This document shows positions 1 through 64,000 of a DNA stretch of 64,000 nt, piece by piece. The number at the start of each line of letters is the position of its first letter. The first letter of the stretch is position 1. This stretch comes from Ostrea edulis (lineage: Eukaryota), in assembly GCF_947568905.1 (NCBI RefSeq), contig NC_079166.1, positions 31,000,001 to 31,064,000 on the forward strand, written 5' to 3'. Both the position numbers and the translations under genes were made by a program. Below the pieces are notes generated by a model. It was not told the DNA's origin. It did no database searches and was given only the letters and a program-made list of their open reading frames with translations.

Positions 1-935
1 GAGATATTAACACCATGTGTAGGTAATAATGGAATATTGTTACATAAATATGGGAAGTTGATGATGTAGAAGCTGAAATCATCCCGTTTGTCATAAAGTT
101 GAGTTGTTAGTTTGCCATTCATATCTATTTTCAATAAAATATCTAAGTGTGAAGCAGAAGTAGACGGCTCTTCGGTGTCTTTTATTTCTAGTTCACAAGG
201 ATATATCGAATTGACATATGAATGAACGTTATTATTGTTAATAGACAAAACGTCGTCGATATATCTAAATGTCGAATTGAAGGCCACAACAAGATATTGT
301 TTCTTCTCACGTAGAAGTTTTTCAATAAATTCTGCTTCATATGAATATAAAAACAGGTCAGCAAACAAAGGAGCACAATTCATGCCAACTGGAAGACATA
401 ATCACCAAAAACCTTGAAGATATTGTCTATGAGGAACTCTAGCAACTTTCAACTTCAGAGTACTTCTGCATGGAATCAGAGTGGTGTTTAACAAATTAAT
501 TTTTTGGATGACTAATGTCTAGATATGAATATTTCCGTTTTCCATTTTTGTTGAAGAAGCAACTGTCTATGGTGTCAAAAAGTCTAGTCTTTAATTTATC
601 GTGAGGAATGGTCGTGTAAAGTGTTGAAAAGTCATACGTTTTGATGTTATTGATTTGATAAAAGTTTTGCGATTTCAAGTCTTCTAAAAGTTTTTTAAAG
701 AATTTTTCAGAATCCACATTTGCTTTACACCACTTCTGGTATATGCAGTCCCACGGTTGGTTTGACGTTTCTCCTTGACAGCTGTTAATATTTTTGTGAG
801 GAGCAAAGATAGGGGATATAGCGAACTTTGATTATGATATCTTTTTTGCATCATGAATTTGAGAAGTTGTCATCGCGTAAACTTGTCAAAGACTTGAAGT
901 GTAAGTTTGTCGTTAACGTCTTTGTTCAGTAAAAC
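1..935 (-). mobile_element. Degraded Penelope-like retroelement RT fragment (Naiad/Chlamys-like)
   Basis: Minus-strand frames give FSTLYTTIPHDKLK and a frameshifted MNCAP..ADLFLYSYEAEF..FRYIDD region, which are PLE-type RT motifs. Confidence 0.85.
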
Positions 936-1512
936 ATCTAAATATAAAACCGATGTGAAAAAATCGTGAGGTCTTTTTTTTATCACGGGTTCACTGGGAT
1001 GAAAGGTGAAGGTAACGAACATTTATCCATGCTCTGATTTCAGAATTTTTTCAGCCTTTGTTCATTCATTATATCATGTTCACTCTAAATACTACGCTTT
1101 ACTGGCGGTGGGTTCCAATCAATTCACCAACTGAAGGTGAAATAACACAACAGAGTTGATACATTCGAGAAAGACATTTGCGGTTTTCATCGAATGTTCC
1201 GGTTTTGTACTCATAAAATAATATTTGCCTAAGTGACATTCCATTCTTTTTCAAGCACTTCCTGTCGTATTGAAGTACATTACATGTTTTATTTTAAATT
1301 GCATTGAATAGACGATCTCAATTGTGCCAATCCAATTTTCGAAGCTTTCCAGTCATAATGAAGTAGGTTTTCATATGATTTGTTCTACACTCAAATGTAA
1401 TTAAGGATTGAATGAAAAAGGGATAGAAAAAATCGTTCAAACAAAATAATTCGTCTAGTTGTTTCTGGATTTATACATTACTTTTGTTAAAAGTTAGTTT
1501 TAGGTCAGGTAT

Positions 1513-3099
1513 ATGGAGGCTGTTATAGAGAGCTTTATCACGCTGTGTAGAATTTTAGCCCTCCCGATTTTTCCAAAGGTTCGGCAATCAGGCTTCAACA
1601 ACAGTGCACACAGAGTAACCTTCTTGTTGTTTATGCACGTGTTATCCGGAATATTCGTTATCATCGGAATATACGCAGCAGGCCAAGCCACATCAGACGA
1701 GGCTAACATTAAGGGTTGGGTAGTAGTGATGGTCTTTGTAACAACTGGACTGATTTCGCTGGTCATTCTCCTCATCGCAGGGTGCACAAATAGACTAACT
1801 ACGCATGCGAGACGCAAAACCAAAATGTCCGATCCATCCTTGAAACTCCGAATAGGATTTCTGTGGGTGTTTGGATTAGCTGTAATGGCACATCTGTCCT
1901 TAAACTTCGCAACTTATATCGACTGCGTCCAATCTTATTCCTCCTTAAAGAGCGTCCATGTGACATTTTCGATGATGAGTAATACAATTTTATCACTCTT
2001 TCTCATAATTCAAATAGCCTTTATTTCGTATTATCAAAATGCATCCTTCACAAGGAGTCATGTGGTAAATTTTGCGAGTATTTTCATTCTAGCGGCGAAT
2101 TTTATCATCTGGTATAACGGTGCGTTGAGTAGTATCTATGTATTTGGACTGGTCGGAAACAATACAGTCCCACGTTATAGCAACGAGTCCTATTGCTTTA
2201 GAACATCTAAAATACAACACAACCTGACTAGAAAGATAACGCCATATTTAATTCCGTTTAGAATGGAGTTCTGTATTCTAGCATCCAGCTTTATCATAAC
2301 ATTCTGGAGGTGGCCGATGGACTATGTACGCGACGAAGGGAGTAGCACTGATTATCGTGTGTTCCGCCGAGACGAAGAGGGTAACACTGATTATCAAGTG
2401 CTTCACGGGGATGCTGAGGATGGCAATATGCCTTCTTCTGAGAAAAGAAATCACATACACGGACCCCATATTTTTGCAATAGTGTGTGGCATTGTCCTAA
2501 ACATGCCGACTTTTTTCTCAAAGCTTTTGCTATCGTTTGTCCCTGACGAGAAAAATCGTTTTGTTGTTTACATTGGCGAGTCTTTGAGTGCGGTTTGCAG
2601 CATCGCCATCGTTTACATATGCAGTTATCGTTTGAACAAGAATTTCAGCAACTCTTGGAGACACAGCAGACTAACGACCAATGAGTACATTCTAATTCTG
2701 ACGTCCTCTGGAATGGTGTCCTATTTTGTGATTGGTGTACTGACCGCTTTTTCATACCCCAAAAGGATGAAATTGTATGTCGGTTGCCGTTTCCTTGGTT
2801 TACTTGAAATATTTCTACAAACGTACTTCTTAATCAAAGTCAGAAGATACCACCTCAACGACAATCACTGTATTATCATTTCCTCGTGTGGAATTATTCT
2901 CATGTTAACCAATCTTATCTATTGGCTCCTACATTCTTACAGCCAGAATGCGTTTGTGGAAAGTCTGGAAATATTCTTCGTTGGACGCGAGAAATGGCTT
3001 TACATGGAAAGCATACTAGTTCCCTTACTGACATTTTACAGGTTTTTCTCCGGCATGAGTGCTTATTCCTTATATTACAAGTTTAAACCCGATCATTAA
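1513..3099 (+). CDS. OTOP: Otopetrin-like proton channel, type A copy 1 (528 aa, single coding exon)
   Basis: About 12 hydrophobic segments in two halves. OTOP-like motifs: LRIG..FGL, LIIQI, ANFIIW, PYLIPFRMEFCIL, EIFLQTYF, TNLIYW, PLLTFYRF. The ORF is uninterrupted. Confidence 0.9.
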   Translation: MEAVIESFITLCRILALPIFPKVRQSGFNNSAHRVTFLLFMHVLSGIFVIIGIYAAGQATSDEANIKGWVVVMVFVTTGLISLVILLIAGCTNRLTTHARRKTKMSDPSLKLRIGFLWVFGLAVMAHLSLNFATYIDCVQSYSSLKSVHVTFSMMSNTILSLFLIIQIAFISYYQNASFTRSHVVNFASIFILAANFIIWYNGALSSIYVFGLVGNNTVPRYSNESYCFRTSKIQHNLTRKITPYLIPFRMEFCILASSFIITFWRWPMDYVRDEGSSTDYRVFRRDEEGNTDYQVLHGDAEDGNMPSSEKRNHIHGPHIFAIVCGIVLNMPTFFSKLLLSFVPDEKNRFVVYIGESLSAVCSIAIVYICSYRLNKNFSNSWRHSRLTTNEYILILTSSGMVSYFVIGVLTAFSYPKRMKLYVGCRFLGLLEIFLQTYFLIKVRRYHLNDNHCIIISSCGIILMLTNLIYWLLHSYSQNAFVESLEIFFVGREKWLYMESILVPLLTFYRFFSGMSAYSLYYKFKPDH

Positions 3100-3186
3100 A
3101 TCGCATTGAAGCAGGATTTCTCGACCTCAATACACACCTGATATGAACTGTACTGTCCTACTACAGATAGGAGAACCAAAACATTG

Positions 3187-3295
3187 GACTCGTCACGTGA
3201 CCATTCAATGGACTTCACGTGTCTGACAATTCAACGGACCTCACGTGTCTGACCATTCAACGTACGTCACGTGTTTGACAATTCAATGGACGTTT
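3187..3295 (+). repeat. ~26-bp tandem repeat (about 4 units), each with CACGTG
   Basis: Units such as ccattcaatggacttcacgtgtctga start ~90 bp after the A1 stop. Confidence 0.85.
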
Positions 3296-3472
3296 CCATG
3301 CCTGTTCAGTAATACCTGAGAAATTTGTTTTTGAATTCACATCATTATTTTGTACTGTTTGGATATAGATGAACTCTTCACGGGTGAAGTTGATTGCATT
3401 TTGTGTACATAGAAAGTTTGTATAGCGTTTATATTATTGTATTCACAAATGTATATCCACGACTTTGTGATA

Positions 3473-3690
3473 CTGTGGAATCATTAGAATTCGTGGTGGC
3501 TCAATTTTCATGGAATTCGTGGGTACCCCTCACCCACGAATTTACATCCTCAACGAATAAAGAATCATAATTACATTCCAGAGTTATCTTTCTTACAAAT
3601 ATATAAATCCACGAAATGACATCCCCACGAACCCGTAAAAATTCAGCAATCCACGAAAATTGGCCCCCACGAATTTAAATGATTGTACAG
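3473..3690. mobile_element. Tc1/mariner-type MITE, TA TSD
   Basis: TA|ctgtggaatcatt...aatgattgtacag|TA imperfect TIRs. Paralogous copy at 19284-19501. Confidence 0.8.
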
Positions 3691-3752
3691 TACTCTGTGT
3701 GTTTATCTTTGTAATAACATACATTGAATATGAAAAGATGGTCTGCCATATC

Positions 3753-3760
<8 letters not shown>

Positions 3761-3815
<55 letters not shown>
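3761..3815 (+). repeat. (GA)n microsatellite
   Basis: Pure GA run; paralogous run at ~19638-19688. Confidence 0.98.
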
Positions 3816-3816
<1 letters not shown>

Positions 3817-4106
3817 ACTAATAATTTCCGTTATATAAATTATGAGATTGATTACTGTTTGTTATATTGATCTTTTCAGAGAGGGAGGAGGGGTCTTAAA
3901 GTAGAGTGAAATGAGATATGCCATTCTGATAAAGTGATATGAACTACGAAATATGCCTTATATTCAAATCCCTCCTCTACTGTGACTGTTAATCCCATGA
4001 ACTTTATACTTACTGTAACGGTCAGTGACTTGTTTTTCTCTGTTGGCAGCAGCACAATCATGAAGATGTTGAATAAACTGATCTCACAAATGAAAACAAA
4101 TTTTAA

Positions 4107-4353
4107 GGAGGTATGCTACACCAGAGAAATTTGATATGGATGAAAAGTGGAGGATATGTACAACATTATTTTCAAATTGAAAACTTACTTTACTTAGTCA
4201 AAAAATGAAGTTTTAGTAGAAAGCAATCTGAATTTTGTTTTAAAACCCCCGCTGGACTCGCACCCGCGAACTACATTTTAAAAGTCGACGGATTAACCTA
4301 CTCAGCTACTCAGCTAGACGATGATTTTTTGAATAAATAGACAAATATTGCTG
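4107..4353 (-). mobile_element. Partial TTAA-flanked (Kolobok-like) non-autonomous element with degenerate tRNA-like segment
   Basis: TTAA|ggaggtatgctacaccagagaaatttg is the reverse complement of the 3' end of the element at 26578-26895. Confidence 0.75.
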
Positions 4354-4356
4354 AGC

Positions 4357-4668
4357 CCCATATCCTGATCAGGTAAACAGAGTTATCCGCAGTCAAAATT
4401 AGTGTGCCAAGAACAGCTTAACAATCGGTATGAAACACGTCAGACAGCATTTGACCCAATGCAAGGTTGTATTGACGAACTAGATCGTTATAACGACCAT
4501 ACAATTTGCGAAATGCTGACTTCAATCGAGACTGTTGAAATCCCTGTACCATCAACTTGTTTGTCAGTAGCTTACCTCGATTTAAAAACTGACTATACGC
4601 AGAACAAGCTCTTGTATATCGAATCAGTTTAGATATATAAACACCATATGCAGGTGATAATGGAATTA
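4357..4668 (-). mobile_element. Penelope-like element fragment (RT thumb/3' region)
   Basis: Encodes SPAYGVYISKLIRYTRACS..QGFQQSRLKSAFRKLYGRYNDLV. Confidence 0.85.
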
Positions 4669-4738
4669 GCATGCAGACAGGCCCATAGAAAGCGGGAAGG
4701 GACGGGGACAGAAAACTTGTTCCAGCTCCCACATATTA

Positions 4739-5850
4739 ATTCTTCATAAATCGAGGCAGGTTACTGACAAACAAGTTGATGTCATATGGATTTCAACACT
4801 CCCGTTTAAAGTCAGCATTTCGCCAATTCTATGGTCGCTATAATGATCTAGTTTGCTAATACTACCTATTATTTGGTCAATTACTATCTGACGTGTTCAT
4901 ACCGATTATCAAGCCGTTCATGTCACACTGATTATGACTACGGATTACTCCGTTTACCGTATATACTCGCCTATAAGTCGAATTTTTGGGAGTCAAATTT
5001 TGGTCCAAAACTCAATGTCCGACTTATAGGCGCGTGCTAAGAAGATTGGTATTTTTCTGGGCGGCGAAATATAGTGTTTTAACAACTCTGACGATTATCA
5101 TGGACTACCACATGGATGATTATTGTTCACAAATATCTAGACATATTGTATTGTTTGTGTATTTTAAAATCATGTATAAAGTACAAGTATTACATATTTT
5201 TATCTAGTTAAAAGTTATTTACATATCGATATCGGTAAAATTGAATTACGAACCCGATTTAATATTGAAATATTCATATGTATACCGTCTGAAATATATT
5301 TCATAACAGATTGAATATTGTTAACAGATAATTTAGATCATCATTCTTGACTCTTAAAAACTTTATTGTTGATACAATGAATTATACCGGACTCCCACAA
5401 TAACAGTTTGCACGAGGCGCGTGTCACTAAGTAAACACGGTGTCAGGTATTGGTAATTAGGAGACCATAATATCTTAGGTAACAAGGGATCATTGCTCAT
5501 TATAGAACAAGGGTTGCGTTTAAACCCCAATTAGATATGACTTGGATATTGAGCAGATCATAATTATTAATTTCTCGAAATATTTGTTGAAACATAGGTA
5601 AAAACACTAGAGCATTGACTTGAAATTGTCAACCGAATCTGACAAAAATTTGTACCGACTTATAAGCGGGTCAATGGCAAATTCCTACAAAATAACCTTA
5701 AAAAATACAACCGACTTATAGGCGAGTATATACGGTACCCGATCAAGATGTAGGGTGTGACAGGTCGACAGGGGTCCTTCCTCCTCTTAGGCACCTAATC
5801 TCACCTCTGGTATATCCAGGGGCCCGTGTTTGTACAACTCTCTATTTTCC
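4739..5850 (+). mobile_element. Penelope-like 3' fragment interrupted by a MITE
   Basis: Family sequence resumes at 5738 after the MITE. The uninterrupted paralog is at ~20460-20853. Confidence 0.8.
4957..5735. mobile_element. Tc1/mariner (pogo-like) MITE, 24-bp perfect TIR, TA TSD
   Basis: TA|ccgtatatactcgcctataagtcg ... cgacttataggcgagtatatacgg|TA. The empty site is present in unit 2 (~20628). Confidence 0.92.
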
Positions 5851-6756
5851 TTGGATGACTATATTACTTTTTAATCCTACAGTAATATTTTGAAATTCAT
5901 TAATTTATTGAGGGCTTTTCCAACCACTTTGTTACACCCATTTATAGCTTTTTTTGTAATTTGAATGTTGCTTATGTTCAAAGAGTTTTTCTGCGATCAT
6001 TGACTTTGACTAAATTGGAATGTTAGAAAACATTTAAACGCCTTGATAATATCGGTAATAGGAAAATAAAATGCTACAATATTTTTTTCATAATTAATCA
6101 TATAATCCATCCGTCCTTGTCGGCAAAATCCGCAGAAATTTTATTCGAGGATTCTAATCTAACCACTTTCCCCATCCGTCTCTGCATGTACTGCAAAAGT
6201 ACATGTTTAGGTCGTATGAAAAGTGCTCGTCATATTGTTACCAGACAGCAATGGCGGAATCTCCTATAGTAGGCTTTATCCTTAGGCACCACAGAGGAAG
6301 ATTCATAAAATGGATGGGGGCAATCATACCTGTCTTAATCACTTTGACGATAAAGAAAATACAAAACTTCTAAATAACGTCACGTTTGCATTGAAAACTG
6401 TTACGTGATTAGTGTGTAAACCACTCTGTATCCGAGAGTTCACTGTAAATCGAAAAACAAGGTGTTGTGTCAAAATCTTCAATTTTCATCCTCTGAAAAA
6501 AACAATAGGCATATGAAGCTGCGATGTTTTGCGTCTTTTATCATCATTTCGGAAATATATTCACACTTTCCTTTGTTGAAGTTTTCAATTTTCCATAACA
6601 AACACGTCATAATGCCATAAAATCTCTTTCTGACGATGGAACACCAAATTAACATAGATACATCATAGTAGATCTCTCTCCCATTTTTCTTCGCTTCCTC
6701 CCACTATCTCTCATGTCATATCATATAGAATATCAAATATAATGATTCTTAACGAA

Positions 6757-6808
<52 letters not shown>

Positions 6809-6809
<1 letters not shown>

Positions 6810-7011
6810 CTTATACGGTACCAATTTTGATGCACCAGATGCGCATTTCGGCAAATGATGTCTCTTCAGTGATGCTCAACCAAAATTTTTGAAATCCGAA
6901 ATAACAATAAACTTGTAAGAGCTCTTTTAGGGGAAAACAGAGTGCCAAAAAGTGGAGTCAAATTTGTCTAAGGATAAGAGCTATGCATGAGGGAGATAAT
7001 CCTTAATTTTG

Positions 7012-7013
<2 letters not shown>
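6809..7013 (-). mobile_element. Short (TA)n-embedded PLE-derived or retrozyme-like element carrying a hammerhead ribozyme
   Basis: Flanked on both sides by (TA)n. A truncated paralog lacking the ribozyme part is at ~22030-22160. Confidence 0.7.
6832..6875 (-). ncRNA. Minimal type I hammerhead ribozyme
   Basis: Minus strand reads gcauca-CUGAAGA-gaca(ucauu)ugcc-GAAA-ugcgcau-C^-uggugc. Stem I has 6 bp, stem II one mismatch, and stem III is the palindrome AUGCGCAU with an AUC cleavage triplet. Confidence 0.8.
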
Positions 7014-7055
<42 letters not shown>

Positions 7056-7097
7056 TCCAGTCACATCCAAACTTGTTCTTCAATTGAATACTGTATA

Positions 7098-7568
7098 CAT
7101 ATATATTATTACTACAGTAACTTGATCCGATGAGTTGGATCACGTCGAGTTGACAGGCGCGGATCATCAGATCACACGAGACGCGAAGCGTCGAGTTTGA
7201 TCTGATGATCCGCGCCTGTCAACGAGACGTGATCCAACTCTTCGTATCAAGTTACTGTAGTAATGATAAATTTATTATATATCCCTTTGTGCATTTTAAA
7301 TCCACATTTATAAGATAATAAATATAATCCAAAATTATCAAAAACACAGACATATCATGAAATTATGTTTTGTGTACGCGGTTTCGTTTGTGACGCGGTC
7401 AATATTTTCCACAAATAACGTTGCGTTGATGCATTGTGACCTCATTGTGACGGCATCAGTTTCAGAGGATACTGATACGGAATCAGAAAACCACAGTGTG
7501 GTGATCCGGAAAACCGGATCACACGCTATGAAATCCACAGTATCAACAAAGATACATTGATGGGTATA
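7098..7568. mobile_element. Unclassified foldback element with ~157-nt hairpin, inserted in a MITE
   Basis: Near-perfect inverted repeat at 7108-7264. It is absent from the intact MITE paralog at 22381-22571. Confidence 0.75.
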
Positions 7569-8239
7569 TAATAAAGATAAATATTCGCCCCCTTTTAATT
7601 TCGCCAATTTCGCCAATCGTTGACTGTTGGCGAACTTAAGACCGGGCGAAAATGGGTTTTTTTCCTTTTTTTTTTTTTTTTTTTTTTACACAACTGTGTC
7701 TGGACGATTTAAAACGAAGCAAAACTTCTGCAAGTGTAGAAATAACCCTGTATATAGTATCTATATAAACTAACTGATCAACAGACTACAATTGAACGGT
7801 AAGAAATGTTATGGCATATCGATGGATAGTTTTGAACACCTGCAATAAATTTTGACAGACAATTACCCCTCTTTGTTAAACATATCAAAAAGGATGTCTT
7901 CAAATCATACAATATGGCAATACTTGATATAAAAACATTTTGTTTTGTCGAGTAAATGTGATATTAAGCATAATTGTGTCAGAATTAAGCAAATGTTTCG
8001 TAGACATAAAATCATAGAAGGGTTTTAGTTGAGAAGTGTGTTACTAAATAATTACAGATAAAAGAGGATTTAAGCTTATAAAACTGTATGTAATATCCTC
8101 ACTGTGTTCTAAAGAGTAATCTTTCTTTCTATCTCACTCATTCACGAATGTTTTTCACAATAGGGGCATGCCATTGTACATGCATATCAAAATTAAATAG
8201 TAATTATAATTTCAACAATGTTAAATAAAACAATGACAA

Positions 8240-8385
8240 GTCACGGTAACCTAGTGATTAAAGCGCTGATTGTGCAACGGGGGGGGGGGGGGTATGGTTC
8301 GATTCAAACTTCGTCAAACCTAAGGCATTTAACATACATGTAGGTAGTGATTGTTACATTACCGAACTTTTAACATTTAAAATGA
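8240..8385 (+). mobile_element. Degenerate tRNA-derived SINE 5' part
   Basis: A-box-like and ggttcgattc B-box-like motifs followed by aaacctaag..gtagtgattg, related to the SINE at 35537-35868. Paralog at ~23085-23230. Confidence 0.55.
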
Positions 8386-8411
8386 AAACAGGACAAACAC
8401 AGAACATGTGA

Positions 8412-8686
8412 GCATACCAGAGGTGGAACCGGCTGCCTAGGAGGAGTAAGCATTACCTGTTGACCAGTCAAACCCGCCATTATCCCTATATATTGATCAA
8501 GTAAATAGAGCAATCCGTTGTCAAAATCAAATGTAAAGAACAGTCTTACAATCGGTATGAAACACGTCAGTCAGCACTCGACGTAATGACAAGTTTTTGT
8601 AAATTAGATCATTATGTACAGGACTTTTAACGACAATAGAATCTAGAAAACACTGGCTTTAAACGATATTCTTGAAACCCCTGTAA
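8412..8686 (-). mobile_element. Penelope-like 3' fragment
   Basis: Matches the family 3' sequence (accagaggtgg..ggtatgaaacacgtcag). Not present in unit 2. Confidence 0.75.
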
Positions 8687-9287
8687 CCTGTTTGGGGCCC
8701 AAACTCTGTGGTACCATAGAGATAGAAAGGGGTCTAACTCTGACCCAGATTTAAAAAAACTACCCACTTGCTTCAAATGCCTAAAAAATCAGAAACTAGG
8801 TCTGGTATGCGTAATCTGCCGGTCTCCTTACATAGATTAATGTTTTAACCACTTGCATGCAAAATTTCTTAAAACAACAGAGATATATGTCATCGTTCTT
8901 TCGTTTAACCTTTTTATTTTTACTGGGACATTTACCGGACCAGGTCACCGGGTGGTTTCTAGCCTATGGCAGGAGCGAAATTCAGACTGATGTGGAAGAT
9001 TTTAGACCTGTCAATTAAAATATCACATTAAATATACGCTACTTACTTCCTCATACTTTAATAAAGTCCTCTATGTTTGCTGTATCTGGATCGCTTATTT
9101 TACAAAACGTCAACTCCTGCCTCTAACTGCCATTTTGATAAAGACCCGAAATACCTAAAACTTTAAGGAAGGGAAAATGGGTAAGAATAATCAAAATGAA
9201 ATAAAATTAATAAAAACAAAAAATTAAGAAAGCCAAAAAATAATTCTCAATTTCCTTCTCTAGGTGCAATATCACAATATCACCACG

Positions 9288-9893
9288 GAGTCGTCCACTT
9301 TTGCTTCATAATTAAATATTTTATTGAAAGTAGATATTAACAGCAAACTGACAACTCAATTCTATGACAAACGGAATTATTTCAGCTTCTCTATCGTCAA
9401 CTTCCCATATTTATGTAGCAATATTCCATTATCACCTGCATATGGTGTTTATACCTCTCAACTGATTCGATATGCAAATGCTTGTTCTGCGTATAGTCAG
9501 TTTTCAAATCGTAGCAAGCTACGGACAAACAAGTTGATGGTACAGGGGTTTCAACAGTCTCGATTAAAGTCAGCCTTTTGCAAATTGTATGGTCGTTATA
9601 ACGATCTAGTTCGTCAATACAACCTATCATTTGGTCAAATGCTGTCTGACGTGTTTCATACCGATTGTTAGGCCGTTCGTGGCACACTGATTTTGATTAC
9701 GGATTTCTCCGTTTAACTGATCAGGATATATGGCTCACGGCGGGTGTGAACGGTCGACGGGGGATGCTTGCTCCTCCTAGGCACCTGATCCTACCTCTGG
9801 TGTGTCCAGGGGTCCGTGTTTGCCCAACTATCTATTTTGTATTGCTTATAGGAGTTTTGATATTGATCACTGTTCGTTATCTTCGCCTTTCAT
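9288..9893 (+). mobile_element. Penelope-like element, 5'-truncated, with complete 3' end
   Basis: ORF 9324-9671 (FYDKR..FSIVNFPYLCSNIPLSPAYGVY..DVFHTDC*) is followed by the family 3' UTR ending cttcgcctttcat. Confidence 0.88.
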
Positions 9894-10029
9894 GCATAAT
9901 TCAACATACTATTTTGTAATTTCAAATAATATTGGCTTTCCTTCAATGGTTTAAAGATAGTAACATTTTCAATTATTCAAAGATAGGTGCAACATATGAA
10001 TTATATAAAATAATTCATTTAAAGAGAGG

Positions 10030-10822
10030 AGAAAAAGTTAACATAACTACCAGTGATCAATCTCATAAATCCTATAAAGAATACAAAATTAAGGTTATGG
10101 TAAACACGGACCCCTGTACACTTCAGAGGTGGAATCAGGAGCTTAGGAGGAGTAAACACCCCTTGTTGATAAGTCACACACGCCGTGAGACTTCTATCTT
10201 GATGAAGTAAACGGAGTAATCCGTAAGTACAATCAGTATGAACAGAACAGCCTAACACGTCAGAAAGACAGCATTCGACCTAACGACAGGATGTTTTTTG
10301 CGAATTATATCATTAGATCAACTTAATGACAAACGGGATGACTTCAGCATTCTATAGCAATATTCTATTATCACCTGCATATGGTGTTTATATCCCTCAA
10401 ATGATTCATTACGCAAGAGTTTGTTCTGCGTATGATCAGTTTTTAAATCGACGTAGGCTACTGACAATCAAGTTGATGGTGCAGGGTTTCATCAGTCTCG
10501 TTTAAAGTCAGCATTTCGCAAATTCTATAGTCGTTTTAACAATCTAGTTTGCTAATACAACCTATCAAATGCTGTCTGGCGTGTTTCATAACGATTGTTA
10601 GGCCGTTATTGGCACACTAATTTTGAATACGGATAACTACGTTTACCTGATCGAAATATAGAGCACACGGCATATGTGACCGGTCGACAGGGGATGCTTA
10701 CTCCTCCTAGGCAACTGATCCCACCTCTGGTATATCTAGGGGTCCGTGTTTGCCCAACTCTCTATTTTATATTGCTTATAGGAGTGAGGAAATTGGTTAC
10801 TGTTCGTTATCTTCACCTTTCA
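10030..10822. mobile_element. Two Penelope-like 3' fragments in opposite orientation (minus ~10030-10305, plus ~10320-10822)
   Basis: Both match the family 3' region; the plus copy ends cttcacctttcat. Confidence 0.8.
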
Positions 10823-10959
10823 TTATTATAACGAATATAGAATTGGCGAAATGTTGACTTTAAACGAGATTGTTTAAGCACCTGTAGAATCAACTAAATT
10901 GTCTTATTTGAAAATTTATCATATGCAGAACATGTCTCTAAACACCACGTGCAAGTGAT

Positions 10960-11230
10960 GATGCAATATTCCTACATAAATATGGACAACTGGTGTGGAG
11001 AAGTCATCCCGTTTGTCATAAAGTAAAATTTTAGTTTGACGCTACAATTTAAATTCAATGAAATATCAAAACAGCCAAATACGAAGTAGATATGAAAGCG
11101 TCTGTGGTGTTTTTTTATTTTAAGGTCACTGGGATATATCGAATGAAAATGAATATTGTTCATAGATATAACATTGTCGATATACCCATGCATTTAGATA
11201 TCGAGTTGAAGCCACAACCAAAGATGTTTT
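10960..11230 (-). mobile_element. Old Penelope-like RT fragment
   Basis: GYIDNVISMNNIHFHSIYPSDLKIK is a degraded YIDD region. Paralog at ~24130-24400. Confidence 0.7.
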
Positions 11231-11412
11231 CGTGTAGAAGCATTCGTGCCCATGGGTAGAATTCCATCAAGTACATTCTTATCCCACAATACATGTATTC
11301 CTATTGATAATGGCTGTGTTAATCTTAAGCTTTCCTCTCTATATGTCTATTTCTCTTTTGGTTTGCTCTCTATTCAGTTGAATTCATCATTAATTGTAAC
11401 ACGAGTGCAACA

Positions 11413-11518
11413 ATTCTAAGGATGAGTTAGAGATAATTTTAATTCTAAGGATGAGTTAGAGAGAACATTGATTTTGAGGATGAGTTATAGATAATTTTAA
11501 TTCTAAAGATGAGTTAGA
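11413..11518 (+). repeat. ~29-bp tandem repeat (about 4 units)
   Basis: aattctaaggatgagttagagataatttt repeated; only one unit occurs at the paralogous site ~24570. Confidence 0.85.
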
Positions 11519-11744
11519 AGGTTGGGGCTATATATAAAATAATTATAAATAAGATCATTATAACGACCATAGAATTTCCGAAATGCTGTCTTCACAGAAA
11601 CTGATGAAACCCCTGATTACAAAACAGAAAAGATTGTGAAAACACCCATTCCTCGCCCATTTACAATCGAATTGCTGCAACACGGCAAATAGAATTTCAG
11701 AGAGCTATTTGATGTCTGCAATGAAAGTTCCTCCTTGAAAATTG

Positions 11745-11950
11745 TTCCTGGAAGTAAGAGAAATTCCTCCATTTTTAAGCACTTCCTGCTGTTAAATATC
11801 ATTCAATACAACCTAAATCTCATGATTAAACGCCCTTCCGTTTTTGAAGCACTTCCTCTTATATTAATGTATGCAGCATATCCAATATACTACCCTGATT
11901 AGGAATTTAATGAAGAGGTAAACGACCAAGCACTAACGAAATACTTCCTC
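11745..11950. promoter_or_regulatory. Cluster of ETS-core motifs (GGAAGT/ACTTCC) upstream of type B genes
   Basis: ttcctggaagt 11745, aagcacttcctg 11777, aagcacttcctc 11847 and atacttcctc 11941, all retained upstream of B2. This is a motif match only. Confidence 0.35.
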
Positions 11951-12013
11951 TAGAGGTCATTGGAATCGCTCATTACGTTTCTTACAAATCAATTCTGATA
12001 TCTGGAGGTTGTT

Positions 12014-13553
12014 ATGGAGAGTTGTAAGACACTGTGTAGAATTTTAGCCCTCCCGATCATTCCAAATGTTCCGCAATCAGGCCTCAACAATAGTGGAGAG
12101 AAAATTTCATTCTTATTCTTTTTACACGTAATGTTTGGGCTATTTGTCATCAACAGGGTATTTGCAGCCGAACAAGCAACATCAGAAGAATCCAACATAA
12201 AGAATTGGGTGGTAGTGATGGTCTTTGTAACAATTGGACTGATTTCGCTGGTTATTCTCCACATCGCAGGTTGCAGAAATGCGCTGCATATAAACAGTAT
12301 ACCAGAAACCAAAATATCTGATCCATCCTTGAAGCTTCGAATAGAATTTGTGGGTGTTTGGATTAGTGGTGATGGTACATGTGTCCTTGAACTTTGCAAC
12401 TTATATTGACTGCATCCAATCTTATTCCTTAAGAGGTGTCCATGTGACATTTTTGTTGACGAGTAACATAATCTTATTACTCTTCCTTATCAATCAAATT
12501 ACCTTTGTTTCGTATTTCCGACATACATCTTTCACAAGAGATTATACTGTCAACTTTGCCAGTATGTTCGTTCTAGTGACCAACTTTGTCATTTGGTATA
12601 GTGTAGTGGTTAGTAAAAGCTCATCAGTTGGAATGATGAAGAACGATGCGGAATCAAACCAAAGCAATGAGACCTATTGCTTTCTAACATCTAAGATACA
12701 GCAGAAATTATCTTGAAATATGACGCCATATTTATTTCCATCTAGAATGGAGTTCTGTATTCTAGCATCCAGCTTTATCATAACATTGTGGAGGTGGCCG
12801 GTGGAATATGTACGGAATGAAGGGAGTAACACAGACTATCAAGTGCTTCACGAAAATATTGATGATCGTAATATGCCTTCCCCTGAGAAAAGAAATCACA
12901 TAAACGGACCTCATATATTTGCAACAGTATGTGGGATTGTCATTAATATGCCAACTTTTTTCTCAGAGATATTGCTAGTATTTGTCTCTGACTGGAACCA
13001 TGAAGCCCTCCTTCTTACTCTTTACACCGGCAAGTCTTTGACTCCGGTTTGCAGCATCGCCATCATTTACATATGCAGTTACCGTTTGAACAAGAATTTC
13101 AGTAACTCTTGGAGACACAGCAAACTAACGACCAATGAGTACATTCTAATGCTGACGTTCTCTGGAATGGTGGCCTATTTTGTGGTTGGTGTTCTGACCG
13201 CTTTTTCATACCCCAAAAGGATGAAGGTGTATGTCTCTTTCCATTTTCTTGGTTTACTAGAAATATTTCTACAGACGTACTTCTTCATCAGAATTAGGCG
13301 GTACGATCTCAATGGCAACCAATCCATTCTCATTTCCTCATGTGGAATTATTCTCATGTTAACCAACCTGATTTACTGGCTCCTAAATTCTTCCAAGCCG
13401 AATGCTTTTGCGGAAAGTCGAGACATATTCCTTGTAGGACGCGAGAAACGGTTCTACATAGAAAACATACTAGTTCCTTTACTGACATTTTACAGGTTTT
13501 TCTCGGCCATGAGTGCTTATTCCTTATATTGTAAGTTTAAACCAAATCGTTAA
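12014..13553 (+). pseudogene. OTOP: Otopetrin-like type B copy 1, pseudogene
   Basis: Colinear with B2 but has a 2-bp deletion at 12349/12350 (gaattt-gtgg vs ggatttctgtgg) and TGA at 12714-12716 (TTA in B2). It also has W>R in the conserved EKW motif. Confidence 0.88.
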
Positions 13554-14449
13554 AACATAGTGAACCAGTGCGTTTCTTAAACCTTTCCACGTTAAGATTC
13601 AACTTTATATAAATTGTGTTGTCCTATATGGGCTTATGAACGAAACGCTATATGTGCCTTATTTTACGTGAGTACTGTTATCGCGCAATGACTTGGGGAA
13701 TTTTATTTCGCCTGTGGTGCTCCTTGCTAAATCACGTGATAACTAACCCCTCGCATATATCTAGAACGCTACGGTATCTTCAGGTAGATGTGCAAACGTG
13801 TAGAGCTCATAGGACATAGTGGGAAATTCAGTACACGTCAGAGGATTGTTTTGGAAAATAAGGGGAAAACTAATTAAGTAGATCACGAACTTTCTACCCC
13901 AGTCCCGCCTTCAGCATCAAAACTATCAAAATAATAATTCAATCCGCTTGAAGAGAAGCCACCCAATCCAAAGTTGAAAAGAAAATTAAAACTTAATTAC
14001 GTTAGTTATTAATGACAATTCAATTTCATTTGTCTTTTGTATGAATTCAATAAATATCCATATTAAACAGTTATCCATTAGTACGATAAGATAAATTTAT
14101 TCCAATTTTGGACCCAGAGGGCAAAACAGCAAGACAGCTTATAAAGAAGGAAATTTCAAAAAAGAAAGTTTACAACATTAACTACAGGTTACATGGACTG
14201 CAAACTACATGTGGATGTAGCATGTTGGGGCAACGAGTACATACATATACGTAACAATCAGTAATGAGTGTTAACATACGACCTTCTGCATTGGATCACT
14301 ATATATTTTTTCAATTGTTTTTCCTCTCACAAATACGAATTATTTACATGAATGCATCAAAACTTTTTTTATTCATAAACAAACTGTGTCATAAAAAGAG
14401 CTTTTTATACTTAATCCATATATGTGTTCACGATCTTCGTTTTCTTTCA

Positions 14450-14620
14450 ACTATAGTCCAGCTGGACATGTCATTACAGGTGATGTTGATATAGTTGAAA
14501 ATGAGGACCTCAAATCACTTACTTTAAAATATCCTAACGACAGCGAACCTCGGACTTTCAATACGGGACTTTCGAGATACGGATCCACTCTGACTTTTAT
14601 CATGCGTTGAACGCAATTTG
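14450..14620 (+). mobile_element. Penelope-like ORF N-terminal fragment
   Basis: PAGHVITGDVDIVENEDLKSLTLKYPNDSEPR. Paralog at ~29255-29410. A further 5' piece lies at ~15265-15375 (VLVLADKACNNIVFV). Confidence 0.7.
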
Positions 14621-15379
14621 TAGGGCATGTCACTTCCGATTTACAATAACAACTAAGTAAACAAGCATGGAATACTTCAATTGCTATCAAATTTCTGCAT
14701 TTAAATGCTGTCTTTGAAAGAAAGGAATCACTATAACCATTTTATAGGTAAATACAATTGATTAAATTATGCGAGTCGGCGCGGGAAATAAATCTAGGAT
14801 ATCTTCAGGATATCGGTAAAACTTCACGCCTTTCGTCCAATGATACGCGTCTAACTGCGGCTTTTCCCTTCAATCTAATTTCCATCCAGATACTAGGCAC
14901 CAATAATGACTTGGATCGTCATCGTAGGACTGCGCATAGCTCTTTACGGCCGGGCGGTCTTATAACGAGACATCATTTGTATCGAAGTCAACTTTGCCCT
15001 GCAATTGGTCATTATCACATGACCGTGGTGTATAAACGTCAAATATAATCGGTCGATCCGGCACATCCCGAAAGTTCCGTATTGGCAAAAGAAGTTCATC
15101 ATCAATCATTAATTTCATGTATGTCGAAGATTATGCCAGATGATGGGCTAAATATGAAAAAGAACATGTACAACTTGATGCATTGTTAGAATGGATTAAA
15201 AGTAATATTGAAACTTAAAACTAAAACCCCGCATTAGACACATCAAAGCAAACTTACGCACCAACTATACTTCTGTGTTTAGTAAATCAGAATTGATAAA
15301 AGAATCAGATAGGTCTGTTTTGGTTCTAGCTGACAAAGCTTGTAACAACATAGTTTTTGTAAGGCTCACTATTACAAGC

Positions 15380-16745
15380 AAGGTGAAGATAACGAACAGT
15401 AATCAATCTCATAATTCCTATAAGCAATACCGAAAAAATAGTTGGGCAAACACGGACCCCTGGACACACCAGAGGTGGGATCAGGTGCCTAGGAAGAGTA
15501 AGCATCCCTTGTTGACCGGTCACACCCACCGTGAGCCCTATATCCTGATCAGGTAAACGGAATTATCCGCAGTTAAAATCAGTGTGCCACGAACGGCTTA
15601 GCAATCGGTATGAAAAACGTCAGACAGCATTTCACCCAATGATAGGTTGTACTGACGAACTAGATTGTTATAACGACCATACAATTTGCGAAATGCTGAC
15701 TTCAATCGAGACTGTTGAAACCCCTGTACCATCAACTTCTTTGTCAGTAGCTTGTCTCGATTTAAAAACTGACCATACGCAGAACAAGCTCTTCCGTATC
15801 GAATCAGTTGAGATATATAAACACCATGTGTAGGTGATAATGGAATATTGCTACATAAATATGGGAAGTTGATGATGTAGAAGCTGAAATCATCCCGTTA
15901 GTCATAAAGCTGAGTTGTTAGTTTGACATTAATATCTATTTTCAATAAAATATTTAACTGTGAAGCAGAAGTGGACGACCCTGCGGTGTCTTTTATTTCT
16001 AGTTCACAAGGATATATTGAATCCACATATGAATGAACGTTATTGTTGTAAATAGATAAAACGCTGTCGATATATCTAAATGTCGAATTGAAGGCCACAA
16101 CAAGAGATTGTTTCTTCTCACGTAGAAGGTTTTCAATAAATTCTGCTTCATATGAATATAAAAACAGGTCAGCAAACAAAGGAGCACAATTCATGCCAAC
16201 TGGAAGACATAATCACCAAAGACCTTGAAGATATTGTCAAAGAGGAACTCTAGCAACTTTCAACTTCAGAGTACTTGTGCATGGAATCAGAGTGGTGTTT
16301 AACAAATTAATTTTTCGATGACTGGTGTCTAGATATGAATATTTCCGTTTTCCATTTTTGTTGAAGAAGCAACTGTCTATGGTGTCAAAAAGTCTAGTCT
16401 TTAATTTATCGTGAGGAATGGTCGTGTAAAGTGTTGAAAAGTCATACGTTTTGATGTTGTTGATTTGATCCAAAAAAAATTGCAATTTCAATTCTTCTAA
16501 AAGGTTTTTAAAGAATTTTTCAGAATCCACATTTGATTTACACCACTTCTGGCATATACAGTCGCACAGTTGGTTTGACGTTTCTCCTTGACAGCTGTTA
16601 ATATTTTTGTGAGGAGCAAAGATAGGGGATATAGCGAACTTTGATCATGATATTTTTTTTGCATCATGAATTTGAGAAGTTTTCATCGCGTAAACTTGTC
16701 AAAGACTTGAAGTGTAATTTTGTCGTTAACGTCTTTGTTCAGTAA
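15380..16745 (-). mobile_element. Penelope-like element (RT through 3' end), degraded
   Basis: Contains FSTLYTTIPH, MNCAPLFADLFLYSYEAEF, FRYIDSVLS, the thumb region and the family 3' UTR ending at ~15380. Confidence 0.9.
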
Positions 16746-17319
16746 AACATCTAAATATAAAACCGATGTGAAAAAATCGTGAGGTCTTTTATCACGGGTT
16801 CACTGGGATGAAAGGTGAAGGTAAGGAACATTTATCCATTCTCTAATTTCACAATTTTTCAGCCGTTGTTCATTAATTATATCATGTTCACTCTAAATAC
16901 TACGCTTTAAGGACAGTGGGTTCCAATCAATTCACCAACTGAAGGTGAAATAACACAACAGAGTTGATACATTCGAGAAAGACATTTGTGGTCTTCATCG
17001 AATGTTCCGGTTTTGTACTCATAAAATAATATTTGCCTAAGTGACATTCCATTCTTTTTCAAGCACTTCCTGTCGTATTGAAGTACATTACATGTTTTTT
17101 TTTAAATTGCATTGAATAGACGATCTCAATTGTGCCAATCAAATTTTCGAAGCTTTCCAGTCACAATGAAGTAGGTTTTCATATGATTTGTTCTACACTC
17201 AAATGTAATTAAGGATTGAATGAAAAAGGAATAGAAAAATCGTTCAAACAAAATAATTCTTCTAGTTGTTGCTGGATTTATACATTACTTTTGTTAAAAG
17301 TTAGTTTTAGGTCAGATAT

Positions 17320-18906
17320 ATGGAGGCTGTTATAGAGAGCTTTATCACGCTGTGTAGAATTTTAGCCCTCCCGATCTTTCCAAAGGTTCGGCAATCAGGC
17401 TTCAACAACAGTGCACACAGAGTAACCTTCTTGTTGTTTATGCACGTGTTATCCGGAATATTCGTTATCATCGGAATATGCGCAGCAGGCCAAGCCTCAT
17501 CATATGAGTCCAACATTAAGGGTTGGATGGTAGTGATGGTCTTTGTAACAATTGGACTGATTTCGCTGGTCATTCTCATCATCGCAGGGTGCACATATAG
17601 GCTAATTACACATGCGAGACGCAAAACCAAAATGTCCGATCCATCCTTGAAACTCCGAATAGGATTTCTGTGGGTGTTTGGATTAGCTGTAATGGCACAT
17701 GTATCCTTAAACTTCGCAACTTATATTGACTGCGTCCAATCTTATTCCTCCTTAAAGGGCGTCCATGTGACATTTTCGATGATGAGTAATACAATCTTAT
17801 CACTCTTTCTCATAATTCAAATAGGCTTTATTTCGTATTATCAACATGCATCCTTCACAAGGAGTCATGTGGTAAATTTTGCGAGTATTTTCATTCTAGC
17901 GGCGAATTTTATCATCTGGTATAACAGTGCGTTGAGTAATATCTATGTATTTGGAATGGTCGGGAACAATACAGTCCCACGGTATAGCAACGAGTCCTAT
18001 TGCTTTAGAACATCTAAAATACAACACAACCTGACTAGAAAGATAACGCCATATTTATTTCCGTTTAGAATGGAGTTCTGTATTCTAGCATCCAGCTTTA
18101 TCATAACATTCTGGAGGTGGCCGATGGACTATGCACGCGACGAAGGGAGTAGCACTGATTATCGTGTGCTCCGCCGAGACGAAGGGGGTAACACTGATTA
18201 TCAAGTGCTTCACGGGGATGCTGAGGATGGCAATATGCCTTCTTTTGAGAAAAGAAATCACATACACGGACCCCATATTTTTGCAATAGTGTGTGGCATT
18301 GTCCTAAACATGCCGACTTTTTTCTCAAAGCTTTTGCTATCGTTTGTCCCTGACGAGAAAAATCGTTTTGTTGTTTACATTGGCGAGTCTTTGAGTGCGG
18401 TTTGCAGCATCGCCATCGTTTACATATGCAGTTATTCCTTGAACAAGAATTTCAGCAACTCTTGGAGACACAGCAGACTAACGACCAATGAGTACATTCT
18501 AATTCTGACGTCCTCTGGAATGGTGTCCTATTTTGTGATTGGTGTACTGACCGCTTTTTCATACCCAAAAAGGATGAAGATGTATGCCTGTTGCCGTTTC
18601 CTTGGTTTACTAGAAATATTTCTACAAACGTACTTCTTAATCAAAGTCAGAAGATACCACCTCAACGACAATCACTGTATTCTCATTTCCTCGTGTGGAA
18701 TTATTCTCATGTTAACCAATCTTATTTACTGGCTCCTAAATTCTTACAGCCAGAATGTTTTTGTGGAAAGCCTGGAAATGATCTTCATTGGACGCGAGAA
18801 ATGGCTTTACATAGAAAGCATACTAGTTCCCTTACTGACATTTTACAGGTTTTTCTCCGGCATGAGTGCTTATTCCTTATATTACAAGTTTAAACCCGAT
18901 CGTTAA
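17320..18906 (+). CDS. OTOP: Otopetrin-like proton channel, type A copy 2 (528 aa)
   Basis: Intact ORF with about 33 aa differences from A1 (hand count) and the same OTOP-like motifs. Confidence 0.9.
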   Translation: MEAVIESFITLCRILALPIFPKVRQSGFNNSAHRVTFLLFMHVLSGIFVIIGICAAGQASSYESNIKGWMVVMVFVTIGLISLVILIIAGCTYRLITHARRKTKMSDPSLKLRIGFLWVFGLAVMAHVSLNFATYIDCVQSYSSLKGVHVTFSMMSNTILSLFLIIQIGFISYYQHASFTRSHVVNFASIFILAANFIIWYNSALSNIYVFGMVGNNTVPRYSNESYCFRTSKIQHNLTRKITPYLFPFRMEFCILASSFIITFWRWPMDYARDEGSSTDYRVLRRDEGGNTDYQVLHGDAEDGNMPSFEKRNHIHGPHIFAIVCGIVLNMPTFFSKLLLSFVPDEKNRFVVYIGESLSAVCSIAIVYICSYSLNKNFSNSWRHSRLTTNEYILILTSSGMVSYFVIGVLTAFSYPKRMKMYACCRFLGLLEIFLQTYFLIKVRRYHLNDNHCILISSCGIILMLTNLIYWLLNSYSQNVFVESLEMIFIGREKWLYIESILVPLLTFYRFFSGMSAYSLYYKFKPDR

Positions 18907-18974
18907 ATCGCATTGAAGCAGGATTTCTCGACCTCAATACACACCTGATATGAACTGTACTGTCCTACTACAGA

Positions 18975-19105
18975 TAGGAGAACCAAAACATTGGACTCGT
19001 CACGTGTCTGAAAATTAAACGGTCGTCGAGTGTTTGACCATTCAACGGACGTCACGTTTCTGACAATTCATTGGAACTTACGTGTTTGACAATTCAATGG
19101 ACGTT
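18975..19105 (+). repeat. Degenerate paralog of the 26-bp repeat downstream of A2
   Basis: Same periodicity; only the first CACGTG is intact. Confidence 0.8.
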
Positions 19106-19283
19106 TTCATGCCTGTTCAGTAATACCTGAGAAATTTGTTTTTGAATTCACATCATTATTTTGTGCTGTTTGGATATAGATGAACTCTTCGCGGGTGAAG
19201 TTGATTGCATTTTGTGTACATAGAAAGTTTGTATAGCGTTTATATTATTGTATTCACAAATGTATATCCACGACTTTGTGATA

Positions 19284-19501
19284 CTGTGGAATCATTAGAA
19301 TTCGTGGTGGCTCAATTTTCGTGGAATTCGTGGGTACTCCTCACCCACGAATTTACATCCTCAACGAATAAAGAATCATAATTACATTCCAGAGTTATCT
19401 TTCTTAAAAATATATAAATCCACGAAATGACGTCCCCACGAACCCGTAAAAATTCAGGAATTTACGAAAATTGGCCCCCACGAATTTAAATGATTCTACA
19501 A
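19284..19501. mobile_element. Tc1/mariner-type MITE (paralog of 3473-3690)
   Basis: Same TIRs and same position relative to the A gene. Confidence 0.8.
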
Positions 19502-19636
19502 TACTCTGTGTGTTTATTTGTGTAATGACATAAATTGAATATGAAAAGATGGTCTGCCATATCATCAAACTTGTATATGTGAAAATTAGTCAAATTTAGT
19601 ACATGAAGCAATAAGGAAGAATGTTGGGAACAACGT

Positions 19637-19691
<55 letters not shown>

Positions 19692-19900
19692 TCAAAGTAG
19701 AGTGAAAGTAGAAATGCCATTCTGATAGTGATTTGAACTTCGAAATATGCCTTATATTCAAATCCCTCCTCTACTGTGACTGTTAATCCCATGAACTTTG
19801 TACTTACTCTAACGGTCAGTGACTTGTTTTTCTCTGTTGGCAACAGCACAATCATGAAGATGTTAAATAAATTGATCTCACAAATGAAAACAATTTTTAA

Positions 19901-20148
19901 GGAGGTATGGTACACCAGAGAAATTTGATATGGATGAAAAGTGGAGGATATGTACAACAATATTTTGAAATTGAAAACTTACTTCACTTAGTCAAAAAAT
20001 GAAGTTTTAGTAGAAAGCAATCTGAAATTTTTTTCAAACCCCTGCTGGACTCAAACTCGCGAACTACATTTTAAAAGTCGACGGGTTAACTTACTGAGCT
20101 ACTCAGCTAGGCTATAATTTTTTTAATAAATAGGCAAATATTGCTGAT
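19901..20148 (-). mobile_element. Partial Kolobok-like element (paralog of 4107-4353)
   Basis: TTAA|ggaggtatggtacaccagagaaatttg terminus. Confidence 0.75.
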
Positions 20149-20459
20149 ATTTACGAAAAGCCAGAAGGCTCATTCGAGATGCGATATTCAAAATACGAGA
20201 TTCGAAATTCAAAATACGAGATTCGAATTTCGAAATTCAAAATCCAAATTAACCAATCAAAATGTAAGTCACAATAGATTAAAGGGTACATACATATAAA
20301 CTTAAAATTTGACAGAAAGTTTATTCTTCTAATATGTTTACCAAACAAAGAAACATTTCTTCTAAAACTATAAATGTTTTGATGTATGCTTAGCATGCAG
20401 ACAGGCCCATAGAAAATGGGAAGGGACGGGGACAGAAAACTTGTTCCAGCTCCCACATA

Positions 20460-20853
20460 TTAATTCTGCATAAATCGAGGCAGGCTACTGACAAACAAGT
20501 TGATGTCATATGGGTTTCAACAGTCTCGTTTAAAGTCAGCATTTCGCCAATTCTATGGTCGCTATAATGATCTAGTTTGCTAATACTACCTCTTATTTGG
20601 TCAATTACTATCTGACGTGTTCATACCGATTCAAGCCGTTCATGGCACACTGATTTTGACTACGGATTACTCCGTTTACCCGATCAAGATGTAGGACTCA
20701 CGGCGGGTGTGACAGGTCGACAGGGGTCCTTACTCCTCCTAGGCACCTAATCCCACCTCTGGTATATCCAGGGGCCCTTGTTTGTCCAACTCTCTATTTT
20801 CCATTGCCTGTTGGAATTATGAGATTGATCACTGTTTGTTATATTCACCTTCC
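20460..20853 (+). mobile_element. Penelope-like 3' fragment
   Basis: Family thumb and 3' UTR ending ttcaccttccat. Confidence 0.8.
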
Positions 20854-21557
20854 ATGACAGTATTATTTTTAATCCTACAGTAATATTTTGAAATTCGTTA
20901 ATTTATTGAGGACATTTCCAACCACTTTGTTACATCGATTTATAGCTTTTTTGTAATTTGAATGTTGCCTATGTTCAAAGAATTTTTCTGTGATCAATGA
21001 CTTTGACTAAATTGGAATGTTGGAAAACATTTAAACGTCTTAATAATATCGGTAATAGCAAAACAAAATGCTACAATAATTTTTCATAATTAATCATACA
21101 ATCCATCGTCCTTGTCGGCAAAATCCGAGGATACTAATCTAACCACTTCGCCCATCCATATCTGCATGTACTGCAAAAGTACATGTTTAGGTCGTATGAA
21201 ATGTGGTTATATTTAAACAAGGAAATTTATTGAGTTCCATCACATGTTTAGGAGACTAATTAGCTCTATTTATAACACTGAATTTGTTCAAGTGATATTT
21301 TGTTAAGTGATTTTCCAGGTTTGCCTTTTTCCGTTTCATTTTTATGCTGAAACAATTGCTGATAAGAGATAAATGACGATGTATAATTAAAAGAAGTGCT
21401 CGCCATATTGTTACCAGACAGCTATGGCAGAATCTCCCATAGTAGGCTTTATCCTTAGGTACCAGAGAGGAAGATTCATAAAATGGAGGGGGAGGGCAAT
21501 CATAGTTGTCTTTAATCACTTTGACAATAAAGAAAATACAAAAGTTTCACATGTGAA

Positions 21558-21607
<50 letters not shown>

Positions 21608-21639
21608 CACTAAAATGACCAACGACACGAACAACCAGA

Positions 21640-21680
21640 TTGTCAAATTTTCGGGACGACCCGTCCCTTCTTCAGGACAA
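21640..21680 (-). ncRNA. Inverted identical copy of the hammerhead ribozyme
   Basis: Exact reverse complement of 21862-21902. Confidence 0.72.
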
Positions 21681-21861
21681 ACGAAATGTCCTAATTCGCT
21701 CCACTTTTAACATTGATTGGTAAGCCTAAAAACCAAAAAACATGTAGTCTGCGTTGTAATTACGTTTGTAGATTAGTGTAGTTGTAGTGCTAGATGTATT
21801 TATATGTAGTTTTTGTTATTATTCTCTGTTGATATTGGCCACATTATGTAATTCTTTTCGT

Positions 21862-21902
21862 TTGTCCTGAAGAAGGGACGGGTCGTCCCGAAAATTTGAC
21901 AA
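21862..21902 (+). ncRNA. Minimal hammerhead ribozyme (PLE type)
   Basis: uuguc-CUGAAGA-a-gggacg(ggu)cguccc-GAAA-auu-U^-gacaa. Stem I has 5 bp, stem II 6 bp, and stem III is the palindrome AAUU. Confidence 0.72.
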
Positions 21903-22280
21903 TCTGGTTGTTCGTGTCGTTGGTCATTTTAGTGCCTTGTATAATTTTTTGTATTTGACCTAGCTTGTATCCATGTAGTGGATCCGACACTTTGAGTTAT
22001 CGCGTGTTGTTGAAACTTTAGTGCTTATATATATATCCGAAATAACAATAAACTTGTGAGAGCTATTTTAGGGGGAAAGAGAGAGTAAAAAAGTGGAGTA
22101 AAATTCGTCTAAGGATAAGAGCTATGCATGAGGAAGATAATCCTTAATTTTTAAATATATATATATTGAATATTGTTCGAGAATATTTCACTCATATTGA
22201 AACGTCACCACTGCCGGGGAAGAGCTGAAAAATTTAGTAAGGGGGTACTGAGGACCTATTCTAACCCGAATCCCCACGGG

Positions 22281-22345
<65 letters not shown>

Positions 22346-22380
22346 TCCAGTCACATCCAAACTTGTTTTTCAATTGAATA

Positions 22381-22571
22381 CTGTATACAGAGAAATATTC
22401 GCCACGTTTTATTTTCGCCCATTTCACCAATCGTTGTCTGTGGGTGAATTTAAAACCGGGCGAGACTGGGTTTTTTCTTTTATCTTTTTTTAACACATCT
22501 GTCTCTAGACGAATTTAAAACGCAGCAAAACTGTCCGCAAGTGTTGAAAGGCGAAAATAACCTTGTATATA
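22381..22571. mobile_element. Tc1/mariner-type MITE, TA TSD
   Basis: TA|ctgtatacagag...ccttgtatatag|TA. The paralog at ~7091-7750 is interrupted. Confidence 0.7.
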
Positions 22572-23641
22572 GTATCTATATAAACTAACTGCTAAAACAA
22601 ACTACAATAGCCGTGTTTCGACCGGTAGGAAATGTTGTGGCATATCGATGGATGGTTTTGAACACCTGCAATAAATTTTGACAGACAATTACCCCTCTTT
22701 GGTAAACATATCAATAAAGATGTGTTCAAATCATACAATATGGCAATACTTGATATAAAACATTTCGTTTTGTCGAGTAAATATGAAATTATGCATAATT
22801 GTATCAGAATTAAGCAAATGTTTCGTAGACATAAAATCATAGAAGGGTTTTAGTTGAGAAATGTGTTACTAAAGAATTACAGATAAAAGAGGGTTTAAGC
22901 TTATAAAACTGTGTGTAATACCCTCACTGTGTTGTACCACAGTCTTTATGTAGAGTAATCTTTCTTTCTATCTCACTCATTCACGAATGTTTTTTCACAA
23001 TAGGGGTATGCCATTGTACATGCATATCAAAATTAAGTAGTAATTATAATTTCAACAATGTTAGATAAAAACAATGACAAGTCACGGTAGCCAAGTGATT
23101 AAAGCACTGATTTTGCAACCGGGGGGGGGGAGTAACGGTTCGATTCAAACTTCGTCAAACTTAAGGCATTTAACATACATGTAGGTAGTGATTGCTCCAT
23201 TACCGAACTTTTAACATTTAAAATCAAAACAGGACAAACATGTTCTCACCACTTGCATGCAAAATGTCTTAACATAACAGAGATATACGTCATCGTTCTT
23301 TCGTTTAAACCTATTTATTTATACTAGGACATTTACCGGGTGGTTTCTTGCCTATGGCAGCAGCGAAATTCAAACAAGTGTGGATGATTTCAGACCTTTC
23401 AATTAAAATATCATATCAAATATACGCTACTTACTTCCTCATACTTTAATAAAGTTCTCTATGTTCGCCGTATCTGGGTGGCTTATTTTATAAAACATCA
23501 AATCCTGCCTCTAACTGCTATTTTGATAAACGCACTAAAGACCCGAAATACCTAAAACTTTAAGGAAAGCAAAATGGGTAAGAACAATCAAAATCAAATA
23601 AAATAAATAACAAAAAATTAAGAAAGCTAAAATATAATAAT

Positions 23642-23994
23642 AAGTTGATGGTGTAAGGTTTCAACAGTTTCGTTAAAAGTCAGCATTTCGCAAATTTTAT
23701 GGTCGTTATAACAATCTAGTTTGCCAATATAACCTATCAAATGCTGTCTGACGTGTTTCATAACGATTGTTAGGCCGTTATTGGCACACTAATTTTGAAT
23801 ACGGATAACTCTGTTTACCTGATCGAAATATCGGGCACACGGCATGTGTGACCGGTCGACTTGGGATGCTTACTCCTTCTAGACACTTGATCCTACCTCT
23901 GGTATATCCAGGGGTCCGTGTTTGCCCAACTCTCTATTTTATATTGCTTATAGGAGTGAGGAAATTGGTTACTGTTCGTTATCTTCACCTTTCA
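23642..23994 (+). mobile_element. Penelope-like 3' fragment (paralog of ~10470-10822)
   Basis: Family 3' UTR ending cttcacctttcat. Confidence 0.8.
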
Positions 23995-24989
23995 TTATTA
24001 TAAGAAATATAGAATTGGCGAAATGTTGATTTTAAACGAGATCGTTGAAGCACCTGTAGCATCAACTAAATTGTCTTATTTGAAAATTTATCATATGCAG
24101 AACATGTCTCTAAACACCACGTGCAAGTGATGATGGAATATTCCTACATAAATATGGAAAATTGATGTGGAGAAGTCATCCCGTTTGTCATAAAGTAAAA
24201 TTCTAGTTTGATGCTACAATTCAAATTCAATGAAATATCAAAACAGCCAAATACGAAGTAGATATGAAAGCCTCTGTCTTGGTTGTTTTTTTTTTCGAGG
24301 TCACTGTGATATATCGAATGAAAATGAATATTGTTTATATATATAACATCGTCGATATACCCATGCATTTAAATATCAAGTTGAAGCCACAACCAAATAT
24401 GTTTTCGTGTAGAAGCATTCGTGCCCATGGGTAGAATTCCATCAGGTACATCCTTATCCCACAGTACATGTATTCCTATTGATAATAGCTGTGTTAATCT
24501 TACGCTTTCCTCTCTATATGTCTATTTCTCTTTCCAGTTGAATTCATCATTAATTGTAACACGAGTGTAACAATTCTAAGGATGAGCTAGAGAGAATTTT
24601 AACCCTTGATTACAAAAAATAAAAGATTGTGAAAACACCCATTAATCACCCATTTACAATCGAATTGCAACAACACGGCAAATAGAATTTCAGAGAGCTA
24701 TTTAATATCTGCAAGGAAAGTTCCTCCTTGAAAATTGTTCCTGGAAGTAAGAGAACTTTCTCCATTTTTAAGCACTTCCTGTTGTTAAATATCATTCATG
24801 ATTAAACGCCCTTTCGTTTTTGGAGCACTTCCTCTTATATTAATGTTTGCAGCATATCCAATATACTACCCTGATTAGGAATTTAATGAAGAGGTAAACG
24901 ATCAAGCACTAACGAAATACTTCCTCTAGAGGTCACTGGAATCGCTCATTACGTTTCTTACAAATCAATTCTGATATCTGGAGGTTGTT

Positions 24990-26537
24990 ATGGAGAGTTG
25001 TAAGACACTGTGTAGAATTTTAGCCCTCCCGATCTTTCCAAATGTTCCGCAATCAGGCTTCAACAATAGTGGAGAGAGAATTTCATTCTTATTCTTTTTA
25101 CACGTAATATCCGGGCTATTTGTCATCAACGGGGTATTTGCAGCCGAACAAGCAACATCAGAAGAATCCAACATTAAGAATTGGGTGGTAGTGACGGTCT
25201 TTGTAACAATTGGACTGATTTCGCTGGTTATTCTTCTCATTGCAGGTTGCAGAAATACGCTGCATACAAATAGAATACCAGAAACCAAAATGTCCGATCC
25301 ATCCTTGAATCTTCGAATAGGATTTCTGTGGGTGTTTGGATTAGTGGTGATGATACATGTGTCCTTGAACTTTGCAACTTATATTGACTGCATCCAATCT
25401 TATTCCTTAAGAGGTGTCCATGTGACATTTTTGTTGACGAGTAACATAATCTTATTACTCTTCCTCATCATTCAAATTACCTTTGTTTCGTATTTCCAAC
25501 ATACATGTACTTCTTTCACAAGAGGTTATATTATCAACTTTGCCAGTATGTTCGTTCTAGTGGCCAACTTTGTCATTTGGTATAGTGTAGTGGTTAGTAA
25601 AAGCACATCATTAGGAATGATGAAGAACGATGCGGAATCAAACCAAAGCAATGAGACCTATTGCTTTCTAACATCTAAGATACAGCAGAAACTATCTTTA
25701 AATATGACGCCGTATTTATTTCCATCTAGAATGGAGTTCTGTATTCTAGCATCCAGCTTTATCATAACATTGAGGAGGTGGCCGATGGACTATGTACGAA
25801 ATGAAGGGAGTTACACTGACTATCAAGTGCTTCACGAAAATATTGATGATCGTAATGTTCCTTCCCCTGAGAAAAGAAATCACATAAACGGACCTCATAT
25901 ATTTGCAACAGTGTGTGGGTTTGTCATTAATATGCCAACTTTTTTCTCAGCGATATTGCTAGTATTTGTCTCTGACTGGAACCAAGAAGCCCTTCTTCTT
26001 ACTATTTACACCGGTGAGTCTTTGAGTGCGGTTTGCAGCATCGCCATCGTTTACATATGCAGTTATTGTTTGAACAAGAATTTCAGTAACTCTTGGAGAC
26101 ACAGCAAACTAACGACCAATGAGTACATTCTAATTCTGACATCCTCTGGAATGGTGACCTATTTTACTATTGGTATACTGACCAATTTTTCATACCCCCA
26201 AAACATGAAGATGTACGCTTGTTGTCGTTTCCTTGGTTTACTAGAAATATTTCTACAGACGTACTTCTTCATCAGAATTAGGCGGTACAATCTCAATGGC
26301 AACCACTCCATTCTCATTTCCTCGTGTGGAATTATTCTCATGTTAACCAATCTGATTTACTGGCTCCTAAATTCTTACAAGCAGAATGCTTTTGCGGAAA
26401 GTAGAGAAATATTCCTTGTTGAACGCGAGAAATGGCTCTACATAGAAAACATACTAGTTCCTTTACTGACATTTTACAGGTTTTTCTCGGCCATGAGTGC
26501 TTATTCCTTATATTGTAAGTTTAAACCGAATCGTTAA
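24990..26537 (+). CDS. OTOP: Otopetrin-like proton channel, type B copy 2 (515 aa)
   Basis: Intact single-exon ORF with motifs PYLFPSRMEFCIL, EIFLQTYF, TNLIYW and PLLTFYRF. Confidence 0.9.
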   Translation: MESCKTLCRILALPIFPNVPQSGFNNSGERISFLFFLHVISGLFVINGVFAAEQATSEESNIKNWVVVTVFVTIGLISLVILLIAGCRNTLHTNRIPETKMSDPSLNLRIGFLWVFGLVVMIHVSLNFATYIDCIQSYSLRGVHVTFLLTSNIILLLFLIIQITFVSYFQHTCTSFTRGYIINFASMFVLVANFVIWYSVVVSKSTSLGMMKNDAESNQSNETYCFLTSKIQQKLSLNMTPYLFPSRMEFCILASSFIITLRRWPMDYVRNEGSYTDYQVLHENIDDRNVPSPEKRNHINGPHIFATVCGFVINMPTFFSAILLVFVSDWNQEALLLTIYTGESLSAVCSIAIVYICSYCLNKNFSNSWRHSKLTTNEYILILTSSGMVTYFTIGILTNFSYPQNMKMYACCRFLGLLEIFLQTYFFIRIRRYNLNGNHSILISSCGIILMLTNLIYWLLNSYKQNAFAESREIFLVEREKWLYIENILVPLLTFYRFFSAMSAYSLYCKFKPNR

Positions 26538-26577
26538 AACATAGTGAACCAGTGCGTTTCTAAAACCTTTACGTTAC

Positions 26578-26895
26578 GGTAGTACTCTACATCGTCATAA
26601 TGGCTGACTTCCTTTAAAAACATGGATGACAAAATCGATATCAGCAATATTTGACTTTTCCTTTTCTATTTAAATACCTAGCCGAGTAGCTCAGTAGGTT
26701 AGAATACCGACTGTTGAACTGTAGGTCGCAGGTTCGAGTCCAGCAGGGGTTTTAAATTTTCTTCAGATTACCTTCTACTAAAACTGTATTTTTTGACAAA
26801 ATAAAGTAAATTTGAAAATTTTCAAATTCAAAATATTTTTGTACATATCCTACACTTTTCATCTACATCAAATTTCTCTGGTGTAGCATACCTCC
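26578..26895 (+). mobile_element. Kolobok-like non-autonomous element (318 bp) with internal tRNA-like A/B boxes
   Basis: tta(c)|GGtagtactctac...gtagcatacctCC|TTAA. The empty site gttaagattc is in B1 at ~13591. Internal TAGCTCAGTAGGTTAGA and GGTTCGAGTCC motifs are present. Confidence 0.75.
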
Positions 26896-27776
26896 TTAAG
26901 ATTCAACTTTATATCAATTGTGTTGTCCTATATGGGCTTATGAACGAAACGCTATATGTGCCTTATTTTACGTGAGTACTGTTATCGCGCAATGACCCGA
27001 GGAATTTTATTTCGCCTGTGGTGCTCCTTGCTAAATCACGTGATAACTAACCCCTCGCGTATATCTAGAACTCTACAGTATCTTCAGGTATACTATGTAG
27101 ATGTGCAAACATGTAGAGCTCATAGGACATATTCTACTCGGTCCCGCCTTCAACATCAAAACTATCAAAATGATAATTCAATCCGCTTGAAGAGAAGCCA
27201 CCCAATCCAAAGTTGAAAAGAAAATTAAAACTTAATTACGTTAATGTTTGATGACAATTCAGTTTTGTTTGTCATTCGTATGAATTCAAGAAATATCCAT
27301 ATTAAACAGTTATCAATTAGTACGATAAGATAAGATAAGTTTATTCCAATTTTGGGCCCAGTGGACATAACAGCAAGACAGCTTATAAAGAAGGAAATTT
27401 CAAAAAAGAAAGTTTACAACATTAACTACAGGTTACATGGACTGCAAACTACATGTGGATGTAGCATGTTGGTGAAACGAGTACATACATATACGGAAAC
27501 AATCAGTAATGAGTGTTAAAATACGACCTTGTGCATGTACTCATTTGATCATTATGTATTGTTTCAATTTTTTTTTTTTTTACTCTCACGAATACGAATT
27601 ATTTACAATGAATAGCAAATATTGCAGAAATGCATTTTCATGAAAGCGCCAACATAGCATAGAAAGAGACCCAAGTCTACCCTTGTATTTCCCACAAATT
27701 TACTTCTACTATTGTATCCAAAAAAAAAAATATTCATAAACACACTGTGCCTATATAAAGAGCATTTTATACTTAA

Positions 27777-29234
27777 GGTAGTACTCTACATCGTCATAAT
27801 GGCTGACTTCCTTTAAAAACATGGATGAAAAAATCGACATTATCAATATTTGGCTTTTCCTTTTCGATTTGAATACCTAGCTGAATAGCTCAGTAGGTTA
27901 GAATACCGATTCAAATTTTAGGAGCAGGAATGGAGATATTTTTACTCCAGTTTATGAAAACAGATTTAGAGGGTCTACCACAGTTTTACAATGAATTATT
28001 TTGTGCATGGTATGCCATAAAGGATTGCATCATTGCTACAGAAAAAGAAAATGATGTTTTTAATTATTGTTTGTTTTTTAATCCGAAAGTACAAAGAAGA
28101 AACAAGATGTTGAATTGGAAAGATTTTATTAGTGCTAGTATTACACATGTCAAGGATATTTCATATGAAGTAATTCCGGAATTTTTACCAATATCATGTA
28201 TTGTGAAGATTTTTCAAGAACAAAATTCAGAGGTAAATGTCTCACTGATTACAAAAAATTATAAGGATTAATCCGATTTGTTATTATCTATTCCAGAAGA
28301 ATGGAAAAATTATGTTCATGAAAATGAGTACAAAAGAACATGCTTTCAGCCAAATTTTGATATTTCATATAGAGATCAAAGGATAGTGTTCCAATCCGGT
28401 ACAGTACAAATATTTTATAATTTGTTAGTTCAAAAAATGTTTCAAGAACCGGTGTCAAATATTTATTGGCGAGATAAACTTGATATGAATGATAAATCAT
28501 CCATTGAAAAGCGATGGGAAACGGTACGGGTGTTATACAAAACACCAGATATTACTGAACTGGATTTCAAAAAATTTCACAATATTATATTTACATATGA
28601 GAAACTTTTTAGGATAGGGAAGTCTGATTTTAAAATATGTCCAATTTGTATGCTAGAATGCGAGGACATAATGCATTTATTTATTAGATGTAAAGAGTTG
28701 GCTGAATTTAAGAACAATTTTGTTATTTATCATCTTGAATCGTTATTGAAAAATTTTGTATTTATAGAAGAAGACAGATTTTTTTGCAAAGTGAAAAGAA
28801 AATTGATATTGAAAGGCTTTGTAGATATACATTGAGACATTACATTTCATATAACCATTATCAATTGACTGTTTTAGGAAAGAAAATAACCTGTTTAAAA
28901 AGTTTTTCTCACATAGAAATCCTCTATTGAAAGAAACAGAGGTAATATTATTGTTCATATTTTAGATACAAAGTGTTTTAAATGTGATTGTAACTGATGA
29001 TCTGTTTAAATGTTAATCAATAAAAGAGAGGGGGAAAAAAGAATACCGACTGCTGACCTGTAGGTCGGAGGTTCGAGTTCAGCAGGGGTTTTAATTTTTT
29101 TTCAGATTACCTTCCAATAAAACTGTATTTTTTGACAAAATAAAGTAAATTTGAAAATTTTCAACTTCAAAATATTGTTGTACATATCCTCCACTTTTCA
29201 TCTACGTCAAATTTCTCTGGTGTAGCACACATCC
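27777..29234 (+). mobile_element. Second Kolobok-like copy, interrupted by a LINE
   Basis: TTAA TSDs at 27773-27776 and 29235-29238. The empty site acttaatcc is in unit 1 at ~14408. Confidence 0.8.
27910..29039 (+). mobile_element. 5'-truncated L1/Tx1-clade LINE
   Basis: ORF2 C-terminus with the zinc-knuckle CPICMLECEDIMHLFIRC, AATAAA near the end and an A/G-rich tail. It has a 10-bp TSD agaataccga (27900-27909, 29040-29049). Confidence 0.8.
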
Positions 29235-29433
29235 TTAATCTTCTTTCACCTATAGTCCAGCTGGACATGTCATTACTGGCGATGTTGATATAGTTGAAAA
29301 GGAGGACCTCAAATCACTTACTTTAAAAGGTCCTAACGACAGAGAACCTCGGTCTTTCAATACGGGACTTTCGAGATACGGATCCAGTCTGATTTTTATC
29401 ATGCGTTGAACGTAATTTGTCAATCTCTACCCA

Positions 29434-30287
29434 GAGTTGTCGTTCTTTGCTCTCACATATACCTCTGTTAACGTCTCAAAATAAGCAATGCTATTCTACA
29501 TGTAAATCCACTTTTTTTTTTTACGGCTAATAAAACTAAGAACTACTTTATAAAATATTGGGAAAATGTAGGACAAGAAACATTGTAGATTTTTTCCCCA
29601 TTACAATACATTCTTCATGTACCTATGTATAGGCCAGATGCAATAGAAACACCCAATATCCACGTTTCAACCCAAATCAATGCTTCTTGTGTCACAAAAA
29701 GACTTGACATCTGCTCAGTATTTATTTATTCATGTATATTTGTGTAACTGAAGTCAAAACCATACTTTATTTGAGCATACGTGCCATTTTACAAAAATCT
29801 TGTAAAACCTTATAGACAGCGACCCATATAAACATTATTTACTCACAATATTGACGATTTCATATACGCTTTACTCGCTATATTTGGGTATTTACATCGT
29901 TATATGTGTGTACTGGTGGCGAAAACATATAAAACTCGGAAAATTTGTCAACATCGATTTAAATGTTGCCCATGGTAAATAAATTTGGCCCCTAAAAGTT
30001 GAGTTTTTAATAATATCTCGCAGTACTTTCACAATCCAAAGGGCGCATGTGACGTCACTGTACCACGTGACTACCTACCTAATTAACTAGACTTTTTGAA
30101 ATCGGGGCATAGATTTAAGTCTGTATTGTGGTTAATTATCGCAAAATTTCGGCGAACGAACTATTAGAATTAATTACTATAAGCATAAAGAAGACGAAAT
30201 GCATGTAATGTTGTATACTTTGAAAACATGAGATGTGTCCTTTAAGACGTTGACAGAGGTGTAAGTGAGAGCAAGGAACGACAACTC
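29434..30287. mobile_element. Non-autonomous DNA transposon with ~43-bp TIRs (GAG termini)
   Basis: gagttgtcgttctttgctctcac.. / ..gtgagagcaaggaacgacaactc. taatttgt is repeated on both flanks (left copy offset by 13 nt). Absent in unit 1. Confidence 0.75.
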
Positions 30288-30404
30288 TAATTTGTAGGGC
30301 ATGTCACTCCGATTTACAATAATAACTAAGTAAACAAGCATGGAATACTTCAATTGCTATCAAATTCCTGCATTTAAATGTTGTCTTTGAAAGAAAGGAA
30401 CCAC

Positions 30405-31311
30405 TAATATGTTGTACGGTGTGACCGTTGAGACGAGCGAAGCCCATTAACATCTCGCAACACGACTTTTATCCGCCTCTTCATTTAACGCGCGAAATAT
30501 AACGCGCTTGGTGTAAACAGTTACAAATTGTGACGTCACATTAGCTGCAATTTTTTTATTCTTCTCTCAAAGCAAGCAAAAACAAAATTTTTGAAGCTAT
30601 GAGAAAGCTTGTCTGGAATTTAAAAACGTTAATGGTACTTTCTAAACAATCTAATTATTTTAATTACGGGTTTGTCAATGAAGTATACCGCAGTGACGGC
30701 GACATTTTTGCAGAAGCATTATGGGTAATACTCATCTTTTTTCAGCTGAAGAAGAGCAAATCACGTGACTCATATGTGTAATCATTGGAGCGAGCTCGTC
30801 GCGTTGCTTCGCGACGCGAGCTTCGCTCGCTAATATGATTACGGTGTGACCGTTGGGGCGAGCGCAGCATATCTGAATACATTTTCAAAAAATTTATATT
30901 GAAAACAAGGAAAACTTATCTGGTTCACTGTCAATACGTAGGATTACTGTCTTGCTCTTCTCGCCAATGTAGGAACCAGTTTAGCGGGAAATGCAACGAG
31001 CGTGTTGTGACGTAGCCTGGTAGTTGTGACGTGACTGTTTACATTTCTTTAGACAATATTTTAAAAAGAAAAAGAAAGGGGAAAGAATATGATTGTCATC
31101 CTTTCCTTTCAAATAAGAAAGGTTTGTAATACTTCAAAGATTTTTTTTATTATTATTTTACGAATCGAACCATCCGCCATTTTGTACGAGGGACTTCTGG
31201 GATTGGCGCCAAAAAAAATTCTTGTTAGAGGTTGAGATTTAGCTCGGATTATTTCCCGCGCTCTAGTCATTAGAGCTCGCAGTACGAGCCAGCGCTCTGC
31301 GCTGCGCTCGC
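30405..31311 (+). mobile_element. Two related Helentron/HINE-like elements in tandem
   Basis: Both start atatg..tacggtgtgaccgttg and end cgctcgcta, with subterminal inverted repeats and GC-rich 3' hairpins. The empty site cacta|taaccatttt is in unit 1 (~14733). Confidence 0.6.
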
Positions 31312-32027
31312 TATAACCATTTTATAGGAAAATGCATTTGATTAAATTATGTGAGTTGGCGAGGGAAATAAATGTAGGATATCGGTAAAACTTCACGCCT
31401 TTCATCCAATGATACGCGTCTAACTGCGCCTTTTCCCTTCAAGTTAATTTTCACCCAGATACTAGGCACCAATAGTGACTTGGATCGTCATTGTAGGACT
31501 GCGCATAGCTCTTTACGGGCCGTCTGCTAACGAGACATCATTTGTATCGAAGTCAACTTTGCCCTACAATTGGTCATTATCACGTGACCGTGGTGTATAA
31601 AAGTCAAATATAATCGGTCGTTCCGGCACATCCCGAAAGTTCCGTATTGGCAACAGAAGTTCATCATCAATCATTAATTTCATGTATGTCGAAGATTATG
31701 CCAGATGATGGGCTAAATATGAAAAAGAACATATACAACTTGATACATTGTTAAAATGGATTAAAAGTAATATTAAAACTTAAAAATATATGGAAAAAAA
31801 TATTAAAACCCCGCATTACACACATTAAAGCCAACGTACGCACCATCTATACTTTTGTGTTTAGTAAACCAGAATTGATAAAAGAATCAGATAGGTCTGT
31901 TTTGGTTCTATCTGACAAAGCTTGTAACTACATTGTTTTTGTAAGGCTCACTATTACCAATGTATTTTAAACGAACTTGACATTAATTCCACTTTTGGTA
32001 ATCGTACCTATACTCCAACTACCCTTT

Positions 32028-32277
32028 AGAGGGCCTCCGTGGCCGAGTGGTTAGAGCATCGCGCTCAAAATCACACAGCCTCTCACCTCTGTCGGCGCGG
32101 GTTCGAATCCTGCTCGCGCCGGTAAGTGAGAAACTTTCCCAGTTTACTTTCGGAAGGTCGGTGGTCTCTTCCCAGGTGCATTGTATCTGGGTTCTCTCTT
32201 CCACCAACAAAAACTGGGCGCCACCATATAACTGAAAAATTGTTGAGTGTGGCGGAAAACATCAAAAATCAATCAAA
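32028..32277 (+). mobile_element. tRNA-derived SINE, full length
   Basis: A box (tggccgagtggtt), B box (ggttcgaatcc) and a caatcaaa tail. It has a 13-bp TSD ccaactacccttt (32015-32027, 32278-32290). Confidence 0.92.
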
Positions 32278-33169
32278 CCAACTACCCTTTCAAAAGATGA
32301 AATTAATTAAAATCATTCTTCCGTTGTAGATACATTTCATATCCCAGTCAATGGGTCGGATAAATATGAGTTACCGTACCTATACTGGATCCCTTAACTT
32401 AAGAAAAATCCTTACAAAGATACATTACTGGATCCAGTTCGTGCTCTACCAAGCCCATATCTTTGCTCCTCACGAAAGTATTAACAGCTGTGAAGGAGAA
32501 ACTTCAAATGTACTGTGCAACTACATGTGCCAGAAGTGGTATAAATCAAATGTAGATTCTAAAAAATTCTTTAAAAAACTTTTAGTAAACTTGAAATCGC
32601 AAAACTTTTCTAAAGTCAACAACATCAAAACATATGACTTTTCAACACTTTACACAACCATTCCTCACGACAAATTAAAGACTATACTTTTTGACATCAT
32701 AGACAGTTCTTAGACAAAAATAGAAAACGGAAATATTCATATATAATGATAAGTCATAAAAAAAACCTTCTTAAACACCACTTGGATTCCACGCACAAGT
32801 ACTCTGAAGTTAAAATTAAAAATATATCGGTCCCTCAATGACAATATTTTCGCAGTCTTTGGTGATCAAGTCTTCCAACAGTCTGTTGGAATACCAATGG
32901 GCACGAATTGTGATCCTTTGTTAGCTGACCTGTTTTTATTATCTTGTGAAGCAGAATTTATTCAAAAACTTCTACACGAGAAGGAAAGATCTCTTGCTGT
33001 GGCCTTCAAATCGACATTTAGATATATCGACGACGTTCTATCTGTTAACAATATAATCATTTTCATTCACATGTCGATTCGATATATCTCTAAGAACTCG
33101 AAATAAAAGATAACACATAGTCGTCCACTTCTTTTTCATACTTAGATATTTTATTTAAAATAGATATTA

Positions 33170-33664
33170 GGGTATCCGATCTATAAAACCCCCATTTCCC
33201 ACCCAATAATTGTTATGCAATACAAAACTTGGTATCAAATGAAAGATAATGAAGATACACAGTGATTCACCAGAAGAATTTTCAAAATTGACAAGACATA
33301 TAAGAAATATCTGTTATAGAGAATAACATTAATCCCTATGAGGAAAAAAACATGTCTGACATATAAAGTCAATTAGAATATAATTTCCAAAGAAGGCTCA
33401 TGGTGAAAAGATTCCTGTTACCATGATCTTCCAAAATATGTGAATTTTTCCTACAATTCTACAAGGGGAGATAACTCTGACAAAAAAATCTAATTCACTT
33501 TAATTAGANNNNNNNNNNNNNNNNNNNNNNNNNNNNNNNNNNNNNNNNNNNNNNNNNNNNNNNNNNNNNNNNNNNNNNNNNNNNNNNNNNNNNNNNNNNN
33601 NNNNNNNNNNNNNNNNNNNNNNNNNNNNNNNNNNNNNNNNNNNNNNNNNNNNNNNNNNGATACC
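33170..33664. mobile_element. Probable PIF/Harbinger-type insertion spanning the gap
   Basis: TTA|gggtatc ... gatacc|TTA interrupts the PLE sequence gatatta-acggc. Confidence 0.5.
33509..33658. other. Assembly gap (150 N)
   Basis: Run of N. Confidence 1.
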
Positions 33665-34414
33665 TTAACGGCAAACTAACAACTCAACTTGATGATAAAC
33701 GGGATGATTTCAGCTTTTCCATCGTCAACTTATCATATTTATGTAGCAATATTCCATTATCACCTGCATGTCGTACATAAATTTATATTTCTAAAGTCAT
33801 TCGATACGCGAGAGCTTGTTCTAAGTATGATCAGTTTTTAAATCGAGACAAGCTACTGACAAATAAGTTGATGGTGCAGGGGTTTCAACAGTCTCGTTTC
33901 GCAAATTATATGGTCGCTATAACGATCCAGTTTGCCAATACAACCTATCATTAGGTAAAATGCGGTCTGACGTGTTTGATACTGATTGTTAGCCCGTTAT
34001 TGATTCACTGATTTTGACTGCGGATAACTCCTTTTAACTTATCAAGATATAGGGCTCACGGCGGGTTTAACCGGTCGACATGGAAAGCTTACTCCTCTTA
34101 CGCACCTGATCCCACCTCTGGTATATCCAGGGGTCGCGTTTGGCCAACTCTCTATTTTGTATCGCTTATAGTAGTTATGAGATTGATCACTGTTCGTTAT
34201 CTTCAGCTTTCACCCATTTGATATAACGATATCTAAACGAATTCATTGATTTTGTCTTTTAATCCGACAAAACCGGTAGTATCAGTGTTGCCTTCATCGT
34301 CGACGATAGAACGACTGTTCACGACTGGCGATATTTTAACGTTCATAAGAGTTGTAGATTTACACGCAAACATTGTCGAGAAAATGCCGTTTTAAATAAA
34401 CGCTCCAAAAGATG

Positions 34415-34672
34415 ACTGCGGATTACTCCGTTTACCTGATCAAAATATAAGATTCACGACGGATGTGAGCGGTCGATAGGGAATGCTTACTCCTCCTAGA
34501 CACTTGATCCCACCTCTGGTGTATCTAGGGGTCCGTGTTTGCTCAACTTTCTCTTTTGTACGGGTTATTCCATCTCTGGTGTGTCCAGGGATCCGTGTTT
34601 TCCCAACTCTTTATTTTCTATTCCTTGTGGGAGTTTTAAGATTGACCACTGTTTGTTATTTTGCCTTTTCAT
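34415..34672 (+). mobile_element. Penelope-like 3' UTR fragment with internal duplication
   Basis: The ccacctctggtgt..ggggtccgtgttt segment occurs twice. Confidence 0.75.
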
Positions 34673-35536
34673 GCTCATACACATCAAGTGAATAAAAAGT
34701 ATAGTTTGTATATGTTATAGTATTTACAATATATAGCTTAATGACGCACAGATTGAAAATTCAGCGCCAAGTTTCTAAACTTGCATTTCGCAAACTTCTT
34801 CATACCTTCACTATGCTCGAGAATGCCTCGGGTTCATTTTGTTACGATGCTGTGGAAAGAGAGTAATTCAGCAATCTTTAGCTTCGTCTTAAAATGAAAT
34901 CTTCGAGTAAATCTAAATGTCTATACACATGTGTAATAACGAATTTATGTTAAAAATTGCTAGGTTATTGAGGTGCTTAAATCTCTTTATAATAGCACTT
35001 CTCAACATTTTGTATCTTTCTTTTGATAGTAAGAGAAAGGGGCTGGTCCTTCAAATAAGGGGCCCAGAAGAGTCTAAAGTCTTTTAAGCATGTCTCCTGA
35101 GATACATGTATTTGTATTTTGTTATAAGTCATACAAGCGAAATTGTTCATCTTAACAATCCCCATCTAAAGATATCATTTTTAGGTCATATATTTCTTTT
35201 AAAGGACCAAACCGATAATATTTTGATCTCTTTTAACTTGAAAAAGACAAATATTTTGTAAAGCATCAATAAACAAAAATTGTTCAGAATAATGTTCTTC
35301 AGCATATGAACTTTCTATTTTTTTTATTATTTTTTTTTGATAAACGCTCACACTAGGAAGTAACAGGATTGACCCCTAAAAATACTCAAAACCGGTAACA
35401 AATTTCAAAATATTTATTGAACAAAAATTGTTCGTAAACATAACACTTTTTATATGGAGAAAAAGGGGTCGACTCTTCAAATAAGGGGCCCAGAAGAGTG
35501 TAAAGTCTTTTAAGTATATCTAATTCATGTTAAAAA

Positions 35537-35868
35537 TTGTTTAATGTCCCTCTCGAGTATTTTTCACTCATATGAAGATGTCACCAATACCGGTGAAGGG
35601 TTCAAATTAATTTAGGCCTGTGCCTATGCTCGGCGCTTACGGCCATTGAGCAGTGAGGGTTTGTTTTAGCGTGCCACACCTACTGTGACACGGGATATCC
35701 GTTTTTAAGGTCATCTCCACGGACCCGTGACATGCACACCTGATACCAAGCGTTTGGCGATGGAACTGCCACTACATGTTTAACAACTTAGGTCTGTCGG
35801 GGCCGGGATTCGAACCCCAACCTTCCGCATGCTTGGCGAACACTCTACTTCTAGACCACAGCGGAGGT
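35537..35868 (-). mobile_element. tRNA-derived SINE (second family)
   Basis: Reverse strand has a tRNA-like head (GGTCTAGAAGTAGAG..GGGTTCGAATCCC), a conserved body and an ATGAGTGAAAAAT..TTAAACAAT tail. Confidence 0.85.
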
Positions 35869-35999
35869 TAAAAACAATTTTGTGTCAGTAGAGTTTTTAT
35901 ATCAAATTATTAAAGCCATGATGAATTACTGATTTTGACATTATAAAATCCATCGTCTATCTTGTTGAAGGACCATGCATGTCTAGTGTCAAAGAACCT

Positions 36000-36560
36000 G
36001 TCTTCAAATTAAACCATCATGGTTTGCATCCATCCAAACAATGTTGGATCAGTTTTCTGAACTTAAAAAATATAGATCTATCAAATCAAAGTCCCTATTC
36101 GTTTAAAAAGATGTTGTCAAATATTATAAGACATTATTTTATAATAATAAAGAAAAGGAGCAGCAAAGCAATGATAAACTAACAATGTATGTTGCATTGA
36201 AGCACAACTTTGGAAGAGAACACTACCTCTCTATTGTTAATAACTTCGATCAGGGGAAGAGTATAACTAAACTCCGCATGTCTGCACATCAATTAAATAT
36301 TGAACAGGGAAGATATACAGGACTTCCTCCTGAGTTATGATTATGCTTCCAATGTGATATGCAGGAGGTTGAAAACGGACATCATTTCTTGTTTGTTTCT
36401 TCAAAATATAACATTGAGATGTTATATAATCAATGGAAATCATCTCAAGAATCAACTCACATTTCTCCTTTTTTGGACGTCAACTGAAAAACTGGTATGG
36501 ATGTTAAATAATGAAAGGAAAGAAAAGTTGAAAGGAAATATAATTATTATTATTATTATT
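36000..36560 (+). mobile_element. Degraded LINE ORF2 C-terminal fragment
   Basis: KLTMYVALKHNFGREHYL..TKLRMSAHQLNIEQGRY...*LCFQC...ENGHHFLF, with an in-frame stop. Confidence 0.75.
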
Positions 36561-39228
36561 ACTTTTCAAAACATTTATAAACATACAAGACAACTTTCAT
36601 CCTTGCATTCACACAGTTGGGAAGAATAATTAAAAATAACATGAGTAGCATTTTAAAGTAACAGCAATTAAATCATTTGAAACGTGAAGTTATTCAAAAT
36701 GACATTTTATGTTTGCTTGAAAAGTTTATTTTTGAAAACAGTAAAAGAACCATGTATAAACATCTGTATTTTCACGTACATGCAGGTTTTCGAGAGTTTA
36801 TCTTTTTGTTGTTTTAAAAATGCAAAAGAACCTTAAATGTATGGGTGCAATATATACATGCATTATCATCTACTTTTACACATGAGTACAATCATATTTC
36901 ATCATGAATATTGGAGACAATAGTGCCTGGTTAGGATTATATAATAAGCTATATAATGTTGAGTTTCTGTAGAAATAATGTTTAAATTATAATTCTTTTT
37001 GTTAGCAATGTCTTCCGGGACCCTTGACTGGTCAATGAAATATTTTGTATATAGAAGGTCTTCTGAGATAATCAACTACAGTTAAAACTGCCATTGCGAC
37101 ACGCTGAATGCGATTCACTGTCGTATGTGACCGTAAAATCACTTTTTACCACCAGAGTAACATTTCTAGATATCATAATTACCAGGAAAAAAAGGAAATT
37201 AACTCTGCATAGTTATACTCTAGATAGTAGCTGGCTAATAGTAACTTCCTTGGTCAGGGTGTGATGGATGTGCATTATACAAACGTTAACCTTAAAAAAG
37301 AAAATTCCAATCTGTAATTTAACTGTTTAAAAACAAGTAAATAAATGGATTCAACAGAAAACACAACTAAAATAAATAAATAAACAAACCTTGCATACAG
37401 TTTATAGCATGACTAGAGTTATCGTTCCTCGGCCTCTCACGAACATTGTGTTCAGGATCTGTAGAGTTTGTTTTAGGACAGCTATAAAAATCTTCCTTGT
37501 GTACGATACATTTAACTGTGCGATTTTTAAAAAATATAATATCCAACTCTTTGATCTTTACTAAATTGTGTTATATGTAATTTATACAGAGATAGAACAC
37601 GTGCCTCTTTGATTACAAGACATCAGTTTGCATTACTGATCTAACTGATTAGACCCTGCAATATTTTAGCCTTTACTCTGAGTTATGTAAACAAAAACTC
37701 GAATCTTTTTATGTTTTACAAACAAACCAGTGAAATGCATGTTAATTTTGTAATTTAAAGCATCTAACTTTTGTACCGTCACTTTAGCTGTTAAATGACA
37801 CAATTTACCTAAAATATACTTGAAATGTGATTGATATCCATATTTATTTATTTATGAAAACTTCGTAAACAATAACAATTTTAATGATAATAAACTCTCT
37901 ATAATGAGCATCTGTCCTGATATATAACCTTATTTTTTTGTGAAATCTTTTAAGCATGAAATTCCTTTTCTACTTACACATATACATCCCTTGATTTCAA
38001 GAAGCTCGGTATATATTTAGATATTTCACAAATTATATGAAGCTGTCAAAAGGACAGAGGGGGTGGGGCGGCCCTTGGTCGACTCATTTTCGTCATACAA
38101 GTCTTCGTTGCTTCAAACCCGGGCGTGTTTTTGTACAGGAATTTCTTATTCTCAATGTTTGATGTTCTTATCAGTACAAAATGACATTCAGTTAAAAAAC
38201 ATTAGGCCGGGGGGGGGGGGGTATAAAATGTGTTGAGTGTGTGTACCCTATACTCAAACCCATTATCCGTGTCCCGAAGTCATACTCATTCTCACAAGTT
38301 GTACATTTGTTGTGTATAGATCATTGTGTGTAGAGGCACATAATCGACAACTAAAGAACTCTTCCGGATGTCTCCCAACTTTTGATGATTTCCGAGGGCA
38401 CATGGATCAGAATCTTCTACACTGAGTAAAGGTTTGAGTACGAAGTACGTTTTTTTTTTTTAGAATGTTATCAATATGTTTTTATAGTGCTATGAAACTT
38501 TAATGTATCATATATAGTTTTAACTTTCCAATTCAATACACGAAAGTATTCACGTTTTCTTTTAAAAACACGATCACATCCCCATTTTATGTACTGCAAA
38601 CAGATTTAGATATTAGAGGAAAGTTTATAGCAAATCAATCTTGATTTCCTTTATGATATACTTTGAAATATGAGTATTATGTAAAGAGCTTTAGTCAATC
38701 TTGACGGCGTTATAATAACAATATGTGTATTATGAAATGTGAGTATTATGTATAAACCTTTAAAATAGTCAATATTGACAGCGCTATGATAATAAAGTAA
38801 TAGGTATTTAAAATAATAAGCAATTATATGATAGTTTATATCAATATGTAAAAGAATGAACGTTTATATAGGAATTCATATGACTGTGTTTCCTCAAACC
38901 GATAGGATAAAATTCATTTCAATCTTTTAAAGGGAAAGCAAAGGTGATTTTGTTCAATTTTTAAAAGAATTAAAATGAGTCATTTAGATGAGCCATACAA
39001 GTCATTATCGTTAAACAATAACAATTTATAATGCATTTATTTAAAATTTTAAAACAATATTACAATTATGATATTTGAATTACGTCCCCTGAATTTTTGC
39101 CTTATAAAATTCAATATGTTATATAGCACGCCTCCAAGTGTCACTTGTGACGAACATATAATAATTTCGATGTTGATAAATATCATTCATTCATCTTTTT
39201 TCATAATGTTAGAAAGGAATAAGATGAA

Positions 39229-39913
39229 CAAGGGCAGATCCAGCAGAGAGGGGGGTGGGGGTGTCGGGGGACCCCCCCCCCCTTTTCGCGGACCAAAAAG
39301 TTCAAGAGTTATTCAATTTTAACGAGTATTTGAGTCAGAATTATATAAAAGGTGGATATATGTACTTACATTACTCAAATTTATCAACACCAGTATATCA
39401 TTTAATTGATTCTAAGATAAATAAGACCACTGATATCTATTAACGATATTTTCGTCAGATACAAGTATCACTAACGGATTCTTAAAAAGTATATGTAACA
39501 TAAAAGTTTTGTTTAAGAAGTAGACAATTTGAAAGTGTAAAAGAAGTGCCAGGAAATGCTCAGAATGCAGGGTTTTACACCATTTACTCCAGAGCTTTGG
39601 GGGCCTAGGCGGTCCTCAGACCCTCACCTATTGGGAGTAACCTTTAAATTATCTTCTTCCCCCCCCCCCCCCCCCTCTTTTTCATTGCGAAATAAGGTCT
39701 GAGTATGGAGACTGGAATGATTAGAGTTTTGGAAACAAGTACATGTAGTATATATATAAACTAAGCACTTTCATGTATGAAAGGTTGTCACATAATTTCC
39801 CCAAGATGTTCTGTACACCAGCAAAGGGTAAATGAGGGTAGGGGTGGTGGTTGTGAAAAGTACAAGTGCTAGCACCCCCCCCCCCCCTTCACAAATTCCT
39901 GGAGCCGCCTATG
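39229..39913. mobile_element. MITE with G/C-tract subtermini and 5-bp TSD (atgaa)
   Basis: atgaa|caagggcagatccag ... ctggagccgcctatg|atgaa. Confidence 0.7.
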
Positions 39914-41964
39914 ATGAATCAGGGTGAGAGAAAAAAATCATCAAAATGAACTAAGCTATCTCTTCTAATGCAGAAACTCACTTGACATTAAACTCTTCAT
40001 AACCAACAGACAGAGGCTCTCCGAATATTTGGGTACCCTTAATACGCTTGTTAGAGAAAAGAAACCAGAGGCTCTCCGAATGTCTGGGCACGCTTGTTAG
40101 AGAAGAAAACGGCTTTTTACAGAAATCTTGTAAAAGTTTCTTTGATCCAACATTTATGTTTTGGACTAAATATCTAGTCATATTATGATATGTTTTTGGT
40201 GCAATTAAATTATTGCTTACTGTAAATTGTTTAAAATCGCCGTTTTCTGATCATAAATTTGGAACTACTTCGTAATATGCGTATGAATGTAGGATATACA
40301 CGTGGTGGAGATTTAAATGTAAACATGGAATCAAAAGTAAGAAAGGCTGTAAAAATACGATAAAACTTGTAAAATAAGAGAGAAACAGCTAAACGGTAAA
40401 TATGCACTTATTAAAGAGTCAGTTGGCTATGAAAAGAGCCTGATGTATCACCTGTTGCCTGAATTTTAAAGGGAAAGGAAACCGAGAATGATTGTTTATA
40501 TCATGTGATTATATTGTCACGTGATTCCAAGCGTTGACAGAAGTGTATGTGAAGGAAGAAAACCCAGAGGCTCTCCGAACATCTGGACCCTAAATACGCT
40601 TGTTAGAGACCTGTAATAATCACATTTACAAAGCTCTTTCTAAGATTGTAGGGATGCGTGAGAAGGTTGATACAAATCATGATGAACACCCAATGACTGA
40701 TTTTTTAAATTTATTTATCAAGTGGATTAAAATCAATTACCTGCCCAATGATTCGTCCGTTTCTTTTGACAGAGATCTTTATCAATAACAGGATACGAGA
40801 TTTTACATGATATTAGGAAATTGGCTGGAGATTTATGCAATACAAGTATATTTATTTCCACAAGAAAAAAAAAATCATTTAGAACAGCTAGTACAATTTG
40901 ATTCATTGATCAATACAGTAATGGTTTCGAACTTCGTCGCTTTGTATCAAAGTTGCCCCACCCCAAGTTTTCCCAATACACACGACTCTAATTTTTTTTT
41001 TTATGAAACTTAAATTTAATATTTAAAAGATACTCCGCGTGTTTATTATATTCACTTACCTGCAAGTGTAAACCTCTTTACATACAGAATCTCACATGTC
41101 GTTTTCATTGTACTTTAAACTTAAATATTTGAAAAATAAATTTCAATTTTTAAAAAGCACGAGAGTATGAACTGCGACGCCTCGCGCTGGGTTGCATTTC
41201 ATACCTTTATGTATTTTCAAAAACGAATTTTATTTCTTAATTACAATCTACTTTCATTTAGAGTTGGAATTCCCGGTCGTTATTTAAAATGGTCGGACTA
41301 CATCAAGATTCATACTCGCATTGATCACAACTTCATCGCATTCACGAGGAAATGTACTGTGTCATTATAATTTGTAGATACATGTATCAAAGGCAAAACA
41401 CGGGAAATTGATTGTATTTTTAATCTTATTTATTATCTATAAAAAGTTATGGTTTCAAAAATATCAGCACGTGCGAATTCAAAGAAAAATTCAAAACAAT
41501 TTAAGTTTTGACGAACACATGAATTATGGGTTTTTAAAATCAAGAGATTATGGAGAACTTTTAAAAAGTAAATAGAAATGCAGTTATCCGGGATGTAAAC
41601 AAGTCGAATTCACCCCACACGTCCCGCTACACTCCCAGTTCGGCGGGGGTAACAATATCTACACCTTTAACCGGAATCTGCAATTTGAAATCTTTTGTTG
41701 AAATGAAATCGATGGCATTAAGTCGTTAACTCATAAAACGTCCATCAAATGGTGTGTAAGTGTGTGGCCGATTGTCTGTAACATTCAGTGACATTGAACA
41801 ATAGGTTCAGGATCCAAGCAGACGAGAGAGGATAGAGCGCGGGATTCCCTGTGTGGCAGTAACTGAAGCTGAGTCAAACGAGAGCTGACGTTAGCGTGCA
41901 CTCTCCCGCACGCCGCGGTTTATAGTATTTTGCAACATGGACTTATAGACTGACACAGAACGAG

Positions 41965-42081
41965 ATGACACTCAGTTTCCTCCATGTATTATTATTTTGC
42001 GTGGTATTCTTTGGAGAAATATTTTTTGTAGCTTTCTGTGCAGCTAGTCAGCAGTGTTTAGACTATTGTAATTCTAAAGAG
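41965..42081 (+). CDS. Exon 1 of a secreted or type-I membrane Cys-rich protein, ROS1/sevenless-like
   Basis: MTLSFLHVLLFCVVFFGEIFFVAFCAASQQCLDYCNSKE (signal-peptide-like), then GAG|GTAAGA donor, phase 0. Confidence 0.75.
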
Positions 42082-44146
42082 GTAAGAGTTTGTCATTAAC
42101 TGACCATTTCCCACAGATCTTTGTGGGATTTTATATCATTTTTCATTCATAATAACATTTTTGAACAGCAATTGAGCGTTTTAACTCCCGTAAAACCCGT
42201 TCAATAGCTTGTTTCCATGCAATTATACGGCTATTATTTGTCATCTGGTTTCAGTTGACCTTTGAAACATTCCGTCCTTCTCCGTCAAGCCTGTTGTTTT
42301 TAAGAAACTTGCATGCAAATGCACAATGTGAAAGAGGACACTTTTCTTTATAACGTTCGTTAAATAATACTGCATATACATAAGCGGTTATCTTGTATGT
42401 TTGGTCTTTCTTTATGAGCTGCGATGTCACTGAGTCTGCTGCGAAGCTAGGAGCTATGAAACTCATTAAAATTTTGGATAAGTTCGTGAGCTAACCTCTT
42501 TATGACTTAATTAAAGCTGTCTCCCCATCTAATCACACCCTTGATCTTTTTCAGTGTGTCACAACAAATAATTATTTTAACATCAGCGGGGAGGTGTTTT
42601 TTCCAGAGTTTTCGTGTTTTGAGTCGGTTACCGCGAAAAATCGCCGTAAATCTCGAATACTTTGATAAACTCCAGCTAAAGAAAACTCTGCTGGGGGATT
42701 GTGTCCATGTCGAAGAGTTTTCTTTCCCACAACCAGCTGTGTAAAGCATCCTGTGACCTCCAACTTCTCATTATCAACAATTAATTATCTTATCACAACT
42801 GAATTATTCTTTGCAAGATGAAGGGGAAAGGCTAGCTAGTGGTAAAATTGTATAAGAAGAAAAAAAAGGGAAAGAAAAGAATAAAAAAAAACATGGCAAG
42901 ATTTTACTATGGACTGCAAAACTATCCTATAGTTTTTCCCCCGAAAAAAAAAGAGAGAAATACAATCACCCCCTAAAAACCGCCCCCTGTGGCAAACCAG
43001 ATTCTCGGGAGACTTTCTCACGGTGTTTCAAAATGTCATGTACACCACTCCTGATGGCTGACATATGCTGAGACTGGGACATTAGGAAACCAGGCCACAA
43101 CTTGTTTCGTTTTTATGCCTTTCGTAAATAAAAGAAAAACATCTTTGCCTTGAGTCGGTGCGTTTGTTACAGCACGCAGAAATGAAAAGTGTCATAGATA
43201 GTTAACAGACGACGGCTGAAAAATGACCCCAGCTTTTCTTTGAAATTATGTGAAAGATAACGGACATGACCTTGTAATACATATATTTCTCATTGAAATA
43301 TTTTCTTTAGTTCATAGTTCAATTTTACTTGTAGTTTAATTCAGTCTCCATTATTACAGATCGTCTGCCGAGAGAGACAAATGATGTGTTCCACCATTTT
43401 CACGGAATTTTTTTTTCGTAAAATGTATTTCTTAATTTGTGCAGCACAGGCTGGCGACAAAAATTAGCAGTATCTTCGGAGCTCACACAGAAAATGTGAT
43501 GGCTAAACCAGTTTAATCAAATACAGAAATGAAATTCATCTTAAATACAAACAAATGTGTACCCCAGTCTGGAGTCAAGAGCTTAAATAAATATACGAGA
43601 GTCAGTGAATGATTTCTCCCTGGTTCATGTATTTGATTTTCCTCTAAATTTTAATTTCGTACTAAATAACACATAAAAAATAAATAAGAAATGGCATTAC
43701 GTCAACAACAAAGCAGAAACGAAAAATGGCGCTAAAGTTTGTCTTACCATATGGTTAGTGCCAAAACATGTTTAATTTAATATGTCGTCTGAAGGTTATT
43801 TTCACAGACGTCGAATTTCATAAACTTCTTTTTGTTAAGATACAGATGTCTTTGGGGGAAAAAATTCATCGTAAACTTAGGCTTAGTCTAGATCTCAATT
43901 CTACGATGATTGGTACGTCCGCTCCAAAATTTAAAAGCTCCCTCTCTCTTTCTCTCTCCGAGCATGTCTGATTTTTAATTCTACATAAAAATATCTCAAT
44001 GGCATAGGGAGGTATATTCATGACTAATAAAACATTCAATTTGTACAAAAATAAGAGAAACCTAATAAAGCTACGTCAGATAACCGCTTTTAGTGTAAAG
44101 AAATATGTAAGGAAGAATTAGTGTCTTGCAAAACAATAATTATTCA

Positions 44147-44327
44147 CAGGCGCGGATCCAGAAATTTTTTCCAGGGGGGGGGGGGGTCGAACCTTTTCAC
44201 AAAATCGAACCCGTGATATAATTCATTTTTCTTATAAATCGTTATATTGTATTTTTTTTATCTTTGCAAATTCCAGGGGTGGGTGGGGGGTCCGGACCGC
44301 CCCCCCCCCCCACTAGATCCGCGCATG
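44147..44327. mobile_element. MITE with poly-G/C subtermini and 5-bp TSD (attca)
   Basis: attca|caggcgcggatccag ... ctagatccgcgcatg|attca. Confidence 0.75.
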
Positions 44328-44756
44328 ATTCAGTCCAAATAATGCACCATTAACTTCTTACGTTTTGAAATAACGTTGATAATATCTTTTAATTGATTTT
44401 GTCCTGATCTTACTCTCTTATTTCTTTTCAATCATTTTTGTTGTTGTTGATGGAATAAATCATCAACCCCTGATCCTCAATACCTGTAAAACTGGCGGAT
44501 CCCAAAAACTGTTCGGGGGAGGGGGGGAGGGGTTGTCATCCAAGTTTGTACCTTCTCCACCCAAGAAAGGGAGGAGGTAAATACCCCCAAAATGGCAGAA
44601 ACTGCATGATAAATTTAAAAAAATTCAACCATGGGGCGGGGTGTTGGGGGTGTTTGTGTTACAACTCCCGTTCGCCACTGTAACATACAAATGTTAAAGT
44701 AGCAAACTTCACACGGCCTTACTCTTTTTAAACAGAGGGGCGGATGTAGGCTATCT

Positions 44757-44858
44757 CACAGGTGCTTGGGTCACAATATATGAATACACATCTAGTCTTA
44801 TACATATGTATGTATAAGGTTAGATGTGTATTCATATATTTTGACCCAAGCACCTGTG
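44757..44858. mobile_element. 102-bp near-perfect palindrome, probable mini-MITE
   Basis: cacaggtgcttgggtca..atacat(atgt)atgtat..tgacccaagcacctgtg, with flanks ggctatct / ggctatat. Confidence 0.7.
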
Positions 44859-45364
44859 GGCTATATCTCTCCACATCTCAACTGAGAATTCCATTGGATA
44901 CATGCCCTGCTTAGAAATAAATTTCTACGTCCTTTTTTGATGACATCACAATCCCCACAAGAGAATGGACAGCACGGTGGTACATTTGAACTAATGGACC
45001 CTTGGCCAGTTAGCATTGCTGAATGTACTGCACTTTCAGGTTTTTAAAATCACAAATCACCGACTAGGCCTATTGTTAAGCCTATATATTTTCCTCATCG
45101 CACTACCCAGGCCCGTAATCGAGGAATTTTCGGAGGGGTAAAGAAGACCTAAGATTTCCTAGAGGGGTTCGAACTTATCTTAATTCATAAATATAAACAC
45201 ACATAGGGTGCGAATGCAGCCGTTGCACCCCCCCCCCTTCATTGTTTACGGATGTGGGTTGCATACAGGCATGCGCATTTAATTAATAGGTTTCCGAGTT
45301 TGTTGGAAGGTAGAGCACACGGGTTTGTATTTTATATTCATTATGTAGTACACTGTACAGCTGT

Positions 45365-45552
45365 TACTGTATTATGTATACAGTGGTTTAATGACTGATT
45401 ATTACTGTATTATGTATACAGTGGTTTAATGACTGATTATTACTGTATTATGTATACAGTGGTTTAATGACTGATTATTACTGTATTATGTATACAGTGG
45501 TTTAATGACTGATTATTACTGTATTATGTATACAGTGGTTTAATGACTGATT
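45365..45552 (+). repeat. 38-bp perfect tandem repeat x5
   Basis: Unit tactgtattatgtatacagtggtttaatgactgattat. Confidence 0.97.
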
Positions 45553-45659
45553 AGTCCAATAAGACCAGAACAAACGTATGTTTCTCCAAGATGCCGGTTA
45601 TTATTGTGCCCGAGGCCAGTGACCGAGGGCAATATAAAACATGGGGCTGTTCCACAGGG

Positions 45660-45745
45660 ACTAAGCCCATTTTGGGCCCGAACTCTGTGATACCATAAAT
45701 GTATATTTATAGTATCACAGAGTTCGGGCCCAAAACGGGCTTAGT
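45660..45745. repeat. 86-bp palindrome
   Basis: actaagcccattttgggcccgaactctgtgatac.. / ..gtatcacagagttcgggcccaaaacgggcttagt. A similar single arm lies at ~8692-8722. Confidence 0.8.
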
Positions 45746-46618
45746 TCGTGTGGGCTGCTCTCAACACCGAGGGGACAATATGTCTGATGGGACATTAAAT
45801 AGCTGTTTTATATTACCCAATGTACATGTATAAAATTATATTATGTAATCAAATCATTTCTTTAATATTAAGATTTAAAATTGTTGAAGTTATTTATTTA
45901 TAATGTATTTTTTCATAAGTGTAACTTGGCAAATGATATACAATTTATAATCTTTCCAAAAGTATTGTAACTTCTCGAAATCTAAGAAGGTAATAATTCT
46001 ACTTAAATGAAGTGTATACCTTAACACATCCAGTGACGTTTTGATTGAATTCTTTGTAAATTTGAACGTCCTTATTTTCAAGAACATTAACCAGATCTTC
46101 TTCCTGGAATTCTCACAGAAGCTGTGGTGTTTATTGTTGTCTGTACATTATTGTATTCAATTATACCACGTTTTCCTCAGTAAATGCGTTACCAGTCCGA
46201 TAGACAGATGGTCCAGAATTCAGGAACTATTGACTGGCAGTCCGATATAGTGTGTACTTTCTAATTAGTACTTAAATAGTTCAGACAGATCATGCACACA
46301 CAAAAAAATAGTCAAAAATGCTACATATTTAATAAGACAATAAAATCTGGTCGTGGAATTGTTTGTTATCTACACATCTACAATGTTTCCTTAATTCTTG
46401 CATTTAAATAAACTTAATATTGTCTTCTCAATGAAGTGAAATTTATGCTTGGTTTTGATATATATACATTGTATTTATGTGTAAACTATAAGTAATTATA
46501 TCTGACTGTTTTCATAGTTTTGTTTATGATGTTGCATATTGTTTAATTTAAACAGTTGTTTCACAGCCACAGAGTAAACTGTTACACAGTTTAGCATCTC
46601 AGTGATTGTCAATTAGTG

Positions 46619-47205
46619 CAGGGCTCAACATTAACTTTTTTTCCTACTTGTCCATTCGGACAAGGGACAAAGATATTTACTTTTCCGAACTTCAACTTCA
46701 CTTGTCCGAAAAATTTTCAAAAAAGGATCTAAAATTGTCAACTTGAAAATTGTATTTAATTTACTTAATATATAGTCTATTTTTATACCTGCTTGATTGA
46801 ATTTTTTATCTTATTCTCTTGATAAAAATAACAAACGCATAAAACAAAATTTTTTCTAGACTTCCTGTTTTGAATCAATGACTTCCTGTTTTGAATCAAT
46901 GACTTCGTAAGATCCATGGATGATTGAAAGTAGTACGCAATAAGTGAACGTGAACACCAATCCCGATTGAGTTTGACTCAGCTAGTTTACATAATGATTG
47001 ATATCGGGATTGAAGTTCATTTTCCATGCATTACACATGTACTTCCGACTCTCAACTACCGATAAACTTTTCACAAAATTGTTTGGAGACTTCTTTACAT
47101 AAAAAAGCACTTGTCCAATCGGACAAGTGCCCATCAATATTCACTTGTCCGAAATGTTTTTCCACTGGTACTGGACAAGCGGACAAACGTTAATGTTGAC
47201 CCCTG
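46619..47205. mobile_element. hAT-like MITE with 5-bp TSD (tagtg)
   Basis: tagtg|cagggctcaacattaac ... gttaatgttgacccctg|tagtg, with subterminal cggacaag repeats. Confidence 0.8.
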
Positions 47206-47926
47206 TAGTGATCAAGACAATTGACAGTTTCACTTTCAATATGGCTAAGTTTAGTACTGTTACTGATGACAATTAGCTGGGAGTTTTACCATGTACAAGA
47301 AATGTCATTCAAGGAGCAGTGAAGGTACTGCTATATAGTCCCAGAATCTACAAATTGAAATAGATAACAGCTTTTCCAATACACTGTATGTTTAATCTGT
47401 ACTGTTGATATTGTAAAGAAATGCTGATAGTGATTATTATTTGCATGGTTTTGTTATTAAAGAATTACATAGTAGGTTAGGTAATGAAACTGTCATTGCA
47501 TGGCTTCTGGGTACCACTGAATGGTTGTCCCTGGGTAGAGGAAGTGACCTGGAATGATATTCCTCTCGGCTATATGGGCAACATTTTCCTAGGTTATCTC
47601 CCCTTCCTCAACACAATGGTTTTGACTGGCACCCAAGAAGCAATATGTGTATATTATCTCATCTGTAATCATTGGCCTTTTTAAATTGTACTAATTTCTT
47701 TGTGACATTATTTTTGTAGACATCCATGTGTAAACATGAATGTATGGACAAGGCATTGGGGCTTTTGATGCTTCAATATCACTGCATACATTTTTACTTA
47801 CATCATTGTGCTCATATTCTTATATGTGTAGTCATCCATCATATTCAGTATACATATATATATATATATATCATATGAAACACGAAATTTGAAAAATTTC
47901 AAAAAAGCCTATTTTCGTTTTTTCAG

Positions 47927-47986
47927 ATAAATTCTGGCCCAGACGTTAATGATTTGTATTGTAACCATGAGTGCAAAGTGAAACAG
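47927..47986 (+). CDS. Exon 2 of the same gene
   Basis: Strong acceptor ttttcgtttttcag|, INSGPDVNDLYCNHECKVKQ, then |GTGGGT; phase 0-0. Confidence 0.75.
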
Positions 47987-48514
47987 GTGGGTGACATTTC
48001 GGTGTATCGTTCCGACATGTGTCGTTGCGATATCTGTCGTTACGATATATGTCATTACGATACATTCTAGTTTATTCATGGACACAATGATGTAACCATA
48101 CATAAAAGAAGCATGTTGGGTTTGCTGTTGCCCCCACCCACCCCCACCCCCCCCCCCCCCAAAAAAAATCAAGAGGTTGATGTTGCAGCTTATAAGCAAA
48201 AGTGCTTCATTGGAAATAGCTGTATGGACACCTGGTGAAGATTACTGTGGGGCACCTGTTTAACATAGCTGCAGATACTTGTGGAGCACCTGGTTGAGAT
48301 AACCGGGACACAGAATTAAAAGCTTTGGGTCACCTGATGAAAGAGCTATGGAGTACCTAAGTAAAAACTGCTGTATGGAGGAATAGGATAACCTGGGGTA
48401 TTTAATTAAGATTAAGGGCACCTAAAATAGCTGTAGTTTGCAATGGAAAAGATGTGGGGCACTTGATTAAAACATTGAAATAGGTATAGGGCACCTGGTT
48501 CACGTAGCTCTGGG

Positions 48515-49938
48515 ATCCCTGATTAATATAGTGGTAAGATTCCTGATTAATATAGTGGTGAGAACCCTGATTAATATAGTGGTGATATCCCTGATTAATA
48601 TAGTGATGAGAACCCTGATTAATATAGTGGTGAGATCCCTGATTAATATAGTGGTGAGATCCCTGATTAATATAGTGATGAGAACCCTGATTAATATAGT
48701 GTTGAGATCCCTTATTAATATAGTGGTAAGATTCCTGATTAATATAGTGCTGAGATCCCTGACTAATATAGTGGTAAGATCCCTGATTAATATAGTGTTG
48801 AGATACCTGATTGATATAGTGATGAGAACCCTGATTAATATAGTGGTGAGATCCCTGATTAATATAGTGGTGAGATCCCTGATTAATATAGTGATGAGAT
48901 CCCTGATTAATAGTGATGAGATCCCTGAGTAATATAGTGATGAGATCCCTGATTAATATAGTGATGAGAACCCTGATTAATATAGTGATGAGAACCCTGA
49001 TTAATATAGTGGTGAGAACCCTGATTAATATAGTGATGAGAACCCTGGTTAATATAGTGGAGAGATCCCTGATTAATATAGTGATGAGAACCCTGATTAA
49101 TATAGTGATGAGAACCCTGATTAATATAGTGATGAGATCCCTGATTAATATAGTGATGAGATCCCTGATTAATAGTGATGGGATCCCTGATTAATATAGT
49201 GATGAGATCCCTGATTAATATAGTGATGAGAACCCTGATTAATAATGTGATGAGATCCCTGATTAATATAGTGATGAGATCCCTGATTAATATAGTGTGA
49301 GAACCCTGATTAATATAGTGATGAGATCCCTGATTAATATAGTGATGAGAACCCTGATTAATATAGTGATGAGATCCCTGATTAATATAGTGATGAGATC
49401 CCTGATTGATATAGTGATGAGAACCCTGATTAATATAGTGATGAGAACCCTTATTAATATAGTAGTGAGATCCCTTATTGATAATGTGTTGAGATCCCTG
49501 ATTAATATAGTGATGAGATCCCTGATTGATATAGTGATGAGATCCCTGATTGATATAGTGATGAGAACCCTGATTAATATAGTGATGAGAACCCTGATTA
49601 ATATAGTGTGAGAACCCTGATTAATAATGTGATGAGATCCCTGATTAATAGTGATGAGATCCCTGATTAATATAGTGATGAAATCCCTGATTAATATAGT
49701 GGTGAGAACCCTGATTATTATAGTGATGAGAACCCTGATTAATATAGTGATGAGAACCCTGATTAATATAGTGATGAGATCCCTGATTATTATAGTGATG
49801 AGAACCCTGATTAATATAGTGATGAGAACCCTGATTAATATAGTGATGAGAACTCTGATTAATATAGTGATGAGATCCCTGATTAAGATAGTGGTGAGAA
49901 CCCTAATTGATATAGTGATGAAATCCCTGATTAATATA
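48515..49938 (+). repeat. 24-bp minisatellite (~59 units)
   Basis: Unit ccctgattaatatagtgatgaga(t/a). Confidence 0.97.
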
Positions 49939-49939
49939 T

Positions 49940-50320
49940 TGTACCCCTCCACTATATCATGTACCCCTCTACTACAGATATATGTACCCCTCTACTATAT
50001 CATGTACTCCAGTGTAAGGGGTACATGGTATAGTGAAAGGGTATATGATATATTGTAGGGGTATACATAATATATTGTAGGGGTACATGATATAATGTAG
50101 GGATATACATGATATATTGTAGGGGTACATGATATATTGTAAGAATATACATGATATATTGTAGGGGTATACATGATGTATTAGAGGGGTATACATGATA
50201 TATTGTAGGGGTACATGATATAATGTAGGGATATACATGATATATTGTAGGGGTACATGATATATTGTAGGGATATACATGATATATTGTAGGGGTTTAC
50301 ATGATATATTGGAGGGGTAT
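49940..50320. repeat. 20-22-bp minisatellite with an orientation switch at ~50010
   Basis: Unit atacatgatatattgtagggg; the first ~3 units are inverted. Confidence 0.9.
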
Positions 50321-51039
50321 AGTACCTGATAACATTAGCTGTGGTCAGAGGGCACCTGACCAATATTTTGTGGTGACCCCTGATTAAATTCATTCTAGGG
50401 CCTCTGATATTATAAGCCAAGCTCTGGGACACAAGAATGACGGTGATTATTGGAATGAATACAGTGATCAGCATGGATGTCATATTAGATATTTACAACA
50501 CAAATTTATTGTCATATCTAAATATAATTATAATTTATTATTACATGTATCTAGATCATCTAAATATAATTATAATTTATTGTATTACATCTAGATTATG
50601 ATAAAAAAAAAAATCTAAATATGATGTTAATTTATTGTTACATTTAAATCTAATAAAAAACCTATTGTTATATCTGGATATGATGAAAACCTCATTGATA
50701 AATCTAAATATAATAAAAATGTAATTGTTACATTCAAATGTTATAAAAATTATTGTTAGATATAAATATGATAATAAATTATTGTTATATTATGAATATA
50801 ACATGTGAAATTCATTTTCTCTATAATACTAACCTATTGTAACATCAAATTCGAATAATAATGAAAATTTCTTGTTTTAACTGATTATGATAAAAATACC
50901 CTAGCTGTACCCATACTAAAAATCTATTGCTGATTATAAATATGATGAAAGAATAAAGATAATTGTTATATCTAAATATAACAAGAATTATAAGTAACTC
51001 CAAAATATTTATAGAGAGGTTGTGTAGATGATACTAAAA

Positions 51040-51155
51040 GCCTGGATTAACCCCAGCTACCAGCCTAGATTAACCCTGATGGCTATCGGCCTGGATTAAC
51101 CCCAGCTATCGACCTGGATTAACCTCATCTTCTAGTCTGGATTAACTCCAGCTTC
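51040..51155 (+). repeat. Short degenerate ~21-bp tandem repeat
   Basis: cctggattaaccccagcta variants, about 5 units. Confidence 0.8.
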
Positions 51156-52944
51156 CACAGCACTTGCATGATCAGATAAATTGTGTGTTTAGAGGGGGAT
51201 TACATTGTCATTATTTATAATGGGAATCAGTAACATTTTAACTCTACATTCAGATTAGATTTTATTATAGCAGACAGATAACTTGCAAACATAACAGAAG
51301 TTGTTTTTTTAAATTGTCATTATAAATAGGATGGGTGGCTGATGAAATATCAGATTTTACAATAAATACATGATTCACCCCCCACCCACTGGACCCAGCC
51401 TCTGCAGACCATCTAGTTGGTTGTATAACGGACTAATTGGTTTGTTTAAAGGCCAGCATTTTCGTAGTGAGGGTGTTTTGTTGCCTTTTTCACAGTCTAG
51501 GCATTAGTAAGTGGATAAATAATGTGAAACTAAGTAACTAAGTGGGGAATTACCTTCACTGACAAATGGCGGTAAAGCTGTTGACAAATACCAGATTCCC
51601 GAGAGATTAGCCATCGGGGCCAGAACATTCTCATATCTTACTGGGGGGAAAAACACAGCCAAGCACTGTACTAATACTTTTGTGTCATATTAAATATAAG
51701 TATGACTTTGTGGTCAGGGTATAACATTCTCTTCATTCAAAATTAAACTTATGTACATGTATGTAAAGATGAGCCAGTTTAAGTATATAAGGACATTTTG
51801 AATGTCATAATAATGGTGGGTGATTGCTGTATTTTTATTTTTTTTTTGAAAATAGACGTTTTCTTTCCTTGTGCTAAATAGTACGTTTTTTTTTTTTACA
51901 AAGAGACAAATTACTAAAAGAGTCACTTGAGGGTGTTTAACTGGGAGCTTACAAATAATTTTTCTAGCTTTGAGTCTTGGGTCTCTATTGTAAACAGAGA
52001 GTTAAGGGTCACTGATGACCACTTCCGTTTGGCCTTTGTAGTTTTGTGGTTTCCTCCATAAATATGGCTATAGAATACTCAGGAACTGTCACCCATTTCT
52101 CATGGTCTCTAAATCTCCTCTGATCTTTCTGATAATCGTGAGATTGGCTCTTCCCATGATTCCCTCGCTATTACTGATGATATCAAAAAGATAAATCTCT
52201 GCACTACATCTTCTGCTGTGTTTGGATAAAGGGGGCCCTCTGATGGGGGACAGCTTTGTTTACATCCTGTGTGTTTGGTCAGCGAGATGAGAAGATAAGG
52301 GGCCATAACTCCCTGCTGGGATAATTCTCCAAGTCAGCAGTGCTATAACTGTTATCTTGTACTATGTTATTAATCAAATCATTTATAGAGTAATAATATT
52401 TCATACTGTTCTGCTACTCAATCCCACACCAAACATTTAGTTCTATGATTACATGCAATTTATCAGGGAAAGTTCATTGTGGCAAATTTTAAAGTAATAT
52501 ACTGATCACTGAAGTGTTACAAAAGTATCAACTGTGTTGACATTAGCTGCGGACTGCTTGTAAAAGTTGTAAGCCCTACCAAAGACTTACTAGCTCTGAG
52601 CAAATAACAGCCATTTTTTAAATTACTTTGATTATAAATTAACTATCTTATTATTTATTAAAGCGGTTATGTGACTACAGGACTCGGTTCTCATCACTTT
52701 GTTCCCGATCGTGTATGATCTTATAAATTCCCTTGGCTTGTTACAACTTCGTTACCAGTACAATATATAGACTTGATACATCTAAATTTCATTTATTGGA
52801 AATTTTAACACGTGTCTGTTTGGTCGGGTGTCTCTTCAAAAACAATTTGGTCACCAGCAGCAAAATTTAAGCATATATCTCAGGTGGTTAGGCTCACGGT
52901 TATTTCAAACACTGGTATCATGTAAACATACTCACACATAGTAA

Positions 52945-53129
52945 GAGAGAGAGACAGAAGGAGAGAGAGAGAGACAAGAGAGAGACAGAAGAGAGGTAGA
53001 GAGACAGGCAGATATCAGACAGAGAGAGAGTCAGAGAGGTAGAATGAGAGAGAGAGAGACATAAAGAGAGGTAGAGAGAGAAAGACAGGCAGAGAGATAG
53101 CCATAAAGAGAAAGAGAGTTGGAGGTGGA

Positions 53130-53163
<34 letters not shown>

Positions 53164-53165
53164 GG
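52945..53165 (+). repeat. Degenerate GA-rich tract
   Basis: Interrupted (GA)n/(GACA)n. Confidence 0.9.
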
Positions 53166-55207
53166 TCACTGCTGAATTACTTGTACATGTAACTGCCCAT
53201 TAATTCACATATCTATTGTGATTAATCTCACTCTTATACAGAGATCTATTAAGTAGAGATTAATTAAAGGATCTTGTTAATGCACTTTGAATTAGAAAAA
53301 AAATGATATATTCAGTAATTAGTATACTGTAATTAGTATACTGTAATTAGTATACTGGTATTATGTGAAATAATCTCATCATTTTGATATCATTTTATTG
53401 ATTGACAACCCATATTGTTGTATTGCATGTCAAAATTCAGGAGAATGCACACTCAAGTTAATTATTGCGGAGAAGCAGTTGCCCGAATAATATACAGCAA
53501 GATGCTAAAGAAATTGTACGTAATGAAAGTGATGGAGAGCATTGGCAACAGAGGGAGACTTTGCTGCCTTTGTATAAACGAGCATGTCTTCAGTTAAAAA
53601 AAAAAAATAATTGTTTGAAAAATCACCATTGCATGGATTTCCTGCTTAATGCAACTGCTTGACTGGTTCCTGAATAATTTTCTAGCAAATTTCACTGATT
53701 GCATTCAGACTTTCGGTAAAAAGTGATGTGATTACTAAATTAAACCATATGGAGGTGTTAATATATATTTATAATACATGTAAGTCATGCAGTTAAAAAT
53801 TAATGCATATGGAAATTTTCGGGTTAATTAATGTGTTGACGTTTTTTTTTTTTTAAGATTCAACATATGCTCTGGTTTGGAAAATATATCAACCAAATTC
53901 ATGAATTTCAGCAGGAATGAGTTCCAGAGCTATACTATTTGCGATACAAAATTTAAATATATGTCTCAGATAGTGGTATAGATATTGAAATAATTTTAAC
54001 TCTAAATCTGAAAAAACTTCTTTTTGTTGTAAAGATATGCTATCATGATAGTTTTATATGTAACTTTAACCAATCATTGACAGAATTAAATTTATAAGTT
54101 TAAGATTTTATCAAACTAAGCTGCATATATAGCATTATAGAGAAACCAATTATTGTACAGGAAGACAATTGTGTAATTTTGCTTTAACACATATAGTCAT
54201 AACAAAAGTTTATAAACCTCATTTTTTTTTCATCATTGAAATAGTAATCACAATTTTGCAACAAAAAATTTTGACACCAGAAATGAGAGCTAGTATTAAT
54301 ACTTTCAAGATTTTTTTTTGATCAAATAGAAAATGGTAAAACCAATCAGATTCAGAAGTTTTTGATTTTATCCTTCCACCACAAATATATAGTCCTCTTT
54401 AAACGTACCCCTTCTGAATTTGAATTGACATGCCAAAAAAACTTTCAATTAGATAGGATGAAGTAACAAATATTTAAGATAATTGATATTACTTGGGCCG
54501 GTGCAATAAGTACTGAACTAGTAGCAGCTACAGTTATAGAGTGTCTTGGGCACTTGTGCACAAAAGCTGAAGGCTAACTTCCTAGCCACCAACAATTTCA
54601 TTGTTGAAACCTTGATGATTATGATTGATGTCATACTTGAAGAGTTGCATAAACATGATGTCAGTTTTTTTTTTTAAAATTAGATGAATCACATACATAT
54701 GATAAGGACACAGTACGTTGTCCAGAGTAGTGATGTGTGTATAAGGGAAAATACTCACAAATGTGAAAAATAATATTTTCAAATACTGGTAAACAAGTGC
54801 CAGGCATATCACTTGTTAGAAGCCAGCAGTTTTATGATTTATGCAAATGAGATGCATCTGTCAGTCAATCCTGCAGCTGTCAAAGGAAAGTATAAATAAA
54901 GAGGAAACTGGTGATGATAGGGTCGTAGAAATTTTCAATGGTGGAAGCCTGGAATGACCACGCATTAAAAAAACATTTAAGGAAGTCTTTAGATTTATAT
55001 AAAGGGTAGTTTGATATTAGATGATTCTTTTTGTTAATCACAAAAAATGTTGTATTTTGAACTCCTACTTGAATGAGAACCTCCCACTCGTGTACTGAGA
55101 TTGGTAAATCTCTTCCTTTCTGTTGATGTGAGCACTATGTACTTAGATAAGAACCTCCCATCCTATTTCTTACCAGTGGTTTATGATGGTAAATCTCTCT
55201 GTTGCAG

Positions 55208-55288
55208 TGTCAGTGGGGATGTGAGCACTATGAAGTAGGACCAGATTCTACGTGTCAGGCCACCTGTGGTCACGGATGGATGAATCAG
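55208..55288 (+). CDS. Exon 3 of the same gene
   Basis: ctctctgttgcag|, CQWGCEHYEVGPDSTCQATCGHGWMNQ, then |GTAAAA. The CxxGC..CxxxC spacing resembles the ROS1 N-terminus. Confidence 0.7.
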
Positions 55289-55359
55289 GTAAAAAATAAA
55301 TATCTCCCCTATACCTGTAGTCAGTTATTGATGAGTCTGTATAACTATCTCCCCTGTTA

Positions 55360-55925
55360 CGTACCTGTACACACCTGTGCACACCTGTACACATCTCTAC
55401 ACACCTGTACACATCTCTACACACCTGTACACATCTCTACAACTTGTACACAACTCTACAACCTGTGCACACCTCTACACACCTGTGCACACCTCTACAC
55501 ACATATACACACCTACACATCTCTACAGACCTCTACAACCTGTACACATCTGTGCACATCTCTACACACATGTACACACTTCTACACACCTCTACAACCT
55601 GTGCACACCTCTACATATCTGTACACACCTACACATCTCTACACACCTGTACCCATCTCTACACACCTCTACAACCTGTACACATCTCTACATACCTGTA
55701 CACATCTCTACACACCTATACACACCTCCACAACCTGTGCACACCTGTACACATCTCACACACATGTACACATCTCTACACATCTCACACACCCGTACAC
55801 ATCTGTGCACACCTTTACACATCTCTACACACCTGTACACATCTCTACACACCTGTACACATCTCTACACACCTATACACTCATCTACACAACTGTACAC
55901 ACATGTACACACATCTGCACAACTG
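55360..55925 (+). repeat. CA-rich 10/20-bp minisatellite
   Basis: acacctgtac/acatctctac units. Confidence 0.95.
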
Positions 55926-56234
55926 AAGTGTAAAGACAAATCTGACTTATACCTTTACATCTACATTTCATTTTGTAATATTGAGATAAGTGTGTCAGTA
56001 AATATTGTAAAAGTTACAACATAGAGTTAGTATATCGAAGATAAATAGTATTTGTAGTACAGACATTAAAAGCCCCCAACCAACCCCTTTTATTTAAAGC
56101 ATGGATAAATAAGCTGAATACAGAGGAATTATTACAAGTACACTTAGAAATATCCACCACCCCATGAAAATTTTTGATACATTGACACAGTTGTAATTAA
56201 TGTCATGCCATGATGTTGCATATTTTTATTGTAG

Positions 56235-56276
56235 GGAAACAGCACTGGTAAAGCCAGGAGTCTGCAACAAGAAGAG
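56235..56276 (+). CDS. Possible exon 4 (GNSTGKARSLQQEE)
   Basis: tttttattgtag| acceptor and |GTAGGG donor in phase 0, but the donor is part of a minisatellite. Confidence 0.35.
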
Positions 56277-56685
56277 GTAGGGTTAAAAAAATGTTGTTAA
56301 CAGAGAGAGGAAGGGTTAAAATGTTGTTAAAGAGAAAGAGGTAGGTTAAAATGTTGTTAACAAAAAGAGGTAGGGTTAAAATATTGTTAACAAAAAGAGG
56401 TAGGGTTAAGATGTTGTTAACAAAGAGAGGTATAGGGTTAAATGTTGTTAACAGAAAGAGGTAGGGTTAAATGTTGTTAACAGAGAGAGATAGGGTTAAA
56501 ATGTTGACAGAAAGAGGTAGGTAAAAATGTTGTTGACAGAAAGAGGTAGGTAAAAATGTTGTTAACAGAGAGAGGTAGGGTTAAAATGTTGTTAACAGGA
56601 AGAGGTAGGGTTAAAATGTAGTTAAAAGAGAGAGCGATAGGGTTAAAATGTTGTTGACAGAAAGAGATAAGGTTAGAATATTGTT
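56270..56685 (+). repeat. ~30-bp minisatellite (~13 units)
   Basis: Unit aaatgttgttaacagagagaggtagggtta. Confidence 0.95.
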
Positions 56686-57849
56686 AAATTCCGTACTCCA
56701 ATTCCTATAGTGGAAGGGTCATGTAGGGTCATACAAATATTAGTATAATACCTTATAGTATGCATTTCCTGATTGGCTAACAGCAATGACAGTATTCAGA
56801 ATGGATGATGACAACAGCTCGCATGGTTTTGAATATTGTCTAGATGTCGTATCTTTCACCAATGGAGCCATGATTCATCTTCTGATTGACAGAAATGAAT
56901 GTGACAATTAAAGTATGAAATATGTTTTTATAATAAGAAAAGTACAGCATTATCGATTTTTTAATAAGACATAATGATTACATCTCGCAAAAATGAAAGC
57001 AGTTTCTGCTGCAACATGAAAGTTACACACATTGTCAAGTACCTTAATGTCCTACAAAATGATTGATGAACATATACCATCAATAAGACTGAAACAACAT
57101 CTTGTAGATACCTGTATTAATTTCTAACCCAATATCAGAAATTGAAAGTCAGATGGGTGTTGTGTAATTAACTGTAAAACCTAGTATCTGCATGAGCACA
57201 TTTACGTGTTCAGTTTAGTTAAATGATCATCACTAATGAAATCTGTTCATTCTACAGATATCTGTTAGTGACAGACAGACAAATAACACATATTGTTTAG
57301 ACATGATTTCTTGTTCTTGTATGAAATAAAATAATCAAATAGAGACAGTTGTATCGTGATTCACAGCAAATCACCAAGAGACTGTACCATTAACTTTCAC
57401 CCCTAAATTCCACTTGCTTACACACAATGATTCAGAATGTGTAGTACAAGTATATTGAATCCGTATTTTATGTAACAAAATCTAGAATCAAAAGGTAGGG
57501 GTGAAAGTGTTGTCAAATTACATACTCCAAATTCCACAGGCTTTAATATGTATAGTACAGCTGCAACAATGAAATTTCATTCATAAAACACAATTTGATT
57601 TGTTCATTTAAAATATCAACATTCTTTATATCGTAGAAATTTAGTCGTCGTTAAGTTGTGCAATATGTGACATCCTAGGAATGATTTCACAATATGCTTG
57701 TCACTGTTGTTTCTATCTTGTTGCCCTGACAATATTGCTAAGTGTAATTTTCTCTATCATCTACTTATTTCATATGATATACCGGTAAGTGAGTTGGCTT
57801 CATGATTTGTGAAGGATAATTTGCCCGCACTTATTTTATATCATGTGAA

Positions 57850-58325
57850 ATTAAAATTGAATGGCAGATACAAATTAAACATATAAAATACAGTGTGTAT
57901 AGATACAAATTAAACGTATGAAATAAGAATTGAATGGCAGATACAAATTAAATATATAGAATACAGTGTGTAGATACAAATTAAATGTATGAAATAAGAA
58001 TTGAATGACAGATACAAATTAAACATATAAAATACAGTGTGTATAGATACAAATTAAACGTATGAAATAGAGTGTGTAGATACAAATTAAACGTATGTAA
58101 TAAGAATTTAATGGTAGATACAAATTACACTTATGAAATAAGAATTTAATGGTAGATACAAATTAAACATAATATTAAATATTAAGAATCTAATGGTAGA
58201 TACAAATTAAAGATATATGAAATAAGAATTGAACGGCAGATACAAATTAAATATATAGAATACAGTGTTTATAGATACAAATTAAATGTATGAAATAAGA
58301 ATTGAATGGTAGATACAAATGAAAG
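57850..58325 (+). repeat. AT-rich composite minisatellite
   Basis: agatacaaattaaa core repeated with two alternating spacers. Confidence 0.9.
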
Positions 58326-59299
58326 ATATTTCTGAAGTTCCACACTTAAAAACTTTGTTTTTCAGTAAATATTATATTGTTCAGAAGTTTAAAATTTTTG
58401 TCTTCACTTTTGAATTTTCCTAACTCTGGATTAACTGGAATACCTGATAGCTGAACTGAACTGGAAGTGATTGCATGCAAAACTTTGAATGATAGGAGTG
58501 TGCATGGAGACAATAACTGATTCTGAGATCCAAACAAATTAGCCCATCATAGACCAGAATTCACAGCATGGAGAATTCCTTGCTAAATCCCAGAATCCCC
58601 TAAAAGGTTAATTGCTGATTTGCTGCTTATACACAATGTACATGTTCTAAGTCTTCTGGATTAACTGCAGATGAAAACAGAATTGGGAGATAATCAGTTG
58701 ATGTGAATTTACAGTCCGTGTGTGGAAAGTGATAGAAGGCTTAATGGAGGAAAGGGCGTGTTCCCTGCATATAAGCAGGTCTTTGAAGTTTCTCTCAGTG
58801 GTTTTGGTTTTAAGTGTTTTGTACAGAAGCATTCAGAAAGTCTATAGTAGATTGAAACATGGAGAACCGTCAGTGATGTTAAAAGCGCAGTGGCCTGCGT
58901 TGTATAACACAGTACATGTATGGAATGTACGAATATGTATGGCATGTCATTTTGGAGTATCTGCGCTATTTCCTTCAGTTTTTCTGCGTTATTTCCTTCA
59001 ACTTTTCTGCGCTGTTGGGGGGAATTACTTGTAAGGGTTGAGTGACATTAATGGTGGAAGGGTAAATGAAAATTGGAAGAGAGTATGAGTGTGATGTCAT
59101 ATAGTACACAAAAGTAAATGTGTGACACAATTCTAGCTCTGCTGCATGTGTGGAGAGCCAGACTCCGAGAGCTAAACAATAGTACATGTCTATGAATCTA
59201 GATATCTACCTTTATAAGGACAGAAACTGGGTGAAGATTTGCTGAATTTTTTTTTTTTTTTTTTTTTGCTTTGATTCTTCATCATTAGTTCAGTTTATA

Positions 59300-59740
59300 T
59301 GTTTTAATTAAGATCTACCTGTCATCTGCTGTCACATCTTTGTTGATGCTCTCATCTTTTCATAGACTTCTTCTGAACTACTTTGTCAATTTCAATCAAA
59401 CTTGGCACAAAGTATTCTTAGGTAAAGGGGATTAAAGTCTATTTAATGTTTGTCTCCTTCCAAAGAGAATTGATTGTATAATTATGAAAATAGGGTGGGG
59501 TTCTTCTAAAGAATCATTTGATCATAAAAGCTAAGGCTTGCATGAAAGTTTCCATATTATCATGATTGTAGTGTAGATGACTCCCTAAGCTTGGATGAGT
59601 CAATTTTACATTTCTATTTATAGGGAAAGTCTTCTGAAGAAGCACAAGATTTCAGTGAAAATTAAATTCAAGTGTTTTCATACCAAAACAAGACTGTAAG
59701 AGACAAGCATTAAAAGTGTTGCACCTTCAGTGTCGCATTA
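59300..59740 (+). mobile_element. Degraded Helentron/HINE-related element
   Basis: cttcttctgaa..atttcaatcaaacttggcacaaag..ggtaaaggggatt resembles bivalve HINE/satellite monomers (recalled, not searched). Confidence 0.5.
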
Positions 59741-59842
59741 ATGCATGCAGATTCTTTTATTTTTGTATTGGCAAAGTGACATGTGAGAGGCATGTTACCA
59801 CTTGTTATCGCCTCGCAATTCATTGTGAGAGAGGATACAATA

Positions 59843-61386
59843 GGTATCACACTGGTAATTATTTTTACTATATATTACTATAGAGGAAAAAAATTCATTA
59901 GAAATCAGTTGACAGAATTGATGCCGAATAACGCAGTCAGAAACGTTCTATATGTTACCTATCTCGTCTACCGACACCAGAAAAACACCACCCTGCGCGG
60001 CATTTTCGAAAATAAATTACCCGCAAACAAGACTACCCTCAAATCCACGTGTTTTTCACATGTGTGTAAACAGCCGGAGTACACCTCAGGAAGTAGCCTC
60101 AGCTACCAACAGCAAATAGTTCCTTTGTATACACTTGGTTATTTCTACAAATTACACAAAATTTCCTAATCAGGGGTGCAAAAATTAAGAGAAAAGAAGA
60201 AGAGGAAATGAGAAAAATCGCGCAAGGAAAAAAATATTTCTTTAAATATATGGAACTACTAGAGTTGGGTACCGCAGAAAATAAATGTACCGCGGTATAC
60301 CGTGGTATTTGCAAAATACCGCGGTACATACCACGGTATACCGCAGATTTAATCTTTTAATTTTATGATTCAATTTTAGTGGATTTTAGTTGCGATTTAT
60401 TGTAAATAATGAACAGTTATTAGTTTATTGATTGTAAATTGCACTTAATTTATTCAAATATAAATAATAAGGAAAATATCTTATTTAAATCTATTTTGAA
60501 ACCAGTTAACAGAACAAAAGTCTAATCGATACATAAAAGTTAGCATATATTGTACATACAATATAGTAGTCTCTCTGTATCATGACTAGAATCGACTGTG
60601 ACTGGACTACTGACTGGAACGACTATCAAAATAACTAATAGGGGGAAACCTGTGGAATTTATTTGACACGATCTCAAAGTCTAGAAGTTCTTACACTTGG
60701 AGTCGGGAATGACGAGAACTTTTACCTGTTGGATACGTCTGTCCAGAACATGTGCGCACGAATGTGTTCTTGTTCTTCGACCACAATTCCTATATTCTTG
60801 CACCTCAAACCCATTAACTCGACGCTCATAATCGGCAGGAATTTGTACTCGCGCGAAGAACGGTGGTTTCGAACACACAAATCTGCATCAGCCATTTTAT
60901 TTTATTTTTTATTCGGGGTTTGCCTAATAAGCAGAAATGGTATTCGACCCACATAAACCAAACAACATAATAATTTTTTTTATAATCTACCTTGTATATT
61001 AAAATAATTACTTAATGAAATGTTTCCTATTATTTTTCTCTTTAATTTTGATTTGTTTTCACATCATTAATAATCAAATCATCGCGTTTTATACTTCGCA
61101 TGTTTTACCGATTGTGTGCAGTTATTAGACATACCTTTCATTACATTACAACGAGGGATCTATGTAGATAAAGTGAGTCACTGTGTACACAAATTTCTTT
61201 AATTATTTTTTCTTGTTTGAATTTTATATTTTTGTTAAGAGTTATCAGACTTGAATATACCGGTATTTCGCCTCGTGTACCACGGTACATACCGCTACCA
61301 GAAAAATACCGGTATACCGGTAATACCGTGCACCTCTAGGAACTACAATAAGTTCATTTTGATTGGACAATTACCGGTGTGATACC
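59843..61386. mobile_element. Non-autonomous DNA transposon, GG termini, 4-bp TSD (aata), inserted in a HINE-like element (~59800-61550)
   Basis: aata|ggtatcacactggtaatt ... aattaccggtgtgatacc|aata. Confidence 0.75.
60260..61338. mobile_element. Non-autonomous hAT element, perfect 8-bp TSD (ggaactac)
   Basis: ggaactac|tagagttgggtaccg ... accgtgcacctcta|ggaactac, with subterminal taccg repeats. Confidence 0.88.
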
Positions 61387-64000
61387 AATAATGGGACTGT
61401 TTGTGTGTGTGAGTGAGTGTGTGTGTTAATGTGTGTAACACTGAGCTTGTAGACACTCTACCGGTCACCTTGAATTGAAACTTCACATATAGCTTTGTTA
61501 TCAAAGAGAAAAAACCCTAATGATTTTGGGGTTGAATGGTCAAAGGTCAAGGTCACTACCAGCCCTGCTCTGCAGAGCTTTTGTTCTCATTTAAAGCTAT
61601 CTTTTTGTTTGTGCAGCATAGAGATTTCATGATTTGGTAAACTGAAAGGTAAACATTCAAATCTACATTGCCAGCCAAAGGTCAAAATTATAGTTCATGA
61701 TTAAAGGTCAAACCTTCCTTAGTTGGGGACTAAAATGGTTCACAAATGCCTCCTGTTGATTAAGGTTCAGCATACTAGAAGAAATAAAAACTACTGCAGA
61801 TTCCAAATGATCTAAAATTATAGACTTTGATGGTGTGAATGTCCTTTTCTAATTTACAACTCATCTTTGATTAGATAAAACCTAAGATATCTTACGACTG
61901 GTCAGTTTCTGAAGAAATAAAAAACCTTAATACAATGAAAAAAGCCTGATGTATTACAGAGTGCAATCATTAAGAGAAGGCCCGGTGGTAGCCTAGCCTG
62001 ATTGATTTCAGATTATATCTGATCCCGGGATTTGTCAGTCAACGGCTCTGCAGACTGGCTCTATGAATGTCCATTTCTCACCCCACTACAAAAATCAGCA
62101 GCCGATCAGAGAAAGCATTGTAGGTAATTATGGACTGAGGTGTGGACAATGAAGAGAAAGCATTTGGTGACTTCTGTATCTTAATTTTACTGAATGGTGA
62201 AAATAATTGAGCAGATTGCTGTGGAATTTCTCTGGCTGGCTGTGGGATGTGGCAGGTTCTTTCTAGATAGGAAACAGACATTTTCCATTATCATTTGGGT
62301 CTTTCTGTTTTTAGTTGATTTCAAAATCTCTTGAGACAGTACATCTGTGTGACTTTTATTAAGTTTGATTTTGTTCATGAAGACAAACACTTCCCAAGTT
62401 GTTCCGAAGCCTATTACACTGAGATGCTGGTCAAGTTTTCACAATTACGTTCAGAAATATCATGACTCCCTGTTCATCTCAGCTAGTTTCATTTCAAAGT
62501 ATATTTTTACTTATGTACTATACCAATGAGATGTTTCTCAAGGTTTCAATGAATTTACCAAGTAACGTACTGCTCTCACAGAATTTTTTGTTGTTCTGTT
62601 GATTTGTAATTTGGACCTTTTCGTCAACTGAAAGTATTTAAAACTGCAAGCACAGTTTAAGGATACACATCAGCTTTAACTGTGTAATTACTTAGGCATT
62701 CAAAATGTGCATAAATAACAAAACATTGTGTAATTGACTTTTAGAGGTGTACTTGTAGCATTCTTTGTGTACTATGTAGCATTCTTTGTGTTCTAGTGTG
62801 TAGCATTTTTTGTGTACTTTAAATGGGCAACATAGTAATCATGATACAGCGGTCTTGGTTACATCGAGTGCAAGTCCATATAGATTTCTGCAAGCCGACC
62901 ACATCATGATATGGAAATAAAAAAATAATGCATTATGATCTTATTATTCACAGCAGCCAAACGATACCACAAAAGTTTCAAGAAAGTTCAGAAAATGTCA
63001 ATATTCCTAAGTACCTCAACCTTATTCAACCTTAGATCTATAATGCTGTCATGCAGAGAAAAATAATGTGATTGGAAGTAGATCATATTTGTCCAAATCC
63101 AAAGTTTGATACGCGAAGTGGCACTGAGTGACCTTGGCGTGAAGACAAGCAGTTCATGATTTAGTCTCCCCAGCCCTCCATACTCCAATGTACCAGGACC
63201 AGTGCAGAAAATGATGCCTTTTCTTCTTTTTATGAGTCGTAATTTCCACAGAAATTTCATTTCTGCTAAATTACATATCCTGACATCTTTCCAGATCTAA
63301 TGGCTATAGGAGTTTGTTCATCCTCCTATTTATTGGCAATCGTGTTATCTTTTAATAGAAAGTCTCTTTGTTCAGTTAATAGGTATATAGCTGCAAACAA
63401 TTTTTTTTTATAGTAATTAAAAGTACAACTCATTTGACTGTTAAGTTTTCATTGCTTGGAGCACATGCAGTTTTATTATTATGCAACCGTGCAGTGCATG
63501 TCTACAGAAAATTGGGTAATTTTTGAGTTGGGTATGTTTTACTGAGTTTTGCAAAGAAGTGGCATGAATTATTGGCACTTTATTTTTGACGGATTTAGAT
63601 TTTATCCCTTTATGATATACATGAATTGAAAGGACTGTATATGATAAGGCTCATAACATGCCCACCCAGATTGACAGTCATGCTTTTGTTTCAAAATTAA
63701 GTGTAAGAATCATGATACAACTTTAGCTCTTAATCTCGAGCTCAGTGTGATCAAAATAACAAAATCAGAATTATAACATCACAAACATGACGTTTTGCTG
63801 CTGTTTTTGGTATTTTGACTCAAAATAGTTAGTATCCATGTATTTTTCATGCACTGTTTTTCTTCTAAAATCTTTTTGATTTTGGCAATTTTTGTCACCT
63901 GAAGAGTCAACATCTAATAATGTGCCAAAATTACCCAATATTCTGGAATTCCAACTATCGGGAAGTCACTTGTGATTTCTGATGTCTTGTGTCATTTGAA

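What the first reader, a model, noticed from the sequence alone, without database searches (positions are those of the whole stretch)
1513..26537. Tandem array of four divergent single-exon otopetrin-like channel genes in two subtypes
Seen: four homologous ~12-TM ORFs in A-B-A-B order on one strand, with at least three intact. Established: OTOP proteins are dimeric proton-selective channels. They act in sour/acid sensing and otoconia formation, and a sea-urchin otopetrin has been linked to acid efflux in calcifying cells. Inference: this is a lineage-specific, still-expanding OTOP subfamily in a probable shell-forming mollusc. It could serve calcification pH control, chemosensing or haemocyte function, and the array may extend left of the window.
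Basis: partly seen in the sequence, partly recalled or inferred. Interest (0 to 1): 0.85.

Follow-up and report, generated by a model that had tools for sequence, protein, structure and literature searches.

The report
Oyster otopetrin-like gene array lacking key histidine
This stretch of the European flat oyster genome holds a recently duplicated pair-of-pairs of intronless otopetrin-family membrane protein genes (three intact, one broken). They have the proton-channel fold but lack a histidine that known otopetrin channels need, so the gene array is real while the "proton channel" label is unproven.

Summary
Four homologous ORFs lie on the + strand in A-B-A-B order: A1 1513-3099, B1 12014-13553, A2 17320-18906, B2 24990-26537. 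A1, A2 and B2 are intact. B1 is a pseudogene with a 2-bp deletion and a premature TGA.

The order comes from a young tandem duplication of a ~16-kb unit (93-95.5% DNA identity, dS 0.06-0.09). That unit already carried two older paralogues (70% aa identity, dS ~0.4).

The window is Ostrea edulis, OX387706.1:31,000,001-31,064,000.

Family membership is solid:
- Pfam Otopetrin hits on the copies.
- Profile E 2.6e-39 to mouse OTOP2.
- AlphaFold model (pLDDT 86) superposes on all solved OTOP structures at Z 25-34; the next fold scores Z 9.7.

The copies belong to a well-supported clade that includes other oysters (Magallana, Saccostrea). This clade keeps the TM6 glutamate, the FYR motif and the C-barrel Gln-Asn-Tyr triad. 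It replaces the TM12 histidine with Phe (FYRFF), and the N-barrel Tyr with Phe. Mutating that histidine abolishes current in vertebrate OTOPs.

Intronless, tandem OTOP-like genes are common in oysters, so the array itself is ordinary. The histidine-less clade is the interesting part.

Expression and function are untested. A role in calcification is speculation.

The scan's note s1-301882, made on this same window, had already flagged the residue replacements.

The parts
1513..3099 (+). A1: intact 528-aa otopetrin-like CDS in a single ORF
   Evidence: ORF. Pfam PF03189 56.2 bits, E 3.6e-15. AF2 model pLDDT 86, pTM 0.87. VIA-align Z 34.2 to mOTOP2.
12014..13553 (+). B1: pseudogene of the B type. 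The reading frame is broken into 12014-12348, 12349-12713 and 12720-13553.
   Evidence: DNA alignment to B2 is 94% identical, with a 2-bp and a 6-bp deletion. TGA at B2 codon 237. The pieces still hit Pfam Otopetrin at 28.2 and 41.1 bits.
12348..12349 (+). B1 lesion 1: 2 bp missing between these bases relative to B2 25325-25326, giving a frameshift
   Evidence: An independent contig spans the site without a gap (X3 record 18).
12714..12716 (+). B1 lesion 2: in-frame TGA where B2 has TTA (Leu237)
17320..18906 (+). A2: intact 528-aa CDS, 94% aa identical to A1
   Evidence: Pfam PF03189 50.4 bits.
24990..26537 (+). B2: intact 515-aa CDS, 70% identical to A1. It is the only copy on record as a called gene (P0001).
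   Evidence: The C-terminal half hits PF03189 at 30.8 bits. The full length is dropped by HMMER filters.
1..15809 (+). Duplication unit 1 (A1 + B1 + shared intergenic blocks). Its left edge is cut by the window.
   Evidence: Self-BLAST collinear blocks.
15810..31957 (+). Duplication unit 2 (A2 + B2), with insertions downstream of B2
   Evidence: Self-BLAST. ORF 28278-28835 has a weak zf-RVT hit, suggesting a retroelement fragment in the inserted part.
3034..3048 (+). Codons for A1 residues 508-512, FYRFF. The FYR motif is kept; the TM12 His of canonical OTOPs (FYRMH) is replaced by Phe512.
   Evidence: Gap-free alignment to mOTOP2 P543...F547-Y548-R549-M550-H551. Same result with zebrafish OTOP1 and XtOTOP3 H669.
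2254..2271 (+). Codons for A1 residues 248-253, P-F-R-M-E-F. The TM6 kink Pro248 and the buried Glu252 are kept; the N-barrel triad Tyr is replaced by Phe253.
   Evidence: Alignments to mOTOP2 P246/E250 and XtOTOP3 E321/Y322. Column counts.

Best explanation
Shown:
- This is a birth-and-death gene array in Ostrea edulis.
- An older duplication produced two paralogues, A and B (70% aa identity, dS ~0.4).
- Much later the whole ~16-kb A-B unit duplicated in tandem (dS 0.056 for A1/A2, 0.089 for B1/B2). This gives the order A1-B1-A2-B2.
- B1 has since been inactivated.
- The genes have intronless coding sequences. They belong to a clade of the otopetrin (PF03189) family whose identifiable members are oysters.
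- The predicted protein has the OTOP architecture. Twelve transmembrane helices form two six-helix barrels, joined by a disordered TM6-TM7 cytoplasmic linker.
- The polar residues lining both barrels are retained. So are the buried TM6 glutamate (E252), the acidic TM9 residue (E391), the E432/R510 pair and the FYR motif.
- The TM12 histidine, proposed as the cytoplasmic proton acceptor from the TM6 glutamate, is Phe in all four copies. It is Phe, Tyr, Leu or Thr throughout the clade.

Inferred:
- The barrel-lining residues are invariant across paralogues that are only 44-54% identical. The recent copies have dN/dS of 0.35-0.5. So the intact copies are most likely functional, dimeric OTOP-type membrane proteins that still move protons.
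- They cannot use the canonical Glu-to-His relay at the inter-barrel interface. I therefore expect conduction through the intact C-barrel, or a water wire past E252/E391. I also expect altered pH gating or desensitisation.
- Their physiological role in the oyster is unknown.
For: Array and duplication history.

Organism and coordinates: P0025 is named Ostrea edulis and lies in the same assembly, GCA_947568905.1. B2 lies at OX387706.1:31,024,990.

Family membership:
- Pfam hits.
- 54 of 80 full-length relatives carry PF03189, best E 5.8e-114.
- Profile vs PDB: mOTOP2 E 2.6e-39, XtOTOP3 1.8e-34, zebrafish OTOP1 1.8e-32.
- Foldseek: the top 12 hits are all OTOP structures, E 2.8e-8 to 5e-5, then a jump to 0.045.
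- VIA-align: Z 24.7-34.2, 392 of 400 residues of mOTOP2 aligned at 3.3 A; the next fold scores Z 9.7.

Residue map.

Invariant positions in the 15-sequence clade alignment include N196, E252, F253, Q436, N467, W471, P504, Y509 and R510.

Clade: 17 rows, SH-aLRT 100, none with His.

Selection: dN/dS 0.51 (A1-A2), 0.35-0.39 (A-B), 0.62 (B1-B2, one partner dead).

Why the His matters: H669A/Q abolish XtOTOP3 current and E321Q does too (PMC6483595). Glu-to-His proton transfer model (PMC11343839). E267/H574 'highly conserved across all Otopetrins' and needed for function (PMC12549899). Three candidate water wires including the C domain (bioRxiv 10.1101/542308).
Against: - No expression evidence for any copy. 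The RNA-like run X19 is from another organism and has zero depth on the coding parts.
- A1 and A2 are not on record as called genes, and B2's exact protein is seen only on the genome record.
- dN/dS of 0.5 between A1 and A2 is high for a channel and is compatible with relaxed constraint.
- In tested OTOPs, loss of the TM12 His abolishes current. A non-conducting protein is therefore a serious possibility.
- The N-barrel triad is also incomplete (Tyr to Phe).
- The structure is a prediction. Dimerisation was not modelled.
Confidence: 0.55

Rival explanations
1. The proteins keep the OTOP fold but no longer conduct protons. They might act as modulatory or heterodimer partners of His-bearing OTOPs, as sensors, or as carriers of something else. 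Alternatively the young copies are drifting towards the fate of B1.
For: TM12 His is replaced by Phe in all copies, and the N-barrel Tyr by Phe. His-to-Ala/Gln mutants of XtOTOP3 give no current (PMC6483595). dN/dS is 0.5 for A1-A2, and one of four copies is already dead. A1 and A2 are not annotated in the collection.
Against: Barrel-lining Q/N/Y/E/R positions and the TM6 Glu are invariant across clade members that are only 44-54% identical. That is hard to explain without a transport-related function. The clade includes proteins from Ostrea, Magallana and Saccostrea. Three ORFs of about 1.55 kb remain open.
Confidence: 0.3
2. The two units are uncollapsed haplotypes placed in tandem by the assembler, so the locus really holds one A and one B gene.
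For: Bivalve genomes are highly heterozygous. The units are only 4.5-7% diverged. No contig or read bridges the repeat-filled junction at 15.4-16.7 kb.
Against: - Both units lie on the same side of the only N run (33509-33658), with no gap between them.
- They differ by several kb of insertions and by an inactivated versus an intact B gene.
- Unit-1-specific (B1) and unit-2-specific (A2) sequence are both present at >=99% identity and similar depth in DNA runs of different studies: X1 16-27 vs 22-34, X3 about 120-310 vs 200-350.
- In raw reads (X24) B1 has about 1.4x depth from 1.38 Gb sampled. That is roughly the full diploid expectation for a ~1-Gb genome rather than half. The genome size is from my own knowledge, and the depth is low, so this is rough.
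Confidence: 0.05
3. The intronless copies are processed retrocopies scattered by retrotransposition rather than by segmental duplication.
For: The coding sequences have no introns. Retroelement fragments lie nearby (zf-RVT hit).
Against: Homology between copies extends 1.5 kb upstream and several kb downstream at the same identity as the CDS, and covers the whole 16-kb unit in order. Intronless CDS is shared by other oyster OTOP-like genes examined: Saccostrea P0012 and P0028 plus its neighbour, and O. edulis P0025. It is therefore an old family trait, not a sign of recent retroposition.
Confidence: 0.03

Closest known systems
Vertebrate otopetrins OTOP1/2/3 (structures 6NF4, 6NF6, 6O84, 8UG6)
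   Same: Same 12-TM double-barrel fold (Z 30-34, rmsd 3.1-3.9 A over about 350-400 residues). Shared motifs: TM6 P-x3-E, FYR, C-barrel Gln-Asn-Tyr, the TM10 Glu (as zebrafish E429) paired with the FYR Arg, and the conserved TM11 N-x3-W.
   Different: Only 13-17% identity. The TM12 His (mOTOP2 H551, DrOTOP1 H574, XtOTOP3 H669) is Phe. The N-barrel Tyr is Phe. The TM9 Asp is Glu. The loops are shorter (528 aa vs 560-690). The CDS is intronless.
C. elegans OTOP8 (8UG4/8UG5), the invertebrate OTOP with a solved structure and a Glu325-to-His567 proton transfer model
   Same: Same fold (Z 24.7-28.6). Profile E 1e-26. The TM6 Glu and the TM12 kink Pro are conserved.
   Different: CeOTOP8 has His567, which receives the proton. 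The oyster proteins have Phe at that position, so that relay cannot operate.
Sea urchin Otop2l, an alkaline-activated proton channel of calcifying primary mesenchyme cells (PMC13000164)
   Same: An invertebrate otopetrin-family member in a marine calcifier.
   Different: No expression or localisation data exist for the oyster genes. The analogy is untested.
Other oyster OTOP-like genes (O. edulis LOC125656719 = P0025; Saccostrea cucullata LOC134253668 = P0028 with a 547-aa neighbour)
   Same: Intronless CDS of about 510-550 aa with Pfam Otopetrin. The P0028 locus holds two same-strand genes 4.7 kb apart.
   Different: Those two proteins keep the TM12 His (signatures ending in H). They are only 21-27% identical to A1.

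Membership tests
Otopetrin domain family (Pfam PF03189), by homology | Significant match to the Otopetrin HMM above the gathering score | tested here: met
   A1 56.2 bits, A2 50.4 bits, B1 pieces 28.2 and 41.1 bits, B2 C-terminal half 30.8 bits; cut-off 27.8. Full-length B2 gives no hit. This is probably a filter artefact, because B2 is 70% identical to A1.
Otopetrin domain family (Pfam PF03189), by homology | 12 TM helices forming two structurally similar six-helix barrels (OTOP fold) | tested here: met
   The AF2 model has pLDDT 86 and 12 long helices in a 6+6 layout with a disordered 266-316 linker. Z is 24.7-34.2 to all 12 OTOP entries, and the next fold scores 9.7. Foldseek agrees.
Otopetrin domain family (Pfam PF03189), by homology | FYR motif in TM12 | tested here: met
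   F508-Y509-R510 in A1. Y509 and R510 are invariant in the clade.
Proton-conducting OTOP channels (functional class) | Buried TM6 glutamate (XtOTOP3 E321, mOTOP2 E250, DrOTOP1 E267) one turn after a kink proline | tested here: met
   P248 and E252 in A1, same in A2, B1 and B2. E is invariant in the clade and present in 70 of 80 relatives.
Proton-conducting OTOP channels (functional class) | TM12 histidine two residues after the FYR Arg (XtOTOP3 H669, mOTOP2 H551, CeOTOP8 H567, DrOTOP1 H574), required for current | tested here: not met
   Phe512 in A1 and A2, and the same FYRFF in B1 and B2. No member of the 17-row clade has His. Only 24 of 80 relatives do.
Proton-conducting OTOP channels (functional class) | Gln-Asn-Tyr constriction triad in the C barrel | tested here: met
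   Q436, N467 and Y509 are all invariant in the clade. The Gln assignment rests on the conserved TM10 Q-T motif aligned to mOTOP2 Q418 and XtOTOP3 Q558. The paper numbers this Gln 585, a discrepancy I could not resolve.
Proton-conducting OTOP channels (functional class) | Gln-Asn/Asp-Tyr constriction triad in the N barrel | tested here: inconclusive
   Q167 and N196 are kept, but the Tyr (XtOTOP3 Y322) is F253. Phe occurs there in 45 of 80 relatives. N-barrel mutants are the better tolerated ones in XtOTOP3 (PMC6483595).
Proton-conducting OTOP channels (functional class) | Homodimer assembly | not tested
   Only the monomer was modelled.
Proton-conducting OTOP channels (functional class) | Proton-selective, Zn-sensitive current | not testable with these tools
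   Needs electrophysiology.

The most novel reading that the evidence does not exclude
Oysters maintain a whole clade of otopetrins that conduct protons, or carry out a new transport or sensing function, without the TM12 histidine. If they do conduct protons, the Glu-to-His relay proposed from CeOTOP8 and mOTOP2 is not universal, and proton passage through a barrel (or a Glu-only interface wire) is sufficient. Among 80 relatives sampled here, only 24 keep the His. Histidine-less otopetrins may therefore be the majority in invertebrate expansions.
Probability: 0.3. Interest if true: 0.65.

Novelty: new variant of a known kind. Interest (0 to 1): 0.4.

Why it matters
The otopetrin conduction pathway is still debated: two barrels versus the inter-barrel interface. 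A naturally conserved clade offers a ready-made test of the Glu-to-His relay model, because it keeps every barrel-lining polar residue and the buried glutamate but has a hydrophobic residue in place of the 'essential' histidine.

For oyster biology, the locus shows ongoing birth and death of OTOP-like genes. Two intact copies (A1, A2) appear in no protein collection searched. Any link to shell formation or acid-base control is a hypothesis only.

Tried and rejected
It belongs to another organism and covers only interspersed repeats, so it says nothing about expression.
- Exact-sequence look-ups of A1 and A2 found nothing. A look-up of P0002 also found nothing.
- Logan contigs for the relatives P0161 and P0166 have the same ends in several runs but no poly(A) tail. 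They cannot be called transcripts.
- NCBIfam gave only noise.
- Full-length B2 gives no Pfam hit even at E 10. I treat this as a filter artefact, because its C-terminal half and its pseudogene twin do hit.
- Rfam at gathering thresholds finds nothing in the whole window.
- Literature searches found no paper on oyster or mollusc otopetrins, or on histidine-less otopetrins, in the held library.
- The nematode OTOP paper has no residue-level information.
- Haplotig and retrocopy readings were considered and judged unlikely (see rivals).
- Leftward extension of the array could not be examined. No tool reaches beyond window base 1, and the scan's notes hold nothing on it.


Full report
**What is there.** ORF listing finds four long + strand ORFs at the reported places: 1513-3099 (A1, 528 aa), 12720-13553 (the C-terminal part of B1), 17320-18906 (A2, 528 aa) and 24990-26537 (B2, 515 aa).
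- A1 and A2 are 94% identical.
- A1 and B2 are 70% identical.
- The B1 fragment and B2 are 87% identical.
- tblastn with A1 and B2 finds these four loci only. Nothing related lies in 27-64 kb.

**B1 is a pseudogene.** Aligned to B2 (94% DNA identity), it has three lesions:
- it lacks 2 bp at 12348/12349, which shifts the frame at B2 codons 112-113;
- it lacks 6 bp at 12528, an in-frame loss;
- it has TGA at 12714-12716 where B2 has TTA.

A contig from an independent DNA run covers 12229-12405 without a gap. No insertions or deletions were reported in three DNA runs. The frameshift is therefore real.

**How the array arose.** A self-comparison shows window 1-3754 matching 15810-19565 at 95.5%. 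It also shows 11608-13594 matching 24601-26576 at 93%. Collinear blocks of 85-92% lie between these and continue to 15375 / 31957. They are interrupted by insertions and by a very abundant ~0.3-0.6-kb interspersed repeat.

So a ~16-kb unit that already held an A and a B gene was duplicated in tandem. Synonymous divergence is 0.056 (A1-A2) and 0.089 (B1-B2), against 0.39-0.44 between A and B. dN/dS is 0.51, 0.62 and 0.35-0.39 respectively. The tree gives (B2,(A1,A2)) with full support.

Homology between the units begins at window base 1. Whether a further unit lies to the left cannot be decided.

**Is the tandem duplication an assembly artefact?** Probably not.
- The two units are contiguous, and both lie left of the single N run (33509-33658).
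- They differ by kilobases of insertions and by a dead versus a live B gene.
- Unit-1-specific and unit-2-specific sequences are both present, at >=99% identity and comparable depth, in DNA runs from different studies.
- Raw-read depth on B1 is about 1.4x from 1.38 Gb sampled. That is about the full diploid expectation for a ~1-Gb genome. The genome size is my own knowledge and the depth is low, so this is only indicative.
- No read or contig bridges the repeat-rich junction at 15.4-16.7 kb. Long reads are needed for proof.

**Organism.** B2 is on record at GCA_947568905.1, OX387706.1:31,024,990-31,026,537. A relative in the same assembly is named by NCBI as an Ostrea edulis protein. The window is therefore O. 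edulis OX387706.1:31,000,001-31,064,000. Sequencing runs holding the stretch include 'oyster metagenome' samples.

**Family.**
- Pfam Otopetrin is hit by A1 (56 bits), A2 (50 bits), both B1 pieces (28 and 41 bits) and the C-terminal half of B2 (31 bits). The cut-off is 27.8.
- Full-length B2 gives no hit. I take this to be a filter artefact.
- A profile of A1 and its closest relatives finds 451 cluster representatives at E <= 1e-3. Of the 80 full-length sequences I aligned, 54 carry PF03189.
- A profile of that alignment matches mouse OTOP2 at E 2.6e-39, Xenopus OTOP3 at 1.8e-34, chicken OTOP3 at 4.9e-33, zebrafish OTOP1 at 1.8e-32 and C. elegans OTOP8 at 1e-26.
- The AlphaFold model of A1 has pLDDT 86 and pTM 0.87. 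It shows twelve long helices in a 6+6 arrangement, with a disordered linker at 266-316.
- In Foldseek the top twelve PDB matches are all OTOP entries, followed by a jump from E 5e-5 to 0.045.
- VIA-align gives Z 24.7-34.2, with 392 of 400 residues of mOTOP2 aligned at 3.3 A. The next fold scores Z 9.7.
- The language-model atlas also places the protein among Otopetrin clusters.

**Functional residues.** The alignments are gap-free around the conserved motifs, so the mapping is secure.

*Kept:*
- TM6 kink Pro248 and buried Glu252 (mOTOP2 P246/E250; XtOTOP3 E321).
- N-barrel Gln167 and Asn196 (XtOTOP3 Q232/D262).
- An acidic TM9 residue, Glu391, at or next to the XtOTOP3 D509 position.
- TM10 Glu432 (zebrafish E429 position) and Gln436.
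- TM11 Asn467 and Trp471 (XtOTOP3 N623).
- TM12 Pro504 and the FYR motif, F508-Y509-R510 (XtOTOP3 Y666/R667).

*Replaced:*
- The N-barrel Tyr (XtOTOP3 Y322) is Phe253.
- The TM12 His (mOTOP2 H551, XtOTOP3 H669, CeOTOP8 H567, zebrafish H574) is Phe512. All four copies read FYRFF.

According to the literature, His669Ala/Gln and Glu321Gln abolish XtOTOP3 current (PMC6483595). The Glu and His are described as absolutely or highly conserved and as the proton donor-acceptor pair at the inter-barrel interface (PMC11343839, PMC12549899). Molecular dynamics also allows water wires in each barrel (bioRxiv 10.1101/542308).

**The clade.** In a maximum-likelihood tree of the 80 sequences, the window proteins fall in a 17-row clade with SH-aLRT 100. 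Its named members are a Magallana gigas protein (P0017) and two Saccostrea cucullata proteins (P0007, P0012). None of the 17 has His at the TM12 position; they have F, Y, L or T. Within the 15 closest sequences, which are 44-54% identical to A1, the barrel-lining residues listed above are invariant or nearly so. Across all 80 relatives only 24 have His. This sample is biased towards relatives of the query.

**Gene structure and context.**
- Each ORF has an in-frame stop 3-5 codons upstream of its ATG. Each aligns end to end with homologues of similar length.
- The Saccostrea orthologue-like gene P0012 is one uninterrupted 1587-bp ORF.
- The more distant, His-bearing O. edulis P0025 and Saccostrea P0028 are also uninterrupted. 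P0028 has a second intronless Otopetrin gene 4.7 kb downstream on the same strand.
- Intronless OTOP-like genes, and at least one other tandem pair, therefore occur elsewhere in oysters. The architecture of this array is not unusual.
- Differences between A and B concentrate in loops (60% identity vs 74% in helices), TM1 and TM5. They include a 13-residue repeat in the cytoplasmic linker of A.

**Function.**
- Shown: homology, fold, conserved polar network, loss of the His, moderate purifying selection, and turnover.
- Not shown: transcription, localisation, dimerisation, and conductance.
- My best reading (about 45-55%) is a working OTOP-type proton pathway that does not depend on the TM12 His. 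I base this on the strong conservation of the barrel and glutamate residues across the clade.
- The main rival (about 30%) is a non-conducting or otherwise repurposed protein.
- Calcification, chemosensory or haemocyte roles are possible, but nothing here supports one over another.
- The sea urchin Otop2l precedent is real (PMC13000164), but it is an analogy only.

**Verdict.** The array is real, and its assignment to the otopetrin family is secure. It is a new, partly unannotated set of members of a known family. The clade-wide loss of a residue held to be essential makes it a variant worth an electrophysiological test.

Noticed in passing
window 4352-4958, 9290-9894, 10355-10823, 15380-15979, 20471-20856, 23639-23995, 33665-34212: A ~0.3-0.6-kb interspersed repeat occurs in both orientations, with copies 75-92% alike, throughout the array. 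Raw-read depth on the copy at 15401-15600 is about 600x, against about 1.5x on unique sequence. It is therefore a very high-copy element (SINE- or MITE-like?). It fills the junction between the two duplication units.
   Followed up: partly
window 121-815, 15930-16628 and, inverted, 32454-33169: A ~700-bp element sits just upstream of each A gene. A third, inverted copy (about 81% identity) lies beyond the end of unit 2, next to the N run. It may be a repeat rather than part of the gene's promoter.
   Followed up: no
window 48514-49938 and 50022-50321: A 24-bp satellite of about 60 copies (90% matches) is followed by a 22/42-bp satellite. These account for the strong positive GC skew at 48-53 kb and for spurious long ORFs there.
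   Followed up: partly
window 55363-55921, 56272-56687, 57842-58329, 45364-45553: Further tandem arrays have periods of 10/20/136 bp (ACCTCTACAC-type), 30 bp, 38/73 bp, and a perfect 38-bp x5 repeat.
   Followed up: no
window 6809-7013 and 21605-22026: Other first-stage notes (s1-302232, s1-302101) report hammerhead ribozymes here. A scan of the whole window against Rfam 15 at gathering thresholds returned no match of any family. I did not try the permissive E-value mode.
   Followed up: partly
window 28278-28835: A 185-aa ORF has a weak zf-RVT hit (E 0.0014, below the Pfam cut-off). It is probably a retroelement fragment, sitting in sequence inserted downstream of B2 in unit 2 only.
   Followed up: no
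L001 and L014 (Saccostrea cucullata JAVVLV010023867.1): Two Saccostrea members of the same clade (P0012, P0007) lie about 66 kb apart on one contig. Both fall inside the span of a gene model with a 241-aa Fibrinogen_C product that runs over more than 20 kb of each locus. Either they are nested in a huge intron or the model is dubious.
   Followed up: no
window 24990-26537: Full-length B2 gives no Pfam hit even at E 10. Its C-terminal half alone scores 30.8 bits, and its broken twin B1 scores in both pieces. This is a reminder that HMMER's filters can hide a true family member.
   Followed up: yes
alignment A2, columns of A1 C138 and C228: Two cysteines are present in >=90% of 80 family members. 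One is in the TM3-TM4 loop, the other in the TM5-TM6 loop. This suggests a conserved extracellular disulfide. The TM5-TM6 loop with two N-x-S/T sites is the most conserved loop in the oyster clade.
   Followed up: no

What the first reader, a model, noticed from the sequence alone, without database searches (positions are those of the whole stretch)
2254..3048. Conserved OTOP pore/interface motif residues are replaced in all four copies
Seen: the TM6 motif reads P(F/S)RMEFC (A1 2254-2274) and the last-TM motif reads FYRFFS (A1 3034-3048) in A1, A2, B1 and B2. Gln and Asn at the expected triad positions are retained (LIIQI, ANFIIW, FLQTY, TNLIYW). Established (recalled, verify by alignment): characterised OTOPs have PFxIEY and FYRxH. 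The Tyr belongs to a Gln-Asn-Tyr constriction triad, and the Glu and His sit at the N/C-domain interface and matter for current. Inference: Tyr>Phe plus His>Phe, fixed across subtypes, may mean altered selectivity or gating, or a non-proton-channel function.
Basis: partly seen in the sequence, partly recalled or inferred. Interest (0 to 1): 0.75.

Follow-up and report, generated by a model that had tools for sequence, protein, structure and literature searches.

The report
Oyster otopetrin-like genes lacking relay histidine
Four tandem oyster genes (one broken) encode otopetrin-fold membrane proteins that keep the buried glutamate but lack the histidine that published structures name as the proton acceptor, which makes them natural test cases for how this channel family conducts protons.

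Summary
All four single-exon otopetrin-like copies read P(F/S)RMEFC in TM6 and FYRFFS in TM12. One phmmer, one HMM-profile and one profile-profile alignment place these on the PFxIEY and FYRxH motifs of solved or canonical OTOPs. So the TM6 Glu, both Gln/Asn pairs and the FYR Tyr/Arg are kept. The N-barrel triad Tyr is Phe, and the TM12 His is Phe.

Corrections and additions:
- Copy B2 is a pseudogene, with a 2-bp frameshift and a premature stop.
- The Tyr>Phe change is ordinary. It occurs in 26 of 61 relatives outside the clade, including 12 of 31 that keep His.
- The His loss defines a well-supported clade known only from oysters (Crassostrea, Magallana, Saccostrea and this genome). That position is F, Y, L or T in all 18 rows.
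- His has been lost at least 8 to 11 times among 79 relatives (named ones mostly bivalve), while the Glu is mostly kept.
- The vertebrate Asp partner of His is Asn here, with an invariant acidic neighbour.
- dN/dS of 0.35-0.40 and intact ORFs argue for function.
- The AlphaFold model matches only OTOP structures.

Most likely the Glu-to-His proton relay cannot run as published. Whether these proteins conduct protons by another route or serve another role is untested. No RNA evidence was found. An earlier scan note (s1-301762) flagged the same array on this window.

The parts
1513..3099 (+). A1: intact single-exon otopetrin-like gene, 528 aa
   Evidence: ORF. Pfam PF03189 Otopetrin at 56.2 bits against a cutoff of 27.8. 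The AlphaFold2 model has 12 long helices, and its 12 best Foldseek matches are all OTOP structures.
2254..2274 (+). A1 TM6 motif PFRMEFC. E252 is the interface Glu (zebrafish OTOP1 E267). F253 replaces the N-barrel triad Tyr (Y268).
   Evidence: Alignments; coordinates.
3034..3051 (+). A1 TM12 FYR box FYRFFS. Y509 and R510 are kept. F512 replaces the proton-acceptor His (zebrafish OTOP1 H574, CeOTOP8 H567).
   Evidence: Alignments. DNA-run contigs covering 3007-3199 agree with the window.
2674..2688 (+). A1 start of TM9, TTNEY. N390 aligns with the vertebrate Asp that pairs with the His (XtOTOP3 D509). E391 is a clade-invariant acidic neighbour.
   Evidence: HMMER, MAFFT and hhalign all give N390/E391 = D451/D452 of Hydra OtopLc. 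Hydra D451 aligns with XtOTOP3 D509 and the zebrafish Asp.
2002..2112 (+). A1 N-barrel triad Gln (Q167 in LIIQI) and Asn (N196 in ANFIIW), both retained
2803..2925 (+). A1 C-barrel residues, all retained: E432 (position of zebrafish OTOP1 E429), Q436 in FLQTY, N467 in TNLIYW
17320..18906 (+). A2: intact gene, 528 aa, 94% identical to A1 in protein. Motifs at 18061-18081 and 18841-18858.
   Evidence: Pfam Otopetrin at 50.4 bits.
24990..26537 (+). B1: intact gene, 515 aa, 73% identical to A1. Motifs PSRMEFC at 25722-25742 and FYRFFS at 26472-26489.
   Evidence: No Pfam hit at E<=0.01 on its own. It groups with A1/A2 at SH-aLRT 100.
12014..13553 (+). B2: broken copy, 94% identical to B1 in DNA. 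It has a 2-bp deletion near 12349, a 6-bp in-frame deletion near 12528, and a stop at 12717-12719. The motifs are still readable at 12738-12758 and 13488-13505.
   Evidence: The lesions were not checked against independent reads.
1..3754 (.). First copy of a segmental duplication. It matches 15810-19565 at 95.5% identity, and 10466-13594 matches 23639-26576 at 92-93%. An A-B gene pair was therefore duplicated in tandem.
   Evidence: Self-blastn. dS is 0.056 for A1/A2 and 0.089 for B1/B2, against about 0.39-0.47 between A and B types.

Best explanation
Shown:
- These are true members of the otopetrin-domain family with a 12-helix double-barrel fold.
- They belong to a clade of intronless, tandemly duplicating paralogues known so far only from oysters.
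- The clade keeps the buried TM6 glutamate, both Gln/Asn pairs, the C-barrel Tyr-Arg of the FYR box and the TM10 Glu.
- It has a hydrophobic or hydroxyl residue (Phe in these genes) where canonical OTOPs have the TM12 histidine, and Asn where vertebrate OTOPs have the His-pairing TM9 Asp.

Inferred:
- The published Glu-to-His proton hand-off, and the His/Asp-dependent desensitisation, cannot operate as described.
- The proteins are therefore not canonical OTOP proton channels. Either they carry little or no proton current, or they conduct with different kinetics through another acceptor. Candidates are the invariant TM9 Glu391 in the same intracellular cavity, or water.
- The invariant buried Glu, and dN/dS well below 1, suggest that protonation of that Glu still matters. 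Conduction or pH sensing therefore seems more likely than an inert remnant.
- The Tyr>Phe change in TM6 is a common family polymorphism and probably has little consequence.
For: - Family and fold: Pfam hits. Foldseek gives probability 1.00 to all 12 OTOP chains, TM-score by target 0.62-0.81, and nothing else below E=0.03.
- Residue homology.
- Clade: 18 rows at SH-aLRT 100. All have E-F in TM6. The His position holds F (15), Y, L or T. Members are named from Crassostrea virginica, Magallana gigas and Saccostrea cucullata. A Saccostrea member is also single-exon.
- Constraint: E252, Y509, R510, Q436 and N467 are invariant in the clade. dN/dS between A and B types is 0.35-0.40.
- Role of His: His669Ala/Gln abolish XtOTOP3 current and Glu321Gln does too (PMC6483595). 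CeOTOP8 His567 accepts the proton from Glu325 and pairs with Asp439 (PMC11343839). E267 and H574 are described as necessary and highly conserved (PMC12549899).
Against: - No functional or expression data exist here. No RNA run was listed.
- The His position is non-His in 30 of 61 relatives outside the clade, and was lost at least 8-11 times. This could mean His is dispensable in this branch of the family.
- The proton path in OTOPs is still debated. Three candidate routes are discussed, and the C-barrel features are intact here.
- dN/dS is 0.51 for A1/A2, and one copy is dead, so constraint is only moderate.
- The model has mean pLDDT 67. I had no coordinates, so the geometry around F512, E252 and E391 was not measured.
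Confidence: 0.6

Rival explanations
1. They are ordinary proton channels. In this branch of the family the TM12 His is dispensable, because protons leave the TM6 Glu through water or through the TM9 Glu. The substitution would then be nearly neutral.
For: - His was lost repeatedly (at least 8-11 changes) while Glu is kept in 51 of 61 relatives outside the clade.
- The position varies within the clade (F, Y, L, T), as expected for a site with no special role.
- The C-barrel triad, Arg510 and E432 are intact.
- E391 is invariantly acidic.
Against: - His-to-Ala or Gln abolishes current in XtOTOP3, and loss of function is also reported for zebrafish OTOP1.
- Authors of structural work call the His absolutely or highly conserved.
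- It is invariant in 24 cnidarian OtopLc sequences.
Confidence: 0.28
2. The array is decaying. The substitutions reflect relaxed selection on redundant, unexpressed duplicates heading for pseudogenisation.
For: - B2 is already broken.
- dN/dS is 0.51 for A1/A2 and 0.62 for B1/B2.
- No RNA run was listed.
- A1 and A2 were not retrieved as predicted proteins from the public protein collection, whereas B1 was.
Against: - Three full-length ORFs of 515-528 aa survive at A/B dS of about 0.4.
- The same motif state is shared by 18 cluster representatives spanning several oyster genera, with 39 invariant columns.
- dN/dS between subtypes is 0.35-0.40, well below 1.
Confidence: 0.1
3. The apparent replacements are alignment artefacts, and the true Tyr and His lie elsewhere.
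For: Identity to solved OTOPs is only 12-16%. The TM9 register can also be read by eye with E391 opposite the vertebrate Asp.
Against: - Three independent alignment methods agree at TM6 and TM12, which are anchored by the P-x-x-x-E and FYR motifs.
- No His occurs in TM12 of A1.
Confidence: 0.02

Closest known systems
Vertebrate OTOP1/2/3 proton channels (zebrafish OTOP1 6nf4, mouse OTOP2 8ug6, Xenopus and chicken OTOP3)
   Same: - The 12-TM double-barrel fold (Foldseek).
- The TM6 P-x-x-x-E motif with the buried Glu.
- The FYR box Tyr and Arg.
- Gln and Asn of both triads.
- A Glu at the position of zebrafish OTOP1 E429.
   Different: - TM12 His is Phe, the TM9 Asp is Asn, and the N-barrel triad Tyr is Phe.
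- Sequence identity is only 12-16%.
- The genes have no introns and sit in a young tandem array.
C. elegans OTOP8 (8ug4/8ug5), the basis of the Glu325-to-His567 relay model
   Same: The fold (TM-score by target 0.62-0.67). The F-Y-R-x-(His) spacing in TM12, including the Phe that moves to let the His flip (F508 here).
   Different: The acceptor His is absent, so states 4-6 of the published conduction cycle (PMC11343839) have no counterpart.
Cnidarian, hemichordate, nemertean and brachiopod OtopLc-like proteins (e.g. Hydra vulgaris XP_002168414)
   Same: Homologous over 487 columns (hhalign probability 99.65%). E391 matches their invariant second Asp of the TM9 DD pair.
   Different: In the 24 cnidarian OtopLc sequences aligned, His and Tyr are invariant (PFTMEY, FFRFHS). 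On the tree, the 15-row canonical group that holds these phyla is separated from the 64-row branch by SH-aLRT 100.
Other His-less otopetrin-like paralogues of bivalves and a nemertean (Crassostrea virginica XP_022312590, Pinctada imbricata KAK3096702, Mytilus XP_076073400, Tubulanus XP_074642646)
   Same: A non-His residue at the same TM12 position, usually with the TM6 Glu kept.
   Different: They carry different replacement residues (Q, K, S, T, L, I) and arose as separate losses on the tree. Some have also lost the FYR Arg or the Glu. None is in the FYRFF clade.

Membership tests
Otopetrin domain protein family (Pfam PF03189) | Significant match to the Otopetrin profile | tested here: met
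   A1 scores 56.2 bits, A2 50.4 bits and the B2 C-terminal piece 41.1 bits, against a cutoff of 27.8. B1 has no hit at E<=0.01 on its own but is 73% identical to A1.
Otopetrin domain protein family (Pfam PF03189) | Twelve transmembrane helices in two homologous six-helix barrels | tested here: met
   The AlphaFold2 model has 12 long helices (pLDDT 67, pTM 0.67). Its top 12 Foldseek matches are all OTOP1/2/3/CeOTOP8, and the next match is at E=0.03.
Otopetrin domain protein family (Pfam PF03189) | FYR box at the C-terminal helix (Hughes 2008, PMC2268672) | tested here: met
   F508-Y509-R510 are present in all four copies. Y509 and R510 are invariant in the 18-row clade.
OTOP proton channels (functional class, Glu/His relay) | Buried TM6 glutamate (zebrafish OTOP1 E267) | tested here: met
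   E252 is invariant in the clade.
OTOP proton channels (functional class, Glu/His relay) | TM12 histidine proton acceptor (zebrafish OTOP1 H574, CeOTOP8 H567) | tested here: not met
   F512 occupies this position in A1, A2, B1 and B2. Across the clade it is F, Y, L or T.
OTOP proton channels (functional class, Glu/His relay) | TM9 aspartate that pairs with the His (XtOTOP3 D509) | tested here: inconclusive
   The aligned column is N390, and the next residue, E391, is invariantly acidic. All three alignment programs give D = N390, but a register reading with E391 opposite the Asp also fits the downstream residues by eye.
OTOP proton channels (functional class, Glu/His relay) | N-barrel Gln-Asn-Tyr triad | tested here: not met
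   Q167 and N196 are present, but the Tyr is F253. This feature is weakly defining: 26 of 61 relatives outside the clade have Phe.
OTOP proton channels (functional class, Glu/His relay) | C-barrel Gln-Asn-Tyr triad plus the FYR Arg | tested here: met
   Q436, N467, Y509 and R510 are all present.
OTOP proton channels (functional class, Glu/His relay) | Proton-selective, Zn-sensitive current on heterologous expression | not testable with these tools
   This needs electrophysiology.
OTOP proton channels (functional class, Glu/His relay) | Homodimer assembly | not tested
   Only a monomer model was made.

The most novel reading that the evidence does not exclude
The histidine described as absolutely conserved and essential for OTOP conduction has been discarded at least eight separate times among 79 otopetrin-like relatives (named ones mostly bivalves), while the buried glutamate is kept. 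The FYRFF subfamily, known only from oysters, is one such case. If these proteins are functional, then either OTOPs have a His-independent proton route, which would limit the generality of the Glu/His relay model, or the OTOP fold has a second, non-conducting role such as Glu-based pH sensing.
Probability: 0.3. Interest if true: 0.75.

Novelty: new variant of a known kind. Interest (0 to 1): 0.5.

Why it matters
OTOPs are one of only two known families of eukaryotic proton-selective channels, and their conduction path is still argued over. The leading structural model makes the TM12 histidine the obligatory proton acceptor.

A selectively maintained natural subfamily that keeps the Glu, the FYR Tyr/Arg and the C-barrel triad but lacks that His gives a ready-made test. 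If it conducts, the model needs another route. If it does not, the OTOP fold has non-channel uses.

In oysters, proton handling is tied to calcification and to life in variable pH. Which of the many OTOP paralogues actually move protons therefore also matters for physiology. I found no paper on bivalve otopetrins in the library searched.

Tried and rejected
- A profile search of the word-indexed protein collection with a 60-sequence alignment returned only the same 13 oyster proteins. A search with Hydra OtopLc returned only cnidarian orthologues. I therefore could not tabulate the His column across arthropod, nematode and vertebrate OTOPs, and I rely on the solved structures and on authors' statements.
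- Expression: neither run search listed an RNA holder. The runs laid behave as genomic DNA, with equal depth in gene and flanks, so they confirm sequence only. The 2.3-2.8 kb Logan contigs of homologues are not evidence of transcripts; the one I examined ends in a (CT)n microsatellite.
- A test for coupling between His loss and Tyr loss found none (sign test, median p 0.375).
- A screen for clade-specific conserved polar residues that might replace the His found Y135, Y368, S398, E432, S457, Y476 and Y497, but no obvious titratable substitute. E432 is simply the counterpart of zebrafish OTOP1 E429.
- I first labelled E391 as the Asp equivalent (labels). HMMER and hhalign, together with the Hydra-to-PDB alignments, make N390 the better equivalent.

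Full report
**What is in the window**

The + strand carries four otopetrin-like coding regions without introns:
- A1 at 1513-3099 (528 aa).
- B2 at 12014-13553.
- A2 at 17320-18906 (528 aa).
- B1 at 24990-26537 (515 aa).

tblastn with A1 finds no further copy in the 64 kb. Self-comparison shows that 1-3754 matches 15810-19565 at 95.5%, and 10466-13594 matches 23639-26576 at 92-93%. An A-B pair was therefore duplicated in tandem. This fits dS of 0.056 (A1/A2) and 0.089 (B1/B2), against 0.39-0.47 between the A and B types.

B2 is not intact. Relative to B1 it has a 2-bp deletion near 12349, an in-frame 6-bp deletion near 12528, and a stop codon at 12717-12719. The closest named relatives are from Saccostrea cucullata, Crassostrea virginica and Magallana gigas, so the window comes from an oyster.

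**Check of the observation**

- PFRMEFC at 2254-2274.
- FYRFF at 3034-3048, with the Ser at 3049-3051.

The same motifs occur in A2, B1 (PSRMEFC) and B2. Contigs from three independent DNA runs cover 2274-2607 with 0-3 differences and 3007-3199 with 0-1. The second stretch holds the TM12 motif. No listed contig piece covers the TM6 motif at 2254-2274.

**Are these the homologous positions?**

Yes, by three methods.
- phmmer of A1 against PDB sequences aligns mouse OTOP2 'YLYPFNIEYSLFAS' with 'YLIPFRMEFCILAS', and 'FYRMH' with 'FYRFF'.
- A profile of the 18 closest relatives aligns zebrafish OTOP1 (6nf4) 'PFNIEY' with 'pprlEF' and 'LFYRMHS' with 'tfYRffS'. It also pairs the Gln and Asn of both barrels. 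PDB chain numbering is the paper's numbering plus one.
- hhalign of that profile against 24 cnidarian OtopLc-like proteins gives probability 99.65% over 487 columns. It pairs E252 with Glu, F253 with Tyr, F512 with an invariant His, and Q167/N196/Q436/N467 with Gln/Asn/Gln/Asn.

All solved OTOPs shown in the alignments read PFN(I/T)EY and FYRMH(S/A), and Hydra OtopLc reads PFTMEY and FFRFHS.

In zebrafish OTOP1 numbering, the residues in the oyster proteins are:

| zebrafish OTOP1 residue | Oyster residue (A1) | State |
|---|---|---|
| E267 | E252 | kept |
| Y268 | F253 | Tyr to Phe |
| Y571, R572 | Y509, R510 | kept |
| H574 | F512 | His to Phe |
| Q174, N204, Q433, N528 | Q167, N196, Q436, N467 | kept |

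**Fold and family**

Pfam Otopetrin is hit above threshold by A1, A2 and the C-terminal piece of B2. An AlphaFold2 model of A1 built on the 18-sequence alignment has mean pLDDT 67 and pTM 0.67, with twelve long helices. Foldseek against the PDB returns twelve OTOP1, OTOP2, OTOP3 and CeOTOP8 chains at probability 1.00, with TM-score by target of 0.62-0.81. Nothing else scores below E=0.03. Membership of the otopetrin-domain family is secure.

**What the literature says about the residues**

- The Gln-Asn-Tyr triads sit at the constriction of each barrel. E267 and H574 line the intrasubunit interface and are called highly conserved (bioRxiv 10.1101/542308).
- In XtOTOP3, the N-barrel triad tolerates mutation. 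The C-barrel triad does not. Glu321Gln abolishes current, as do His669Ala and His669Gln. Asp509 on TM9 hydrogen-bonds the His and controls desensitisation (PMC6483595).
- Structures of CeOTOP8 and mouse OTOP2 led to a model in which the TM6 Glu takes a proton from outside and hands it to the TM12 His. The His then flips and releases the proton to the cytosol. The authors call these two residues 'absolutely conserved' (PMC11343839).
- A 2025 inhibitor study again describes E267 and H574 as necessary and conserved across all otopetrins (PMC12549899).

The His>Phe change therefore removes the residue that the current model makes indispensable.

**How widespread is each change?**

An exhaustive phmmer search of 1.84 billion representative proteins found only 127 relatives at E<=0.001. 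This shows how far these proteins lie from mainstream OTOPs. I aligned the 79 relatives of 400 aa or more with the window proteins and built a tree with the two trait columns removed.

The window genes fall in an 18-row clade (SH-aLRT 100). Every member has E-F in TM6. The His position holds F in 15 rows, and Y, L or T once each. Named members are all oysters, and one Saccostrea member is also a single exon. The nearest relative outside the clade is only about 27-29% identical to A1.

In the 61 rows outside the clade:
- The His column holds H in 31 rows, Q in 11, K in 4, I and S in 3 each, L and T in 2 each, and five other residues once each.
- The TM6 Tyr column holds Y in 31 rows and F in 26.
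- The Glu column holds E in 51 rows.

On the tree, the His/non-His state changes at least 11 times, 8 of them forced by well-supported branches. The TM6 state changes at least 19 times. Twelve of the 31 His-bearing rows have Phe in TM6, and the two changes are not coupled.

Named His-less proteins outside the clade come from Crassostrea virginica, Pinctada, Mytilus and a nemertean. A separate 15-row group, with Hydra OtopLc, Saccoglossus, Lineus and Lingula among its named members, mostly keeps both His and Tyr.

Two conclusions follow:
- Tyr>Phe is an ordinary polymorphism of this family.
- His loss is real and fixed throughout a clade known only from oysters. It is also a recurrent event in the 64-row branch of the family that holds that clade, whose named members are bivalves.

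**The His partner**

Three alignments place N390 of A1 opposite the first Asp of the invertebrate 'DD' pair. Through Hydra, that first Asp is the counterpart of XtOTOP3 D509 and of the zebrafish Asp. The neighbouring E391 is acidic in all 18 clade members and matches the invariant second Asp of the cnidarian proteins.

So both residues of the vertebrate His-Asp pair are neutral here, but an acidic side chain remains one position along the helix. A register reading with E391 opposite the vertebrate Asp also fits the downstream residues by eye, so I treat this point as inconclusive. His-bearing oyster paralogues also lack an acid in the first column, so the Asn is not specific to the clade.

**Selection and expression**

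dN/dS is 0.35-0.40 between the A and B types, 0.51 for A1/A2 and 0.62 for B1/B2, where B2 is the pseudogene. The clade alignment has 39 invariant columns. These include E252, F253, Q436, N467, Y509 and R510. This indicates moderate purifying selection with gene birth and death, not simple decay.

I found no expression evidence. No RNA run was listed for A1 or B1, and the runs I laid behave as genomic DNA.

**Mechanism**

Shown:
- The proteins have the OTOP fold.
- The Glu is kept.
- The His is replaced by Phe.
- The C-barrel residues are kept.

Inferred:
- The Glu-to-His hand-off cannot occur, and neither can desensitisation that depends on the His and Asp.
- I put about 0.6 on the proteins differing functionally from canonical OTOPs. 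Within that, absence of proton current and conduction through another acceptor seem about equally likely. The candidate acceptors are E391 and water in the intracellular cavity.
- I put about 0.28 on ordinary channel behaviour with a dispensable His.
- I put about 0.1 on non-functional decay.

An invariant buried Glu in a hydrophobic interface is costly to keep, which argues that its protonation is still used.

**Novelty**

I found no paper on bivalve otopetrins in the library searched. Public records name these proteins only as 'uncharacterized' or 'Otopetrin-2'. This is a new variant of a known family, not a new kind of system.

Its value is as a natural test of the relay model.

Noticed in passing
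window 12014-13553: B2 is a pseudogene. Relative to B1 it has a 2-bp deletion near 12349, a 6-bp in-frame deletion near 12528 and a stop at 12717-12719. The lesions were not verified with independent reads.
   Followed up: partly
window 1-3754 vs 15810-19565; 10466-13594 vs 23639-26576: A young segmental duplication of an A-B gene pair, at 95.5% and 92-93% identity, including about 1.5 kb upstream of the A genes.
   Followed up: partly
window 48510-50320: A long tandem array with a period of about 24 bp, seen as self-matches at offsets that are multiples of 24 with about 90% identity. It is overlapped by a 221-aa ORF on the minus strand (49287-49952).
   Followed up: no
window 3190-3290: Three to four tandem copies of a unit of about 32 bp, each containing CACGTG (E-box-like), about 90 bp downstream of the A1 stop codon. 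A (GA)n microsatellite follows at about 3767-3815.
   Followed up: no
window 121-815, 15898-16628, 32454-33169: Repeated fragments with reverse-transcriptase-like ORFs on the minus strand, about 81% identical to one another. They are likely retroelement remnants flanking the genes.
   Followed up: no
window 2251: All three DNA runs laid show A>T at this position, which would change Ile247 to Phe in A1. Phe is the residue found in A2 and B1. This could be an allele or cross-assembly with A2.
   Followed up: no
window 1513-3099 and 17320-18906: The exact B1 protein is present in the public protein collection, but A1 and A2 were not returned as predicted proteins. They may be unannotated or modelled differently in the source annotation.
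   Followed up: no
   Followed up: no
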